Source: a virus. From it: a stretch of 64,000 nt of DNA. Below, piece after piece: positions 1-64,000 of the stretch. The stretch lies in IMG/VR virus record IMGVR_UViG_3300036770_008728, positions 20,407 through 84,406 of that record; one strand, 5' to 3'. Within the stretch, counting starts at the first letter, position 1, and each line of letters starts with the position of its first letter. The notes beneath the pieces were generated by a model. The model searched no databases and was not told the DNA's origin. It saw only the letters and a program-made list of their open reading frames with translations. The translations under genes were made by a program, and so were the position numbers.

Positions 1-17
1 CGAGCTTCACCGGCCAT
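1..17 (-). CDS. 5' start of a gene running off the left edge (MAGEA...), probably a tail structural gene
   Basis: ATG at 17 preceded by the phage leader motif AGGATTAACAAAC; lies downstream of the neck genes. Confidence 0.45.
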
Positions 18-71
18 GTTTGTTAATCCTTCAATTGTGATAAAATCAGCTATAAACGGAACAATATAATC

Positions 72-413
72 ATGCTAAAAAATATAGCCGTTAGCGTCCC
101 GAGTGAGGTGTATGAAATACTGAATTCAATGACAGTATCATCACCCCGGTCATTACTCAGTATAAAGTTACTGAGAGCCTTTTTCAAAGAGAACCCACCG
201 CTTCGGGATATGTCAGGCCTTTTGGACCAAGACACGCATTCCTTCACTCTGCGCATTCCCCAGGATCTCATCGAACAACTGGAGCGGTTTGCTAACCGTA
301 TGGCCTACAACCGCCATACGGCTCTGCTGGTCGCTCTGGTCGCTCAGATTGCTGCAGAGCAGCCTTACTTCAGAGAACCGACATCAATGCCGGCCGGTAA
401 CGTAAAGTGGTAA
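72..413 (+). CDS. Ribbon-helix-helix-like DNA-binding protein
   Basis: Two strand-helix segments (NIAVSVPSEVYEIL; SFTLRIPQDLIEQLERFA) typical of Arc/CopG folds. Confidence 0.55.
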   Translation: MLKNIAVSVPSEVYEILNSMTVSSPRSLLSIKLLRAFFKENPPLRDMSGLLDQDTHSFTLRIPQDLIEQLERFANRMAYNRHTALLVALVAQIAAEQPYFREPTSMPAGNVKW

Positions 414-877
414 GCCATAGTAGGTGTTACTGCCCAAGGCTGGCCACAATACTCAGCTTCGCTTAACATAAATTCAATGCAGGATAGTTTATCCAACTGA
501 TTGAATTTCTCTGCGAGACCTAACGCAAAACCCAAAAGATGCGACGTATCATATTCTGTCGCTGCCTTAGCTTTCGCACGATAACCCTCCAGAGCTTTTT
601 GCTTATCACGCACGGCCAATAACCGGATTTCGACCCGACCGTTGTAACGCTTTAAAAACTCAGCAATCGGAGTTTCAACTACCCGATTGTGGGTTTCTTT
701 TAAATGTTTCTGACCCAGTACCTTGAGCTTGAAAAGAGCACTAAATGAACCCTTGGATTCAATGGCTACTTCGCGCTCACGGTCATACACAGCGCCATGG
801 CTGAACTTACCCGTGAGCCGGATTAACCAGCTTACGGGATGATTCCCAATGGCGAACAACGTTTCTACATACTGCAC
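365..877 (-). CDS. Permuted papain-like (YiiX/YebB, NlpC/P60-related) amidase
   Basis: SWLIR...FSHGA (His near N-terminus), YD, and CIEF (Cys near C-terminus). Confidence 0.6.
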   Translation of the reverse strand: MQYVETLFAIGNHPVSWLIRLTGKFSHGAVYDREREVAIESKGSFSALFKLKVLGQKHLKETHNRVVETPIAEFLKRYNGRVEIRLLAVRDKQKALEGYRAKAKAATEYDTSHLLGFALGLAEKFNQLDKLSCIEFMLSEAEYCGQPWAVTPTMAYHFTLPAGIDVGSLK

Positions 878-886
878 AGGGACCTC

Positions 887-1333
887 CTAATTAACGCTCT
901 GGATTGAGGCTTGGAAAGTGATTCCCTGCATTGCTACTTGCGAGTTTTTCATAACGGGCATCAGTCGCGTGGTACCCATCATCTTCAACTCGCCAACCCT
1001 TTGGTTGTTATTGTCATAATATGGAATAACTGACCCCGGCTGCAGAACTTCAAAAATCACATTAAGCCGGCTCATCAAACGCATGTTGTTCGCATCGTTG
1101 TAGGTGGCGCACACGATCATGGCGGACGTTGCGGACAAGGCTGAACCATCGTTGGCCGAGTACATCGCAAAGTTTTGCATCCCCACGAAATCATTGCTCG
1201 GAAGCTCTACTTCACTGGCCAGCGCATCGAGGTTAATTGGCTCGACCGTCATCTGGTCGACGCTGGCGAATTCGCTGGCCATCTCCGTGATAAACCGCAG
1301 CACCGACTGGTGAGTAAATTCAAGCTTATTCAT
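887..1333 (-). CDS. Putative tail completion/terminator protein
   Basis: Size and position in structural operon only. Confidence 0.4.
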   Translation of the reverse strand: MNKLEFTHQSVLRFITEMASEFASVDQMTVEPINLDALASEVELPSNDFVGMQNFAMYSANDGSALSATSAMIVCATYNDANNMRLMSRLNVIFEVLQPGSVIPYYDNNNQRVGELKMMGTTRLMPVMKNSQVAMQGITFQASIQSVN

Positions 1334-1755
1334 TAAAACCTCTGGTCTTCTAATCGTTCTGAAATACGATCCAGCATTTCCCCAAAGAATGGGTCTATCA
1401 CCGACCGGTCTTGGTCTCTCAAAAACATCAACGTGGCCGACGAGTGACTATTCATTCGGTTCAGAATGGGCATCATGGCCAATAAGAAGCCGTACTCGTT
1501 GGATTCCACCTTTCTGAAAAACGTGTCTTCTACTCTGATTTTCATGGGGACCCGGATCAGCCCCTCAACAATGGCCCGCTCTACAGAAATCCGGCGCCGA
1601 GTTACGGGGTCGTAAAAGTATTCACCCTTAAAGTCCAGGTTCCCGCGGCCCACCACCAGACTTTGTTTACTGGTTTGCACACGACGAACTATCTCTGGAG
1701 GTACGATTTCCGACCACTTTGGAACTCGGTACTTTGGCTTCAGGCTATCCGTCAT
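1333..1755 (-). CDS. Phage protein (neck region)
   Basis: Coupled ORF in structural operon. Confidence 0.5.
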   Translation of the reverse strand: MTDSLKPKYRVPKWSEIVPPEIVRRVQTSKQSLVVGRGNLDFKGEYFYDPVTRRRISVERAIVEGLIRVPMKIRVEDTFFRKVESNEYGFLLAMMPILNRMNSHSSATLMFLRDQDRSVIDPFFGEMLDRISERLEDQRF

Positions 1756-2285
1756 ACCCGCACATTCCGTCTTCGCTGGGCTTGTGCATCGTAAAGGCGC
1801 TGATCGGGTACATATCTTCCCAGTTCATAGCCCCGTTTAAACTGAAGTCCCCCGAACGCCATAAACAGGGTTTCAGCAATATTCGCTTGATTGCCCAGTT
1901 CACTCAGTAGCGCCACCAGCGATTTTTCTTTGGTTGGGCCATAGTAGTTCTGAAATTTCAGGGGATATTCACCCCCTGATTTGCGGTGATAAAAAAACTT
2001 CCGCTTAACGGTTTCATCCGACAGCGGGCGGTACTGGTAGATACCACCCATCCAATCGTTATTTACCCGGAACTGCTTTGATGAGCTAAAGCCTTCAACC
2101 GAATCCGCGATGGATTCAACACCCAGGCGACCAGAACCCGACACTGTTGCACTGATTTCTTCTTTTATCAGCGACGTGATCCGCTGCTCGACCGTTAAAT
2201 TCACATCGGCTGCAGCCTGATGCTGAAGGCTTTTCAGAACCCCAAACAGTTGCTTGGATAGCGCGGCCATGACCGGGCCACTCAT
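1752..2285 (-). CDS. Phage protein (neck region)
   Basis: 4-bp overlaps with both neighbours. Confidence 0.5.
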   Translation of the reverse strand: MSGPVMAALSKQLFGVLKSLQHQAAADVNLTVEQRITSLIKEEISATVSGSGRLGVESIADSVEGFSSSKQFRVNNDWMGGIYQYRPLSDETVKRKFFYHRKSGGEYPLKFQNYYGPTKEKSLVALLSELGNQANIAETLFMAFGGLQFKRGYELGRYVPDQRLYDAQAQRRRNVRV

Positions 2286-2776
2286 GAGCCAACCTCGACC
2301 CGGTATACGCCGTTTAGAAGCGCCACATGGCTGACACGTAGGCCATTTATCTTGTGATTCGTCGTCGCCGGGTACGCCATGTAGTAAACGAGCTGAGGGA
2401 CTTTCAGGCCCAGAACTTCCGAACTACTGACTAAATCCTGACAAACCTGAACTTTAATTGCAGGACCATCCACAGGGTTCCCTTTCATCTGGGTCACTGG
2501 ATTGATGGTGGTGAGAATTTCACGAATGGTGACTTCTGCGTTCAGCTCTAATGCTGCAAACACAGTGCTGTCAGAGTTCAAATGGTGGTTTGCCAACACA
2601 AAAGCCGGCCGGCCACGTTGGTAAAGAAACTCTCCGGGCTTAACCGCCGAACCGTCAAGGATATGAACAAGGCTTTTCACCGGACCCAGTAGGCGAAACC
2701 CGTCTGCCGGTTTGGTCAGTACCGCAGAAACGTTTTTATTTCCAATCCGGTACTTCCGATGGTCCATGTTATTCAC
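2282..2776 (-). CDS. Putative head closure protein
   Basis: Beta-rich 164 aa ORF after putative adaptor; positional call. Confidence 0.4.
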   Translation of the reverse strand: MNNMDHRKYRIGNKNVSAVLTKPADGFRLLGPVKSLVHILDGSAVKPGEFLYQRGRPAFVLANHHLNSDSTVFAALELNAEVTIREILTTINPVTQMKGNPVDGPAIKVQVCQDLVSSSEVLGLKVPQLVYYMAYPATTNHKINGLRVSHVALLNGVYRVEVGS

Positions 2777-3467
2777 CCGTCAGCGGGTCAGTGACTGAGA
2801 CCACCGTCAGAAGCGGTTCATAGTCATCCACTGGTACGTAATTGAAGTGAGTCACTAACAACGACTGGAACTGGGCATACAGTTCGCCCTGCAGCTTCAC
2901 ATAGTCAATGCTCTGCCGGGTCATTTTGTGGTCATCTACTTCTCGGGTTTTCAGTAAACGCAAAGGCAGAGTAGGGATCTGGCTTATGGCCACATGCAGC
3001 AAAAGGGCCTTGTTTGCATGACTGACCTTACTGACATCTGTAAAAAGGTCCTGATTCAGGATTTCAGAAACCTCCAGATAGCCGGCATAGATATCAAATA
3101 CTGAATCTGGTAGCTCCTCGTTTGAGGCTCCCAGCAGATTCCGCACTTGTAATGGTGTGACTGTGATTGGTTTGAAACGCACCACGCGAACCGGTGAGCT
3201 CCAAGTGATTTGCTGGCTTGCCGAAACAAACGTCACTTCCATAAACAGGAATTTAGACAGCTCATTTGAGTCCAACGAAAAATTGCTGGCCGGAACTAAC
3301 CAGTCCGGCTCAGCCAAATCCAGATAAACCTTGTTACCCAGAGCCACACCAGACACATCACGCAGTACTACAAACAGGTCCTCTGCGGGATCTGGTGTGT
3401 AGAACTCATCATTTACCAGAAATTCCTTTTGTAATTTCAATGGTGTCTGTGTGCGAATTTCGATCAT
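2769..3467 (-). CDS. Putative head-tail adaptor
   Basis: Position after capsid; VTPLQVRNLLG..ELPD segment resembles adaptor proteins. Confidence 0.45.
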   Translation of the reverse strand: MIEIRTQTPLKLQKEFLVNDEFYTPDPAEDLFVVLRDVSGVALGNKVYLDLAEPDWLVPASNFSLDSNELSKFLFMEVTFVSASQQITWSSPVRVVRFKPITVTPLQVRNLLGASNEELPDSVFDIYAGYLEVSEILNQDLFTDVSKVSHANKALLLHVAISQIPTLPLRLLKTREVDDHKMTRQSIDYVKLQGELYAQFQSLLVTHFNYVPVDDYEPLLTVVSVTDPLTGE

Positions 3468-4000
3468 TATTTTTTGCCCTTGTTGGCGCCAGCGTCGGCT
3501 TCTTCCTGAGCCTTTTTCGCAGCTTCAGCAGCCGCGGCAGCATCGGCTTCTTCCTGAGTCTTTTTCGCAGCTTCAGCAGCCGCGGCAGCATCGGCTTCTT
3601 CCTTGGCCTTTTTCGCAGCTTCAGCCGCAGCGGCAGCGTCGGCTTCTTCCTTGGCCTTTTTCGCAGCTTCAGCCGCAGCGGCAGCGTCGGCTTCTTCCTG
3701 AGCCTTTTTCGCAGCTTCAGCTGTAGCCTGTTCGTCTTCCACATCACCACTCAGAATGGCTTTGAATGACGCTACGGCCAGTTCGAAATCACCCTCAGCG
3801 GCCTGATAGCATTTCAACCATTCAGCATCCGTGGCATGACCTGGCAGTTCTTCAGCCACACAGAGCTTTACCTGACCACGAGCAATATTCTGATCCAGAA
3901 AACTGGATTTCGACACGACCGAAGGCCGGTCATGGTGATATTCGTCACCGTTAAAGTCCGTCAGATAAACCGGACCAACTGTTTCAACTAAACACTTCAT
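3467..4000 (-). CDS. Phage protein with Ala/Glu/Lys-rich 16-aa tandem repeats
   Basis: AEAAKKA(Q/K)EEADAAAA about 5 times; GGAG SD upstream. Confidence 0.75.
   Translation of the reverse strand: MKCLVETVGPVYLTDFNGDEYHHDRPSVVSKSSFLDQNIARGQVKLCVAEELPGHATDAEWLKCYQAAEGDFELAVASFKAILSGDVEDEQATAEAAKKAQEEADAAAAAEAAKKAKEEADAAAAAEAAKKAKEEADAAAAAEAAKKTQEEADAAAAAEAAKKAQEEADAGANKGKK
3492..3722. repeat. 48-bp tandem repeat, about 4.8 copies
   Basis: Units start at 3492, 3540, 3588, 3636 and 3684. Confidence 0.95.
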
Positions 4001-4018
4001 AGAAGCTCCAGAAGTACT

Positions 4019-4038
4019 GGGAGGTCCGAAGACCTCCC
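4019..4038 (-). terminator. Stem-loop with UUCG tetraloop after capsid gene (terminator or stabiliser)
   Basis: GGGAGGTC-TTCG-GACCTCCC on the minus strand; weak U-tract. Confidence 0.55.
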
Positions 4039-4053
4039 TTATTAGTTCAAGGC

Positions 4054-5271
4054 TTACGCCATGTTCAACACAGTGCGGGTATCACCAAAGATCAGCTTGT
4101 AACCTGAGTTGATAGTGCGTGTGTAGGTGATAGTCTGGTTCTTAATGGCTTGCTCAGACTCACGGATATCTGAGTTCGCTTCAATCAGCTCTTCCAGAGT
4201 ATCTGCACGGCTGTAACAAATCAGTTTGTTCGCCGGAGCTGCAGACGCCAGTTTGAAAGACACGCCTTTCAGCAAGTCCATGGCCAGGCTGACTTTCGGC
4301 GCACCTTTCTCTTGCAGGTGCTCTGCAACAGACTTATTGGCCGTGGTTGGGTTGAACATCAGGAACAGTTCCAGATACATGTCCAGGTTACCCACCATGG
4401 TATCCACTGGGGTACCGGCTTTGGCACGGGCTACCAGGAACTTCATCAGCGCGATGTAGTTGTCTTTCAGCGTTTTACCAGCAGAGAAGTCCGCACCATG
4501 CACAGACAGGTTAACTACTGGAGCCGCACTATAAACCGCATCGCCATTAATGAGTTGGCCTACCGCAGCAGAGACTTTACTGATTTGCAGCTGACGTTCT
4601 ACGCGGGCAGCGTAAGGCTTCAAAATGTCCATTGCTACACGGCGTTCGAACTCATAGGTGGTACGAATCGCAGAACCATGTTTATAGAAACGAACGTTGT
4701 TTTCAGTCGCTGTGATGTCATACACAGGAATGCTGGCGCCTTCAGCGATCATCGAAGTACTACGGGCTTCTTGTGAATCCTGCAGGATTGCACGAGTCAG
4801 AACTTCCGTACCACGAATGGTCCGTGTCTGGGCTACGAGACCTTCCGTCGATTCCATTTCATCCATGCGGGTTTCCCAGCGAAGCATGTCATCAATGACT
4901 TCTGGAAACAGGGCACGAGTACCCGGCTTGAAGTTGAAGGTATCCGCTGCAGCTTCTAACAGGATGCCCTGTTTGAAATCCTGGCGAGTTGGTAAGCCTA
5001 AGTGCATCAGCGCAGCTTCGTAACCACTTAAATGGTCGCCACCGGCTAACAGATATGGATTGATCTGTTGGTTGTTTACTTCAATCGTAGACTTTGGAAT
5101 ATCTACGGCTAAGGTCAGGTAATCGCGCAGGTTCAAACCATATTCTTTGGCCTTGGAGCAAAGAATATGGCCGGCTTGAGCAGATTTGAACGTATCTTCA
5201 GATGCGATATCACCCAGAACTAAAGCCAATGGTTGGCGCTGGATCTCGGTTAAACGACGGTATGCTGTCAT
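4054..5271 (-). CDS. Major capsid protein
   Basis: 405 aa; follows protease/scaffold and decoration genes; IAEGASIP..K.G pattern of HK97-fold capsids. Confidence 0.8.
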   Translation of the reverse strand: MTAYRRLTEIQRQPLALVLGDIASEDTFKSAQAGHILCSKAKEYGLNLRDYLTLAVDIPKSTIEVNNQQINPYLLAGGDHLSGYEAALMHLGLPTRQDFKQGILLEAAADTFNFKPGTRALFPEVIDDMLRWETRMDEMESTEGLVAQTRTIRGTEVLTRAILQDSQEARSTSMIAEGASIPVYDITATENNVRFYKHGSAIRTTYEFERRVAMDILKPYAARVERQLQISKVSAAVGQLINGDAVYSAAPVVNLSVHGADFSAGKTLKDNYIALMKFLVARAKAGTPVDTMVGNLDMYLELFLMFNPTTANKSVAEHLQEKGAPKVSLAMDLLKGVSFKLASAAPANKLICYSRADTLEELIEANSDIRESEQAIKNQTITYTRTINSGYKLIFGDTRTVLNMA

Positions 5272-5332
5272 GCTTGTTAATCCTATTCTAATTTTAGTGG
5301 AGGCGGGCTAGGCCCGCACGACCAACGAGCTG

Positions 5333-5731
5333 TTACTTCAACAGCACTTCACAGGTCAGAGTTGTGGTGTTTACGGCAACAACCACGGTGTTCATACCGA
5401 CGCCGGCACCCGCCGTTTTCACACCACCCAAACCATTGCCCACGACGCGACCACCGCGAGTAGGAGCCGTACCTGTGTAGCTGAACTTCTGATACATCAA
5501 TGGCTGATATGAACCGGTCTTCACACCGTCCTGAGAGCGGTTTTCAAAAGCAGTCAGAACGCCGTTGATGTCCACACCGTCTGGAGAGATACCAACTGTG
5601 AAGTCCGCTGCAGGGTCAATCGAGACTGGTTTACCCACGTCGGCAATACCGGTAACCGTGGAATTTAAATACGCGGTGACCGCCAGGTCTTCGACGCGAA
5701 TACCCTTATAACTGGTAATTGTATTCATCAT
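5333..5731 (-). CDS. Head decoration protein (putative)
   Basis: Small Gly/Val/Thr-rich ORF between scaffold and capsid. Confidence 0.55.
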   Translation of the reverse strand: MMNTITSYKGIRVEDLAVTAYLNSTVTGIADVGKPVSIDPAADFTVGISPDGVDINGVLTAFENRSQDGVKTGSYQPLMYQKFSYTGTAPTRGGRVVGNGLGGVKTAGAGVGMNTVVVAVNTTTLTCEVLLK

Positions 5732-5737
5732 GGGTCC

Positions 5738-6886
5738 TTAACGTGGTGACTTGTAAAGTGCCGCCTGACCCAGCATGGCTGGTACTGCAGCAGGTTGTTG
5801 TTTATCCGCCGGGTCAGTAACACCACCACGAGGGATTGCCGCCAGTACAACCTTGGCTTCGTCAATCGCTGCGATCATCTGTTCCGGAGTTGCGTTTGGA
5901 ACTTCTGTCAGGTTTGCCGCAACACAAGCTGCCTTGTACTGTCCTGACAGGAAAGTTGTTACTGTCGCGTGAGAGGCCTTGATCGTGTCCAGCTCTTTCA
6001 CGGTATCCGTTGAAGCCGCTTCCAGCTTGGTTTTCAGCTCAGCGATTTCGGTATTAGCGGTTGTCAGTGCAGCCTGTGAAGCAGTTAACTGGTCAGCCAA
6101 CGTCTTCTTCTCACTTTCTAACCGCCCATTGGTTTGCGCCAGTTCCAGCATTTGTGGATCCATGACATCTCCTGTGGGGTTGGTTTTTGGGGGTTGTGGT
6201 GCCAGGGTGACGGCACTAAACAGGAAAGACAGATCTGGTTGTGCACCAGATGCCGCCAGTCGCTGGTAAGTTTCAGCACCCAGACGTTGCTTGGCTGCGC
6301 CAAGGATTTTTGCTTTTGATGAAGCGCCACGGTTCACCAAGCTCAGCTCGGTCCATGTGTTCATCTCAGTTAAACGAAGGTGAACGCCGTCTTTACCCAG
6401 CTGATGTTCATTGGGACATTCACGGGCATACAGGTAGTACGGTTCTGACATGTAATCAAAATCACACTGACTGCAGAAAGCATGTTTGGGTAAAGTGCCC
6501 ACGGATACTTCGTCAATAATGCTGGTATCAATTTTTTCCAGCAGTGCCGTTTCCGTCGCCAGAAGATAAAACGCGGTATTTAATTCCCAGTGACCAGCTT
6601 CGGCGGCAAACACGTCAGCCATGAACACCCGGCCGGTAGGCAGGGTGTAGTCGTCGTGCATGATTTGAAGAGTTACAGGGTTTGATTTGAGGTGTGCAGA
6701 CATCTGACGCAGATACGCTTCAGTCATCTGAGCACCGTTATATGGGGAGTAACGCTGGGAAATCGGGCGCGTAGAAGCTGCCACAGCTTCGTAGGCAACG
6801 ATTTTGCTGAAATCCATATCTGGATCACCAGCAACAGCACGAATGGCTTCTTTGTGCTTTTCAGTCAGCTCAAGGCGTTTTGCCAT
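5738..6886 (-). CDS. Prohead protease/scaffold fusion
   Basis: IMH..LPTGRV, VSVG and ELSLV motifs followed by a coiled-coil C-terminus. Confidence 0.7.
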   Translation of the reverse strand: MAKRLELTEKHKEAIRAVAGDPDMDFSKIVAYEAVAASTRPISQRYSPYNGAQMTEAYLRQMSAHLKSNPVTLQIMHDDYTLPTGRVFMADVFAAEAGHWELNTAFYLLATETALLEKIDTSIIDEVSVGTLPKHAFCSQCDFDYMSEPYYLYARECPNEHQLGKDGVHLRLTEMNTWTELSLVNRGASSKAKILGAAKQRLGAETYQRLAASGAQPDLSFLFSAVTLAPQPPKTNPTGDVMDPQMLELAQTNGRLESEKKTLADQLTASQAALTTANTEIAELKTKLEAASTDTVKELDTIKASHATVTTFLSGQYKAACVAANLTEVPNATPEQMIAAIDEAKVVLAAIPRGGVTDPADKQQPAAVPAMLGQAALYKSPR

Positions 6887-6939
6887 GTTTGTTAATCCTC
6901 AAATTGTCTATTTATGCTAGAGCATTTTATTTCGAACTT

Positions 6940-8403
6940 CTAGCGGTTTATTTTGTTGGTGTTTGATTTGACAGTTTTATTCGCTGCCGAACTGGTGCTT
7001 CTGCCCAATGGATCACTGTTTGGTGTTATTTTTTCAGCATCAACCATCATTCCACCACTCACGAACATGGTCCCGCTCATTTCTGGAATATGGTCCGGTC
7101 GGATCTTGCCGTACATGGCCAGATGGTATTCATCATCATCAATCAGACCATCACTCAAATCCTGGCGTAGCCGGTTACCTTTCAGCTGGCGCTGTGGCTC
7201 CATTTCCAGCTCAGAACGCAAATCAATCTGCGGGTAAACGACCTCGACCCGGCTTTCAGAACCCTGCAGACGGAGTGCCTGCGTCAGGATGTTACTGAAT
7301 ACTCGACCAATACCCTGATTCAAAGAACCGGCGTTTTTACTAAAAAGCTGGGCTTCCACGGTCGCCGTGTTCACACCACTTTCGCCACGGCCAAGTACGG
7401 TGGCCATCGTCCGAAGCCCCGCTTGGTTCTGGGCATTGAGAACGTCGATGATGCTGGTGATATCCAATCCCACAGCAGGGTTTTTTTCATTCAGAATATT
7501 CAGCTCAGCACTGTCGTAATGAACCATCGGCTGGTCGGCACGAATCGAACCGAACTGCTGTACCAGTTCATTGCGCCTTGCCCGCAAATATTTCCGGAAC
7601 TCTGCAGCATCGGCCTTTAGGTGAGCCGGGGCACTGCGGGCAATCACTTCTTCCAGAACCTTCACGGTCAGACGTGGAAAACCGGTAATTTGCATGATCC
7701 GATACAGGTCATTAATCACCTGCTGACGTGCGGCCATGGAGTTAATCGCCGCAATAAACGGACTGTTGCCATAGGCTTCCATTGGACTTTTCCGGTACCA
7801 GTGCATGAAGAACGTCGGGATATCGAGCTTGATTTCTTTATCACCAACCACCTGCCAAGGCACCATGACACCCGGGGACTTTTCCTGCAGTTGGATTTGC
7901 GCGATGTCTACCAAACGCAGTTCGTTCAACACCAGAAGTTCGTTGTACACGGCCTCAACGGCAATCCCGCCGCGGGCCAGAATCATGTAACGCAGGTCTT
8001 CAGCAATGGTCCTGAAATCTTTTCGTTCTTCATAGCCTTTCGAGTAATCCCGTCGGGTTGTCAGAACTTCGATGATTTCATTGACCAGCTTGTATCCATC
8101 ACGGTCAATGGCACCGTCTGGGTCACGAACAATAATCTTTGGTTCAACGTCGGCAGTTGTCAGGTAAGCGGACAGGGCACTGCTGGCATCCGGGTCAGCC
8201 TTCAGCAAACTCAACATCAGTTCCCGCGAGTTTTTGTTGATCCGGTCATCGTAAAGATTGGCCAAATGCTCCTTAAACGCGGGTAAATCAAGGGTGTCGC
8301 CTGTGCGCTCGGGGTCGAACGTCGCTGTCTGTGTATTGCCCTTGGGTTTGGTGCGCGTGGGCAGCAGGATTTTAATCTTAGCGAGAATGCCGGAGCTGGC
8401 CAT
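6940..8403 (-). CDS. Portal protein
   Basis: 487 aa directly after terminase; YGNSPFIAA motif. Confidence 0.75.
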   Translation of the reverse strand: MASSGILAKIKILLPTRTKPKGNTQTATFDPERTGDTLDLPAFKEHLANLYDDRINKNSRELMLSLLKADPDASSALSAYLTTADVEPKIIVRDPDGAIDRDGYKLVNEIIEVLTTRRDYSKGYEERKDFRTIAEDLRYMILARGGIAVEAVYNELLVLNELRLVDIAQIQLQEKSPGVMVPWQVVGDKEIKLDIPTFFMHWYRKSPMEAYGNSPFIAAINSMAARQQVINDLYRIMQITGFPRLTVKVLEEVIARSAPAHLKADAAEFRKYLRARRNELVQQFGSIRADQPMVHYDSAELNILNEKNPAVGLDITSIIDVLNAQNQAGLRTMATVLGRGESGVNTATVEAQLFSKNAGSLNQGIGRVFSNILTQALRLQGSESRVEVVYPQIDLRSELEMEPQRQLKGNRLRQDLSDGLIDDDEYHLAMYGKIRPDHIPEMSGTMFVSGGMMVDAEKITPNSDPLGRSTSSAANKTVKSNTNKINR

Positions 8404-8412
8404 AAAGAGTCC

Positions 8413-10182
8413 TTAGTATCGAGTAATGATGTTTTTGCCCCGGCGGGTCTGAGGCTCAAAGCCAATCAGGTCCATCGCAGCCCAAATTTTTGTGTCATCG
8501 AGTTCAACTTCATCCATCACAATCGAATCATCAACGTGCTGGTAATCGCCGGCAAAGCTTTGGAAATCGAAGTTCCGAACACCCGCAACCATGAAGGCCA
8601 GTGCGTGGAAGTAGTGATCGTTTTCGTTGAGCTTGACCCAGGTGGCCTCGTCTTCACCGGTACCTTCTTCCCGAACCATGTCCATCAAATGGGTCGTCAG
8701 TGTGGATTTGTCGTCCCGGTAACCGGCTAGTTTCCATGTGCCGTTCCGGATGCCGTTCGCCACGGTATCGAGCATCGCCGTCCGGCCTGCCCGTACCGCA
8801 GCCTGTTCCAAGAACTCATCTTTGATGGGCATGAACTCCCGGCCCTTGCCATACTCGACCGGCATAATCAGACCAAAGCTCTGGTCCCGGATAGCATTCG
8901 AAGTCGGGGTGTATGGGTAGCGGTCGATACCGCCGGACACAATGTTGTACTGCTCCCTGAGTCCCTTAACCTTCAACGAAAGGTTGTCAGCGCTGCAGGT
9001 TTCAAACCGAAACACGGTCAGGTTATCCACGTCTGGACCAACAGCCAGAACGATATGGCAGGTAGCGCCAACGTCGATTCCAATGAAGACAGGGTGACCC
9101 TTTGCCGGCTCAAGCACCGAATCCTGAATCATCACAGCTTCGATTTGTTCCTGGGTCAGCCGGCTATTGCCCTGATCGTAGGTTTCACCTAAAACCGTGT
9201 TGTGGAAACCCTTGAGGTTATTCCGGCGCTTGTAGTCAAACAGCTGGGTAACAACGTACTTCGCATCCAGTGTGTGGGTGGAAAACGGCCGAACGTGATA
9301 ACCCCGGTGGTGCGTCCGGTTCGGATACTTGGCCACCCAGGCTCGGGATTCATAGTCGGCCATGTTCAGCCGGCGCCGGCACTTCTCACAGGTGATATGC
9401 AGGGCATCAAGGTCAATCAGACCGTCATCCAGTAACCGCGGCTCCAAATCAATGAGCGAGTTCACCCGGTCAGTCAGGCCGGGGATCCGGATGAATTCCT
9501 TGGTGAACAGCGGAATTTGCCAGTGATTGCAGGCGCGGCACTTAATCATGAACTCGTGCTGGTCACTGGCCGCATAACCCTTGTGAATCCCGAACCCGTT
9601 GTAGGTGGGTGTACTGAAGCGCTGCCGGATACGGAGGTCTGAACCCTGCAAACGCGAGTTGAACAGCGCCAGCATACTCTGGTCAGTCAGGTCCACTTCG
9701 TCGTTAAAAATGAAGTCCGCGTTGATACTGGTGGCATCGCCCTCAGTCGAGCCGGTGACATACATGAACGAGGTCCCGATTTGCATCAGGCCCATCGAGT
9801 TTTTCACGTCGCCGCTTAGTCGGAACGCCTTGGCATCCGACTGCAAAATTGGCTGAATACGGGTTTTCGATATCCGCTTGAACATCTTGTCATTCGGCAT
9901 CGTGTAAATCAGTGACCGGTTATCCGTCCGCGTCAGAATCGACAGGGCCTTTCTGATTTGGATTTCAGTCAGGCCCACCTGTGATGGCTTCATGCAGTCC
10001 AAGTTTTCGTGCATGTCGTCCGCGATGGCTCTCTGAAAAGGGTACTTGTCAAAGGTAAACGGCTTTTTGTTCAGCGTGGTGTTGATGCACATGAACTGGC
10101 CGTGCGACATCCCGCTACTGTCCTTGTTGTAGCGCTTTGTCGCATCCTTGATGAAGCCACCGAGGTACTGGTTCGCCATCAC
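8413..10182 (-). CDS. Terminase large subunit (lambda GpA-like)
   Basis: KPSQVGLTE Walker A, FNDEVD Walker B, STP, two CxxC, GIDVG nuclease motif, NDHYFHA. Confidence 0.9.
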   Translation of the reverse strand: MMANQYLGGFIKDATKRYNKDSSGMSHGQFMCINTTLNKKPFTFDKYPFQRAIADDMHENLDCMKPSQVGLTEIQIRKALSILTRTDNRSLIYTMPNDKMFKRISKTRIQPILQSDAKAFRLSGDVKNSMGLMQIGTSFMYVTGSTEGDATSINADFIFNDEVDLTDQSMLALFNSRLQGSDLRIRQRFSTPTYNGFGIHKGYAASDQHEFMIKCRACNHWQIPLFTKEFIRIPGLTDRVNSLIDLEPRLLDDGLIDLDALHITCEKCRRRLNMADYESRAWVAKYPNRTHHRGYHVRPFSTHTLDAKYVVTQLFDYKRRNNLKGFHNTVLGETYDQGNSRLTQEQIEAVMIQDSVLEPAKGHPVFIGIDVGATCHIVLAVGPDVDNLTVFRFETCSADNLSLKVKGLREQYNIVSGGIDRYPYTPTSNAIRDQSFGLIMPVEYGKGREFMPIKDEFLEQAAVRAGRTAMLDTVANGIRNGTWKLAGYRDDKSTLTTHLMDMVREEGTGEDEATWVKLNENDHYFHALAFMVAGVRNFDFQSFAGDYQHVDDSIVMDEVELDDTKIWAAMDLIGFEPQTRRGKNIITRY

Positions 10183-10544
10183 TTGGTCTTCTTTTCGAGC
10201 TCAATCGACAGCTGGTTCAGCTTCTCGTTGAGCTGGGTGAGTTGCGTCAGCACCCGATCCGTTTGTTGTGCTGACGCCGCCTGATTTGCATCAAGCGTTT
10301 TCTGGAACGCGGCTAACCGGTTGTCCACAGAGGTCTCAAGCCGGCCGACGGCGCCATTGAAGTCGGCCTTCGACAGATACTCGTCTTTCATCGAGTACTG
10401 CCGGTCATCGAGTTTCTGCATCCACACAAACATCACCGTTAAGCCGGCCATGATGAATGGACTCACGAAAATCGCAGCCTGGTGTAACCAGTGCAGCGCT
10501 GCGTGGGCATTCTGAGTGCCGAGTTGTTTGTTATCTTCAGACAT
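10179..10544 (-). CDS. Single-TM coiled-coil protein (holin/spanin-like)
   Basis: One hydrophobic helix then coiled coil; directly downstream of endolysin. Confidence 0.45.
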   Translation of the reverse strand: MSEDNKQLGTQNAHAALHWLHQAAIFVSPFIMAGLTVMFVWMQKLDDRQYSMKDEYLSKADFNGAVGRLETSVDNRLAAFQKTLDANQAASAQQTDRVLTQLTQLNEKLNQLSIELEKKTK

Positions 10545-11082
10545 TGCCACCGGCCTTACGGAAAATTTCCCGGGCACACTTCAGGTCGATGTCATAGAAA
10601 ATCACGCTGTCTTTTTGTTTGATGGTGAAGCCCATGCCGGCCAGGTTCCCGCAGCCGATGTGTAGCCACGTCACCGAATCACCTTCTTCGACAAAGGTGA
10701 TGAACGGGTAGAGTTCCGGATGTTTTTCAATATGGTCGCGGACTTCCGCCGCCGGTGTGGTACTGAACGTGATGTCCAGTGCTCGACCAAAACTATGGTC
10801 TGAGAATTGTTTGAAGTGCGGGTCGCCCGGTAATCGCAGGCCACGGTACTGCAGGTTCCCGCCAAACGACCAGTTGTTTATCGTCGCGGTACCAATCTTC
10901 TGGCCTTCTTCGTCCAGACAGAACCTGTCGGCCAGAGCGTCGGCCATCATCAGGATCCGTGGGTCGATATAACGCAGAACGCGGTTTTCCCCTAACTGCT
11001 GGAACGCCTTCTGACTTACCAACTCTGCGGGCTTGAAGTGGCGCGGGCGGTAAAAATTAAGCGCGGTGCTCACGTCCGACAT
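10537..11082 (-). CDS. Endolysin, peptidase M15 family
   Basis: YRGLR, SDHSFGRALD (SxHxxGxAxD) and WLHI zinc-peptidase motifs. Confidence 0.8.
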   Translation of the reverse strand: MSDVSTALNFYRPRHFKPAELVSQKAFQQLGENRVLRYIDPRILMMADALADRFCLDEEGQKIGTATINNWSFGGNLQYRGLRLPGDPHFKQFSDHSFGRALDITFSTTPAAEVRDHIEKHPELYPFITFVEEGDSVTWLHIGCGNLAGMGFTIKQKDSVIFYDIDLKCAREIFRKAGGNV

Positions 11083-11215
11083 GCTTGTTAATCCTCTGAT
11101 TGTATTGCCTGATTTTGTGCGGCAATTTCAGTATATCACCGGATAATTTGAATGTGGAACGGCAATATTCCGGTATGATTCACTGGAAAGTAACACATCG
11201 ACAGGATTAACAAGC

Positions 11216-11740
11216 ATGTCAGAGCAGAAAAAAGAACCCCGTGAGTACCCCAGAATCACCCCATCCATGGAAGATATGCTGGTCGAACTGGCTCAAATGT
11301 ACCGCCAGTACCCGGATTTTCTGACCCATAAAGACTGCAAATACCCACTGGCAGTAAAAAACGCCATCGCCGCGATTGCAGCCAAAAATGGCTCTGTTGC
11401 ACCGGTTTCAGCTCAAAAGCTCGCAGATACCAATCAAAACTCAACCGAAACCACCGAAATCTCTCTGGAAGAGGTCGATATTCACCAAGAATCCACGCTT
11501 TTGTTCCAAAACCTGAAGACGTTTATGAAGGACATGAGCAAGATGGAGACCAGTGAAAAGGCCCAAATCTTCCGAACGGCCACAGCACTGCTCGAAAAAT
11601 TACTCACCATCAAAGAGAAATCGAGCGGCATCCAGAAGTATGAGGATTTCAAAGCGCTGGTTATGAACACCCTCGACCGGCATCTGACGCCGGTTCAGAT
11701 AACCGGATTTATCGAGCAGCTGGAAGAACTGGAAAAGTGA
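11216..11740 (+). CDS. Phage protein (possible terminase small subunit)
   Basis: Helical 174 aa ORF with leader motif, near packaging genes; function is a guess. Confidence 0.45.
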   Translation: MSEQKKEPREYPRITPSMEDMLVELAQMYRQYPDFLTHKDCKYPLAVKNAIAAIAAKNGSVAPVSAQKLADTNQNSTETTEISLEEVDIHQESTLLFQNLKTFMKDMSKMETSEKAQIFRTATALLEKLLTIKEKSSGIQKYEDFKALVMNTLDRHLTPVQITGFIEQLEELEK

Positions 11741-11747
11741 CCCAAAT

Positions 11748-11777
11748 AAAAAACCCCAGTGTCTGGGCTGGGGTTTA
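11748..11777. terminator. Intrinsic terminator between convergent genes
   Basis: AAACCCCAG...CTGGGGTTT stem with A/T tracts. Confidence 0.65.
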
Positions 11778-11890
11778 AGCAATGCAGGTTTCGTATGGCA
11801 ACAACAGGGAGTGGAACACCTCAGGTTCGATAAAAACCCCTCAGAGGCAGGGGCTTAAGAATCGGAGTCTTTGATGTTCCGCTTTTTAGG

Positions 11891-12622
11891 TTACGCCTGC
11901 GCCACTCCAATGGCAACCAGAATTTTCATCAGCGCCTGAGACCGGCTGCAACCAAAAGCCGATTCGATTTCCCCCAGTAATTCCACCTGCCAGGGTAGCA
12001 ATGAAACCGCCATCACCGGCCGGTCAGTCCGACCAGATTCCAGCTGAAAGTTGCTGCAGTCCACAAACGGAACCGGGTTGTCCGCATACTGTTTCATCCA
12101 CTTCCGCAGCAGGTTCCCATACTTGGCGCCGTAATCCAGTAACCGGCTTTCCAGTTCAGTTGTCAGTCGAATGGGTGCCCTTTGTCCCTGCCCAGACTTC
12201 GGCCGACCCTTTGTTTTGGTCTCAGGTTTAGTTTCATCGGGTAAGGTCGGAGCCTTGGCCACCACCGGTAACTTGGCCAGGTCCTTCCCATGCCGGTAGT
12301 TCAGGCCCGACCAAAAGAGCAGGTCCGCGGCCGCGACCAGCGTCGTGCCATGCTTCTGAGCAAAGCGCTCGACCAGACCGGCCGTTTTCGCACTCACCCG
12401 AATCGACTCCGTTGGCCGGCTCGACTTCAGCCCCAAGGCATCATGCCGGCTCACCCCCTTCAGCAGCCCCAAGGTCACCAGCTCGTCCGGGTCCAGCCCG
12501 TCCAGCAAAGCGGCCAGAGGCAGCTCGTCATCCGCCGGACTGTGGACGTGAAGTTTTACCCGAGTCTGAAGCGGGGCGGTGTTTGGGTGTTGGAGGTGGT
12601 TCAGGGGCGGGCTGGTATCCAT
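11891..12622 (-). CDS. Putative DNA-binding regulator with repeated RHH-like segments
   Basis: ESIRVSAKTAGLVERFAQKHG and APIRLTTELESRL segments; GAGG SD. Confidence 0.45.
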   Translation of the reverse strand: MDTSPPLNHLQHPNTAPLQTRVKLHVHSPADDELPLAALLDGLDPDELVTLGLLKGVSRHDALGLKSSRPTESIRVSAKTAGLVERFAQKHGTTLVAAADLLFWSGLNYRHGKDLAKLPVVAKAPTLPDETKPETKTKGRPKSGQGQRAPIRLTTELESRLLDYGAKYGNLLRKWMKQYADNPVPFVDCSNFQLESGRTDRPVMAVSLLPWQVELLGEIESAFGCSRSQALMKILVAIGVAQA

Positions 12623-12857
12623 GGCATACCTCTAAATTTTTAAAATTTTTTCCGGGAGCTATCTTACCCCACATCGCGCTTCGGACACAATAGCACAGAA
12701 AAAACCTGTACACCTTGCCAGATATTGCCATAATGCAAGGGCAGACCAGCTGCAAACGAGGCCCACCGGCTTCGACGCTCTAGTACTGCCCTTAGCCAGG
12801 ACACGGTTGGAAACTTCCAACCGAACCGAACCAAGCCAAACAATGGGATTAATAAAC

Positions 12858-13601
12858 ATGAACAAATTAGCTGCTTTCTCTAAAAACATCGTTGCTGCAA
12901 TGGAATCTCAGCGCTCCGGTGCGTTGGTTGTAAATTTACTGCTGACGCAGCTGCAGGTAGGTCAACCAGCTTTAACTACTGCTGACTGCTGGACTTTGGT
13001 CGGCGGTGCGGGCAAACCAACCAAAAAGAATTCGTTAGTTTACTACCGCGCCAGTTCACTGCAGAAAACCGCTAAGCAGGTGAGCGAGATTTTGCAACAG
13101 CCAGCGGCAACAGATTGGGATCAATTCAATACGCTGCTGAATGCCGTTGACTTTGCGGATGAACAACTGCAGGCCCAACCGGCATATCTGGCGCTGCAGG
13201 GCTTCATTGCAATGAAAGGTTGTCATGCCTGCAATGGTTCTGATATCCGTGAATTTATCGCCACATTGCGCCCAGCCAGTGAACAACCTGCAGCGGGCAA
13301 AGCACAGGGCACAGAATCACAGCAAACAGCCACAGCCAGCGCACCGGACACGGTATCAGCTGAGGCCGGCACCACAGCGGGCAACACTGAAGCGGAAATT
13401 GATTTAGCCGCGTCAATGCTGGCAGATCTGGCAACGGCGGATAATATCGTTGGCAAAACTATTGCCAGCCTGATCGGCCTTGATCCGGTTGTTGCCATGC
13501 AAAAACTGGCTGAGGCTTGGCAGGCTGACCGCGCCAGACTGCTGAAAGAGATCAATACTCTCGAAGCTGCAGCGGAAAAACGCGAGACCAAAGCGGCGTA
13601 A
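12858..13601 (+). CDS. Hypothetical early protein
   Basis: Start after variant leader GGATTAATAAAC; possible extended -10 (TGCCATAAT) near 12727. Confidence 0.7.
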   Translation: MNKLAAFSKNIVAAMESQRSGALVVNLLLTQLQVGQPALTTADCWTLVGGAGKPTKKNSLVYYRASSLQKTAKQVSEILQQPAATDWDQFNTLLNAVDFADEQLQAQPAYLALQGFIAMKGCHACNGSDIREFIATLRPASEQPAAGKAQGTESQQTATASAPDTVSAEAGTTAGNTEAEIDLAASMLADLATADNIVGKTIASLIGLDPVVAMQKLAEAWQADRARLLKEINTLEAAAEKRETKAA

Positions 13602-13718
13602 TCCAGCCCGACCGACGAACGGGGCCACCACCTGGCCCCGTCAATCCCTATTTGTACACATGCACCGCCCAGGCGCAGGCCCGGACGGCCGTTGTGCATT
13701 TGTGCGTAAGAAAGACTT

Positions 13719-14651
13719 TTTCAAATAATCAGGGTGGGGAAGTTACTACCGGTTATTTGAAAGGGCCTTGAATTTCCGCGAAGGCCGGAATTTGGACGTT
13801 TTTTCTGAAAGTAGAACCACAGGAGGTTCTGACTTGCATGAAAAAAGTGAATATATGCAGGTCAGACCCTAGGTTCTAATTATAAAGAGAACCATTTCAT
13901 TAATGGTTAGGATCTGAACCTAGGCGGCGCCACGTCAGACAAGGGCTGCAGAGGAGTTGACCATCACCATTTTAGGGTCGTGTTCCGATTATGGTTAAAA
14001 TCAAAGTGAATAAATATTCATTGAATGGTTATTTATGCAGTTTTTATTCACTTTTGTTTTGCTCAGGGTCTGACCCAGACTCAGGTTGACGTTTTTGGCC
14101 TGTTCGACTACTCGCGTCAGGGTGTTTTTGTGATGTAGTCGGACGGCTCAAGGCGTCGTTGTGGTGCTGATTGTACGTCGCGGCCAGCGCGTCGTTGTAG
14201 TTCTGGCTGTGAATTCCGTGACGGAACCCGAACGGGAGTGTATTTACTACCCGAACCACAGCCGGACCCTGACCCGGACCCTAAAAGTATATCTAAAGTG
14301 GACCCTGACCCGGACCCAACTAATCAGCATCTGACCCGCTACAGCCCTACTCCCACAAGGCTTTCAGGCGTTCAGACCCTAACCCTTTTTCACAGTCACA
14401 CCCTTATTTTGACCCCCGCAAGCAGCTGGGTGTGGCTGTGGTTTTTATTCCGACGCTGACCTGACCACTGCGCCAGGTTGTGTCCTTTGTGGCCTGGGGC
14501 GCGTTCAGACCCTTTTGCCTACCCTGAAACTGGTGTTTTTCCGACTTATAATTTTGACCCGCTCAAACCCTTGAATTTGCGCGAGTTTTGGAATTTGGAC
14601 GGTTTTTCACCTATGAATTAATCGAAAAATTTGGGTAGTAACTTGCCCACC
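13719..14651. repeat. Non-coding block bounded by 18-bp inverted and 40-bp direct repeats with internal GACCC repeats (candidate ori or packaging site)
   Basis: IR 13733-13750/14634-14651 (1 mismatch); DR 13766-13805/14569-14608 (33/40); 18-bp DR 14264-14281/14300-14317. Confidence 0.75.
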
Positions 14652-14673
14652 AATCAAAATTAAGGATTAACAA

Positions 14674-14973
14674 ATGAGCTCAGCACTGCACCAGAAAATC
14701 GACGCGATGATAGTGAACAAGCCGGGGCGCTTTGTGCTTCTGACCCAGACCATGAATGGCCAACAGGAGCAGGAGTTCACCAACGCTCTGGACCTGCTTG
14801 CTGCAGCCAAATCCTTTGCGGCCACCAGTCTCTTTAACGGAGAACCTCTGTGTCCTGTGGACATGATGTATGTCCAGGCTGGCCAGAAGAAATGGACCTG
14901 GACCCCGCAGGACTACAACGAGCTGCGGGGCCTTGAGCAGACCCCGAACTTCCGTATTTGGCGAGCTGCTTAG
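14674..14973 (+). CDS. Hypothetical early protein
   Basis: Leader motif before ATG. Confidence 0.75.
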   Translation: MSSALHQKIDAMIVNKPGRFVLLTQTMNGQQEQEFTNALDLLAAAKSFAATSLFNGEPLCPVDMMYVQAGQKKWTWTPQDYNELRGLEQTPNFRIWRAA

Positions 14974-15058
14974 TGGTGCTTGACGAATGTGGTGTGGGTA
15001 GTATCTTTCTGACCGTCACCTGACATTCAGGGACAGAACAATTAGGGATTAACAAAAC

Positions 15059-15262
15059 ATGACTGCTACAACAGCTTCTAAACAGGCCCCAGACTGGGCC
15101 AGTCGAATTACCTGCGACCTACCCCTTGCCTCGGTGGGTTCTGCTGCACCTGAAGCGATTCAGGCCGACCTCCGTCGATTTACGAACCAAGCTCTTGCTC
15201 TGGTTTGGCGCAGACTCTCAAAATCGACCCGTGAATGGCTCACTCAGTGGTGGGCATCATGA
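15059..15262 (+). CDS. Hypothetical early protein
   Basis: Leader motif before ATG. Confidence 0.65.
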   Translation: MTATTASKQAPDWASRITCDLPLASVGSAAPEAIQADLRRFTNQALALVWRRLSKSTREWLTQWWAS

Positions 15263-15380
15263 ACCACTTCCACTACCGCGAGGGTTACCCCGCTCAAAGC
15301 AAAATGCCTGTGCGTGTCCTGTTCACCATTCTGGCCGTGGCGGAGCTTTGTCTCCTGGTTGGCGCGTTTATGGTGTCCAA

Positions 15381-15668
15381 ATGACTCCGGTTCAGCTGTC
15401 GGTCGCAAACATGGACGCGGGCCAGCTGCCGGCTGATTTTCACCAATGGTTCCCGATTGTGGATGCACTTCTGAAGGTGACTGGCGCGGCCGTCACCTGC
15501 TGGTACAACCCACGCAGTGGCTACGTCGAGGTTTTAAACCACGACATGGTTGTTGCTGAGTGCGCCAGCCACATTGAGCTGCATTGTTTCTACGCCGGGA
15601 TAGTGATTCAGATTCAGAACTCTGGGGCGGTAGTAGATTTGCTACCACTGAGCGTTCGAAAGCATTGA
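15381..15668 (+). CDS. Hypothetical protein
   Basis: MTPVQL start coupled to the stop of a small upstream ORF (15259-15384). Confidence 0.55.
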   Translation: MTPVQLSVANMDAGQLPADFHQWFPIVDALLKVTGAAVTCWYNPRSGYVEVLNHDMVVAECASHIELHCFYAGIVIQIQNSGAVVDLLPLSVRKH

Positions 15669-15675
15669 GGTTTGT

Positions 15676-15963
15676 ATGCAAATTGATGGCAAAGACTTCA
15701 CGGGTTTAACCGATAAGCAGGCCGAGTGGCAGCTGCACCACATGAAGGGCGCTGACATGGTATGGCATCTGGGGATCTTTTTCCTGGTGTTCGCTGCCTT
15801 GATGATTTCGGCCTTACCCATGCCTCTGGTGGTACTTCTGCAGTACCCATTCCTGTTCCTGGCAATATCCAACACCGAGGCCGCAAATGACCGGCGCTGG
15901 GAAGAATATTTGAATTGGTATTGTGGCTCACTGTGGCTGGATAACCTTGAGGAGGTGGAGTGA
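15676..15963 (+). CDS. Small membrane protein
   Basis: Hydrophobic segments; GAGG SD. Confidence 0.6.
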   Translation: MQIDGKDFTGLTDKQAEWQLHHMKGADMVWHLGIFFLVFAALMISALPMPLVVLLQYPFLFLAISNTEAANDRRWEEYLNWYCGSLWLDNLEEVE

Positions 15964-16187
15964 TGCGAAAACAAAAGGGTTACATCGACACTTCCGGTTT
16001 CGCGTTTTTCTTTTTCTTTGGGCTGGTTGCTATGGCTGTGCTGGTACTGATGACTCCAATTGTTATGTACGACCAGTATCAGGCCTACAAAGAAGAGTCC
16101 AAGTTAATTTCAGACTGTGAGCGGGGGCTTCCTCGGGAGAAGCGCTGCGTCATTGTCAAAATTGCCAAGCTTGAGGAGCAAAACTGA
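15960..16187 (+). CDS. Small single-TM protein
   Basis: KQKGY followed by hydrophobic helix; coupled ORF. Confidence 0.6.
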   Translation: MMRKQKGYIDTSGFAFFFFFGLVAMAVLVLMTPIVMYDQYQAYKEESKLISDCERGLPREKRCVIVKIAKLEEQN

Positions 16188-16388
16188 TGGGCAACAAAAT
16201 GTACGTTTCACCAACCCATGAACAAGCAGCCGAGTTCTACAACCGATTGTTCCCGTTCCCTCAGGTTTCCACCACACCATACAAAATCACAGGCCCTCTG
16301 CGGATTAACCTGGTGGCCAGGGCGGTGCGTGTTGCTCTGAGTGACTGGGCCTATTGGGATTTTCCTCGTGAAGTGGTGGAGGTGTGTG

Positions 16389-16961
16389 ATGTCTGAATTT
16401 CAAAAAGAAACTCGCTATATCGTCCTGAAGTTATCGAAGCTGACCGACCACCAGAAAACCGCCTTAGGCGCGGTGCTGGCTGAAATCAATTTGGAGGAGT
16501 CGGCAATGCCTGAGTGTGTGGTCGTTGAGCATGACTGGCCGAACTTCGATGAGACCTGGGCGGCAATTCAAGCCATTTCTGAAGGAGGCTTTGTCAGTGG
16601 TAAAGAACTGGTGCTGGAGCGTGATCGCTTACGCCGTGATTTAGACAATTCCGAAGAAAATGCCCGGCAGCAGTCGGCAATGAAAGTTCAGGCCAGACAA
16701 CAGCGCAATGAGGTGATGGCTTCATTGCTGCAATTGAAAGCCGCCGCGGTGAATGCTTTTGATAACTGGAAAAACAGCCAAGACATTTTTGGAGCCATGC
16801 AGCGTCTGAAGAACACTTATGAGGCCAAAGCCGAAGATACCTTGGATGATGTCAGGGCACATGTGGCACTGGACATGGCCACAGACTTCCGAAGATATGT
16901 CGAAAATGGAACGTATCTGGCGATGCTCGAATATGCCGTCAAATTGAAAAAAGGAGAGTAA
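16389..16961 (+). CDS. Hypothetical phage protein
   Basis: GGAGG SD; RYIVLK...CVVVEHDWP pattern familiar from phage early genes. Confidence 0.65.
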   Translation: MSEFQKETRYIVLKLSKLTDHQKTALGAVLAEINLEESAMPECVVVEHDWPNFDETWAAIQAISEGGFVSGKELVLERDRLRRDLDNSEENARQQSAMKVQARQQRNEVMASLLQLKAAAVNAFDNWKNSQDIFGAMQRLKNTYEAKAEDTLDDVRAHVALDMATDFRRYVENGTYLAMLEYAVKLKKGE

Positions 16962-17158
16962 TCGTGGAAATCATATTTAAAGTATTTTCGGTTGTGTCTG
17001 GCTTAGTGGGTGTCTTAAGCCTAGTCGTTGCCGCAATAGTTCAGTTCGCAAACAACGCCAAAGGCTTAGAAAACCGTATTGATTGGAATGTTTGGTTGGT
17101 ATGCGCAGCGATTTCTGCTGTGGCCTTCAGTTTGGCTCATTACTTGTGGCGGTGAGCG

Positions 17159-17482
17159 ATGGCATTTAAAGAATTTAAAGGTCCTCCCGAGGATTACAAA
17201 CAGCCTGAAAACCTAACAGTATTCCAGTGCAGTCACATTGGAGTTTCTGGCACAACGCCGGTCATGGTTCGTCAGACAGGTCCGGAGTTTGAAGCTCGTA
17301 TGGGCTTTGCTCTGTTCGGCTCAGCTCAGATGTCGGACGCTGAGTTTGAGGCCTGTGGCTTTAATCCGTTTCACGATGACTTCCATGACAATTACGTTCG
17401 TGGCATGGGTGCCAGCCAGGATGCAGCCATTGCTGCACTGAAGGTTGAACTCGACCAGCTTTCTGAATCAATTTGGATTTAA
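17159..17482 (+). CDS. Hypothetical protein
   Basis: ORF in tightly packed operon. Confidence 0.6.
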   Translation: MAFKEFKGPPEDYKQPENLTVFQCSHIGVSGTTPVMVRQTGPEFEARMGFALFGSAQMSDAEFEACGFNPFHDDFHDNYVRGMGASQDAAIAALKVELDQLSESIWI

Positions 17483-17485
17483 AAC

Positions 17486-17692
17486 ATGGCCTTTGTTGAA
17501 TTTAATGGTTATTCCCACGGTGCTAAAAAATTCGTAAACCCGGCGCGAATTGTTCATTTTGAGCAGATCGGTTTCAACGGGTGCAATGGAACAGAGCTTC
17601 ACATGGATGACGGTTCAAAAATCCGTGTGGGCCACTGGCCTCAGGACGTTCAAAAAATGCTTCAAGCAGCAGAATTACAGGACGGTGCGTGA
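17486..17692 (+). CDS. Small protein, FlbD-like pattern
   Basis: VNPARIVHFE..TELHMDDGSKIRV..PQDV. Confidence 0.45.
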   Translation: MAFVEFNGYSHGAKKFVNPARIVHFEQIGFNGCNGTELHMDDGSKIRVGHWPQDVQKMLQAAELQDGA

Positions 17693-17961
17693 TGGCCTAT
17701 ATACACGAAAAAGAATGCGAAGCCGCGGGGCTGGACCCGAAGGAAGTTCTCCGGATAGCTCGGGGCATTAGCAAATACGCCAAGCAGGCCCAGGCTCTGG
17801 GTATACAGGTGTTTGGTGGTTCCGGCACCGGGTCGCTGAGATTTCCTGACGGCTGGAACGGTGATTTAGTGCTTGCCGATTTAGATGGAACCTTCGATGG
17901 GGGCGATGGCAAGGCCAATGATTTCGGTGATGATGGTTTAATGAGAGGAGAAGTTGGGTGA
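17689..17961 (+). CDS. Hypothetical protein
   Basis: Coupled ORF; acidic Gly-rich tail. Confidence 0.6.
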   Translation: MMAYIHEKECEAAGLDPKEVLRIARGISKYAKQAQALGIQVFGGSGTGSLRFPDGWNGDLVLADLDGTFDGGDGKANDFGDDGLMRGEVG

Positions 17962-18124
17962 TGGGTGAAGAAAAACCATTCGCTACTTTAACAGGATTGC
18001 TTTCACGGGTTTCAGGTTCGATTTACGGCCGGCAGACCCGTGAAGACCGGCAAATTCAAAAGGCTGAACGCCGGCGCCAAATGAAAAAGCCGGCGCGTGG
18101 TGGTGGCCGGCCTTAATGCCAAAC

Positions 18125-18259
18125 TGAGTGCATGACTCTGGCGCTGGGGAAAGTAGGGCTCATAACCCGAGCGGACCAGATAGCGCGTGTTGACTTCTCA
18201 CCAGCACAATAACCGGTGGTCGCCCGGTTGTCGCTTCCGGCGCCAGATTCATACACTCA
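18125..18259 (+). ncRNA. Candidate structured RNA containing an initiator-tRNA-like anticodon hairpin
   Basis: Closing stem of about 23-25 bp (18125-18149/18235-18259) enclosing three hairpins; GGGCTCATAACCCGA at 18156-18170; G-U pairs favour the + strand. Confidence 0.5.
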
Positions 18260-18835
18260 CACCATTTGATGGCGGTTCATTTTGCGAACCGCGTAGGCAT
18301 CCAGAGTCATGGACCAGATAGCCAGGAGCATCAGGAATTTTAAACTGATCATGGCCGTAGTCTGATGGCTGTAGAAGAACGGTGCCGCTATTGGGTGGTA
18401 AATTTCCCACTTGTAGGCCATGACTTCAGCCAAAACCAGCGCGTTGTAAACGATGTTGGTCAGTAACACGTAACCCATGAATTCCACTTGAGGGATTCTG
18501 CGGGGGGCCAGAGAACAGCCGGCAGCAAGCCACATCTTGGGGTGACTATAAAAATTCAGCAGTACCCAGTATGTAATGGCGTCCAGAAACAAACTACCCA
18601 TGAGATACCATTGAACGGCGTATTTAGTATTCAGGGTGTCAAACATTAAGACATCAATGATTTTGCTGAACATTAAAATCAGCAAAGGTACGAATATTTC
18701 AGGTTTATCCCGGTTGGCCACGGCAATGAATGCCGCAGCCAGTTCCAGAACAATCACCGGTAAATAGGGAACCTCGCGACAAACAAAGAGCGCCACGATT
18801 GAAACTAAAAACAAAATGATGTTCAGGATAAACAT
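18257..18835 (-). CDS. Polytopic membrane protein (about 6 TM)
   Basis: Multiple hydrophobic helices; AT-rich coding. Confidence 0.75.
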   Translation of the reverse strand: MFILNIILFLVSIVALFVCREVPYLPVIVLELAAAFIAVANRDKPEIFVPLLILMFSKIIDVLMFDTLNTKYAVQWYLMGSLFLDAITYWVLLNFYSHPKMWLAAGCSLAPRRIPQVEFMGYVLLTNIVYNALVLAEVMAYKWEIYHPIAAPFFYSHQTTAMISLKFLMLLAIWSMTLDAYAVRKMNRHQMV

Positions 18836-18840
18836 AAATA

Positions 18841-19107
18841 TTAAACCGGTGCTGGTGGTTCTTCAGGTGGCCACGGTGGTAAATCGCCACCACCGCTCAT
18901 TGGTGTAGGCGTTGGGCTCGGTTCTGGTTCAGGTGTTTTTTCCGCCGGGGTCTCAGCGGCGAGTAAAGCCTGGCCTTCAGAAGACAACGTGACCTTATCG
19001 CTTACCGATTGCTCGATCCCAGAAGCGACTGGGTTTGCTGTCACCACGGGGCTCTGGCTCGGTAATACCGTCATTTCCTTGTTCTGGTAACGGGTGTTGA
19101 TATCCAT
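18841..19107 (-). CDS. Small disordered protein with FlgM-like N-terminal half and Pro-rich tail
   Basis: AAGGAG SD; SDKVTLSSEGQALL segment; ends GGGDLPPWPPEEPPAPV. Confidence 0.7.
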   Translation of the reverse strand: MDINTRYQNKEMTVLPSQSPVVTANPVASGIEQSVSDKVTLSSEGQALLAAETPAEKTPEPEPSPTPTPMSGGGDLPPWPPEEPPAPV

Positions 19108-19393
19108 CTGTTTCTCCTTTGAGGGATTTTAACCAGTGGTGAGGTAGGATTTTTGCTAACCACTGCGGTAGTACGGGATTCTGTTCAATGTTGTCTTCAG
19201 AAAATAAATCCAAGACCACTAACGGATCTGGTTCCGTCAACCAAACCCATTTTCGAACAATATCAAAGCTCGTGTTGATATTGGCCTCTATGTTGTAAAC
19301 GGTTTGTCTTGAGCATTTTAGTTTCTCAGCCATTTCTGCAACAGACCAATTTTTGGCCTCTCGCATTGATTTTAAGCGTTCACCTGTATCCAC
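18995..19393 (-). CDS. XRE-family HTH regulator (possible prophage repressor)
   Basis: GERLKSMREAKNWSVAEMAEKLKCSRQTVYNIE classic HTH_3 pattern; divergent from early genes. Confidence 0.85.
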   Translation of the reverse strand: MDTGERLKSMREAKNWSVAEMAEKLKCSRQTVYNIEANINTSFDIVRKWVWLTEPDPLVVLDLFSEDNIEQNPVLPQWLAKILPHHWLKSLKGETDGYQHPLPEQGNDGITEPEPRGDSKPSRFWDRAIGKR

Positions 19394-19504
19394 CTTAAGC
19401 CTTATTGTAATTATCTGTTAAGTTCTGATTATTTTTCGCTCGAAACCCTAGAAAATCATCTTTTTATCTAATTTCCGTAAGATTTTCTGTATAAAAATTC
19501 GACA

Positions 19505-19526
19505 CTTGTCCAATTAAATTGACAAG
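19505..19526. promoter_or_regulatory. Candidate operator in divergent control region
   Basis: Inverted repeat CTTGTC-N10-GACAAG overlapping a TTGACA hexamer. Confidence 0.45.
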
Positions 19527-19787
19527 CGATTATGTATAGTCTGGGCACAAATGACAAGGTGGATTGTCTGTTATTTGTACTATTTAGCCATTAGGATTTA
19601 AAACAAAATTAAGAGCGCCAAAGGGCGAACTTTTAGTGTCAGAGGGATTTGCACGGATCGCCACTGACCATTAGGATTAACAAACATCTGTTTGTCATGG
19701 GGCTGTACATCGGCCCCTATAACTTGCTCTGTAAACCGGAGCCATTTGCTTCTAAAACGAAGTAACGAACCATTAGGATTAACAATT

Positions 19788-20114
19788 ATGCTGCACTTCT
19801 ACAGTCAAGCTGATCATCAGCTGTACCTCCAAGCTATATCCCAGCCAGTCACCGGCAAAGCACTACAGGAAATGGTTAACCGCAAAATTAGCGGCGATGA
19901 GCCACGCTCGTTATTCCTGGCGCCGGGTAATTCCAGTACAGACAAAGACGCGAATGGTGTCTCTACGTATTTCGACTGGATGTGGTTCAAAACTCCCTAC
20001 AACGAAGAGGGCCAGCCAATTCCTGTTGTTATTGGCCAGACAGATTTAAAGCCATACCGGATTATGAACGGCGGTTTTCTGCTGAGTAACGGTCAGTGGT
20101 CTTCACACTCGTAA
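19788..20114 (+). CDS. Hypothetical early protein
   Basis: Leader motif before ATG 19788. Confidence 0.7.
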   Translation: MLHFYSQADHQLYLQAISQPVTGKALQEMVNRKISGDEPRSLFLAPGNSSTDKDANGVSTYFDWMWFKTPYNEEGQPIPVVIGQTDLKPYRIMNGGFLLSNGQWSSHS

Positions 20115-20171
20115 GATTTTTCGGAGCCCTGTAAACCGGGGTTTTTTTGACTAACCATTAGGATTAACATC

Positions 20172-20681
20172 ATGTTTCACATTTCAAAGCACATCTTCAA
20201 GCATCTGGAGTTCTTTGCTCTGGGCGCTCCGGAACCAGAATACGTCTTACCAAACCTTGAGCTGGATGCGGTGGCCCAGTTCGTGACTGACTTTGATATA
20301 GAAATCAAAGAAGTGGCCATTCAAGGTGAATGTTGGGCTATGTGTGATGTCACACGAACTCCATCTCTTTGCAACGTGGTCAATATCCGAGTGGCTGAGC
20401 CAGTAGTAAAACCCCCACCGAAGCGTAATTTCTACAGCGATGCGATGTTTATCCAAGGGGGGGCCAGCAACCCTCGGGCAATCGTCAACACCATTCAAGA
20501 CTTCATGAAAGGCCCATTGAAGGATTTCGGTACTGATGCGCTGCGAAGTGATCCTGGCCTGCGTTTGATGGTGCATCAGCTGGCTTATCTGATGAATGTG
20601 TACGAAATGGACAGCCGCCCGTTGATTTACAGTGAGGTGTGCGAGGCCTGTGTGAAACTGGGTAATGGTGAACCGCAATGA
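20172..20681 (+). CDS. Hypothetical early protein
   Basis: Hairpin plus leader motif upstream. Confidence 0.7.
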   Translation: MFHISKHIFKHLEFFALGAPEPEYVLPNLELDAVAQFVTDFDIEIKEVAIQGECWAMCDVTRTPSLCNVVNIRVAEPVVKPPPKRNFYSDAMFIQGGASNPRAIVNTIQDFMKGPLKDFGTDALRSDPGLRLMVHQLAYLMNVYEMDSRPLIYSEVCEACVKLGNGEPQ

Positions 20682-20947
20682 GTGAAGTGATTTTGGATGG
20701 TGTGACCTTCGAGGTCAATATTGAGAGTGGTAACGCCGCACTGGTGCAGGACCCGAACGCAGAAGTCATCCGAATCCTGCAGAAGATCATTGCGGTGCTG
20801 GCAGACAATCCACCGGCCAGTGGTGTGGGTGGTGTCGTGAAGGACATCAACGGCAATACCGTGGGCGACTGGGGTCTGTACGTTGAGACCAAACAGCAAG
20901 ACGACGAAGGTGAGTTGGACTTGCCGTATCGTGACGTGAACGTTTAA
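20678..20947 (+). CDS. Hypothetical phage protein
   Basis: Coupled ORF; GNAA...EVIRIL...DINGNTVG. Confidence 0.65.
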   Translation: MSEVILDGVTFEVNIESGNAALVQDPNAEVIRILQKIIAVLADNPPASGVGGVVKDINGNTVGDWGLYVETKQQDDEGELDLPYRDVNV

Positions 20948-20967
20948 CAATCAGGGGATTAACAAAC

Positions 20968-21186
20968 ATGAAAAAAGGTTTTTTGGCCGCGCTGTTCGCC
21001 GCTACGGTGTCGTTCATAGTTCCGGATAATCGCCGGCAAAAGCGCAAACCTCAGCATTACCGGGCACTGCCGGAAACCAGTACCGGAACGCCAATGCCGG
21101 TAGTAAAAACCCCACCGATGACTGAAGCGGATGCGAAGCGTGTGAAACAGCGGCACCGTCAGCGTAAAGCGAAGCGGGGTTACTGA
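20968..21186 (+). CDS. Small basic protein
   Basis: Leader motif before ATG. Confidence 0.6.
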   Translation: MKKGFLAALFAATVSFIVPDNRRQKRKPQHYRALPETSTGTPMPVVKTPPMTEADAKRVKQRHRQRKAKRGY

Positions 21187-21187
21187 G

Positions 21188-21517
21188 ATGCGGGGAGCAA
21201 ATACAGCCGGCGGTTTTAATCACCGCCGCCATGATGTGGCCCGTCGTGAACTGCAGGAACTGAGCGCTGTCATCCAACTGAATTATGTCCCTTCACGGAA
21301 TTTGAATGGTGATGTGGAGCTGCGTGGTGGTGGTTTTATGGTCACGTTCCGTGAGGCTGAAACGGTGCAGGTTGTGTTTGTCTGGGCGGATTCCGTTGCC
21401 CAGGCCCGGCACAAAGCCGCGAAGTACTGCACGTTGGTCAAAGTTGAAGAAGTCGTAGCTCGGCCAACGGGTTTGACCTCTGCCAACCGTGCTGTGGGTC
21501 TTATCCAAAACAATTAG
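21188..21517 (+). CDS. Hypothetical protein
   Basis: ORF filling the operon. Confidence 0.45.
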   Translation: MRGANTAGGFNHRRHDVARRELQELSAVIQLNYVPSRNLNGDVELRGGGFMVTFREAETVQVVFVWADSVAQARHKAAKYCTLVKVEEVVARPTGLTSANRAVGLIQNN

Positions 21518-21561
21518 TCCTGTACATCGGGACTGTCACTAACCATTAGGATTAACAAATT

Positions 21562-22194
21562 ATGCCGTGGCAAACTTTCAAACACATCAAAGACGTGCGT
21601 AAAAGCCGTTTCTCTAAAGTCATTCGTTCAGCCATTACCCTCAACGAAGCTACGCAGCTTCAGGTGGTCTTCGATATCCAGATAGCGCAGCGCCGAAATA
21701 CTTTTGAATACCACGGGGACCATCAGGCCATTGCCCGTTGGCGCTGGATGAAGCGCAAGCTGAAAAAACTGGTTGCCTCCGGCGTCATCCCGCCGGAATA
21801 CAACAAGCTTGGCTCTAAAGTGACCCGGGATTTCTATTCCCGAAATCGTTATTACTACGACAGTCGTCTGACCTCTGAAGACGGCTGGGAGCAATACGAC
21901 ACGGACCAAGATGCGTGGTACTTCGGCGTGTGGGTGAATCTGCGTGAGCGGAAGACTTTCAGCTATGTCGAGGGCGATCTGATTCTGGTCGAGTCTCCAA
22001 CGCAGGAAATCTTCATTGCTGAGCTGAAGCAAATGGCGGAGTTCTACGAACCGGCTCGGGCCTTCAGCACCATCGATGAGGATGGAACGGTGACACGTCA
22101 CTACTGCTCACGTCCTGGCGATGACCTGATTGGTTTCTCCATTGAAGAATGGGTGGCCAAGCAGCAGGCCCAGAAGGAGGCGGTGAATGCCTAA
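21562..22194 (+). CDS. Hypothetical early protein
   Basis: Hairpin plus leader motif; GWEQYDTDQDAWYFGVWVN segment. Confidence 0.75.
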   Translation: MPWQTFKHIKDVRKSRFSKVIRSAITLNEATQLQVVFDIQIAQRRNTFEYHGDHQAIARWRWMKRKLKKLVASGVIPPEYNKLGSKVTRDFYSRNRYYYDSRLTSEDGWEQYDTDQDAWYFGVWVNLRERKTFSYVEGDLILVESPTQEIFIAELKQMAEFYEPARAFSTIDEDGTVTRHYCSRPGDDLIGFSIEEWVAKQQAQKEAVNA

Positions 22195-22396
22195 GTACCA
22201 TATCACCTCGCCCAAAAAGCCCGAAGGCGCTGTGTTTGATGAAAAGCAGTTCGCGGAATTTCTGGTCTGGCTTTTCAAATGCCAGAGCGAAGAACAGACC
22301 AAGCAGCTGATGAAGTTCCGTCACGAACTGCACGAAAAGGGCAAACACAGCTTCCCTGAGCACGGTGTAGAAATCACTGTGATGGAGTCTGCGTGA
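22187..22396 (+). CDS. Hypothetical protein
   Basis: GGAGG SD; coupled ORF. Confidence 0.6.
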   Translation: MPKYHITSPKKPEGAVFDEKQFAEFLVWLFKCQSEEQTKQLMKFRHELHEKGKHSFPEHGVEITVMESA

Positions 22397-22469
22397 AACT
22401 AATGCTTATGCAGCTGTCAGCAATCCTGCTGGTAGTCAGCTGCCTAATTTTGATTGTCTGGGAAACCCT

Positions 22470-22871
22470 ATGCTGGCTTGGCCGGCGAATTCGGAGATGG
22501 TTATGACGGAAATAACAGAAGACCAACGTTTGGCTTTGTTGGAAAGCACGATGCGGGAATATTCGGACACCTTGGGTGACCACCACTGGCAGGCCGCTGA
22601 AGGATTAAAAAAGCTGCGTCAGTTCCTGAATACAGACGTGATGCAGAAGCCGGAAATAGGCGAAGTTCTGGAGCGAGCGCGGGATTTAATCGAAGCTGGC
22701 ACCGATACGCTGGAAGACGAAATTGCCATGTTGTGGGATTTAGTCGGTGCTCTGTCAGGACATGTGAATCGTGCTGAGTTCGATGAGATCATGATTAAGG
22801 GTCTACATCAAGCTCAGGAAAATATGCAGTACGCCCCCCAAGACGAAGAGAACGGTGACTGGAATGTGTGA
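22470..22871 (+). CDS. Hypothetical protein (start may be downstream)
   Basis: Helical acidic ORF. Confidence 0.55.
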   Translation: MLAWPANSEMVMTEITEDQRLALLESTMREYSDTLGDHHWQAAEGLKKLRQFLNTDVMQKPEIGEVLERARDLIEAGTDTLEDEIAMLWDLVGALSGHVNRAEFDEIMIKGLHQAQENMQYAPQDEENGDWNV

Positions 22872-23124
22872 TTGCAAAACGAAATATGAAGAAGAAATCG
22901 TTAAAAGTGCCAAGGAGCAGTTGCCGGATTCAACTGACCACACGGCAGAGCTGCAGGGATATGTGCTGGGTATCCAAAAGGGTACGAATGACATCGTACA
23001 GCGTCAGGCAATGCAGGTCGTGATTAAGTACACGGCACATCGCAAAGGTGTCTCGCGTTCGAAAAAGCTGGTTCAAAGTGTGATGGCCAGCTTCTGCATG
23101 TTCTGTGGCGCTTCGTTGAAATAA
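22855..23124 (+). CDS. Small Cys-containing (zinc-binding?) protein
   Basis: MCDC and FCMFCG motifs. Confidence 0.6.
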   Translation: MTGMCDCKTKYEEEIVKSAKEQLPDSTDHTAELQGYVLGIQKGTNDIVQRQAMQVVIKYTAHRKGVSRSKKLVQSVMASFCMFCGASLK

Positions 23125-23182
23125 ACCGGCCCCCGCCAAAGGGGTGGGGCCTTTAGTACCCTAACCATTAGGATTAACGAAT

Positions 23183-23986
23183 ATGAGTAATTATTACGGT
23201 TATACCGAAAAGTACTTAGACCAGTGGCCGCGAATGGTGGAGCTTGAAACACTCTTTCCAGTCGCAGGGTATCGGGCTGGAATGTGGCATGGTGCGGTTA
23301 TTTCGGAAGATTTGAAAACCGTAGTAACCCCGTCACACAACGTAAACATGAATGACCCTATTGGCCATTTATTAGGTATCTGGGATTCTGGGTATGTCCC
23401 AGACCCGCTGTTTGAGAGCTCTGCAGGTGTTTTTGGTCGCTTTCTTCAATATAGTTATAACCGTACAAGTGATCCCTTCGCAGATGACCCGTTTTTGGAT
23501 CAAATCAAGGGCGGTTTTACCTTCACAGGGAACCATCTTCAAATTTCTCACGGGTTCACTATCTACACTGCGAATTTAGACTTGGCTAAGTATCTGTTAA
23601 CCCGGCTGTCTGAAATTTTTTCCAGGGATGTGTACTGTACAAGCGCTCTATTAGCCAGACATGGACGCACCCAGGCACACCATCTTTACTACTCAAAATT
23701 ATATGGTTTCTCGACAGTACGTGGAGATCAGCACGAGCAGATCCAGCAGATTTTGTCGGGCCAAGTCCTGTGTAAGGCCTCAGACCATCATAACCGACAG
23801 TCTTGGATTACGTACCTGGCCAGTGAAGCCACCTACTTGGGGTTTCGAAAAGATGTCGATTTGGGCGAATTTCTTCGCAAGAAATTATCTGACCCCGAGG
23901 AGTACTTTAACCAGAAGTTACCTTGGAATTATTCACCGAAGTATCCGGTGATTTCTAACTACTTACTCGACCAGTACGTAGGTTAA
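23183..23986 (+). CDS. Hypothetical protein (AT-richer cassette)
   Basis: Bounded on both sides by hairpin plus leader motif. Confidence 0.75.
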   Translation: MSNYYGYTEKYLDQWPRMVELETLFPVAGYRAGMWHGAVISEDLKTVVTPSHNVNMNDPIGHLLGIWDSGYVPDPLFESSAGVFGRFLQYSYNRTSDPFADDPFLDQIKGGFTFTGNHLQISHGFTIYTANLDLAKYLLTRLSEIFSRDVYCTSALLARHGRTQAHHLYYSKLYGFSTVRGDQHEQIQQILSGQVLCKASDHHNRQSWITYLASEATYLGFRKDVDLGEFLRKKLSDPEEYFNQKLPWNYSPKYPVISNYLLDQYVG

Positions 23987-24041
23987 TTTTCCCCCGCCAA
24001 AGGGTGGGCTCTTTACTACCAACCATTAGGATTAACAAATC

Positions 24042-24521
24042 ATGTCAAAAACCAAAGGTATTGCACCGCTCAATCTGATTTACACGTTCATTTCCCACAA
24101 TGAAGGCGAACGTCCTTACATCTGCACCCAGGGTCTGGAAGTTCAGAGCTTCAAGATGTCTCAAACTGAGACCACGTTCGGTTTCGGCAACGATAGCGTG
24201 AAGATTGACGATGAACCGATGCAGGCCTACGCCGACAATCCGACGCCAGAAACATTGGAAGCGATGGCAGCAGCCATTCACCGGACGATGCACTTTGCCT
24301 TGTTGAATTCTGGCATGGCCGTGGCCGGGATGCGCTGGCCGGTGACTGAAGAAATCTACTGGTACTTCCTCGAAATCCTCCCGCCGATGGATTACCACAA
24401 GTCTGAAGGCTTCCGTATTTGTGAAGCCAAAGGAACGGACCCCCTGGGGAACTACATCCGTTCGGCTTACTACTTCGAAAACGGCACCTACTGGCACGAA
24501 TACGTGGCGGATAAGAAATGA
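24042..24521 (+). CDS. Hypothetical protein, DUF1419-like C-terminus
   Basis: VTEEIYWYFLEILPPM...FRICE; leader motif. Confidence 0.55.
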   Translation: MSKTKGIAPLNLIYTFISHNEGERPYICTQGLEVQSFKMSQTETTFGFGNDSVKIDDEPMQAYADNPTPETLEAMAAAIHRTMHFALLNSGMAVAGMRWPVTEEIYWYFLEILPPMDYHKSEGFRICEAKGTDPLGNYIRSAYYFENGTYWHEYVADKK

Positions 24522-24699
24522 GCCGGCGCCGGTTTGGTGGTGTTGCACAGCTGGTACTCCGGCTGTGTCTTTTCTGGTTTGGCGTTGTTCTGTTTGTGGC
24601 GGTGGTAGTCAGCCGCCTACCAGATCGAGTGCCCTGTAAAACCGTTGAGTGGACCGCGCAGCAAGATGCTGTGTGTATTACTCGTGATGTGGGAGGTGA

Positions 24700-24921
24700 A
24701 TGATGTCAAGAATGGATATGTGTCGCTGTAACACTTGCGGGTCGACGTTTAAGGTCTCTGCATGTATCCCTGACTTTGGTAATCACGATGGTTGGGAGTT
24801 ACCACCCTCAACACAGCACTACTGCCCGAACTGTCCCGATGCCGAGGCTATTGACGATTATTTCTATTCTGAAAGCCCTACAAACAACGTACAGCAAGGG
24901 GAGGTTCCCGATGTCAGTTGA
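24700..24921 (+). CDS. Small zinc-finger protein
   Basis: CNTC and CPNC; GGAGG SD. Confidence 0.6.
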   Translation: MMSRMDMCRCNTCGSTFKVSACIPDFGNHDGWELPPSTQHYCPNCPDAEAIDDYFYSESPTNNVQQGEVPDVS

Positions 24922-25258
24922 ATCCTACCCAACGAAAGCCCGGTTCTACCTGCTGACGATGGTACTGCAGATTGACTCTGGGCTGGCTTACGGCGGCTTT
25001 GAGTGGCACGAGAAATACGTGGCCAAGATACCGGCTGAGCTTTCGAACGAGGCGCTGCTGAATGCTCTTATGGCCGTGAACCGCAGCTTAAGCTCGGCGG
25101 TTTTGATTAAAACCGGCTCGGGCCACCGGTTAAAGCTGGGTAATTGCCTGATATTTGCGACCCGAACTGAACTCCGGCCGACGACGGCCAAAGAGCTCTT
25201 GGAGCAAAAAGTACTGCCATTACTAAATTTTCAACACAAGGTGGAGGTGGCCCTGTGA
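24911..25258 (+). CDS. Hypothetical protein
   Basis: GGAGG SD before ATG 24911. Confidence 0.55.
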   Translation: MSVESYPTKARFYLLTMVLQIDSGLAYGGFEWHEKYVAKIPAELSNEALLNALMAVNRSLSSAVLIKTGSGHRLKLGNCLIFATRTELRPTTAKELLEQKVLPLLNFQHKVEVAL

Positions 25259-25695
25259 GTGTTAAACAGATTCAAGCACGATTTCAAAGTATGCGCTTTG
25301 AAATCGACAATTTAACCAGCGCTAACCAGAACCTGAAGTCCCAGCTGGATGACGCCACAACGTTACTCAACACCATTCGTCACAGCCTGGGTGCTCAACC
25401 GGGTGAAACGGCGCTGGATACAGTGAATCGTGTTGTTGCTCTGTATCAGGATCGGGCTGAAAAAGCTGAAACAAATGTTCGACTTTTTAAATCACGGAAT
25501 ACCGTGTTGGGGAATATCGTTTTAGAACGAACCGTCGACGCGGGGCGTATCAATGCTTTGGAGGCGGCGTTGTCTGTACTCCAGTTTGCAGCTTTCTTGG
25601 TGTGTGAAACCGATGAAAACCTTAAGAGGGTACTCATCGACACGCTGAAAATTCACAACGATGCGCCTGAAGAATTTAAGGACCTCAAACCATGA
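25255..25695 (+). CDS. Coiled-coil hypothetical protein
   Basis: GGAGG SD; GTG start. Confidence 0.6.
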   Translation: MSVKQIQARFQSMRFEIDNLTSANQNLKSQLDDATTLLNTIRHSLGAQPGETALDTVNRVVALYQDRAEKAETNVRLFKSRNTVLGNIVLERTVDAGRINALEAALSVLQFAAFLVCETDENLKRVLIDTLKIHNDAPEEFKDLKP

Positions 25696-26102
25696 ACCTA
25701 CGTGAACAATTAAGTTTTGGGCGTGGTGTCCGCTGCTTTATCAATCAGCCGAGTACACTACAGCCATTGCATCAATACAGTGGCCAGCGTTGTATTGCCT
25801 TTCAGGGCGATCATTCACCGGAAAGCGGTATGGTCGATATCTACTTCACTCATGGTGAAGTGAGTTCCATAGTGGCGCCCATTTTGAGTCTGAGCCCACT
25901 GCATAGCCCAGGAGACAAAGAGCTGTATGTCGTTTGTGGTTATGACGGTGATTACGATAACCAGTGGACTCGGCTTATCGAGGCAGATAGTTATGATGCT
26001 GCTGAGACTCGGCTGAGGGACACCCATTTTCCGGACGTGAACAAGGTCCACATACACTTCTCGGGACGACTGACCGATATGTTAAACAACGTTCTGAAAT
26101 AA
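25692..26102 (+). CDS. Hypothetical protein sharing a C-terminal domain with the next gene
   Basis: LYVVCGYDGD...HFPD..IHF..LT.ML. Confidence 0.65.
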   Translation: MNLREQLSFGRGVRCFINQPSTLQPLHQYSGQRCIAFQGDHSPESGMVDIYFTHGEVSSIVAPILSLSPLHSPGDKELYVVCGYDGDYDNQWTRLIEADSYDAAETRLRDTHFPDVNKVHIHFSGRLTDMLNNVLK

Positions 26103-26125
26103 ACCCTCAGAGGAAATAAATCCAA

Positions 26126-26521
26126 ATGACTGAACAAAAACACTCACCCATAGATATTGGTGTTCGACTGAATTTGACGAGCAACTTCAACAAGGAAGCT
26201 GGTTTGCTTGAACTCACGGTTGAATCAAAAATCAACTCTGTCACGGAGCAGCTGAGTCGTGATGTCTTCAACCTGCGGGAGCAAGCGCTTCGCAATGCGT
26301 TGATTGAGCTGGGCTGGATCCCCCCAGAAACGGCTGAAAAGCTCTATCTGGTGTCCGGCTATGTTGGAGATCCAGAATCCACGCAAACCAGCCTGGTTGA
26401 GGCGCCGAACTCGAAGGTGGCCGAGGACATCTTTGTTCGTAAGCACTTTCCCGATGAGATGAACTGGGACATCCATTTTGTCGAGACATTGACCAACCTA
26501 CTGGCCGATTCGCTGAAATAA
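26126..26521 (+). CDS. Hypothetical protein sharing a C-terminal domain with the previous gene
   Basis: LYLVSGYVGD...HFPD..IHF..LT.LL. Confidence 0.65.
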   Translation: MTEQKHSPIDIGVRLNLTSNFNKEAGLLELTVESKINSVTEQLSRDVFNLREQALRNALIELGWIPPETAEKLYLVSGYVGDPESTQTSLVEAPNSKVAEDIFVRKHFPDEMNWDIHFVETLTNLLADSLK

Positions 26522-26573
26522 CCACGGTCCTGCCAAAGGGTGGGACTTTCACAACCATTAGGATTAACAAACT

Positions 26574-27044
26574 ATGAAATCTCCGTATCAGGTGTACGTG
26601 TTCAACCTCAATGATTTTGCAACACTGTCGGCTGCAATGGCGGCCAGTTCAGAGATCCCCGAGAACGAGACCGGCCACTACCAGGCGCATTCGTTTGCAA
26701 CAAAGGACGAGCGGTTATCGTTCATTGATGGGGTAAAAGCCGTCAATTCATTGCCCGGTCCTCACCATTTTGATGCAGTGCCTCTGGATTATTACCTGCT
26801 GCAGGTTTACCGCGGTGCGGACTTTGACGAGAGCTATACAGCGGCTCGTGAAGACGGCGCTGTATATGACCTGGGTGTACGAGTCTCAATCGAAGAATTG
26901 AAGAATACGGATTTGCTGTCTTCATACCTGCGAATTGGGAACCGTACCGAGCGGTGTATCAATGATGGTCAGTCCAACATTCAGATGCTGCTGGTAAACC
27001 CTTTTGAGCCGTCAGAGTTTTATCGCTTAGAAGACCTTCTTTAA
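26574..27044 (+). CDS. Hypothetical early protein
   Basis: Hairpin plus leader motif. Confidence 0.7.
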   Translation: MKSPYQVYVFNLNDFATLSAAMAASSEIPENETGHYQAHSFATKDERLSFIDGVKAVNSLPGPHHFDAVPLDYYLLQVYRGADFDESYTAAREDGAVYDLGVRVSIEELKNTDLLSSYLRIGNRTERCINDGQSNIQMLLVNPFEPSEFYRLEDLL

Positions 27045-27068
27045 TCAAACAATTCGGGATTAACAAAC

Positions 27069-28427
27069 ATGACAGAGCAGGTTAGCTATACCCAGCTGAA
27101 AGGGCACCGGGGCGGCGTTCGCCTTTGGATTGAAGGTAGTAAATTATCTACCGCCGGCTTCAAACGTGAAGCTCGTTACAACCGCGTCATCAATGGTGAT
27201 GAGATTCACCTGCAGCTGGCGACGAACGGGGAATTCAAAGTCTCTGGCCGCAGCCGCAACGGTGTTGACATTCCCATCATCGACATGTCGTTGGGCCGGC
27301 ATAAAGATTTTCCGGAAGGCACTCGTATCCGTGCCGTGTTCTCCAGCGGCAACATCCATATCAGCATCCACCACGAAGACGCGGCACAGAAAGCCCGTGA
27401 AGAGCGCTTTGTGGCCAATGCCTCATCTGGCCAGTTGAGTGAAGGTTCGGCCTGTACCGGCGGTGGCATCAGCACTGCAGCGGTTCACATGGCGGTGGGT
27501 GATGCCGGATTTAATTCCCGGGTCGCCTGGGTGGTCGATACAGAGATTAAGTATCTGCAGTCCGCCTACGCTCAGAACTTCGCTATCACCGATGAAACGG
27601 TGTGTTTTGAGGCCCGACTGGAAGAGCTGGAGCCACACCTGCTGTCGCCGGTGGATATCTTCAGCTTCAGTCTGCCGTGTGCCGGCTTCAGCCGGTCCGG
27701 TACCAGTAAGCATGGCTTGAGTCCGGAAGAGCACGAATCGGGCGTCAGCTTGTTTGGGCTGATGTCGATGATCCGCGCTGCAAATCCGGCGGTCCTGTTC
27801 TCCGAAAACGTTCGGGAAGCACAGGGCAGTCCGATGTACATCCTGATGCAGCAGGAGCTGATCCGCCGTGGTTACCGGATTGTTGAAGCGGTTCTGGATA
27901 ACAGCCACACCGGCACCTTTGAAAACCGGCAACGTTACTGGTTCATGGCTATTTCAAATGGTCTGCCTGCTGAGCTGCTGGCCGATGTCTTTAAGATGGA
28001 ACCGGCCCGCAAGTTCCACAAATTGGCCGAGCTGCTGGACGCCGAGGTTCCGGACGATGTGTGGGCGGATAACCAGTACCTCAAAGACAAGCAGGTGCGG
28101 GACCAGGCCGCAGGCAAAGGATTCGCAACCAGACAGCTTCTGAGCGGTTCTGAGAGCAAGGTTGGTACCATCGGTCGCTTCTATCACAAACGTCGCAGCA
28201 CAGAGCCATTCGTTGTGAATGCTGAGGGGAAAGAGCGCCTGCTGTCGGTCGCTGAACATGCCCGCTGCAAATCCATCCCTGAAGTGCTGGTGGCCAAATG
28301 CAATATGACCACCGGCCATGAAATCCTGGGCCAGTCGGTGGATTTCCAACAGGCCCTTCAACCCATGTACCGACTGATGGTGGCTGTCCGCCGCTGGCTC
28401 GGTATGGACTTAGCGGAGGCTGTATGA
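27069..28427 (+). CDS. DNA cytosine-5 methyltransferase with extra N-terminal domain
   Basis: LPCAGFS (motif IV), ENV (VI), ENRQR (VIII-like), LGQSV (X). Confidence 0.85.
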   Translation: MTEQVSYTQLKGHRGGVRLWIEGSKLSTAGFKREARYNRVINGDEIHLQLATNGEFKVSGRSRNGVDIPIIDMSLGRHKDFPEGTRIRAVFSSGNIHISIHHEDAAQKAREERFVANASSGQLSEGSACTGGGISTAAVHMAVGDAGFNSRVAWVVDTEIKYLQSAYAQNFAITDETVCFEARLEELEPHLLSPVDIFSFSLPCAGFSRSGTSKHGLSPEEHESGVSLFGLMSMIRAANPAVLFSENVREAQGSPMYILMQQELIRRGYRIVEAVLDNSHTGTFENRQRYWFMAISNGLPAELLADVFKMEPARKFHKLAELLDAEVPDDVWADNQYLKDKQVRDQAAGKGFATRQLLSGSESKVGTIGRFYHKRRSTEPFVVNAEGKERLLSVAEHARCKSIPEVLVAKCNMTTGHEILGQSVDFQQALQPMYRLMVAVRRWLGMDLAEAV

Positions 28428-28879
28428 ACACCGGCAAGGTTTTTTACTCCAACTCACGGCGGTATTTGGAAGGCGTTGCCGCCGGCGTTGAGCATGTTGG
28501 CGACTCCGTTCTGGAAATTGGCGATATCGAGAAGTCCGATAAACCGGGCTACCCGCTCAAACTCGTCATTGAAGATCGTGAAGCCACGGAGCTGCACGAA
28601 GATTTCACCCATTTCGATGCCCGCAAAGGTATCCCGCATATCGAAATCGACAAGCTGTGCTTTGACGACCTAATGAAACTCGGGGAGGAAGGTTACTACT
28701 TCCCGAAAATTCAAAGTGCCCCAATGCACGAAAGCATGATTATCGACATGCAACTGCTGACACTCAACTGTACCGACGTTGACCGTGAATCGGTGATTGA
28801 TTTGCTGGTGCAGTTCACCGACATCCCCCGTAATACGTTGCGCCGGGTGGCCATGATTTACGTGAAGTGGGAGGTGTGA
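28424..28879 (+). CDS. Hypothetical protein
   Basis: Coupled ORF with GGAGG SD. Confidence 0.6.
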   Translation: MNTGKVFYSNSRRYLEGVAAGVEHVGDSVLEIGDIEKSDKPGYPLKLVIEDREATELHEDFTHFDARKGIPHIEIDKLCFDDLMKLGEEGYYFPKIQSAPMHESMIIDMQLLTLNCTDVDRESVIDLLVQFTDIPRNTLRRVAMIYVKWEV

Positions 28880-29313
28880 CGTGAACAATCCAATTCCACC
28901 ACACCTCCAGTTTAAAAAGGGCGACAAGCTGGTGTGTGTGAGTACCGTTCTGGGCTCGAATTTGGTTATTGGCCAGGTCTATGAAGCCACTGAGGACACA
29001 GAACCCGGCAATCACCATACACCAGATCCGTTTGTCTGGATTAAAGGTCGTAACGGGAATTCGGTCGGTTGTTACGCTTGGCGATTCGTAAAAGCGGAGG
29101 CCGCATGACCTGTGAGACCCCGAAGCCCATACGGATTGAGTGTTCTATCTACGGTTATTACTACCCGGACCGAACAACGTTCAGTTGTACTCACGGCGGT
29201 TGGGAAAGCCAAATCGTGCTGATAGACGACTCCACTTGCCGGGTTCGAGCGCTTGAACGTGTCTCGACCTATGAATTTCTTGAAAAACTTCCTGAAGAAT
29301 ACGGAGGCTAATT

Positions 29314-29514
29314 GTGACCGTCGATGAAATCAAAACGGCTGTTGAAGCCGGCCAGAAAGTTTTCTGGTGCAATCCTGGCTATCAAGTGATTAAGGACTCG
29401 ATTGGCCAGTACCTGATTAAATTCATCCCCAACGGCCACTGTATTGGCCTGACCGGGCAGGACGGTGTGACTTTAAACGGCGAACCCGACGAATTTTTTG
29501 TAGACAACAACTAA
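29314..29514 (+). CDS. Small phage protein
   Basis: GGAGG SD; MT..EIK.AVEAG.KV.W pattern. Confidence 0.6.
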   Translation: MTVDEIKTAVEAGQKVFWCNPGYQVIKDSIGQYLIKFIPNGHCIGLTGQDGVTLNGEPDEFFVDNN

Positions 29515-29542
29515 CCCGCAACAACCAGAAGGATTAACAAAC

Positions 29543-30661
29543 ATGACGGTACTTTATACCGAAAAACTGTATATCAACCACTCCAGCGGCCAAGCCGGCA
29601 GCTGGGAAATCGAAGTGACTGACGCCGGCGCTGACGGTGCTCGAATTGTAACCACGGCCTGTAAAGTAATTGGCGGCAAACCGGTGGAACATATTGAGTT
29701 CGTGAAGGTCGGCAAGAACGTCGGCCGTGCCAACGAAACTACTCCGCTGCAGCAGGCTATCTCTGAGGCCCAGTCCAAGGCTCAGAAGAAAATGGACAAG
29801 GGTTACACCCGTGAGATCCCAGAAGCCGGCCAGAAAGCGGTGAACAGCCTGGGCCTGACTAAGCCGATGCTGGCGCAGGAATTCACGGGCGTTTCAAAAT
29901 GGCCTGTATTTATTCAGCCAAAGCTCGACGGCAATCGCTGTCTGGCTGCTCGTGTTGACGGCAAAGTGAAGCTGTGGAGCCGGGGCGGGAAGGAAATTAA
30001 CCTCCCGCATATCATTGAAATACTGGAAGCCAAACTGCCTGAAGGTCTTACTTTGGATGGTGAGCTGTACCTGCATGGTATTGCGTTACAAACCATTACC
30101 AGCTGGATTAAGAAGCTGCAGCCGGAGTCAGCCAACATCCAGTATCACATTTACGACGTGGTTTCGCCTCAGTGCTACTCAGAACGTGCCGAGGTATTCA
30201 ACAACCTGTTCGGTGGCCAGTGCGGCTTGGTCCGGGTGGTTGAGACTTATGCTTCACAGAACGAAGAAGCTATGAACAATCAGCACTCTTCATTTGTTGC
30301 CGCCGGTTATGAAGGCACCATGGTCCGTATGCCCGGTGTGGGCTACGAAGATGGCAAACGCTCCAAGTCCCTGCAAAAACTGAAAGATTTTCAGGATGGC
30401 GAATTTGAAATTGTTGGTATTGAGCGTGGTGTACCTCGGATTGTAAACGGCGGGCAACTGGAAGTTCCGCTTTATGTCTGTAAGGCGCCGAACGGCAAGA
30501 CTTTCAATGTTACGGCCCCCGGTGATATGTACCAGAAACATGCTGCATGGGTAAATTCAGAAAATGCCCTGGGTAAGCAACTCACCGTGAAGTTCTTCAA
30601 CTGGACACCGGACGGCCTGCCGTTCCTGCCGGTTGCTCTGCGTCTTCGTGACGATCTGTAA
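29543..30661 (+). CDS. ATP-dependent DNA ligase with N-terminal extension
   Basis: QPKLDGNR, LDGELY, YDV, EGTMVR and KLK motifs; OB-fold C-terminus. Confidence 0.9.
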   Translation: MTVLYTEKLYINHSSGQAGSWEIEVTDAGADGARIVTTACKVIGGKPVEHIEFVKVGKNVGRANETTPLQQAISEAQSKAQKKMDKGYTREIPEAGQKAVNSLGLTKPMLAQEFTGVSKWPVFIQPKLDGNRCLAARVDGKVKLWSRGGKEINLPHIIEILEAKLPEGLTLDGELYLHGIALQTITSWIKKLQPESANIQYHIYDVVSPQCYSERAEVFNNLFGGQCGLVRVVETYASQNEEAMNNQHSSFVAAGYEGTMVRMPGVGYEDGKRSKSLQKLKDFQDGEFEIVGIERGVPRIVNGGQLEVPLYVCKAPNGKTFNVTAPGDMYQKHAAWVNSENALGKQLTVKFFNWTPDGLPFLPVALRLRDDL

Positions 30662-30692
30662 TTCAATTCAACAATCAGAAGGATTAACAGAC

Positions 30693-30947
30693 ATGCCTCA
30701 GTTATTTCAAATCAGCGTCGGCGGGATGGTGAAGCACATTGACCAAACCGACGAGCAAGCGTTCAACATCCTGAATCAGCAGCTGCGTGGCCCAGAGGCC
30801 CGTGCTCAGGCTCAGGAGCACGACTACAAACTGCCGGAAGAATACGAAGTGACCAAGCTGCTACGCCTCGCTCGGTCCGGGATTTCGGCCTCGATGAACG
30901 GTGTGGCCATTGACCTTCAGAAACAACCTTCTGAGGTGGCCGCATGA
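30693..30947 (+). CDS. Hypothetical protein
   Basis: Leader motif before ATG 30693. Confidence 0.65.
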   Translation: MPQLFQISVGGMVKHIDQTDEQAFNILNQQLRGPEARAQAQEHDYKLPEEYEVTKLLRLARSGISASMNGVAIDLQKQPSEVAA

Positions 30948-31162
30948 GCAACGTAAATGCTTTCGTTGAAAGTGAAAAACTGTTTGAAGAATTTGGTGAA
31001 GAACATCCTGAATATGCCCGCTATGAATGGGAATCCGCCGTGGTCAATGGTGAAACCATTCTCGGTTACTGGATGTGGGTTCAGGACCAGATAGAACAGT
31101 CCAAGTAAAACAAAAAACGCCGGCGGCAACCGTCGCCGGCACAACAATTAGGATTAACGAAC

Positions 31163-32185
31163 ATGAACATGCGTTTTGAATTTCCGGCAGTCAAAGGTCG
31201 CCAGGGTGACCGTGATTTTTATATTGCCTCTATCCCATTTTCAGTACTGGGACGTCTTTTAGAAATTGATGCAGGTAACCCCCTGCAACGAAGCCAGCGC
31301 GTCGTTGATGCTGGCCGAGCAACGGCGATTGTCGATTACTTCTATCAAAACAACGACAACTACGTGCTTCCAAGTTTAACTGGCGTGGTTGAAGACCCCA
31401 GTTTGGATTTCAAAGATGTCGGCGGTGGCGCCGGAGTTTTATCACTGAAGATGGATGCCATCATCAAGCTGTTTGATGGACAACACCGTGCGACGGCTAT
31501 TACTTCAATTGTGAAATCACATGCTTTCCGCAGTAAATGGGAAGACCAGACCATTGGTGTGCAGCTGTTTGTTGGCATGACCTTGCCACAACGTCAGCAG
31601 GCGTTCTCCGATATCAACAGCAAAGCCAAGGCCGTGAGTAAGTCCCTGAACCTGGCCTACGATGTCCGCGACAAAACAACGGCTGAGTTCCGGCAACATG
31701 CTGAATGGGTGTTCGGGATCCATGTGGACTACGAAAAGAACATAGCGACGAAGGGGCAACTGACGTGGTTCAGCTTCAAACATGTTGTGGATTGCTTCCG
31801 GCTGCTCTGTGGTATGAAAGCCAAAGACAAGTTTACCAAGGCGTCCAGTGAATTAATCATGCGTTGGTTTAACCATGTGGAATTGCGTCGGTCCTGTGAC
31901 TGGAATCATGGCCATAAACCAGATCATATCAGCCGAACGGCACTGGGCTTGCTGGCACTGACTCGCGTCTTTAACTATGCCCATTCGGCTCAGATCACTC
32001 CAGACGAGCTGGCTGTCAGCTTGGCTAAAATTGATTTTAACCGTGAGAACCCGCTGTGGTTAAACGTCTGTGTGGATGCGAAAGGCCGGATGATTGCGAA
32101 CCCGCAGTCAATTAAGGCCACGGCACGGAAGATACTGGAAGCCTGTGAATACACAGTCCCAGCGGATTGTCCGGCTCTTCAGTAA
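31163..32185 (+). CDS. DGQHR-domain (DndB-like) protein
   Basis: FPAVKGRQ, SQR, FDGQHR, QQAFSDIN. Confidence 0.85.
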   Translation: MNMRFEFPAVKGRQGDRDFYIASIPFSVLGRLLEIDAGNPLQRSQRVVDAGRATAIVDYFYQNNDNYVLPSLTGVVEDPSLDFKDVGGGAGVLSLKMDAIIKLFDGQHRATAITSIVKSHAFRSKWEDQTIGVQLFVGMTLPQRQQAFSDINSKAKAVSKSLNLAYDVRDKTTAEFRQHAEWVFGIHVDYEKNIATKGQLTWFSFKHVVDCFRLLCGMKAKDKFTKASSELIMRWFNHVELRRSCDWNHGHKPDHISRTALGLLALTRVFNYAHSAQITPDELAVSLAKIDFNRENPLWLNVCVDAKGRMIANPQSIKATARKILEACEYTVPADCPALQ

Positions 32186-32241
32186 TTTAAGAACCCGCCG
32201 GCGGCAAAGGTCGCCGGCATCAACCATTAGGATTAACGATC

Positions 32242-33039
32242 ATGTCAGCAATGAAATTTCTAAACGGTGTCCTGCACCGCATCACGATTGAACAAGATTC
32301 AGATCCGTTTAACCCACGAACCGACCGCGACAACGTGGGTACCATGGTTTGTTGGCACCGGAACTACAAGCTGGGCGACGAGCAACCAAAAATGGCGTCT
32401 GATGAGTACCGTAAAAATCTGGCTATTAGCTTTGACCCGAAACTCGAAGACAGGCTGGCACGGATTGAAGACCGGTTTGATAAATCGTACTACCAGCTGA
32501 CAGGTCCACAGGGTCGTCAACAATGGCGTATTGACTATGATAATGCTCTGGATTCGGCGGTGAACGCGGTGCTGGATAAACACATTGTGCAGCTTCCGCT
32601 GTATCTGTACGACCACTCAGGTATCACGATGCGTACTGGTCCGTTCGGTTGTCGCTGGGATTCCGGCCAGGTCGGATTCATCTACATCACCCGGGAAAAA
32701 ATCCAAAAAGAATGGGGATGGAAGAAACTGACCAAAGAGCGCCGTGAAAAGCTGGCTTCCTTCATGGAGTCCGAGGTCGAGGAGTATGATCACTACCTGA
32801 CCGGCCAAGTTTACGGCTTTAAACACGAAACCGCTCAATTGCCCGAGGACTACCTGGTTCTGGGCTTACTGAGCGACGTTCAGGCCTTTGACATTCTGCA
32901 GCGCAACGTTGATGTCGACCGGCTGGACTGGGAAGAGCAGGACAGCTGCTGGGGCTTCCTCGGTGATGACATAGAGAAGAACGGGATTATGGATCACATC
33001 CCGAAAGGTCTGGAGCAACTGGCGAGGGACGCCGCATGA
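32242..33039 (+). CDS. Conserved-type phage/MGE hypothetical protein
   Basis: LPLYLYDHSG, WDSGQVGFIY, YLTGQVYGF, SCWGF; hairpin plus leader motif. Confidence 0.7.
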   Translation: MSAMKFLNGVLHRITIEQDSDPFNPRTDRDNVGTMVCWHRNYKLGDEQPKMASDEYRKNLAISFDPKLEDRLARIEDRFDKSYYQLTGPQGRQQWRIDYDNALDSAVNAVLDKHIVQLPLYLYDHSGITMRTGPFGCRWDSGQVGFIYITREKIQKEWGWKKLTKERREKLASFMESEVEEYDHYLTGQVYGFKHETAQLPEDYLVLGLLSDVQAFDILQRNVDVDRLDWEEQDSCWGFLGDDIEKNGIMDHIPKGLEQLARDAA

Positions 33040-33341
33040 TCCAGTTGCATAATCCAATCCCCAAGGAAGTGCTGATTAAGCTCGGCAAGACCCTGCAGGA
33101 GTCTCAAGGATATGAGCTGGGTTATTTCTATGCTGACAAAGAAGAGTTTGGCGAGGTGGGCCTCTGGTTGTGTTTGCCAGGTAATGGTCACCTCGTAGGC
33201 CGACATGTCACCGTTCACTTTGTGGAAACCCACGGAAACTCCAAGGAGTACTTGGAAAGTTTTCAGAAACTGGCTAAGGACCTCAACACGTTACTAAGCC
33301 TCAAAGTTCCTGAGGCTTGTCGAATACACCTGAAGTGGTAA
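33036..33341 (+). CDS. Hypothetical protein
   Basis: Coupled ORF. Confidence 0.55.
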   Translation: MIQLHNPIPKEVLIKLGKTLQESQGYELGYFYADKEEFGEVGLWLCLPGNGHLVGRHVTVHFVETHGNSKEYLESFQKLAKDLNTLLSLKVPEACRIHLKW

Positions 33342-33391
33342 ATTCCCTGTCGGGGCAAAGGCCCCGACTCTCTAACCATTAGGATTAACAA

Positions 33392-34681
33392 ATGACCAAT
33401 GCACTGCAGAACCTGCCGCCTTTTCCCGAGCCGGTACCCAACCAATACTTCATCGACGGCCGCACCGTAGACCTCTCTGAAGACCAAATTTTAGTCCGGG
33501 ATACCATTTTGTCTGGCCGGAACGTTTTCCTGACGGGGGAGCCCGGTACCGGCAAATCGGTGCTGACCAAAGTATTAAAATATGAATTTGCTAAACGCCG
33601 GAAGTCACTGGTGGTTCTGGCTCCTACAGGAATTGCCGCTTTGAACGTCGGTGGTTCCACCATCCACAAGTTCTTCAAATTCAAAATTGACCCGCTGGAA
33701 CCCTACTACGGCGACTCGGTGGGGCGCTCTTTCCGGATGCGTGAACTTATCCGGGCAACAGATGTTCTGCTGATTGACGAAATTTCAATGGTCCGCAGTG
33801 ACGTGTTTGTTGCGATGGATAAGGCAATGCGGGGCGCGATGCTGGAACCGAATAAACCGTTTGGTGGTCGGCAAGTGATCTTGGTTGGTGACTTTTTCCA
33901 GCTTCCACCCGTAGTTTCAGACCCGAACCTGTACCCGTGGCTCGACCAATTCTTTGGTGGCCGTGCCGCCTACAACACAGCCAGCTGGGTCGAAGGTAAT
34001 TTTGAGTGCCTGGGCCTGACTGAGATGCACCGTCAAACGGGAGACCCGATGTTTGTGAACGCCCTGCGGCATATCCGCAACCGGGACACTCAAGGTTTTG
34101 GGATGGTGAATCAGATGTGTCGGGTGACTCGGGATTTAGAGGGGACCATTATCGTGTTCACTCGGGATGCCGCTCGGGTTATTAACGGCCGGCGCCTGAA
34201 CGAACTGGATGCCACACCATTCACCTTCGTTGCAGAGATTGAAAAAGGTGCGGTGGCGCCGGTTGATGCTGAAATCACATTGAAAGTCGGTGCCCGCGTC
34301 ATTCTGATGGCCAACACTGATGCTTTTGTGAATGGGGACATGGGTGAGGTTATCGAACTCCGTACAGATACCATTGTGGTGAAACTCGACCGAGGCCACC
34401 GGATTGAAGTATGCCGGCATGTCTGGGAGCAAAAAGAGTACGTGGTGGCTTCCGATGGCCAGATCACGGAAAAGGGTGGCGCTAAATTCTCCCAGTTTCC
34501 TCTGGCACTCGGCTGGGCCATCACAGCGCACAAATCACAAGGCCAGACCCTCGACAAGGTGACGCTGCTGCTCGATACCCGCCCTTTCGAACCTGGCCAG
34601 CTGTATGTGGCCCTGAGCCGCGTTCGCCGTGCAGAAGACCTGCTGCTTGGCCGTCCGTTAGATAACTTTGACATGGTGTGA
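33392..34681 (+). CDS. Pif1/RecD-like SF1B helicase
   Basis: GEPGTGKS, APTGIAA, IDEISM, GDFFQLPPV, HKSQGQT, YVALSR. Confidence 0.92.
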   Translation: MTNALQNLPPFPEPVPNQYFIDGRTVDLSEDQILVRDTILSGRNVFLTGEPGTGKSVLTKVLKYEFAKRRKSLVVLAPTGIAALNVGGSTIHKFFKFKIDPLEPYYGDSVGRSFRMRELIRATDVLLIDEISMVRSDVFVAMDKAMRGAMLEPNKPFGGRQVILVGDFFQLPPVVSDPNLYPWLDQFFGGRAAYNTASWVEGNFECLGLTEMHRQTGDPMFVNALRHIRNRDTQGFGMVNQMCRVTRDLEGTIIVFTRDAARVINGRRLNELDATPFTFVAEIEKGAVAPVDAEITLKVGARVILMANTDAFVNGDMGEVIELRTDTIVVKLDRGHRIEVCRHVWEQKEYVVASDGQITEKGGAKFSQFPLALGWAITAHKSQGQTLDKVTLLLDTRPFEPGQLYVALSRVRRAEDLLLGRPLDNFDMV

Positions 34682-34688
34682 GGTGAGT

Positions 34689-35177
34689 ATGTCTGCTGCT
34701 GAAAATTTGGATGTGCAAACCGAAATCAAAAAAATGCTGGTCAATCATCCGGATTCGGCGGATGCAGTTATCGCCCAGCTCAAAGACCAGCTGTTGGCTG
34801 AGCTGGTACCAGACGAGCAGTTCCGGGAAATGATTCTGGAAGTAACCGACGGCCTGAAGGGGTATTTAGAGAGCCAAATCGAAAAGGTTTGGTTTCAAAA
34901 ACTAATGCCCGAGCTCATTGAGTTCCTGAAAGATACCGGTCGCGACAAAGCGTTTTTGGACCTGATTCGCGCCGACGATCTCTTGATGGATTCTCTCCGT
35001 GAAGACTCAAAGTTCATTGAGATGCTAATTGGGGAGCTTCCAACCCCGAGCGAACTCGACAGCGACGAACTGATTGGTGAAGTGATGAAACGCTACCATG
35101 CCCATGACATGGATATCCGTCACTTCATCAACGACGTTCAGCTGAACAATCCACTTGTGATGCGGCGCAGGGAGTAA
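34689..35177 (+). CDS. Hypothetical helical protein
   Basis: GAGG SD before ATG 34689. Confidence 0.6.
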   Translation: MSAAENLDVQTEIKKMLVNHPDSADAVIAQLKDQLLAELVPDEQFREMILEVTDGLKGYLESQIEKVWFQKLMPELIEFLKDTGRDKAFLDLIRADDLLMDSLREDSKFIEMLIGELPTPSELDSDELIGEVMKRYHAHDMDIRHFINDVQLNNPLVMRRRE

Positions 35178-35354
35178 CCAATGCGTGAAACTTTTGAGCT
35201 GAAGATTTTTGAACGTAACGACCATTTCAATAAACGGAAATGGTTCGAGCTAACCGAACTGAAATCCGGTGAAGTCATTTTTGAACACGAGCTTCAAGAG
35301 CGAGTTCTCAACTATGCAGAAGAGTTCGTGAAACTTCGGCCGGGCCAATACAAA

Positions 35355-35666
35355 CTTCTAAAAAATTAAGGAAATTCAAATGCGTATTAATGTTTACAGT
35401 CAAGAGCTTACAAACGAAGTGATTTTGGTTGCCAAAGAAAGTAACACCGAAGTCACTTATCATGCAGCACAACTGATTTTGCATAGCAGTGAACGACTGC
35501 ACCATCCACCACAAGATGATGACCGCAGCGCCGTTACTTTTTGGCTTCCAAAATCTAAAGCTCGGCGGGAAGAAATGGCCGTAGCTTTTGAACGTATAGC
35601 CGAAATTTTTCGGACGGCTCCTTCAGAGACTGGCTTGGACTAACCCGCTTCTAAAAAATTAAGGAA
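35355..35666 (+). repeat. 19-bp perfect direct repeat flanking gene 35380-35643
   Basis: CTTCTAAAAAATTAAGGAA at 35355-35373 and 35648-35666. Confidence 0.9.
35380..35643 (+). CDS. Small phage protein
   Basis: MRINVYSQEL...DDDRSAVTFW; AAGGA SD. Confidence 0.7.
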   Translation: MRINVYSQELTNEVILVAKESNTEVTYHAAQLILHSSERLHHPPQDDDRSAVTFWLPKSKARREEMAVAFERIAEIFRTAPSETGLD

Positions 35667-35699
35667 TTCGACAATGACCCACCGTACAATCCATCCACC

Positions 35700-35999
35700 A
35701 TGACTGCAGGTATTACCATGAAGAAGAAAAAAGTCCCGACCCTCAACGCACAACTGACAGATCTGCCCGAACTCACCCAGATGCAGCAGCTGAGTAGCGA
35801 TATTCAGAAGCTGCTACCTTTGGCTTCACAGGACATTCCAACCATCCACAACGGGAAGTCCTGGCGCCAAGTAGACTTCCTAAAACTCTGTCACCAATGG
35901 TTTGTGCTTGCACAGAAACATCAGGTACCCAGTGATGGGATGCGGGCATTCCTTCAGCCTCACCGTGCGAAACTCACTGAGTTAGGTCTGGACATCTAA
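35700..35999 (+). CDS. Hypothetical protein
   Basis: ORF followed by hairpin 36001-36032. Confidence 0.5.
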   Translation: MTAGITMKKKKVPTLNAQLTDLPELTQMQQLSSDIQKLLPLASQDIPTIHNGKSWRQVDFLKLCHQWFVLAQKHQVPSDGMRAFLQPHRAKLTELGLDI

Positions 36000-36090
36000 A
36001 AAGTTTGGGGGGCTTTTCGTACCCCCAAACTTCGTTAAAATACGCCAAGGACGACAAAGGTCGGCCGTTAAATGATTAGGATTAACAAAC

Positions 36091-36897
36091 ATGCAACTCA
36101 ATGCGTCTGCCGCTTTTACGGTAATCACACGTCATCGGAAAATTCCACCAGCCACGGATACCCGGCCACAAGCAGAACCACAGCCGCACTTCGGCGTGTC
36201 TGAAGTCAACGGCGTGAAATACATCTTCCAGGATACATGCCCAGAGGGTATGCCTTTGGTCGCTTGGGAAGACCGTTTCTCCAAGCGTTCCGGTCGCAGC
36301 ACAGAAGAAGCAGGTATCGGCGGGTGCTGTGCTCACAACCTCAATACGATTAACCTGTACCGCAAGGTTTCAAGCAATCAATGGGCTGAGTTCCTAAAGA
36401 TTGCCAGCGACCCGCTGGTTCAGCTGTTTATGCCAGTACCGGCCGAGGCAAAGCCATTTCAATCCAATGTGCTGATCTTGGACCAGAACCTGTGTAAGAG
36501 CTGGTACTTTCTGCTCAAAAATTTAGAGCGTTTGTGCTCACCGATGTACACAAAAATCTGGCCATGGGGTGACCAGCAAGCACAGGACCGCTACCGTGAA
36601 CTGTCACTCACCAATATCCACCCGGTTGTTTACACGTTCAAGGCCGCGAAGCATGACTTCAATGAAATTCGCCAGTTTATTTCAGCGGCACGAAACAGCG
36701 ACGTTCGCCGGCCAGTGTTACTGGTGGCTGATACACCTCTGGTGGCCAAGCTGGCAGAAATCAAAGGGACGGAGGTTATCCAATCCGGTCTGGTTGATAA
36801 CTGCCTGACCAGTAACATGATCACCTTACCGTTGGAGCACATTGGTACCCGAGTTCTGGGTTACTACGCCCAGCATGACACCATAGAGCTCCGCTGA
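36091..36897 (+). CDS. Hypothetical protein
   Basis: Hairpin plus leader motif. Confidence 0.7.
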   Translation: MQLNASAAFTVITRHRKIPPATDTRPQAEPQPHFGVSEVNGVKYIFQDTCPEGMPLVAWEDRFSKRSGRSTEEAGIGGCCAHNLNTINLYRKVSSNQWAEFLKIASDPLVQLFMPVPAEAKPFQSNVLILDQNLCKSWYFLLKNLERLCSPMYTKIWPWGDQQAQDRYRELSLTNIHPVVYTFKAAKHDFNEIRQFISAARNSDVRRPVLLVADTPLVAKLAEIKGTEVIQSGLVDNCLTSNMITLPLEHIGTRVLGYYAQHDTIELR

Positions 36898-37652
36898 TGT
36901 CTCGTAATGGAGGCCCCCGGCTCCACGGGGGCGACTTCAGTTTTGTTCAGGGGCTGGACCGGCAGAAGTTTTTCACTTACGTATCGTTCAATGAAGTGCC
37001 GAGGTTTATCGGCCTGATTGACGAAGAGGAACGGCTGGGCCGTTTCAAGGCGTTGGTGGCCGAGATACGGGCTGAGCACAAAATTAAAAGCCTTCATGCC
37101 ATGGCAAAAATCATGGGTAAAAACGCCGATGATTTCAGGAAACTGCAGTTCCATTCAGCGAAGACAGTTCCATTCGGCATGACCATGGACATGTGTTACC
37201 TGTTTCAAAAAGACCCTGCCAGGGTATTCCCAGAGCTTATCTGGATGCGTGACCTCTGGTTGGAAGACATGAAGCTGGTAATTGCAAGCGCACAGGCTTT
37301 TGCAGCGATTGGCGACCTTAAAGGTGTCACTGAGTGCCTTGAGGCATTAAAGCTCGGCATAGGCGTTTACACAGAGCCAGAGACCGCCTCAAAACTTACC
37401 CCATTACTCCAGAGCACCGACGCTCACTTTACACAGCGCTACTGTTCCAACCAATGGATCCGGAAACAGATGCGGAATCAACTTCAGACGATGCCCTATC
37501 AACGAGCCGAACAGCTCAATCAGCAGGTGGCAGACCGTTTAGAACATGACAGGGGCGAAATTTATGAAATCCTCAGCGCAGAAAAGGCTAATACCGAAGC
37601 AGCCGATAGACGACGGGCTGATCGACTTCGAAGAAGTGCAAAAAAACCGTGA
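36897..37652 (+). CDS. Hypothetical protein
   Basis: TGATG coupling to the upstream gene. Confidence 0.65.
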   Translation: MSRNGGPRLHGGDFSFVQGLDRQKFFTYVSFNEVPRFIGLIDEEERLGRFKALVAEIRAEHKIKSLHAMAKIMGKNADDFRKLQFHSAKTVPFGMTMDMCYLFQKDPARVFPELIWMRDLWLEDMKLVIASAQAFAAIGDLKGVTECLEALKLGIGVYTEPETASKLTPLLQSTDAHFTQRYCSNQWIRKQMRNQLQTMPYQRAEQLNQQVADRLEHDRGEIYEILSAEKANTEAADRRRADRLRRSAKKP

Positions 37653-39096
37653 GCTGTTAAGCCTCCGGCAATACCAAACGAACCACCTGGGTTTTTTCCT
37701 GAAGGAATGGCGAGCGGTCGACCGTTCCGATGCCGGCACCGGTAAAACTCCGGTGATGTGCTTGTGGCTTTATGCCCGGTCTCAGGAAGACCGCTGCATC
37801 TGGGCCATGCCAAAGTCACTGCTCTCGAAAAACTACGAAGAGCTACTGCTCTGGAGCAACCTGCAGCCGCATCAAATCGTGCTGGTCGACGGTACCCCCG
37901 AGCAGCGTAAGAAACAGATGGACTGGAAAGACGGCCGCGTCTTCTTGATGGGCTTTGACACCTTTGCCAACAACTGGGAGTACCTGCGGAGTAAGTATTC
38001 CAACGTGGTGCACTTTTGCGGGGATGAGTTCCACCGGGGATTCAGTACTCACGGCGTTCGGAACTGGCGAAATCCGCTGAAGTTCGACGGTCCGCGCCGG
38101 ACAGTGATGCTGTACGAGTTCCTTCACAAGGGCGGTAGCATGTTGGCTACCACCGGAACGTTGATTAACGGCAGGCTGACGTCGGCATTTCCGGTCATCC
38201 ACCTGATTAATCCGGTGTACTACGGAACCTATTCAACCTTCGAGTCATGGCATTGCATCCTGGATAACTGGGGCAAGCCCATCATGTACAAGAACCATGA
38301 CCGACTCTCAGCCATTTTAGACAAGCATGGCCGGCGTATTACATACCAAGAAGCATACGGTGAGGAGAACAAACAAATCTTCGTCATCCAGTGCAACATG
38401 GGTGTAAACCAGAAAAAAGCCTACAAGCAGTTTGAAGAGCGGGCGATTTTGGAGCTGGAAGACGGGTTCATCGAATCGAAGAGCTCAGCCACCACGCTGC
38501 GAAAATGTATGGAACTGATGCAGGTCCCGGAGCTGTTTGATATTCAGGACAACAACGACGATGGCAAAGAAGCCCATTTGCGGGATGAAGTGGAGCTGGC
38601 CATTGAAGAGAAGCAGCAGTTGCTGATTTTCGACCCGATTAAGAATGCCCAGGCTAAATGGGCACGTATCCTCAATGACATGGGGCGCAAAGCCGAGGTC
38701 ATGAATGGGGATGTGACGGGCACCCAGCGGATGTGGCAGGACAAACGGTTCCGTGAGGGTGAAATCACAGATCTGGTTTGCAGCCCGGATGTGGCTGGTG
38801 TCGGTTTTAACTGGGAGCATGTCAACACCGTCATCTTCATGATGTTGGACTGGCAGGACACCACGTTCATTCAGAACTACCGGCGAGCACTGAGGGGCAC
38901 TCGGACAAAACCATTGCGTATCTTGGTGTTTCAGTATCGGGCCAGCATCGACCAGAAAATTGCCCAAAAGCTCAACTGGAAATCGGAGAACCGGTTGCGG
39001 GTTGAAGGGGGCACCGAGGTCAATATTGGTGGCAAACCGAAAGCCGACAAAATGAGTTTGTCGATGGAAGATATCGTAAAAACGGGTACAAATTGA
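37546..39096 (+). CDS. SF2 (SNF2-like) DNA helicase; start uncertain
   Basis: DAGTGKT, DEFH, TTGT, GVGFN, QNYRRALR. Confidence 0.85.
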   Translation: MTGAKFMKSSAQKRLIPKQPIDDGLIDFEEVQKNRELLSLRQYQTNHLGFFLKEWRAVDRSDAGTGKTPVMCLWLYARSQEDRCIWAMPKSLLSKNYEELLLWSNLQPHQIVLVDGTPEQRKKQMDWKDGRVFLMGFDTFANNWEYLRSKYSNVVHFCGDEFHRGFSTHGVRNWRNPLKFDGPRRTVMLYEFLHKGGSMLATTGTLINGRLTSAFPVIHLINPVYYGTYSTFESWHCILDNWGKPIMYKNHDRLSAILDKHGRRITYQEAYGEENKQIFVIQCNMGVNQKKAYKQFEERAILELEDGFIESKSSATTLRKCMELMQVPELFDIQDNNDDGKEAHLRDEVELAIEEKQQLLIFDPIKNAQAKWARILNDMGRKAEVMNGDVTGTQRMWQDKRFREGEITDLVCSPDVAGVGFNWEHVNTVIFMMLDWQDTTFIQNYRRALRGTRTKPLRILVFQYRASIDQKIAQKLNWKSENRLRVEGGTEVNIGGKPKADKMSLSMEDIVKTGTN

Positions 39097-39147
39097 CCTG
39101 TGGATAGAATTCTGCAAGCGAGGAACGGCGGGCACTCCAATTAGATC

Positions 39148-39204
39148 AGATACACATTCTAATTAAAATGTGTGTCTATATAATTAGAACCGAGGGTCTG
39201 ACCC
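39148..39204 (+). promoter_or_regulatory. Candidate promoter/operator: dyad, TATAAT and GGGTCTGACCC palindrome
   Basis: AGATACACATT/AATGTGTGTCT dyad; TATAAT at 39179; palindrome 39194-39204. Confidence 0.5.
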
Positions 39205-39236
39205 GCTAAAAACAATCAAAATTAGGATTAACAACC

Positions 39237-39533
39237 ATGGCTAAATCTGCCTTGAATTTCAAAATTTTTAACCTGTTCACCAGTGCGATTGGGATGAATG
39301 AAGCTCAAACCAACCCACACAACGACCGGTTGAACGAGCTGTCCATTATGTCCAATTCAATGCTGACCCATTACCTGGTGGCTCCCGCTGCCGAGCGGCA
39401 ACAAGTACTGACTCAGCTTCAAGAAACGTTGAATTTGGCGCTGGACCAGCTTCAAACCGGCCTGGCTCTCATCGAAGAAGAGCAAGCCCTCCTGCAGGCG
39501 GAGATTACCCCCTTGTCGAATACAGAAAGCTGA
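39237..39533 (+). CDS. Hypothetical protein
   Basis: Leader motif before ATG. Confidence 0.65.
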   Translation: MAKSALNFKIFNLFTSAIGMNEAQTNPHNDRLNELSIMSNSMLTHYLVAPAAERQQVLTQLQETLNLALDQLQTGLALIEEEQALLQAEITPLSNTES

Positions 39534-39708
39534 TTACACTTGTCCTCAGCTAATACCTCGTAACATTGGTCAACCCCCGGTACTGGGGGTTTCTTTGAGG
39601 TTTAGCTTGAGACTGAGCGTATCGGCCTTGGACCTTCCAAGGTTCAATTCCGATGCTCTTAGCATCTCCACAATCTGGGATTAACAATCATAATCGAGGT
39701 AAAAAATC

Positions 39709-40662
39709 ATGACTATGAACATTGACGCCATGATCGCAAACGCTAATCAATCTGCTAATCAACAAACTCAACAAGCGGTCACTATCGACCAGACCGTTGT
39801 CCACACTCAAACTGTAAATCAAGCTCAGAATACCCAGGTAGACGTCGTTGACGACGAAGAAGCTGAACTGATGCGTCAGTTAGAAGCCAAACGTGCGGCG
39901 AAAGCGGCCGCGGCAGCGCAAGCAGCCAGCCCTCAAGCCGGCCAAGCTGTGAGTCAGGTTCAACCACAGTATCTGCCTGCAGGTGCCCAGCAAACTGTCG
40001 CTGTTCAGCAAAATGCTCAGGTCCCTGTTGCAGGTGCCACCGGTGCGGCGGCTCTGCCAGCGCACTTAGCGGCGTCGTTAATGCAGCCGATGAGCATGGA
40101 TATGGAAACCTTCATGTCCATGGGGATGTCGGTGGACCTGTGGCTGAAGCCAAGTTATGCCGGCCTGACTGTGGGTGACAATGCCACACCAGTACCTCAC
40201 ATGGATGTCGTTATTGATATGACTGAAAAAGTGGGTTTCCAGCTGGCCATGGCTATTCGTTATGGCAGTGAGCCAAATGTGAAGTACGACTACACCCATG
40301 ACTGCGTGACAAACAAAGATGGCCGCCCTTGGGCGGATGCTTTGGCTTTAGCATATCAACTGGATCCTAAAGTCAGCCCATACCGCTGCGTTCAGCTGCC
40401 GATGGTCGTGGCAGACGAAACTAAAAACTTCCAGAACCAGGTTGTTGCCCTGCCGGGTCAAACCGTGGGTTACACCACCGCTGTTACCGGTTGGAGTGCA
40501 TGGCAGAACTTCTACATGCAAGTTCAACGGGCAGGACTACTGGGCCATAAGGTGAAAGTTCGCCTGACCAACGAAGCGAAAATGAAAGACACCAACAAAT
40601 GGGGTCTGATTAAGTTTGAGCTTCTGGGTGTTGCTGACGCGACACAGCAAAAAACAGCGTAA
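39709..40662 (+). CDS. Putative ssDNA-binding/annealing protein with Gln/Ala-rich N-terminus
   Basis: Position before exonuclease and polymerase; beta-rich C-domain; function inferred. Confidence 0.45.
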   Translation: MTMNIDAMIANANQSANQQTQQAVTIDQTVVHTQTVNQAQNTQVDVVDDEEAELMRQLEAKRAAKAAAAAQAASPQAGQAVSQVQPQYLPAGAQQTVAVQQNAQVPVAGATGAAALPAHLAASLMQPMSMDMETFMSMGMSVDLWLKPSYAGLTVGDNATPVPHMDVVIDMTEKVGFQLAMAIRYGSEPNVKYDYTHDCVTNKDGRPWADALALAYQLDPKVSPYRCVQLPMVVADETKNFQNQVVALPGQTVGYTTAVTGWSAWQNFYMQVQRAGLLGHKVKVRLTNEAKMKDTNKWGLIKFELLGVADATQQKTA

Positions 40663-40730
40663 TCGCTACCGGAGGCCGGCAAACGCCGGCCTCCACAAAC
40701 AATTCGGATTAACAAACAAGCAGGTGACCT

Positions 40731-41528
40731 ATGCTCCGCATAATCGACGGTAACAACCGTTTCCGTGCTCACTTCGAAAAACAAGGCCCACAGGCCCTCA
40801 GTAATCTCTACAACCACAGCGTGACGTTCAACTCAGGTGACAAAGTGATCTGGGTGTGGGATGCCCCGGGTGGTTCCGGTGCCAGAAAGTCTATTTATCC
40901 GGCCTACAAAGGCGCAACGGATAATATCCCGACAGACCATTTCTTTGAGACCATGAAGTTCTTCAAAGAAATCCTGCGGCATTCAAACTGCCTGCAGATT
41001 GAAGTACCTGAGTTTGAAGCGGATGACGTCATTGCCGCTCTTGCCTTGGGGAGTTCGCAAGAAATACTTATCGACAGTAGTGATGCTGATTTCCTCGTTC
41101 TGGTGAATGACCGGATCCAGAGCACACGAGACCCCATCAAAGGTGTTGATGCTCGGCATGTCCGGCTTTACAAAACGCTGGTGGGTGATACCTCGGATAA
41201 TATTCCGGGCCTTAAAGGTTTTGGGGAGAAGGGCTTTATTACTCTTCCCGACAGCACGAAAGACCTTTTGGTCAGCCACTTCGCAGGAACTCAAAACCTG
41301 ACTGGTGCAGACACCATGCAACTCTGTGGCTTCAAAAAGGCCCAGGCAGCGAACTGGGATTTGATGCAGGCCGACCTTCAAACCTTCTGGCGGATCGTGG
41401 GGTTCTTCGACTTACCGCCTGAACTTCTTCAAAAACATATCACTGCCGGTGTTCACAACCCGCTTGAAGCTCAGAAGCTGTTGGCTTCTCAGCTGATGAC
41501 GATGGCACCGACAATGGGAGCTGTCTAA
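40731..41528 (+). CDS. 5'-3' exonuclease/flap endonuclease (PolI N-domain family)
   Basis: IIDGNN, YPAYK, EADDVIA, DADF, GDTSDNIPGLKGFGEK. Confidence 0.92.
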   Translation: MLRIIDGNNRFRAHFEKQGPQALSNLYNHSVTFNSGDKVIWVWDAPGGSGARKSIYPAYKGATDNIPTDHFFETMKFFKEILRHSNCLQIEVPEFEADDVIAALALGSSQEILIDSSDADFLVLVNDRIQSTRDPIKGVDARHVRLYKTLVGDTSDNIPGLKGFGEKGFITLPDSTKDLLVSHFAGTQNLTGADTMQLCGFKKAQAANWDLMQADLQTFWRIVGFFDLPPELLQKHITAGVHNPLEAQKLLASQLMTMAPTMGAV

Positions 41529-42535
41529 TGCAGAACATCCATGTAGAACTGATTCAGGCCAGCGTAGGCCCGAACGGTATTCCAATCCACACCTTTCGAA
41601 TGACTTACCCGCGGTTTATTCATGCTGAATGTAAGACACACCGGTTACTGAAAATTGACGATGAAAATTGGATTGTCGAGCAGGAACTGGCGCTGATGGA
41701 CGATGTGAACCTGAGCCGTAACGCTGCCAGTAGTCGTGCTATCCCAGTTGAAAAAATGCTGGAACAAATCACCAACCAACCGGCGATGCCCGTGCACTGG
41801 GGTAAAAATCAGTCCGGTATGCAGGCTCGGGAAGAGTTAAGTCCAGAAGAAGCGTCAGCAGCTGAAGTGTGGTGGCGCCAGGGTGCCCAGCTGATGGTGG
41901 ACCACGTTCGTAACTGTCCCGTCCCTCTGCACAAGCAGGTTATCAACCGGCCGCTGGAAACGTGGATGCTAATGACCGTTGTCGTCACCGCAACCGACTG
42001 GAACAACTGGCGGGCGTTAAGAGCGCACCCTGATGCACAGCCGGAGATTTATGAGCTGGCCAAGCAAGTGGTTGAGCTGCTGGACAACACCGAGCCATTT
42101 CAGTTGAGAGCTGGTGATCTGCATGTGCCGTTTGTTGAGAGGCAGCGTGAACCTGAGGGGTACCTTCATTATTTCATTGTTGAAAACGATGGCACCCGTG
42201 TCTACCTGAACTCAGACCAAGTACTTCAAGTCTCAGCCAGTTGCTCGGCTCAAACCAGTTTCCGTGCTTTGGACTTCTCGTTGGACAAGGCCCAGCGGAT
42301 CTACAAAAAACTGGTGGAAGACCGTCCGGTCCACGCCTCTCCATTTGAACATCAGGCCATAGCTTTGTTTAGTGACGAAGATATCAAAGTCCGGACTATC
42401 AATGGTATCTGTGGGGGGCTCGAATTCCCTGAAGGCATCACCCATATCGACAGAAACCTTGAACTGTGGTCAGGCAATCTGCGTGGCTGGGTACAACATC
42501 GTCAACTCATCAATGGCCACCATGTGCCAGGTTAA
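41528..42535 (+). CDS. thyX: Flavin-dependent thymidylate synthase (phage ThyX-like)
   Basis: RFIHAE..THR, SRNAASSRAIP, AQPEI, HASPFEH. Confidence 0.75.
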   Translation: MQNIHVELIQASVGPNGIPIHTFRMTYPRFIHAECKTHRLLKIDDENWIVEQELALMDDVNLSRNAASSRAIPVEKMLEQITNQPAMPVHWGKNQSGMQAREELSPEEASAAEVWWRQGAQLMVDHVRNCPVPLHKQVINRPLETWMLMTVVVTATDWNNWRALRAHPDAQPEIYELAKQVVELLDNTEPFQLRAGDLHVPFVERQREPEGYLHYFIVENDGTRVYLNSDQVLQVSASCSAQTSFRALDFSLDKAQRIYKKLVEDRPVHASPFEHQAIALFSDEDIKVRTINGICGGLEFPEGITHIDRNLELWSGNLRGWVQHRQLINGHHVPG

Positions 42536-42544
42536 GGACCTCCT

Positions 42545-43459
42545 ATGTTTTTTGAAAATCTGAAGATTTACCGTGTGACTGAAAAGCTCCCGTTTGTTAA
42601 AGACGAAGACGCGCTTCAAGCCCAGTTGGAAGAGCATCAGTTCACTCCCTGCATGGCACATGACATGTTGAAGATGGGCTTTGTATCTCCGTTGGTTCCT
42701 GGCGGTAAGCAGCTGTTCCGAAACGTCGGCGGTAACTACTACTTTGCCCTGAAGCGTCAGTGGAAGGTGTTGAAGTCCACCATGATCAACGAGCAGCTGC
42801 AGCCGCAGATCACCCAGAAAGAACAGGAACGGGGCCGGCCGCTGGGACGTAAAGAAAAGTCGGGTCTGAAAGATGAAACCATCCAAAGTCTGTTGCCACG
42901 GGCGTTGACCGAATCATCTACTATCGTTGGGATGTATGTCCCGGCGAAAGACCTGCTGATTTTCAATACCAGCAGTCATGGCCGTGCTGAAGACTTTATG
43001 GCTTTGTTACGTAAAGCTCTGGGCAGTTTACCCGCGGTACCATGGTTTGATGCGAACAAACTGTCCTTTGCAATGAATTCCTGGTTGGGCCAACAACACC
43101 TGCCACAGGATTTTGTGCTGGGTCACACCGTAGAGCTGAAAGCGCCCGATGAAGACGGTGCAGTGGCACAGTTCAAATCTCACCTGTTGACCGGCGCCGA
43201 CGTTCAAAGCCATTTAGAAGACAAAATGGTGACGAAGCTGGAGCTCTATAAGCCTGAGCATTTAAGTTTCACGATTGTTGAAGATGGCCGGATCTGCAAA
43301 CTCCGCTGGCGAGAGCTCCTTATTAACCAGAACGATGAGCTGGGCTGGGAAGATTTGGAGGCCCGACTTGAAGCAGACAGTCTGCTGATGTTGGATACCA
43401 TTACAACTTTGTTGGACAAACTGACGGGCTCAATGCAAGCCGTTGACGACGCAGCGTGA
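42545..43459 (+). CDS. rdgC: Recombination-associated protein RdgC
   Basis: MFFENLKIYR, FTPC, GFVSP, LLPRA, LLRKALGSLP; 304 aa. Confidence 0.9.
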   Translation: MFFENLKIYRVTEKLPFVKDEDALQAQLEEHQFTPCMAHDMLKMGFVSPLVPGGKQLFRNVGGNYYFALKRQWKVLKSTMINEQLQPQITQKEQERGRPLGRKEKSGLKDETIQSLLPRALTESSTIVGMYVPAKDLLIFNTSSHGRAEDFMALLRKALGSLPAVPWFDANKLSFAMNSWLGQQHLPQDFVLGHTVELKAPDEDGAVAQFKSHLLTGADVQSHLEDKMVTKLELYKPEHLSFTIVEDGRICKLRWRELLINQNDELGWEDLEARLEADSLLMLDTITTLLDKLTGSMQAVDDAA

Positions 43460-43465
43460 CAATCA

Positions 43466-43490
43466 GGGTGGCTTCGGCCACCCCTTTAAA
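43466..43490 (+). terminator. Intrinsic terminator-like hairpin
   Basis: GGGTGGC-TTCG-GCCACCC then CTTT. Confidence 0.6.
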
Positions 43491-43507
43491 ATTTGGGATT
43501 AGCAAAC

Positions 43508-46348
43508 ATGCGGTTATTTAACGAAATCACAGGGCGCTGGGAGCAGTTGGTCGATGCCACCAATATGCACATCTTCATCCCCCAGATTGTAGCGATATTG
43601 CGTGATGAGAGCCGGCCAAGCAAGTTCGTTGGGTTCGATATCGAAAGTCAGGACAGCAAGCGCCACGCTGGCCTGAACGAATTCATGAAGCTCGATGCCG
43701 AGTCCGAGGAGTACAAGCGGGCGAAGAAGCTGGTATTCGACTTACGCCGGACAGAAATCACGGGTTTTTCGATTTACCCAGACAATCTGGATACCTGTTA
43801 TTACCTCAATGCAGCTCATGCCGACGTAGAAAATCGAATCCCCCGGGAAATTCTGCTGGAGCTGCTGCAAATTATCAAAGACACCAGCTTCTGGGTCATC
43901 CACAACGCGGCATTCGAAATAGCGAGCTTTAAAGCCTCCTGGGGCTTTGATATTGGTACGAATTACATCTGTACGATGCAGCTTTGTGTCAGTGCCTATA
44001 ACTCCGATGAGTACTCGGTAGATACTTTTGCTCGGGCCGGCCTCGGTGGTATCCAAATTCTGTTGCCGGCAATCAACCGGGCCTTTGCCGGCTACCAACC
44101 GAAAACTCCGCTCACCGCAGAGCAGAAAGACCTGCTGACGAAAGTAACCTCTAAAACCTCCGAATCGGCCCACAGCTACAACGGATATGTCCGGTCACTT
44201 GCCTACGGCTACGGTTTGAAAAAAGCGGTGAAAAGCTGGTTTGGCTACGACCAGGTGGAATTCGAAACGGTGCTCAACGGTAAAGCTCACATGGGCTTAC
44301 TGACCGGGCCTGAAGTCCTGCACTACGGCGCCGACGATGCTTACTGGTGTTTGGCGTTGATGAAGCGCGTCATGCAGTTTATGCAGGAAACTAACCCTCA
44401 GGTGATTGAGACTTTTTTCCGGCAAGAAAATCCGATGCCGGCTATCTGGGCGGACTGTTGGGTGCGGGGTCTTCGAGTCAACAAACCGGCGATTGATGCC
44501 CGCACCGAAGAGGCTCGGGGCAAGTATGCCAGGGTTATCCGAGACCTGATTGAAGCCCTTCGCCATTTTCAGTTCCCGGAATATGCCAGTCCACGAATGG
44601 TGGAACGGGAAGCTAAGTGGTATGTCGGTGAAGTGAAGGACAAAAAGACCAAGCAAGTGACCGGGCCGGCCAACAAGTATCTGGAGTACCGTGAGAAGTT
44701 TAAGGCGCTCATGAGTCTCGATACTGAGTCCATGTCAGATTACGACATCTGCAAAGCGCTGTCCTCTTCGGTGTCCCAGCAATGGCAGGTGGAACGAAAA
44801 GAGAAGCCGGCAAAAGACCAGCTCAACATCGTCCATTACATGGCAACCCGTGTGCTCTACCACGACCTGATGAACCTGCCCTATGTGTTCGTGAAGGGTA
44901 ACATCCAATCTGGCGCTGAGGCCCGCGGTAAGCTGCGTGAATTCATCAACGAACTGACGACAGACACCACCCGCTGGATTAAAGAACTGAGCCGGTACAA
45001 AGCGTGGCCAATCCCCGAAGGTATGACGCAAAGCGCTTATGCCGAGTTCTTACGTGGCGGCTATCAAAAAAATGCGGCCATCGCGGTTCTGGATTGTTTG
45101 GACAAGCTGGCCAACATCGAGCAGACGATGAAGTTGTACCTTCGTTCATACCTGCTTTTGACTGATCCAGACACAAACCGGATGTACCCCTCAATCAGTA
45201 GCCGGTTAAACACTCGCCGTATGGCAGGTGAGAACCCGAACCCGATGCAGTTGGCCAAGCGTGGTGAGAGTACGTTCGTGCGGGGTTTCTTCCTGCCGGA
45301 ACGCGATGACCATGTGTATGTCTCTGTGGACTGGTCACAGGTAGAACTGGTGCTCATTGGTGAGGAATCCAAAGACCCAGGCTTTCACAAGGCTTACGGC
45401 CAGTTACCTTACAACGATTTACACGTTGGCGCTGCAGCTGCAGCTGTCAAGGTTTACCACCCGGATTTCACTGAAACAGACTTATCCAATATGCGGATGG
45501 ACGATGCTGAGCTGCAGCAGCGCCTGGTTGATGCCTTTCCGATGGCATTTGTCGACCCAGTTAAACAGGTGCCGATGAATGGCAAAGCCGCATATAAGTT
45601 CTGGCGGGGTAATGCCGGTAAAACTTCAAACTTCGGTTACTGGTACTCAGGCTCCCTGATGACGGTGCAAGGTCCGCTTGGTTGGACAGACAAACAAATG
45701 TGGGAAGCGACCGATAACTACCGGAAGAAATTCCCTGTGGCTGAGCAGTGGCGCCTAAACACCATTGAAGAAGTCAGAGCTTATGGTCATGTATTTATTT
45801 TTGATGGTCACCGCAGAACCCGATTTGAAGGCACGATGCACTGGCGCCAGTTGTTTATGGCTAAGTGGGCGTCAATGGGGTCACCCGCAATCACGGCCTT
45901 TGGTGAGCTTGTCTGCAACACCATTCAGCGCCGTGCCGGCAACCAGGGTGTAAACGCCAAAATCCAAGGTGGCTGTGCAACGTTGGCCAAACGCTCAATC
46001 CTGCGACTGTACAACATCATCAAAGACGAGGGCTGGGATGCCTATTTCTGTCTGCCTATCCACGATGAATTGATTTTTTCAGTTCAGAAAGACCAGGCGA
46101 TTGATTTCAGTTACCGGATCCGTGAAGTGATGTGTGACCACCCTGATTTAGTTCAATGGCTGAAGCTGGATGGCACCATTTCTGTGGGCCGGACACTGGA
46201 GGCTTACCATCCAGAGAAGTCGCCTCAGGGCCAGATTGAGCTGGATGAAGCTCCGTTCATCGAAGGTTACTTGCCTCGGGAGTTCGAAGGTAAAGCGCTG
46301 CCGGATGAGTACCGTCGCAAAGCGGTCGAGTACCTGTTCCATGCGTAG
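43508..46348 (+). CDS. DNA polymerase family A with 3'-5' exonuclease
   Basis: FDIE, HNAAFE and YGADD exonuclease motifs; DWSQVEL, KTSNFGYWY, IQG and IHDEL polymerase motifs. Confidence 0.93.
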   Translation: MRLFNEITGRWEQLVDATNMHIFIPQIVAILRDESRPSKFVGFDIESQDSKRHAGLNEFMKLDAESEEYKRAKKLVFDLRRTEITGFSIYPDNLDTCYYLNAAHADVENRIPREILLELLQIIKDTSFWVIHNAAFEIASFKASWGFDIGTNYICTMQLCVSAYNSDEYSVDTFARAGLGGIQILLPAINRAFAGYQPKTPLTAEQKDLLTKVTSKTSESAHSYNGYVRSLAYGYGLKKAVKSWFGYDQVEFETVLNGKAHMGLLTGPEVLHYGADDAYWCLALMKRVMQFMQETNPQVIETFFRQENPMPAIWADCWVRGLRVNKPAIDARTEEARGKYARVIRDLIEALRHFQFPEYASPRMVEREAKWYVGEVKDKKTKQVTGPANKYLEYREKFKALMSLDTESMSDYDICKALSSSVSQQWQVERKEKPAKDQLNIVHYMATRVLYHDLMNLPYVFVKGNIQSGAEARGKLREFINELTTDTTRWIKELSRYKAWPIPEGMTQSAYAEFLRGGYQKNAAIAVLDCLDKLANIEQTMKLYLRSYLLLTDPDTNRMYPSISSRLNTRRMAGENPNPMQLAKRGESTFVRGFFLPERDDHVYVSVDWSQVELVLIGEESKDPGFHKAYGQLPYNDLHVGAAAAAVKVYHPDFTETDLSNMRMDDAELQQRLVDAFPMAFVDPVKQVPMNGKAAYKFWRGNAGKTSNFGYWYSGSLMTVQGPLGWTDKQMWEATDNYRKKFPVAEQWRLNTIEEVRAYGHVFIFDGHRRTRFEGTMHWRQLFMAKWASMGSPAITAFGELVCNTIQRRAGNQGVNAKIQGGCATLAKRSILRLYNIIKDEGWDAYFCLPIHDELIFSVQKDQAIDFSYRIREVMCDHPDLVQWLKLDGTISVGRTLEAYHPEKSPQGQIELDEAPFIEGYLPREFEGKALPDEYRRKAVEYLFHA

Positions 46349-46727
46349 ACCCGGACCACCCCTGACACTGAAGTTTAACCCCGCGTTACGCCAGAAAATC
46401 ACGGTGGGACCTACGGGCCGCTTCGTTGACCCTCATACGCTCTACCAAGCGGGCCGGCGAGTGAATCAGCTTTTTTCGTTAGGGAAGTTCGGGATCTGGA
46501 ATAACCGGCCAGTTCGAATCACAGGCGCTGTGAACTACAGCGTTCTGTGGATTCAGTTTTACGACCGGCCGGATAAACCAGAGATGATGGTGTGGGCTCG
46601 GGATGTAGATGTGTTAGAGGCATATCCGTACCGTTCTCACAAGTATGAGCCTCGTGAAGCTGCAGCCGCCGAGGAGTTCAATCCTCCGGAGCGGTTCGCA
46701 GATCCATACGAAGAGGGTTGGTGGTGA
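46341..46727 (+). CDS. Hypothetical protein
   Basis: ATG overlapping the polymerase stop region. Confidence 0.5.
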   Translation: MRRPGPPLTLKFNPALRQKITVGPTGRFVDPHTLYQAGRRVNQLFSLGKFGIWNNRPVRITGAVNYSVLWIQFYDRPDKPEMMVWARDVDVLEAYPYRSHKYEPREAAAAEEFNPPERFADPYEEGWW

Positions 46728-47359
46728 AAAAAGACTTTCAACACAGTGACTCAGGTACCGATGAGGAACTGAAGAATCTATGGCAAACGCCGCCTTTTGT
46801 CAGAGCCTGGGTGATGAATCAATACCTGATTGGCTTTGATACCGCGGCGGATGCTGACAACTGTCTGGTACCGAACTTCTGGTGCGAGGAAGACAGTGCA
46901 CTGGAAAAGATGTGGTACCCATTGTCGGACCCCAATGCGTGGTACTGGTGCAATCCACCATACGACAACATTGACCCATGGGTGCAGAAAGCTGTCCAGT
47001 CAATGGTGCTGGGTGGTCGGGTGCTTATGCTGGTGCCGTGTGACTTGACGACAGATTGGGCGGGGATGTCTATCAACATGTCCACCATGATTAATCATCT
47101 GACGGGGCTCCGCATTAATTTCTCTGATCCCATGGCACCAAAGACGGGGAAGGAACGGAGCCAAAACAATAAGGGTTCAGTGCTGTATGAGTTTGATGGT
47201 CACTGCTTTGAGTACAGCGGCCAAAAGCGCACGACCTATCTGAACTGCAGAGAAATTAAACGGGTGGGGAATTTACTACTGAAATCAGTCAGTGATGACC
47301 TGTGCCGGCTGAGAACTCCATTTGCAGAACTGATTCAACCAGTAAGACCAAATTTATAG
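46718..47359 (+). CDS. Phage Dam-like N6-adenine DNA methyltransferase
   Basis: WQTP, DTAA, WCNPPY, PWVQKA. Confidence 0.88.
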   Translation: MVVKKDFQHSDSGTDEELKNLWQTPPFVRAWVMNQYLIGFDTAADADNCLVPNFWCEEDSALEKMWYPLSDPNAWYWCNPPYDNIDPWVQKAVQSMVLGGRVLMLVPCDLTTDWAGMSINMSTMINHLTGLRINFSDPMAPKTGKERSQNNKGSVLYEFDGHCFEYSGQKRTTYLNCREIKRVGNLLLKSVSDDLCRLRTPFAELIQPVRPNL

Positions 47360-47371
47360 GATTAACAAAAC

Positions 47372-48214
47372 ATGACGAACGTTGCTGAAATTTTCCAACC
47401 GGCCGAGGCCGTTGAGATTCCGAATTACAGTCTGGCTGAGCTGGTGGGTATGCTGGCCCAGAAGGTCGATAGTGAAGCTGACGATTACAATGCTCTGGCA
47501 GACCACGCCGATAACCTGGCCTTGGAACTAAAGGGGATTCAAACGTTGCTGGCTAAGACCACACAGGAACTGGCCGACGAGAAAGACCGTTCGGCCTCGG
47601 TGATTGCCGGCAACACCCTACTTCGTAATGAGCTGGCCGAATCGAAAGAATCTGACCGCAAAGCTCGGGTTGCTTTTGATGTGGCCACCGAAAAGCTGAA
47701 AAAACAGGCACAACAAATCAGTGAACTGGAGCGGGCACTGAAGGCCCTGAAAGAGTGTGGTGACCCTAAAAAGTTGCTGGAGCAAAACAAGAACCTGCGT
47801 CAGCGGAATTCTGAGCTGATGGATTTGAACGAAGGGCTCAAGAAGCAAAACAAATCCTATGAGTCCAGCCACAAAGAGCTGATTGATAAGGCCGAGTTCA
47901 GCCAGCTGCCGAGCTACACGTCACCAAGCAATGAGCAACTGTTCATTCATCCTAATCTGGTGACCTGTGATACGCCTGAAGGCCCGCGTCGTCGTGTTGC
48001 ACTGACCTACTGGAACTGCCAGGGTATCGGCCGGTTGGTGACATGGAATGGTTCGGTGCCCCAGTTCGCCAGCTTCAAGCACAAATCGGTAGACGAGCGC
48101 TGGGCACCTTCACCGGAAGCCGTAGCCTGGGCAACGAAGTGGTTTGAAGACCATGTGATGGAGCAAGGTGGCCATCAGGTGATCCGTTCTAAATTCCAGA
48201 TTAAGGCGCGTTAA
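47372..48214 (+). CDS. Coiled-coil protein
   Basis: Heptad-rich middle; leader motif. Confidence 0.7.
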   Translation: MTNVAEIFQPAEAVEIPNYSLAELVGMLAQKVDSEADDYNALADHADNLALELKGIQTLLAKTTQELADEKDRSASVIAGNTLLRNELAESKESDRKARVAFDVATEKLKKQAQQISELERALKALKECGDPKKLLEQNKNLRQRNSELMDLNEGLKKQNKSYESSHKELIDKAEFSQLPSYTSPSNEQLFIHPNLVTCDTPEGPRRRVALTYWNCQGIGRLVTWNGSVPQFASFKHKSVDERWAPSPEAVAWATKWFEDHVMEQGGHQVIRSKFQIKAR

Positions 48215-48215
48215 G

Positions 48216-48518
48216 ATGGAAATTGTAGACAGCCCCCCTATCATGGGGATGAAGTTTGATTCAGAAAAACCGCGGATGGACTTACTCCCGCCACGGGCGA
48301 TTGTCGATGTCGCACAGGTCCTGACGTTCGGCGCCAAGAAGTATTCACCGGGTAACTGGAAGCGTGTTGAAAACGCTGAAGAACGTTATATGGCCGCGGC
48401 ACTGAGACATCTGATGGCTCACCAAGCTGGGGAACGGATAGATCCGGAGTCAGGACTCAGCCATTTATCTCACGCCACCACCTGTCTGTTGTTTATTCAG
48501 GAGCTGAGCCATGGATGA
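48216..48518 (+). CDS. dATP/dGTP diphosphohydrolase-domain protein (DUF5664-like)
   Basis: KFDSEKPRMDLLP, GAKKY..NW, AALRH, DPESGLSHL. Confidence 0.8.
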   Translation: MEIVDSPPIMGMKFDSEKPRMDLLPPRAIVDVAQVLTFGAKKYSPGNWKRVENAEERYMAAALRHLMAHQAGERIDPESGLSHLSHATTCLLFIQELSHG

Positions 48519-48948
48519 CAATAAGTGGTTCCACCGCTGGATGCGTATCGCCAAAGAAGCGGCCAGCTGGAGTAAGGACCCCAGTACGAAGGTAGGCGCG
48601 GTGATTTATGATGAACAGAACACGCCACATTCGATGGGGTATAACGGGTTTGCTCGGGGTGTTGATGACACTGATGAGCGATTGCTCAATAAAGAGCAAA
48701 AGTATAAATTGGTCGTCCACGCTGAAGCCAATGCCATTTTAAATGCAACGAGAACGGGAGCCCGGTTAGCCGGCTGTACCATGGTGGTCACTCATCCGCC
48801 GTGCCCCGCCTGTGCCTCGATGATCATTCAAGCTGGCATTACTCGGGTAGTGACCGCAATCCCTGAAAAAGATTTTAGTCACTGGAACCCAGAGCTCTCG
48901 GCTAAAATCTTTAAAGAAGCAGGGGTTCAGTTCCTGGCCCTGCCATAA
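48511..48948 (+). CDS. dCMP deaminase
   Basis: SKDPSTKVGA, GYNG, HAEANA, PCPAC. Confidence 0.92.
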   Translation: MDDNKWFHRWMRIAKEAASWSKDPSTKVGAVIYDEQNTPHSMGYNGFARGVDDTDERLLNKEQKYKLVVHAEANAILNATRTGARLAGCTMVVTHPPCPACASMIIQAGITRVVTAIPEKDFSHWNPELSAKIFKEAGVQFLALP

Positions 48949-48962
48949 AATTAGGGATCATC

Positions 48963-49544
48963 ATGGATAACCGGATGCAGTGTTTTTCACTGTTGAGCCA
49001 GTATGTGCCGGTCTTTTTGGACACGGAAACTACCGGACTGGATACCACCGCTGAGGTGCTTGAAATCAGTGTGGTGGACTGGAATGGTAATGTGCTGCTC
49101 GATACGTTGGTGAAGCCGAAAGGTTTAATCTCACCCGCTGCCTCGGCTATCCATGGTATCACTGCAGAGATGGTAGCTAACGCACCAACCTGGCCAGAAG
49201 TTCTGCCACAGCTGCAGCAAGTTCTGGCAGATAAAATGGGTGTGACCTACAACGCCGCGTTTGACCTGCGAATGATGCTTCAGAGCTCTGAGGCTTGGGG
49301 TTTGACACCTGAACCCTGTTTCGGCGCCAAAACCTTTTTCTGTGCGATGTTGGAGTACGCCCATTGGCGCAATCTTCCGGATTTTTACCGTAAACGAAAC
49401 AAATGGATAAAGCTGGAAGAAGCCTGCAGACATGAGGGGGTCGTATTACTGAATGCCCACCGTGCACTGGCCGACTGCTACATGACGCTGAACCTGGTTC
49501 GGGCCGTCCTACATAAAATTTACTATCAGAACATGACGAGGTAG
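48963..49544 (+). CDS. DEDDh 3'-5' exonuclease (DnaQ-like)
   Basis: LDTETTG, IHGIT, YNAAFD, HRALAD. Confidence 0.92.
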   Translation: MDNRMQCFSLLSQYVPVFLDTETTGLDTTAEVLEISVVDWNGNVLLDTLVKPKGLISPAASAIHGITAEMVANAPTWPEVLPQLQQVLADKMGVTYNAAFDLRMMLQSSEAWGLTPEPCFGAKTFFCAMLEYAHWRNLPDFYRKRNKWIKLEEACRHEGVVLLNAHRALADCYMTLNLVRAVLHKIYYQNMTR

Positions 49545-49768
49545 CCGTGAGTGTCGGGTCTTTAATCGTGGGTCTGTGTTTTCTGGCCGCTGGGATTGGC
49601 GGCTTCATCTTGGGTTACTTAGAAAAAAAGTCTGAAGCTGCAGAGCTCAGGCGATTCGGTGCCCCCGGTAATTTAGCGACCGATAGAAGGGAGAGTTCGG
49701 AGGATCCGACTATTCCCTTTGGCTGATTTTAAGACTACCATTTAATAACAATTTGAGGATTAACAACT

Positions 49769-50353
49769 ATGGCACTTCTGCTGACTGCTGAGGGCTTTCA
49801 AAAGCTCTACACTGACATTCTTACCTTGCGTCAAACTTTCCTCCTGCCGGTCAATATTGGCCGCGAATTGAGCCCTGAAGAACTGGCTCAACATGAAAAA
49901 ATCTTCCGCTCTGAATTCAAAGAACTGGTTCAGGCCTCCACTCGTGTCCTGCAACTCGATGGCTTTGTTGATGCCGTGGTTACACTAATGGGGCGCATCG
50001 TTCACCGTGGCCTGCCAGATTTGGCTCATCTTTACAGCTACATGCCGGGTGAAGCCTTCTTTATCAACGAAATGCTGGTGGGTGCCGAATCGCTGGATAT
50101 GAAGTTCTGGCCGGCTTGGGATGAAATTCAGGCCAGTAACCTGAGTAAAGTCTGTCCAGATGAAGCAAACCGGGACCAGACGATCAGCCATTATGAAGTG
50201 CTGGGTGTCCCCGTGTACGCTGAAGAAACTCCAACCGGCGGCTTTGTTATCAAAGTCGCTGAAGAAGTCACCGTGAATGGTGAGCTGTATCCGAAGGGTA
50301 AATTCTTAAAGTCGGTAACGTACAACAAGCCGAATTTAAAACCGTTCGTCTGA
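49769..50353 (+). CDS. MazG-like NTP pyrophosphohydrolase
   Basis: EFKEL, DGFVD, EIQASNLSK, GKFLK. Confidence 0.7.
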   Translation: MALLLTAEGFQKLYTDILTLRQTFLLPVNIGRELSPEELAQHEKIFRSEFKELVQASTRVLQLDGFVDAVVTLMGRIVHRGLPDLAHLYSYMPGEAFFINEMLVGAESLDMKFWPAWDEIQASNLSKVCPDEANRDQTISHYEVLGVPVYAEETPTGGFVIKVAEEVTVNGELYPKGKFLKSVTYNKPNLKPFV

Positions 50354-50414
50354 AAATTTTAGGATTAACAAACAGGCCCGCAAATGCGGGCCTACCTGTG
50401 AAATAGGTATTGGC

Positions 50415-53400
50415 ATGTCAAAGCATCCTCAGATCACACTTAGTGTGTTCACGAAGTTTTCAGGACCGCTGACCAAACAACTGAGCCTGGTGAATGGCAA
50501 GGTTAACAGCGATAGTAGTGAATGTCGGATGTCAAACGGTCTGGCTGAGCGCATCACCCTCCCATTTGACCAGTTGCCCCAGTTCTTTAGTAGCCTCAAC
50601 CCAATGCAAGCTGTTGCGACTGGTTGGGTTACGACTGAAGCCGCCACTGTAGAAATTATCACTAAAGACAAATTTGAAGATAATAACTACCTGTTCCCGG
50701 CGCACGTTACTCCACAGGGTGTCTTCGCAACACGAACCCTGAAATCTATCGGCCAGTCAGGCCCATCTCTGGTTATGTTCGACCATGACCATGACGAATT
50801 CTCACCACACAATGTGCATACGCCAGAGGAGTTTATCCAGCTGCTGAGCACCGTGGTACCCGATTTTGACAAGATTACGTTCCTGCGGACTTACTCAACT
50901 TCATCGTCTGTCTATCATGCTAAGACCGGTGAGTGTCTGCGGCCGGCGGATGGCTTCCATATTTACATGGCTGTGCCAGATGGTGCGGACGTACAGCGCT
51001 TTGGTGAAGTGCTTGAGAAGCGGCTGTGGCTGGCCGGCCTTGGCTATATCAAGGTTAGTGCTCGGAACGGTAGCTCACTGAAACGAACCGTTGTAGATAC
51101 AGCGGTATTCAGTCCTGAGCGTCTGATATTCGAAGCAGGGGCAGTAATCGTCCCAGGTAATCCGATTGTTCAGCGACTGCCGCAGCCGGAATTTGTTGAA
51201 AAAGCCCTGTCGTTTTTGGATACCACAAAGCTGCTGGATCTGACTGATGATGAGGAAGAGGCTTACCAGCAAGCGGTAAAGCAGGCACAGAATACTGATG
51301 TGGTGCTGGCCTCCAAGCAACAAGTTAAAGAGCGCCTGACCGAGGATTACATTGAGCAGGCCCGCCGGCAAGGTAAGATTTTATCTCGTCGCAGTGCTCA
51401 GAAAATGGTGGAAGGTCTCGAAAAGCATATCCTCCCACCATTTCATCCAATCATTCTGAGTGATGGTACTCAGGTCTCCATCCTGGAGCTCGTCAGTAAT
51501 CCAGCGAAGTACGATGGTCGCAGCTGCTTTGACCCGCTCCGGCCGGATAAAGGTGCTGACCGCGCCAAGTTCTACGCCAACTTAGACCAGGCTGTACCAA
51601 ATCCGGTTATCCACTCGTTCGTGGAAGGCTCACGGAACTTCAACCTCCGCGAGAGTATGAAGCTGCTGGCCCAGAACATTACCGAAGATGACGGTGATGA
51701 CCTGCGGGAAATTGCGAACACTTTCACTACGATGAACCAGCGTTATGTCACGGGCATCCAGCTGGCTCCGGGTTGGAATCTGGTAAAAAGCGATAAAGGT
51801 ACCGGCAAAACAAAAGAAATTGCCGGCGTGTTGCGGGAATCCAAGATGTCGATCTTGGCGGTGACTCACCGCGTCAGTTTAACGCACTCAATCAGCCGGG
51901 ACTTTGGTCTAGCCTGTTACAACGAAGCGGAAGTCAGCGCCAGCCACGTTCTGCGCTCACAGTCCCGCCTCGGCATCTGTTACGACAGTCTGCATAAGAT
52001 TGCGGGCCAGACCTATGACGTTGTGGTGCTGGATGAAGTGACGCAGCTGATGCGCCACGTTAAATCCGGCTCAGTGAAGCAGAAGTTCATCTGTTTGAAC
52101 GTTCTGCGGAGCATCCTGTTAAACGCTAAGTACGTGATTGCCATGGATGCGGATTTGGCCGTGCCGTTTGTGGAGATCCTGCGGGACTCAGAAATCGGCT
52201 GGATGAAACCTGCAACCCCAATCAGCGTTTTCGTGAACAGCTACAAGCCGGCAAAAGAACAAAAACGTCAACTTCGGGTCTATACTCAGGATGGTTCTAA
52301 GCCAAGCGAGGTAGGCTGGACGTTGGCATTACTGGAGCATGTGCTCGACAACGGAACTTTCGTAGCGACCAATTCAAAGACGAACACCTATGACCTGGCC
52401 AACACTATCGGCCGGCAGTTGGGTATGGAGCCGACCCAGATTATCAGTGAAGGCCATTTTATCACCGAGATAAAAGGGCGCCGGATTATTACCATCACCT
52501 CGGATAACTCCGGGGATGAGCAGGTAGCCAACTTCATCACGAACCTCAACGAAGAGCTGCGGGATAGCGATATCCTGATTGCATCACCATCAGTTGGTAC
52601 AGGCGTATCCATTAACGCTGTCAACGACCAAGCTCGGTTCAGCCGGACGTTTGGCCGGTTTACTCGGCGGGCCGGTAACACCTCGGGTGACTGCAGCCAG
52701 CACTTAAGCCGGGTTCGTGAGTGCCGTGAGTTTGATTTGGTGGTAATGGACACCTCTGAAATGGATGACGTCGACCCGGATATCATCATCCAGAAAGCCA
52801 TCATCAATAAACTGCGGGTGATTGACCGTCAGGTGGAATTCACTGATTTGAACTTCTGCCCATTTACTCGGAAGTACCAGTTCAGTGACGGCTCATGGTC
52901 ACAGTGGTTGGGTAAACTCACGGCGCTGGAAAATCTGGATCGTAATGAGTTCACCAGCAACATTCTGAACCGGCTGGTCGACGAGGGTTATTCCATCGAG
53001 TATCTGGAATCCAAGGTGAACAGCGCCAAGGCTGAAGAAATCAAAGAAGGCATGGAGCTCGTCATTGAAGAGCGCAAAGCCTTTGAACTCGAACAGCTGC
53101 AGAACGCCACTCTTATTACTGACGAAGAACTGGAGACTTTGGAAACGAAGATCTCCCTGACTGTCGAAGAAAAACGCCAATTGAAGAAGCGGAAAACCGC
53201 GGACACGTTTGGCGCCTATGAACATGAACCGTTGGCTGAACTCCTGGCTCTGCCTAAGGAAAGTTACAACAGCCGCCGTAACGGCCTCATGTTCGGTATG
53301 AATGGTGAAACCCTGTTCGTCATGGACTTGGTTAACCGGTTAGACCCAGAGAAGCAGCACATCGAGAAGACCGCTCACTTTGCGAAGTGGAACCTTATGT

Positions 53401-53930
53401 GGCAAATCGCTTCGATGGTTGGTGTTAATCTGGGATCCGATGGACTCCCGCATAACACCGAGTTAATTGTCACTGACGATATACGTAATGCCATTTATGA
53501 CTTCTTGTTTGAGAACCGGGGCGATGTTCAGGTCCTGCTCAATGCCACTGTGAAATGGTACAAGAAAACTCAGCTGACTGACCGGTATAAAGCTGTTGGC
53601 CGGATCATGAGTCTGATGGGCCTAAAATTGCAACGTGTGAAGGTTGCACCGGCACTTTATGTGTATCAAATTGACAAAGAAAGATTTAACATTCTGATCG
53701 AAGATATTTGTAGAGCAAAACAACACAGCCCCTCAAATAGCTTTAAAACCTTGGTCACAACGCCAAAATTCTTGGTAAGCTATGTGGCACAGTGGTCTGC
53801 AGGAACTCCGGAACGGTTAAAAAATGTTCACAGTTATGTGAGCCGGCTACAACCGTACCAAGCATCAGTGCTTCGGGGTTTCATGCTCAGAATGATAAAA
53901 AATCACATGGAAAGTGCTGAATGTGCATAG
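50415..53930 (+). CDS. Primase-like N-domain fused to origin-binding-protein-type SF2 helicase
   Basis: FDHD and GFHIY (AEP-like); KGTGKT, THRVSL, LDEV, MDAD, SPSVGTGVS, QHLSRVR. Confidence 0.75.
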   Translation: MSKHPQITLSVFTKFSGPLTKQLSLVNGKVNSDSSECRMSNGLAERITLPFDQLPQFFSSLNPMQAVATGWVTTEAATVEIITKDKFEDNNYLFPAHVTPQGVFATRTLKSIGQSGPSLVMFDHDHDEFSPHNVHTPEEFIQLLSTVVPDFDKITFLRTYSTSSSVYHAKTGECLRPADGFHIYMAVPDGADVQRFGEVLEKRLWLAGLGYIKVSARNGSSLKRTVVDTAVFSPERLIFEAGAVIVPGNPIVQRLPQPEFVEKALSFLDTTKLLDLTDDEEEAYQQAVKQAQNTDVVLASKQQVKERLTEDYIEQARRQGKILSRRSAQKMVEGLEKHILPPFHPIILSDGTQVSILELVSNPAKYDGRSCFDPLRPDKGADRAKFYANLDQAVPNPVIHSFVEGSRNFNLRESMKLLAQNITEDDGDDLREIANTFTTMNQRYVTGIQLAPGWNLVKSDKGTGKTKEIAGVLRESKMSILAVTHRVSLTHSISRDFGLACYNEAEVSASHVLRSQSRLGICYDSLHKIAGQTYDVVVLDEVTQLMRHVKSGSVKQKFICLNVLRSILLNAKYVIAMDADLAVPFVEILRDSEIGWMKPATPISVFVNSYKPAKEQKRQLRVYTQDGSKPSEVGWTLALLEHVLDNGTFVATNSKTNTYDLANTIGRQLGMEPTQIISEGHFITEIKGRRIITITSDNSGDEQVANFITNLNEELRDSDILIASPSVGTGVSINAVNDQARFSRTFGRFTRRAGNTSGDCSQHLSRVRECREFDLVVMDTSEMDDVDPDIIIQKAIINKLRVIDRQVEFTDLNFCPFTRKYQFSDGSWSQWLGKLTALENLDRNEFTSNILNRLVDEGYSIEYLESKVNSAKAEEIKEGMELVIEERKAFELEQLQNATLITDEELETLETKISLTVEEKRQLKKRKTADTFGAYEHEPLAELLALPKESYNSRRNGLMFGMNGETLFVMDLVNRLDPEKQHIEKTAHFAKWNLMWQIASMVGVNLGSDGLPHNTELIVTDDIRNAIYDFLFENRGDVQVLLNATVKWYKKTQLTDRYKAVGRIMSLMGLKLQRVKVAPALYVYQIDKERFNILIEDICRAKQHSPSNSFKTLVTTPKFLVSYVAQWSAGTPERLKNVHSYVSRLQPYQASVLRGFMLRMIKNHMESAECA

Positions 53931-53945
53931 CACATCTATTTGGAG

Positions 53946-54461
53946 ATGCGGGTGGTGAATAAGCCTATTCTAACTTTGAAACGGAATCCGACTGGGGCAG
54001 CAAAGTCCCGGTCGGCAGAAACGTCAAATTTCTCAAAACCAAAACCGGTTGAGAAGGTTCAAGCTTATCACGACTTGGGTCGGGTAATGGCCGAGCTCCG
54101 GAAAATGGGATACAAGGTGCGCTGGAAAGAGCCCCTGTCCAAAGCCATTTACCAGGAGATTCGGGCGGTACTGCCCAAAGAATTCATCTCCAGTCGGGCA
54201 CTTTATGATGCAATCGGTTACTTGGTGAAATCTATCAAGTACCTTCTGAAGATGCGGGATGGTGCGTTCCGTTACAACCTGGCCGGCAAGAAAGCCGGGA
54301 CTGTAACCGCTGAAGAATCCAAATTTGCACTGCAGGAACTGCTGAATCATCACGGTGATTACATGCGGGAACGTCGCCAGAGAGCAAAGAAGATTATCAC
54401 AGCGCACAAGCCATCTCGCTCAGGCGGACCACATGGCAAAAAACACGGGAAAGACCTCTGA
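53946..54461 (+). CDS. ProQ/FinO-domain RNA-binding protein
   Basis: PLSKAIYQEI...ALYDAI...YL.KMRDGAFRYNLAGKKAGTVT.EE matches the FinO-fold pattern. Confidence 0.78.
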   Translation: MRVVNKPILTLKRNPTGAAKSRSAETSNFSKPKPVEKVQAYHDLGRVMAELRKMGYKVRWKEPLSKAIYQEIRAVLPKEFISSRALYDAIGYLVKSIKYLLKMRDGAFRYNLAGKKAGTVTAEESKFALQELLNHHGDYMRERRQRAKKIITAHKPSRSGGPHGKKHGKDL

Positions 54462-54843
54462 AGATATTTTCGAAAATGCGCTGACAGCCGTTGGCGCCTT
54501 TGTTCTACGCAATACCGACCTGTACGATGCGGCCAAGAAGCGGCTGGTGACAGGGAACAAACCCTCCGACTTTTTGGTGACACAAGGCGAAACCTGGTAC
54601 GCCGAGGTGAAGTCCATCGAATCCGGCAACCGCTTTAGTTTTAGCTCCATTCAGCAAGAACAATGGCGTGTGGCCACCCGAGTTAATAAAGCCGGTGGTA
54701 AGTACTTTTTCTACCTGCACTTTATGGCCGAAGACCAATGGTTCAAAGTGCCGGCTTCCGTGATATTGCAGAGTGATAAAAAGTCGCTCACACTAACCGA
54801 CGTTGCTAACCACAGAGTTTTCTTTGGGCATGTGACATCATGA
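54433..54843 (+). CDS. Holliday junction resolvase-like PD-(D/E)xK nuclease
   Basis: GKTSE..FE, PSDF, AEVKS. Confidence 0.75.
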   Translation: MAKNTGKTSEDIFENALTAVGAFVLRNTDLYDAAKKRLVTGNKPSDFLVTQGETWYAEVKSIESGNRFSFSSIQQEQWRVATRVNKAGGKYFFYLHFMAEDQWFKVPASVILQSDKKSLTLTDVANHRVFFGHVTS

Positions 54844-54927
54844 TGACCTTTGGTTAAGCGGGGGGCCTTCCCCCGTTTAGTTTCAGGCTCATCATTAAAA
54901 ATTTTGGATTAACAAACAGGAATCATC

Positions 54928-56031
54928 ATGACTATGCCATTGCATGAAGAGCGGGTTATTGCTAATTCTCGCGCTCAAGTTTTCCCAGAGTCTCCGCTGG
55001 GTATTACCTCCCCACTGAATAAATATCTCAATCATCTGTACGTTCTGGGCGACCCTCATCTGGGCCGGCGCTTTACTGCAGGTGTTCCACTGGCCAGACG
55101 CGGTGAGCGTGAAGCCGAAATTCGTGAGCTGTTCCACAGCGAAGTTGTCTGCGTTAAGCCCGGCCGGCAGTTCCACGTCTGTATGGGTGATCTGTTCGAC
55201 GGCTGGACAGTGGACAACGAAACGGTTGAGTTCGCGTACCGGACCTACAAAGAAGCCAGCTGGCGCAACCCGGCAATCACTTACATCGTATTGGGCGGCA
55301 ACCACGACAAAGCCAAGGACAAAACCAAAGTCTCCAGCTTCCAGATTTTCGCGGAGCTGTGCCGGGACCTTGAAAACGTGCACGTCCTCACAGACACCAT
55401 TATGCAGCGCTCCTTCGATGGCCTGAACTTCCTGTTCGTTCCCTGGGTGCCGTGGCATAGCAGTAACCAGCAACTTTTCATCGAGCAGCCGAAGTTCATG
55501 ACCAAAGGCGAGGACTTTAAATTCATCGCTCTGGGCCACTGGGATATCGAAGACTACGGCAAAGGTGACGACGAAGTTCCTGGCCTGATCCCCTGGCAAC
55601 ACCTGAAAGCGCCACAGTGCGAAGGCATCATTACTGGCCATTTCCACAAACGTCAGCGCACCATCATGAATGGCATTGACGTGTTTGTGTCCGGTTCTAT
55701 GGCGCCATACGCTCACGGTGAAGACGATGATAATGCTGAGGACCCGCAATACCTCACATTACCCCGTGCAGAGGTTCTGTCGCGTCTGGAGGCCGACCCG
55801 GAAGCATTCGCCAGTAAATGCCTGCGTGTGTTGCTGGCCGACGACGAAGAACCACTGGCAGACATTAACTGCCTGCAGCTGACGATGAAGCGTGGCGCCG
55901 TGGGTAAGAATGCTGATGCCGTGCTGGATGTGAAGGTCGATGATTTTTCACTGAAGGTTTTATTCGATCAAGTGATGAGCGAGAAGGGTGTTTCTGAATC
56001 CCTGACTCGTGAGCTTTGGGAAAAACTTTAG
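54928..56031 (+). CDS. SbcD/Mre11-like metallophosphoesterase nuclease
   Basis: GDPHLG, GDLFD, GNHD, GHW, GHFH. Confidence 0.88.
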   Translation: MTMPLHEERVIANSRAQVFPESPLGITSPLNKYLNHLYVLGDPHLGRRFTAGVPLARRGEREAEIRELFHSEVVCVKPGRQFHVCMGDLFDGWTVDNETVEFAYRTYKEASWRNPAITYIVLGGNHDKAKDKTKVSSFQIFAELCRDLENVHVLTDTIMQRSFDGLNFLFVPWVPWHSSNQQLFIEQPKFMTKGEDFKFIALGHWDIEDYGKGDDEVPGLIPWQHLKAPQCEGIITGHFHKRQRTIMNGIDVFVSGSMAPYAHGEDDDNAEDPQYLTLPRAEVLSRLEADPEAFASKCLRVLLADDEEPLADINCLQLTMKRGAVGKNADAVLDVKVDDFSLKVLFDQVMSEKGVSESLTRELWEKL

Positions 56032-56040
56032 GAGCAGGCC

Positions 56041-58248
56041 ATGTTAAAGCATATTAAGTACGATCTGGAATTCTCTAATGGTGCCCGCCGTAAAATGGAC
56101 ACCGAACTGTTAGCCGGCTCAACACTCATCACCGGCAAGAACGGCCGCGGCAAATCCCTAATTTTGGAGATGTTTGGCTATCTGCTGTTTGGTTCTCAAG
56201 CGCTGCGGGGTGTAGCCGCCGACTATAAAAAGATGAATGTCGAAGGTACGGTCACCATTCGTGGCCGGGACTATAAAATTGTCCGCTCGAAGTCAAAGGC
56301 GGATATTTTTGATGCCGACGGTAATGTCATCGTCACCAGTACATCCGCGGTTAACGAGCACATTACGCAGCTTCTGGGATACAACTATGATGTGTTCCGT
56401 ATCAGCAATTGGTGTGCCCAAGGGGATATCCAGGCACTGGCCAACATGAAACCAACCGAGCGGAAGGCCATGATCGACAACGTGGCCGGTTTGACGCAGC
56501 TGGACGGTCTTATTGAAATCACCAAGCAGAGCATTAAGGTTCTGAAGGCTTCGGTTAGCGCCGTTGAAAATGCGCTGGTAAAACCGCTGGAGCCAACTAA
56601 ACCTGAGGTGGCCAGGAGCTGGGCGGTGGATTCGCTTGAAGAACAGAACACTTATTTGAGTGCCGCTCAGCAATCAGAAATGAAGCTGAACATGTTCCGT
56701 GTGCCACTGGCGGGCGAGGCCCCGGCTAAAGTGCGTGATCTGGTCCTGCCGGACGAACCAGTTCCGGCGCCACTGCCTCAGCTTGGTGACGCGCCGGCGA
56801 AACCAGAACCACGGCCTTTGCCGGTGTTTGAGCGTGAGAAACCGTTCAATAGTCGTGTGGGAGAGGGGGATACCCAGACGCTTCTGGACCGGGTTCTGGA
56901 CCTGCAAGTGAACCAATTCGGGCCAAAGTACAACAAGCTGAAAGAACTCTATGCAGGGATGTACAACCGCAAGCAGCATGTGTCTGACGAGATGTTGGCC
57001 CTTTGGAGGGGCAATCCTGATTTAGATTATTGGGACGAACAGCTCCAGCAATGGCGCAATAAACAGAGCTATGAGCAGTTGCTGGCTCAAGGTGATGTTA
57101 CTTGTCCAAGCTGCCAACACAGACACCCCGTGGCGGCGGAGGCACTTGCCAAATTTAACCCTGGGTTATTTCCAAAAGCTCAACCACCAGGACATACGGA
57201 GATCCGAATCGCTCAGGAGTACTGCCAGATTGAGGCGCAGTACACAAAGCTGATCGAAGAACTTACCACCATTTTTGGCGGTGAACCTGATGCCGTAGAT
57301 AAGCAGCTGGAAGAAATTCGGGTTGAGCTGGTGAACCACAAACAGGCCGAGGCCGAATATGCTCGGGCACTGGAACATCACCAGCAGCAGTGCCAATTCA
57401 TCGAGCAGAACAACCAGCAGGCGCTTGATAACTGGAAGCAGCAATGTGACAGTCGGTTGGTTCAACATCAGCAAATGGTGGATACCGTTCGCCAGAATAA
57501 CGAGCAGCGCCACAAAGATTGGCTGGCCCAGTGCAACCAACTCCGTCAGTCGCATCAACAATCCGTGGATGCCGCTAATTTGGCTCAGCAAAAGTGGGAG
57601 AAGGACATGCAGGCTCAACGCGATGCGGAATCAGAACTGGCAGAACTGAAGCACCGTTTCGCTCAGGATTACAGCCCAGAGCGTCTGCACGAAGCCCGCC
57701 GGAGTATTGAAGAGGCTCAGAAAACGATTGCTGACTGGCGCCTGTATGACAGCTTGTTTGGCGAGTATCAGCGCCTGCTGGAAAGCTACAACCTGGCCCT
57801 CAGCCGTTGTGATAACGAACGGGCTCAAATCGAAGACCAGACTAAAGCCCAAGCCGCGCTGGTCGAGATTAAGGCCCGTGTAAAAACGTACCTCATCCCG
57901 AGCCTGAACCGGGTGTCGAGCTACCTGCTGTCAGAGATGACCGGCGGTGAGCACAGCACGGTCCTGATGGACGAGAACTTTGAAGTGTTTGTCGACGGTC
58001 AGCCATTACGCACCATGTCCGGTTCTGGCAAGGACATCACCAACCTGGCCATTCGAATCGGCCTCGGTCGGATCCTGACACACAAAGTGCTGGGTATGAT
58101 GCTGCTCGATGAAGTGGACCAAGGTATGGATGACAGCCGTGCCGCCTATACGTGGGAATGTATCGAACGCATCACCCCACAAATTGGCCAGGTACTGCAG
58201 GTCAGCCATAAAGAGCTTCGAGCAGAAAACCGGTTAGTTGTCATGTAA
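56041..58248 (+). CDS. SbcC/Rad50-like SMC ATPase
   Basis: GKNGRGKS, Q-loop, CPSC zinc hook, MSGS signature, LLDEVD, VSH. Confidence 0.9.
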   Translation: MLKHIKYDLEFSNGARRKMDTELLAGSTLITGKNGRGKSLILEMFGYLLFGSQALRGVAADYKKMNVEGTVTIRGRDYKIVRSKSKADIFDADGNVIVTSTSAVNEHITQLLGYNYDVFRISNWCAQGDIQALANMKPTERKAMIDNVAGLTQLDGLIEITKQSIKVLKASVSAVENALVKPLEPTKPEVARSWAVDSLEEQNTYLSAAQQSEMKLNMFRVPLAGEAPAKVRDLVLPDEPVPAPLPQLGDAPAKPEPRPLPVFEREKPFNSRVGEGDTQTLLDRVLDLQVNQFGPKYNKLKELYAGMYNRKQHVSDEMLALWRGNPDLDYWDEQLQQWRNKQSYEQLLAQGDVTCPSCQHRHPVAAEALAKFNPGLFPKAQPPGHTEIRIAQEYCQIEAQYTKLIEELTTIFGGEPDAVDKQLEEIRVELVNHKQAEAEYARALEHHQQQCQFIEQNNQQALDNWKQQCDSRLVQHQQMVDTVRQNNEQRHKDWLAQCNQLRQSHQQSVDAANLAQQKWEKDMQAQRDAESELAELKHRFAQDYSPERLHEARRSIEEAQKTIADWRLYDSLFGEYQRLLESYNLALSRCDNERAQIEDQTKAQAALVEIKARVKTYLIPSLNRVSSYLLSEMTGGEHSTVLMDENFEVFVDGQPLRTMSGSGKDITNLAIRIGLGRILTHKVLGMMLLDEVDQGMDDSRAAYTWECIERITPQIGQVLQVSHKELRAENRLVVM

Positions 58249-58326
58249 GTCTCGGGTTGGCTGGGGTTGTCTCAACTCCAGCCAACCTCTATAATCAGAT
58301 TCTAAAATTAGGCAGGATTAACAAAC

Positions 58327-58788
58327 ATGACAGATGACGCAACTTTGCGGCTTGACCTGACACCTCACGATCTGCTCACCGAGCAAGATATGCTGGAGCT
58401 CACAGGCGTTTCCAGACCAGACATGCAGGCCCGGTGCCTGGCAGCGAACAACATCTACTTCCTTGTTAATCACAACAATATTCCAAAGACGACGTGGTAC
58501 CACGTCAATAACCCAATTCATCTTCGCACTCCCAGCTTATCCATGACCGACTTCGGCTATGGGTTCACCAAGACATTTCATCCAAAACGTGATAGCGGCG
58601 TACCTGCGGGACTCAGCCGGGACTCATGGGTAAAACGGATGACCAAATTCCTGGACAAGGTGTTTGCGAATATCGAAGAAGATGTGCCACCGCACATCAA
58701 ACAGCAAATTAAGGAAAATGCTGAACGGCTATCAAGGATGGAGGCCACTGCAGAAGAACAGCGCCAACGCAGTCAAACCGGCGCATAA
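58327..58788 (+). CDS. DUF4224-like DNA-binding protein
   Basis: LTEQDMLELTG...QARCL..NNIYF..P.TTW. Confidence 0.65.
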   Translation: MTDDATLRLDLTPHDLLTEQDMLELTGVSRPDMQARCLAANNIYFLVNHNNIPKTTWYHVNNPIHLRTPSLSMTDFGYGFTKTFHPKRDSGVPAGLSRDSWVKRMTKFLDKVFANIEEDVPPHIKQQIKENAERLSRMEATAEEQRQRSQTGA

Positions 58789-58811
58789 AAATTAGGGGAT
58801 TAACGAACATT

Positions 58812-59021
58812 ATGAGTGCAACTAACGAAGACGGTTTCTGGCTGACCAAGAAAGTTTGTGAATATTGCGGGGGCATATCCACAAGAACCCTACACCGGTG
58901 GCGGAACTTAAAGACAGCTCCATTCCCGGCGCCGATAAACCCCAGTAAAGGGTCCAAGGCAATGTATCGGGCCAGTGACGTAAAACAGTGGTTCACGTCA
59001 CAACAAACCGCACAACAGTAA
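58812..59021 (+). CDS. Excisionase/AlpA-like winged-HTH protein
   Basis: GISTRTLHRW...FPAP...YRASDVKQW. Confidence 0.75.
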   Translation: MSATNEDGFWLTKKVCEYCGGISTRTLHRWRNLKTAPFPAPINPSKGSKAMYRASDVKQWFTSQQTAQQ

Positions 59022-59036
59022 ACTCAATTTAAACTC

Positions 59037-59062
59037 AGAGCCCCGGTAATCCGGGGCTTTTT
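59037..59062. terminator. Terminator between convergent operons
   Basis: AGAGCCCCGG-TAAT-CCGGGGCTTTTT. Confidence 0.8.
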
Positions 59063-59312
59063 ATATCTGCAGGATTTCGTTGCTGGCGATGGTCCGTAAG
59101 CCGGCTATTGCCGGATCGTAAATCAGAGGCGTACCATCACTGGCCGCACGTTCTTTAATACTGCCATCGGGGAGTAGTACCAGCGGCTTAAGGTTCGTCC
59201 CGATCTCGGCGTCGGTGATTTGGTAGATCAAGCCCATCTTAAGAAGTAAGGCTCTCGCGTTGGTCGTCAGCGACGACGCCGAGTTAACCGGCCCCCAAGA
59301 ATTAATAGCCAC
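59061..59312 (-). CDS. Small phage protein
   Basis: Overlaps the end of the upstream tail gene. Confidence 0.55.
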   Translation of the reverse strand: MAINSWGPVNSASSLTTNARALLLKMGLIYQITDAEIGTNLKPLVLLPDGSIKERAASDGTPLIYDPAIAGLRTIASNEILQI

Positions 59313-61296
59313 GGGTCACAACTCCGTAAATAACAGCGCCGTCCACGGGCGTTGACACGTTGTCAATAACATACCCGCTTATAGGGGTTCCTATCGCAAG
59401 ACTGGTTGTAAAGGTGTTCTGTCCATCCACGTAACTTAATGGAGTCCTGGATAAAAATGCCCCTGTATCATGATTGAATAGCGCGGTTTGGTAACTACCG
59501 TTTGGAAGACCCGACACCGAAATTTGTAGTTTGTTTGAGTAGAACGCCGAAAGCATTCCCACGCCCAAGGCATTTGCGGCCTGTGCGGTTTCCTGGTCTG
59601 TTTCATAGTGGATCTTTTGATATAGCCCCCATATTTCCGGCACAGTATCTGAAGCATTGGGGCTGCTTGCCGCAATATCTTTGGTCCACTGACGCACGTT
59701 CGCGTAGTCAGTCAAAGCCAGACCGGAAATTGCCACCAGCATACTGTTTACACCCGTCAGCGTTTTTAGTTGGTCAATCACCGCGTTATATCGGGTTTTG
59801 AAATCAACTTCGGCGGTGGCCGCGCCGGCGTCACTCTCACCGATCCAACTACAGATCCCCTCTAAACCATCGGGCGCTGCGGCGGTTATGTAATTCAGCA
59901 TTCGAGTATTAAGTGTTTGACCCGATTGCCACTGGGCCAGAGAGGTGCTACCTGCTGCAACACCAATAAAAGCAACCGGACAACCAAGCGCTGCAACAAG
60001 CTGGTTCGCTAACAATGGGAAAAGTGAACCGTTCGTTGTGTCCGAATCGAACGCATCGGCACCTTGCTGCCACAAAGCGTTTGAGACCGTGTACTTATGA
60101 AAGTACCCGGCGAGGCCCGTATATGTCTGTGCGTTATTGGCCCGACCTGAAAAGTTTGATTGCCCCCAAAATAAGAATTTCGCCCCAATAGCCACGTTAT
60201 CAACAGAGTCAGAAACTGTCGGGGCGTTTGAATGGCGTACTTCAAGAGTACCGTTACCCGACGTTAAACCCGTGAGAGAACCACTAAAGGTGCCTCCGCT
60301 TGGATCCAGATCAATAACAGACCACTCACCGCCGTTCCACCGGGCTTCAATGGATACAGGTACCGTACTGCCCGAATAATTTCCTGTTATGGCAATACTA
60401 CCGGTGTTTGTGGCTCTGTCCCGCGCAAACATCTGCCAGGTGTAGGGAGAAGTGATTGCGATAATGTCAGCGACGGACAAGTTTAACCCACGGTCAGCAC
60501 CACCGGCGGCAGTACCATCTAAAACACCACCATCCGCGGCTGTGTAAATCTCACCAACATAGTTAGTAAAAGCCGCGGAAGTGACACCTGTAATAGCATT
60601 CGCGCCCGCCGCGGTTGTATCCCCACTGGCTGCGTAAGTCATTGTGGCGCTGACGGTTGAACCTTGGAAATCATAAAGGCCGTTGCCAAATGCAACAACG
60701 TTATCAATGATGGTTCCGGCAATATCTCTTCTCATCCCACCACGGAAGGCCGTATTCGACAGGTTATTGCCCACAATAACCGTGTTTCTTACTGTAACAC
60801 CCGCAGCCCCATTACTAATCCCAAACTGTTGGGCCCCGGTTACAATACAATTTTCAACAAATGTGAGGGCTGCAGCTCTGCTGTGGCTAATCCCCGTTGT
60901 ACCCCCTTGAACTAAACAGCGACGGACGGTTACGACAGTATCTTCAAAAGATCCCACGCGAAGACAGGTTGAAGCAAACGTAGTAACCAATTTCAGGTCT
61001 TCGAGTACTAAAGGAGCCAAGGGCCTCCAATACAGAGCGCTCCCCGTGGTCGATGCAATTCTTGCATGCGGTGCTGTAGGATTATTCGGATTATACTTAA
61101 CAGTCTCAAAAGCCCGGACAATTACATTTGCAGCAAAAGAGGTATTAGTGGGAACATCCCCCCAAGGATAATCAGCCGCATCTGTTAAGATGCCGATATA
61201 ATTATCACCGGCCACGCCGGTTCTCGCCGCCCACCAAGCAGCAAGTGTTGTATAATCCGCGCCAACGGCACCAATCGTTTTAATTATGTCAGCCAT
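59302..61296 (-). CDS. Virion-associated beta-helix plus SGNH/sialate O-acetylesterase-like protein
   Basis: Beta-helix-like repeats in the N-half; GQSN, GSTSL..W and WIGESD esterase motifs. Confidence 0.7.
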   Translation of the reverse strand: MADIIKTIGAVGADYTTLAAWWAARTGVAGDNYIGILTDAADYPWGDVPTNTSFAANVIVRAFETVKYNPNNPTAPHARIASTTGSALYWRPLAPLVLEDLKLVTTFASTCLRVGSFEDTVVTVRRCLVQGGTTGISHSRAAALTFVENCIVTGAQQFGISNGAAGVTVRNTVIVGNNLSNTAFRGGMRRDIAGTIIDNVVAFGNGLYDFQGSTVSATMTYAASGDTTAAGANAITGVTSAAFTNYVGEIYTAADGGVLDGTAAGGADRGLNLSVADIIAITSPYTWQMFARDRATNTGSIAITGNYSGSTVPVSIEARWNGGEWSVIDLDPSGGTFSGSLTGLTSGNGTLEVRHSNAPTVSDSVDNVAIGAKFLFWGQSNFSGRANNAQTYTGLAGYFHKYTVSNALWQQGADAFDSDTTNGSLFPLLANQLVAALGCPVAFIGVAAGSTSLAQWQSGQTLNTRMLNYITAAAPDGLEGICSWIGESDAGAATAEVDFKTRYNAVIDQLKTLTGVNSMLVAISGLALTDYANVRQWTKDIAASSPNASDTVPEIWGLYQKIHYETDQETAQAANALGVGMLSAFYSNKLQISVSGLPNGSYQTALFNHDTGAFLSRTPLSYVDGQNTFTTSLAIGTPISGYVIDNVSTPVDGAVIYGVVTRGY

Positions 61297-61471
61297 TATT
61301 TATCCTGCCACGGGCCGTCCACGGTCCTAGCTCCGGCAGTTTTTAAATTGCCGGTTTTCAAGTGGCTAAGTGGGGAAGCGGCTTTCGACTTAAATGAAGC
61401 TAATTGTTCAGAAAATAAGCCTGGCTGATACTCGGGCTTGTCCAGTTTCTCAGTCAGGCTCATGAGTCACC

Positions 61472-61972
61472 CTACGCTAAAACAATCGGTTGGCTACGTT
61501 CGAAGTTGACCGCTGTGTCACTCACCGCGATACCAATACGTTGGACCATTGAGCCTGCTGCAGTTGGAGCTGCCGAAACACCTACACCGGCGTTACCTAA
61601 GAAAACCTGGCCCGGGGTCTGGGTATTGACCATATTGTTAGTGCCCTCGAAGTAAACAGTAGCGTTACCACCAGAAGTCACCGCGGCCAAGACAAACCCA
61701 TGACACTCTTTTGCACTTGCGGCATCCGCCTTGCGAGCTTTAGCACCAGAACTGTTCCAGATGTTTATCCAGTCACCGGCAGACAGCGCCTCTGACGTTA
61801 CTACAATAGCCGTATCGGCACCTATACCCACGGGCATCATGGAGTTGTCGAGTTTACCTTGATCATCCAGAGCGACGATTTTGCCACCATCAGCGGCACC
61901 TGCGCTGGTTTGGCTGGCGACAACTTCAGTCAACACACCGTTGTTATTCGAAAGATATTTTTTAGCAGGCAT
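61472..61972 (-). CDS. Phage structural protein (Gly/Ala-rich)
   Basis: GKIVALD..GKLD, EALSAGD, ARKADA, QRIGIA. Confidence 0.65.
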   Translation of the reverse strand: MPAKKYLSNNNGVLTEVVASQTSAGAADGGKIVALDDQGKLDNSMMPVGIGADTAIVVTSEALSAGDWINIWNSSGAKARKADAASAKECHGFVLAAVTSGGNATVYFEGTNNMVNTQTPGQVFLGNAGVGVSAAPTAAGSMVQRIGIAVSDTAVNFERSQPIVLA

Positions 61973-61987
61973 CGTATTTCTCTCTTA

Positions 61988-62434
61988 TTAAGCTAATGAA
62001 ATGGGTGCGCCGAGTTGGATTCGGAGCACGGTAGGCGCTGTGGCCGTGCCGATTAAAACCAGAAATCCGGAAGTAGGGACCGTTTGCGTCAGCTGGCCGG
62101 AGTTCCCGAGATAGACCGGACCTTCAACCCAGTTCCAGGTGGGCTCCACCAACTCACCAAAGCTCTGAACTTGGACAGCTGAGCCCGAGCCGGCAGAGTT
62201 GAGGCCTACGCCTGCGACTTTGTGCATGTGAGCGGGGGTATCTTTGTCTGCCAGAAACATTTGGCCAGAAGGAAACTTCACAAGGACGCGATGACCAGAG
62301 AGAACCATGCCCGCAATCTCCGGGGCGATAATCTTTGAACTGTTTCCACCGCCACCGATGTAGACGACCTGCTCAGAGACAATCTCAGTGACTTTCTCAG
62401 GTTCTTGAACGATTTCTAATACAGCCTCAGTCAC
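61988..62434 (-). CDS. Phage structural protein
   Basis: LSGHR, WNW..GPVYLG..GQLTQT.P. Confidence 0.65.
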   Translation of the reverse strand: MTEAVLEIVQEPEKVTEIVSEQVVYIGGGGNSSKIIAPEIAGMVLSGHRVLVKFPSGQMFLADKDTPAHMHKVAGVGLNSAGSGSAVQVQSFGELVEPTWNWVEGPVYLGNSGQLTQTVPTSGFLVLIGTATAPTVLRIQLGAPISLA

Positions 62435-62771
62435 GGGTGACCTCCGGGCTAAATGTCACGTCGCCTTTCAGGAGTCGATAAGTTCGACCGTCCTGAGTGA
62501 CCTCGATGTCATAGACACCCTTCTTGCCTTGGATAGGGCTGGTGAGTTCCGCCGGAATCTGGAGATGGACGATGCCCGCATCAACCGTAAATGCACCATT
62601 GGCACTGCTAAGGTCCAGCAGCACGGTCCCGTCGATCATCCGGTCTCGGATCTGCATGTGAAACGAAGCATCCGGCTGCAGCAGATTATTTCCCTGTTTG
62701 TCACGCCACTTAAATGGCAGTCCAAAGTGTGAGCCTTTATCAATGTGGATGTCGTATACCGCAGCGGTCAT
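62427..62771 (-). CDS. Phage baseplate/tail-associated protein (BppU-N-like)
   Basis: MQIR, GVYDIEV, RLLKG.V..SPEVT; GAGG SD before ATG 62771. Confidence 0.6.
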   Translation of the reverse strand: MTAAVYDIHIDKGSHFGLPFKWRDKQGNNLLQPDASFHMQIRDRMIDGTVLLDLSSANGAFTVDAGIVHLQIPAELTSPIQGKKGVYDIEVTQDGRTYRLLKGDVTFSPEVTRD

Positions 62772-63061
62772 GGTAGCCTCACAAAAAGATTGTTTTTCAT
62801 TATCGAACAGAGTAAAAGCCATTTCAAATCAATACTTTAAGGTGTCTTTGGTTGTCTTCGGTTGTCTCTGCTTGACTGCGGACATACGATGGCCGATCAT
62901 GACGCGGAAAAATCAGGCTTTAGCGACCCTCAATAGGGGTCAGTTTTTAAAAGTGTGGTAATGATTGTGGTTCAGTTGGATTTTTTAAGCGGTTTAAACA
63001 TAGCTTAAGCGTTTGATTTAGTTGAGTTATCTTCGTTTTATTACATTATTGGGAGAGAAGC

Positions 63062-64000
63062 ATGAAAGTTGCCGTTTTAGGTGCTGCTGGTGGTATTGGT
63101 CAGGCCTTATCATTATTACTGAAGTTAAATCTGCCAGCTGGTACTGATTTGGCTTTATACGATCTGGCTCCGGTTACGCCAGGTGTTGCTGTAGACTTAA
63201 GCCATATCCCAACCGCGGTAAAAGTGACGGGTTATGGTAAAGATGATTTACACACTGCATTAGCTGGTGCTGATGTCGTGATGATCCCGGCAGGTATGCC
63301 ACGCAAACCGGGTATGGACCGTTCAGATTTGTTCAATATCAACGCCGGCGTGGTGAAAACGCTGGCAGAAGCTATTGTGCAGCAGTGTCCAAAAGCATTA
63401 GTTGGTATTATCACTAACCCGGTAAATACTACTGTTGCAATCGCCGCTGAAGTATTCAAAAAAGCCGGCACCTATGATGCAAAACGTTTATTCGGTGTTA
63501 CGACACTGGATGTTATCCGCGCTGAAACTTTCATCGCTGAATTAAAAGGTAAAAATCCTGCTGAACTGATCGTTCCGGTGATCGGTGGTCACAGCGGTAC
63601 CACTATTCTGCCTTTATTGTCACAAGTCAAAGACGTGACATTTACAGACGAAGAAGTAGCTTCTCTGACTTACCGCATCCAAAACGCGGGTACAGAAGTT
63701 GTTGAAGCAAAAGCCGGTGGCGGGTCAGCAACGTTATCTATGGGTCAGGCCGCAGCCCGTTTCTGTGTATCTTTGATCAAAGGTCTGCAAGGCGAATCGG
63801 TCACTGAATATGCCTATGTTGAAGGCAACGGCGAGCACGCCCGCTTCTTTGCTCAGCCAATTGTGTTAGGTAAAAATGGTGTCGAAGCGTTGTTAGACAT
63901 TGGTACTTTAAGTGCCTATGAACAGAAAGCAATGAACGATATGCTGCCAACATTAAAAGCTGATATCGTGCTTGGTGAAGAGTTCGTCAACAAAGCGTAA
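63062..64000 (+). CDS. mdh: Malate dehydrogenase (host)
   Basis: [41 protein letters not shown]; 312 aa. Confidence 0.98.

Follow-up and report, generated by a model that had tools for sequence, protein, structure and literature searches.

Our analysis of the window, a 64,000-nucleotide stretch of a provirus of the water bacterium Rheinheimera (positions 20,407 to 84,406 of IMG/VR record IMGVR_UViG_3300036770_008728), found that roughly one third of the prophage genes carry the same tag in front, and in-silico comparison with related phages suggests that this motif is, on balance, probably a shared translation-initiation region targeted by a phage-encoded antisense sRNA. The octamer GGATTAAC would be the core of a standardised initiation region, with a GGA Shine-Dalgarno, a fixed spacer and an ATG, which appears to head most translationally coupled gene blocks of the provirus and would owe its uniformity to its role as the site at which one phage sRNA pairs.

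Motif copies and the genes they head

The window holds 33 exact copies of GGATTAAC on both strands versus 1.6 expected (100 dinucleotide-preserving shuffles gave a mean of 1.62 and a maximum of 6, with 0/100 reaching 33). A sequence-only reading of the same DNA had counted 31 intergenic copies co-oriented with the downstream gene and two intragenic ones, and our recount returned the same figures, the intragenic copies (820-827 and 16302-16309) being about as numerous as chance predicts; the two one-mismatch variants of that reading were located as GGATTAAT at 12846-12853 and GGATTAGC at 43496-43503, each 4 nt before an ATG. An ATG lies 2-7 nt 3' of the motif in 26 of the 33 window copies, most commonly after a 4-nt spacer (AAAC). 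The whole 84,406-bp provirus record has 39 copies, 31 of them start-adjacent (2-7 nt 5' of an ATG), always in the orientation of the gene and with ATG as the start codon in every case. Four copies are 'far' (39678, 40706, 50362 and 54906), 14-45 nt 5' of a start that has its own Shine-Dalgarno in between, one exact copy (19674) has no ORF, and a third variant, GGATTTAA at 19594-19601, is likewise ORF-less within the early leader; with one copy in a gap between tail genes, 7/37 oriented copies lie away from any start. Conservation is wider than the octamer, approximately AA(C/A)(C/A)(A/T)TTA-GGATTAAC-AAAC-ATG over 37 sites, and extends well past the requirement of a Shine-Dalgarno. The features are listed below in window coordinates; each line is a motif copy unless described otherwise.

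22..29, minus: 4 nt before ATG of 266-aa tail-module gene (ends at 17, off the left edge)
5276..5283, minus: heads capsid-like gene 4054-5271 (ortholog annotated capsid in KB12-38)
6891..6898, minus: heads 382-aa head-module gene 5738-6886
11087..11094, minus: heads gene 10537-11082
11204..11211, plus: heads gene 11216-11740
12846..12853, plus: variant GGATTAAT, before gene 12858-13601; predicted sRNA-seed duplex -25.0 kcal/mol
14664..14671, plus: heads gene 14674-14973
15046..15053, plus: heads ORF 15059-15262
19594..19601, plus: ORF-less variant GGATTTAA, early leader, CCATTA directly before
19674..19681, plus: ORF-less exact copy, early leader; ATC replaces the usual ATG, hairpin next
19776..19783, plus: heads first early gene 19788-20114
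20161..20168, plus: heads gene 20172-20681
20956..20963, plus: heads gene 20968-21186
21549..21556, plus: heads gene 21562-22194
23171..23178, plus: heads gene 23183-23986
24029..24036, plus: heads ORF 24042-24521
26561..26568, plus: heads gene 26574-27044
27057..27064, plus: heads C5 DNA methylase gene 27069-28427
29531..29538, plus: heads ATP-dependent DNA ligase gene 29543-30661
30681..30688, plus: heads gene 30693-30947
31151..31158, plus: heads DndB-family gene 31163-32185; opposite strand has the mirror, then a terminator-like hairpin with U-run
32230..32237, plus: heads gene 32242-33039
33382..33389, plus: heads PIF1-like helicase gene 33392-34681
36079..36086, plus: heads gene 36091-36897
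39225..39232, plus: heads gene 39237-39533
39678..39685, plus: 'far', 23 nt before ATG 39709; separate GAGG between
40706..40713, plus: 'far', 17 nt before ATG of 5'-3' exonuclease gene 40731-41528
43496..43503, plus: variant GGATTAGC, before DNA polymerase A homolog 43508-46348; predicted duplex -22.2 kcal/mol
47359..47366, plus: heads gene 47372-48214; first G within the upstream Dam methylase stop codon
49757..49764, plus: heads 194-aa clade-specific gene 49769-50353 (MazG/PRA-PH-like, lead only)
50362..50369, plus: 'far', then hairpin; 45 nt before ATG of 1171-aa helicase-like gene 50415-53930
53952..54461, plus: ProQ/FinO-family gene, candidate RNA chaperone, own start without motif (PF04352, E 3.8e-11)
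54906..54913, plus: 'far', 14 nt before ATG of metallophosphoesterase gene 54928-56031; second AGGA between
58315..58322, plus: heads gene 58327-58788 (DUF4224)
58797..58804, plus: 7 nt before ATG of HTH_17 gene 58812-59021

The motif heads 24/32 translational chains in the early/replication block and 9/13 in the structural block, and the genes within motif-headed chains number 42/52 and 15/27, respectively. The proposal that it marks the lytic programme holds only in part, as the chain survey found no motif at a 7-gene head-tail chain or at the one that carries terminase and portal; the survey likewise saw none before the XRE region, the right-end fibre (tail) cassette or mdh, as had been reported. 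Motif genes are preceded by gaps of at least 12 nt; motif-free genes mostly overlap or are coupled to the upstream gene and have a canonical GGAGG or AGGAG. Many early copies have a GC-rich hairpin 8-19 nt upstream; in the Rheinheimera provirus these hairpins differ in sequence, the conserved part being the ~24 nt around the motif.

By sequence comparison, a clade of marine siphoviruses of ~75-84 kb shares the motif as a trait: ~22/80 terminase-related IMG/VR loci are positive, and the more distant relatives G018, G019, G021 and JWF have zero motif. Each clade genome has its own variant (GGATTGAC, GGAAATTGACGATG or ATCGAC forms). KB12-38 carries GGATTGAC 27 times; G012, G015, G010 and G017 carry GGAAATTGACGATG forms, their top 7-mer being start-associated in 28-39 copies, and G010 mixes ATTGAC and ATCGAC forms. 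Ortholog starts have the motif in 48/70 cases for provirus motif genes versus 4/74 for non-motif genes, and it is present at the start of the 5'-3' exonuclease orthologs in 6/6 clade genomes. Because the variant is homogeneous within each related phage and the motif status of orthologs is kept, the motif behaves in these comparisons like a site that one specific reader recognises, which agrees with the earlier suggestion of a single factor. In five Rheinheimera genomes (3.8-4.7 Mb), only 7-9 of the 80-119 copies in each lie 2-7 nt before an ATG, close to the ~9% chance level, so the motif is not a ribosome-binding habit of the host; it is phage-specific, and the comparison with host chromosomes bears out the sequence-only reading on this point.

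A candidate sRNA gene between tail genes M and L

Some 8 kb beyond the left edge of the window, a candidate sRNA gene separates tail genes M and L (G000:C1 12308-12419, minus strand; window coordinates -8098 to -7987). Its promoter is of the sigma-70 type (TTGACT, 17 nt, TAATAT). The RNA of ~77 nt, whose 5' end is a prediction only, would open with a 5' hairpin and close with a terminator that bears a U-run; the stretch between them contains the mirror GTTAATCC and complements the early-class site at 24/25 positions. An ORF-less inverted copy of the motif occupies a 170-250-nt gap between M-like and L-like tail genes in 7/7 motif genomes that were analysed in full; in non-motif relatives the gap is 0-35 nt in 3/4 and holds a 929-nt insert with ORFs in the fourth. 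The ATG of the tail-gap copy is lost in 3/7 genomes, and its ORFs (0-37 codons) are unconserved. On the tail strand, all seven have T[TG]GACN, 16-17 nt, TANNNT, followed by a 5' hairpin, the anti-motif and a second hairpin bearing a U-run; in the alignment (A2) conservation falls on the -35 and -10 elements, the anti-motif and the terminator, with compensatory changes at five terminator pairs.

The mirror in each genome tracks that genome's own motif variant. As a mirror on one strand is a motif on the other, this covariation alone cannot tell an sRNA gene from a motif copy working in reverse, and only the absence of an ORF and the direction in which promoter and terminator point tell the two apart: in the tail gap the motif strand lacks a terminator, and the opposite strand has both promoter and terminator. 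A composite pattern of promoter plus mirror matched 9/9 clade records and 0/17 other relatives, in a search that favours mirror-rich genomes and for which we estimate ~0.2 chance matches per genome (three extra matches were seen). Over 29 motif genes the predicted duplex of seed and start has a mean of -25.9 kcal/mol, against -10.5 over 80 other genes and -8.8 with a shuffled seed, a contrast that arises by construction and indicates strong pairing if the duplex is formed. Four of the seven predicted RNAs leave the anti-motif unpaired at a level of at least 0.88, and in the fold predicted for the Rheinheimera phage the 5' hairpin takes in part of the 8-nt mirror (mean unpaired probability 0.34). 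G-U-tolerant variation in the conserved columns was not significant (40/1062 compatible versus 29/1135 incompatible transitions, p = 0.11); the unfiltered counts were 105 and 116.

The ProQ/FinO protein of the Rheinheimera phage scores 43.4 bits (cut-off 27) against PF04352, and this family was found in 9/10 motif-clade records and 0/18 others among the 28 searched; the clade record without it is an 81%-complete fragment, and every complete motif-clade genome encodes ProQ/FinO. Only four genes are clade-specific: ProQ, the 1171-aa helicase-like gene, the 194-aa MazG-like gene (lead only) and a structural gene. Motif, sRNA-like gene and ProQ are markers of the same clade, so their co-occurrence counts as a single evolutionary event. 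Of the readers that had been proposed earlier, the sRNA and ProQ/FinO gain in-silico support from the mirror gene, its conserved promoter and terminator, and the co-occurrence of ProQ.

Other possible readers of the motif

Recognition of the motif on the mRNA by a sequence-specific protein, either a phage translational repressor or activator modelled on T4 RegA or ProQ directly, with the inverted copy as a decoy or unrelated, seems unlikely. Uniformity within a genome and difference between relatives is what co-evolution with a single trans factor of any kind should produce. ProQ is found together with the motif, many of the early proteins fall in no known family, and the GC-rich hairpins could be part of the site. 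However, no clade-specific gene besides ProQ resembles an RNA or DNA binder, and according to PMC9977716, FinO/ProQ proteins recognise a terminator hairpin and 3' tail rather than a sequence. A protein reader would also leave the promoter, terminator and mirror conserved in the M-L gap of 7/7 genomes unexplained.

It is distinctly unlikely that the motif sets RNA 5' ends, as a promoter at which a modified host RNA polymerase would start leaderless or short-leader mRNAs, or as an inter-cistron endonuclease site. The oriented copies away from starts would suit this idea, as would the hairpins directly upstream of many copies, which leave no room for a separate promoter; the early leader, with its three copies in tandem, is reminiscent of tandem early promoters, the GGA-ATG distance of 8-9 nt could also fit that from a -10 element to the transcription start, and the RNase E consensus fits GG/AUU. 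The promoter element envisaged by the sequence-only reading nevertheless found no support: no conserved -35/-10 surrounds the motif, the region from -40 to -10 upstream is unconserved, no -10-like element lies downstream, and a sigma-70 scan gave 14 sites versus 14.1 in shuffled sequence. A six-frame search for sigma-70 region 2 gave no match (controls matched in 10/14 genomes), one for a T7-type RNA polymerase gave none where no control matched either, and the Pfam scan gave no polymerase among the proteins that it covered. Moreover, since U-runs are missing from most upstream hairpins, read-through is plausible, and in the tail gap the promoter and terminator lie opposite the motif strand.

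A quite improbable explanation needs no dedicated reader: an unstructured A/U-rich ribosome-binding cassette would be homogenised by recombination or gene conversion, with the inverted copy as a by-product. T4-type phages have promoter/stem-loop cassettes, and here whole cassettes of hairpin and motif repeat, with one identical hairpin before 10 intergenic copies in KB12-38 and a separate set of repeated hairpins in each of G015 and G010; the motif is present wherever an intergenic gap exists, and the mixed forms of G010 would also fit. Against homogenisation, the Rheinheimera phage hairpins differ around a conserved ~24 nt, and orthologs keep their motif status though their flanks have diverged. 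In the tail gap the promoter hexamers, the mirror and the terminator are retained amid otherwise diverging sequence, which points to selection rather than a by-product.

Pairing of the spacer with host 16S rRNA, as an epsilon-like enhancer on helix 17 (the likeness of TTAAC drawn earlier) or an extended anti-Shine-Dalgarno, is extremely improbable: host 16S contains GTTAAT, which could pair with ATTAAC and ATTGAC, at two or three places, among them helix 17 and a 7-mer, GTTAATC, near position 546, but Rheinheimera and Pseudoalteromonas 16S have no 8-mer complement, any given 6-mer is estimated to occur by chance in ~30% of 1.5-kb sequences, the 3' end GGATCACCTCCTTA is identical in both hosts although their phages bear A and G variants, pairing is poorer for ATCGAC variants, host genes do not use the motif, and O'Connor and Dahlberg reportedly found in 2001 that epsilon acts independently of the 460 region.

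A possible lock on lytic translation

Pairing of the proposed antisense sRNA would span the Shine-Dalgarno to the AUG and could block 30S binding at block heads, so that the coupled genes downstream would be silenced. The phage ProQ/FinO-domain protein probably holds on to the terminator and 3' tail of the sRNA and makes the duplex form faster, a role that we liken to those of FinO on FinP-traJ and of RocC on RocR. We infer from sequence that the sRNA is expressed, that it pairs in vivo, that the direction of the effect is repression and that ProQ takes part. Some observations speak against the sRNA: its gene lies within the late tail operon, yet late structural genes bear the motif; a single sRNA would face more than 30 abundant mRNAs; and simple start-codon occlusion is impossible at the four 'far' and two ORF-less leader copies. 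The observation made in the sequence-only reading is confirmed and its overall interpretation is partly supported; our literature search found no paper describing this arrangement of motif and mirror sRNA. Because the sRNA promoter should need no phage factor, the sRNA would most likely act in the lysogen as a post-transcriptional lock on leaky lytic transcripts, or as a threshold for them, or else as an infection timer. If the antisense reading is true, one RNA could probably control translation across much of the phage simultaneously.

The start motif and its place in the provirus

IMG/VR classes the 84,406-bp record as a complete provirus, of which the window covers bases 20407-84406, and the genes are laid out from left to right as follows:

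Left end: integrase
After the integrase, minus strand: tail genes, among them those for a 2185-aa J-like protein and a 1999-aa tape measure
After the tail genes, minus strand: capsid and terminase genes
Next: XRE region, then a long early/replication block on the plus strand
Block, part 1, plus strand: C5 methylase, ligase, DndB, Pif1, SNF2, 5'-3' exonuclease, RdgC
Block, part 2, plus strand: polymerase A homolog, Dam, RNase T-like exonuclease, 1171-aa helicase-like protein
Block, part 3, plus strand: ProQ, SbcD-like and SbcC-like proteins
Right end: fibre cassette, then the host mdh gene

The Mdh product is 99% identical to that of a MAG labelled uncultured Chromatiaceae bacterium and 90-94% identical to those of named Rheinheimera species, and from these identities we take the host to be a Rheinheimera. 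Domain scans of a subset of the ORFs (Pfam on 52 proteins, PHROGs on seven) found no regulators besides ProQ, XRE and HTH proteins.

The sequence-only reading of this DNA had described a strand-oriented leader motif present genome-wide, and counting bears it out. The window contains 33 copies of the 8-mer GGATTAAC, where 100 dinucleotide-preserving shuffles gave 1.62 on average and 6 at most; the whole 84,406-bp record contains 39, of which 37 are intergenic and co-oriented with the next gene. An ATG lies 2-7 nt downstream of 31 of the record's copies, 26 of these being among the window's 33, usually after the spacer AAAC, and the start codon of start-adjacent copies is ATG in every case. Alignment of the 37 sites gives a conserved span from about -9 to +15, of the form AA(C/A)(C/A)(A/T)TTA-GGATTAAC-AAAC-ATG, and one-mismatch variants at 12846 and 43496 have normal spacing and real genes downstream. 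The two intragenic copies (820 and 16302) equal the chance expectation. The copy at 820-827 on the plus strand lies inside a minus-strand ORF (365-877) for which the relatives compared contain no homolog; minus-strand RNA would there read the mirror, that is the reverse complement, GUUAAUCC, which by eye falls within a small hairpin's loop some 50 nt into the ORF, and this may be chance.

The motif is distributed by blocks of translationally coupled genes, or chains, which we grouped after removing five antisense ORFs judged spurious and adding two ORFs. It heads 24 of 32 chains in the early/replication block, covering 42 of 52 genes, and nine of 13 in the structural block, covering 15 of 27 genes; neither the minus-strand lysogeny region nor the right-end cassette has a motif-headed chain. 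Motif genes have an upstream gap of at least 12 nt. Non-motif genes mostly overlap or abut the upstream gene, have canonical GGAGG/AGGAG sequences and often start with GTG or TTG. Four further copies lie 14-45 nt upstream of starts that possess their own Shine-Dalgarno (SD) sequence, and two copies with no ORF occupy the early leader ahead of the first real copy. Many early copies (window 19616-40713; for example those at 23171, 24029, 26561, 32230, 33382 and 40706) are preceded by GC-rich hairpins 8-19 nt upstream, with C-AAAG-G or GTAAACC-type loops and no U-run. A separate strong structure lies at window 18120-18265 on the plus strand (MFE -60.1 kcal/mol, z = -4.19, with none of 200 shuffles folding as well), where a long closing stem surrounds a GGG-CUCAUAA-CCC hairpin, the sequence of the initiator tRNA anticodon arm; ARAGORN reported no tRNA and Rfam no match for this segment.

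A motif equally common before host genes would speak against a phage-specific system. In five Rheinheimera genomes without this prophage, GGATTAAC occurs 80-119 times per genome, a density of about 20-25 per Mb where the provirus has about 460, and only 7-9 copies per genome have an ATG at 2-7 nt, near the roughly 9% expected by chance and the control pattern. Because host copies precede ATG at about the chance level, this comparison leaves the phage-specific reading standing.

Related phages and clade-specific genes

No close phage was found at the nucleotide level in INPHARED with an 8-kb query, and an exact 18-mer search of IMG/VR returned two unrelated contigs, each with only 2-3 copies of the 8-mer. 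Relatives were gathered by an alignment-based terminase search (a single-protein terminase query returned nothing), whose homologs led to a set of siphoviruses of about 75-84 kb. One of them, Pseudoalteromonas phage KB12-38, shares synteny with this provirus; it has 27 copies of GGATTGAC, 25 of them directly ahead of ATG; its two copies of GGATTAAC are not at starts. Five whole IMG/VR genomes (G009, G010, G012, G015 and G017) have 20-39 start-associated copies of GGATTGACGAT or GGAAATTGACGATG type, and none were found in G018, G019, G021 or Achromobacter phage JWF. Overall, by our reading the trait is present in about 22 of 80 terminase-linked loci, all of low GC and with terminase identity of at least 49%, some with ATCGAC forms. 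Across genomes the GGA-to-ATG distance is constant at 8-9 nt, while the TTGAC block moves within the spacer. The motif also follows the genes: 48 of 70 ortholog starts of motif genes carry it, against four of 74 for non-motif genes, by a regular expression that gave three matches in non-clade columns.

Other repeated elements accompany these motifs. A single palindromic hairpin recurs ten times in intergenic DNA of KB12-38, and G015 and G010 each show repeated hairpins of their own. Over-represented octamers in this phage are ACTGGCCG/CGGCCAGT (24 copies) and GCTGCAGC (32 copies), and in KB12-38 ACTGGCCA/TGGCCAGT (23 copies); because both phages encode DndB-like and methylase genes, these octamers may be modification or recognition sites. 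The large terminases of several relatives (P0008, P0010, P0033, P0035 and others) measure 960-1000 aa, and precomputed Pfam annotation assigns them PF14528 or PF05204; these are families of homing-endonuclease or intein type, and their presence would point to terminase inteins in part of the clade.

When the proteins of this phage were profiled for presence or absence in ten genomes, only four genes proved common to the six clade members and missing from the four outsiders:

Window 53952-54461: ProQ/FinO-family protein gene (PF04352, E 3.8e-11, 43.4 bits against a cut-off of 27)
Adjacent to the ProQ gene: 1171-aa helicase-like gene
Window 49769-50353: 194-aa MazG-like gene (this assignment is a lead only)
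Elsewhere: one structural gene

The ProQ gene is not itself headed by the motif. PF04352 was found in nine of 28 related records searched, all nine of the motif clade; the tenth clade record, which is a fragment 81% complete, is without it, as are all 18 other records.

An inverted copy between two tail genes

One copy of the motif stands apart from the gene starts, and the locus around it is shared by the clade:

Record position 12348, plus strand, against the tail operon: inverted copy, with ATT where other copies have ATG
Window coordinates -8098 to -7987, outside the window: candidate sRNA gene

In this phage the M-like and L-like tail genes are 176 nt apart, and the copy lies between them; a gap of 170-250 nt with an inverted, ORF-less copy is present in all seven motif genomes analysed. 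ORFs within it are of 0-37 codons and unconserved, and the ATG is missing in three of the seven. In three of four non-motif relatives the M-L gap measures 0-35 nt; G021 has a 929-nt insert with ORFs. Elsewhere in the minus-strand tail module, small plus-strand ORFs occur at window 72-413, with homologs in G012, G015 and G017 (29-33%), and at 18891-19166 of the record (L001), with a homolog in G009 (41%).

On the tail strand, the gap reads in the same order in all seven genomes: a promoter-like T[TG]GACN, 16-17 nt, TANNNT (in this phage TTGACT, 17 nt, TAATAT), then a 5' hairpin, a mirror stretch matching each genome's own motif variant, and a hairpin with a U-run. Across the gap, the alignment columns that are conserved coincide exactly with the mirror, the terminator and both promoter hexamers, and five pairs of the terminator stem show changes on both sides, as in compensatory change. 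The predicted RNA would be 75-81 nt long; its mirror is at least 0.88 unpaired in four predicted RNAs and 0.34 unpaired in that of this phage, where it is partly paired into the 5' hairpin. The composite promoter-plus-mirror pattern is found in nine of nine clade records against none of 17 others, in a search biased toward mirror-rich genomes in which eight of the nine matches lie at the homologous place; the homologous site of G009 has a 32-nt spacing and falls outside the pattern. Rfam gave nothing at gathering score within the window, and a search of positions 12100-12600 of the record to E = 10 returned eight weak matches, all far below gathering scores and none of them C4.

By our reading, the mirror stretch of this phage is complementary to 24 of 25 positions of the early-class site, the motif with its flanks at early gene starts. 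The predicted duplex averages -25.9 kcal/mol for 29 motif genes and -10.5 for 80 others, a difference that follows by construction. In the conserved columns of this phage, variation runs in the direction expected of G-U-tolerant pairing (13 compatible transitions against three incompatible transitions and six transversions), and pooled over genomes, tested three ways, it is non-significant (p = 0.11). The mirror of G010 has a G facing U in 15 of 25 targets and C in the remainder. A second mirror arrangement was seen at window 31117-31158 on the minus strand, which carries no genes in this region: downstream of the mirror of the copy at 31151 come a strong hairpin and a U-rich run of 10 nt (31142-31117), terminator-like, and no minus-strand promoter for the arrangement was found within about 170 nt.

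Possible readings and known parallels

The sequence-only reading had taken the motif for a recognition site of a single reader, possibly an RNA-binding factor or sRNA, a promoter element or a relative of the T7 epsilon enhancer. The observation is confirmed and the interpretation partly supported, now much narrower: the sRNA/ProQ side is strengthened by the mirror locus in seven of seven genomes and by PF04352 in nine clade records, and the promoter and epsilon sides found no support. Among the rival explanations, a protein could read the motif directly, as one factor acting at many sites; the clade-specific ProQ would be one candidate. The 194-aa clade-specific protein was also considered as a reader and was dropped, its Atlas matches being MazG/PRA-PH pyrophosphohydrolases (score 0.94, TM 0.81, a lead only). 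The uniformity of the motif could instead come from homogenisation of a cassette; against this, the 37 aligned sites show no conservation on either side beyond the span from about -9 to +15. The motif could also be a promoter or processing site. No conserved -35/-10 geometry was found over the 37 sites, and with no flanking conservation and a sigma-70 scan that matches shuffles, a sigma-70 promoter in or around the motif is rejected; searches for a phage sigma factor (Sigma70_r2) gave no match, nor did one for a phage RNA polymerase (PF00940), for which a positive control also gave none. Finally, pairing of the motif with host rRNA as its cause is rejected, as Rheinheimera and Pseudoalteromonas 16S contain no 8-mer complement of GGATTAAC and their 3' ends are identical, although the Pseudoalteromonas phage uses a different motif variant. 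The host 16S 3' end is the canonical GGATCACCTCCTTA, which pairs with little beyond the (A)GGA of the motif, and the longest 16S complements are a 6-mer at helix 17 (GTTAAT) and a 7-mer near 546 (GTTAATC). The epsilon enhancer of T7 gene 10 contains TTAAC and adjoins the SD on its upstream side, whereas the TTAAC element here is downstream of the SD; complementarity to 16S, the helix 17 region (458-466) included, does not extend beyond 6-7 nt and, unlike epsilon, the element varies among related phages while the host rRNA is unchanged.

The closest described phenomenon is that of the start-associated sequences (SAS) of Cluster K mycobacteriophages, described in 2011 by Pope et al. (PMC3203893). 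SAS is an asymmetric repeat found in 11-19 or more copies, 3-7 nt ahead of starts that are mostly ATG and in one orientation, with an SD core, conservation past the 16S pairing and near absence from the host genome; an extended element lies upstream of some copies, and one inverted copy lies away from gene starts (PMC3203893). Its role was still called unknown in 2024-2025 (PMC11373665, PMC12699233). In the Cluster K sense GGATTAAC has the same traits, namely many oriented copies near starts, an SD core, over-conservation and no use at host starts. The two share their positional logic, absence from the host, SD core and a lone inverted copy off gene starts, but their sequences (GGGATAGGAGCCC for SAS, GGATTAAC here) are unrelated and both host phylum and phage lineage differ. 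As described for Cluster K, SAS is confined to the non-structural arm, whereas GGATTAAC also heads structural chains; and this phage offers a ProQ gene together with a promoter-plus-terminator unit that encloses the mirror, for which the passages on Cluster K describe no counterpart (PMC3203893). Because the sequence differs and structural genes are also motif-headed, we regard GGATTAAC as an analogue of SAS and not a member. In Mycobacterium phage Anaya (JF704106), the lone inverted SAS, with one mismatch, is at 59870 on the minus strand, where gp96 and gp97 are separated by 385 nt of non-coding DNA; the transcribed strand there carries the mirror of SAS, with TTGACC 10 nt upstream. Its layout parallels that of the mirror copy described here.

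Mechanistically, the nearest systems are FinO/FinP and RocC/RocR, together with two phage antisense RNAs, c4 and sar. In F-like plasmids (FinO/FinP-traJ) and in Legionella (RocC/RocR), a FinO/ProQ-domain protein is combined with a terminator-tailed small RNA that pairs with ribosome-binding sites and represses translation, FinP acting on one target in cis and RocR on several mRNAs, four targets, in trans (PMC9977716). Here, likewise, the element encodes a FinO/ProQ-domain protein and a predicted promoter/terminator RNA complementary to starts (seven of seven genomes); unlike FinP or RocR, the RNA is predicted from sequence, the element is a phage and more than 30 starts share the target. The short phage-encoded RNAs c4 (P1/P7), sar (P22), OOP and aQ (lambda) pair with phage mRNAs, c4 and sar around the ribosome-binding site, and bear on the lysis-lysogeny choice or immunity, each through one gene or operon (PMC12197685). 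The candidate target here is instead a standardised start shared genome-wide, and the locus, unlike P1/P7 c4, has no match to the C4 covariance model in Rfam to E = 10. In the titles, abstracts and passages covered, no account was found for these phages of a start motif shared between genes and mirrored by an sRNA. Motif, mirror and ProQ would combine SAS-like start tags with FinO-type antisense control, both of known kinds.

The most economical reading of the sequence evidence is a FinOP- or RocCR-like system at genome scale. An sRNA driven by sigma-70 and stabilised and presented by the phage ProQ would prevent initiation at the first gene of every coupled block by pairing over that gene's SD and AUG. 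The ORF-less leader copies and those farther from starts would be extra pairing sites and, speculatively, attenuators, sponges or cleavage sites. A reader that is a single-copy RNA would offer an easy route for motif switches between genomes, in that a seed change of C to U or A to G would still pair with all old sites through G-U; the G010 mixture of mirror and target bases fits this route. We infer the direction of the effect, its timing and the role of ProQ, as the whole mechanism, from sequence analysis. The full proposal is that a temperate phage standardises more than 30 ribosome-binding regions so that one constitutive, ProQ-held antisense sRNA silences, or sets a threshold for, most of its lytic proteome, with the same logic possibly behind Cluster K SAS; we advance it tentatively, judging it slightly short of evenly balanced. 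Control by the sRNA would form an RNA layer of immunity over the repressor. A shared start tag with one mirror copy may likewise explain the SAS of Cluster K and its single inverted copy in a non-coding gap.

Because the KB12-38 record names its bacterial host, a bench test of the idea is possible, and the natural one-base variants of the motif are ready-made specificity swaps. If true, the regulon would be built opposite to the usual sRNA networks, its targets made uniform for one RNA on the scale of a whole genome. It would provide start-associated sequences with a concrete, testable mechanism, phage-encoded ProQ/FinO proteins with a function, and lysogeny control with a post-transcriptional layer.
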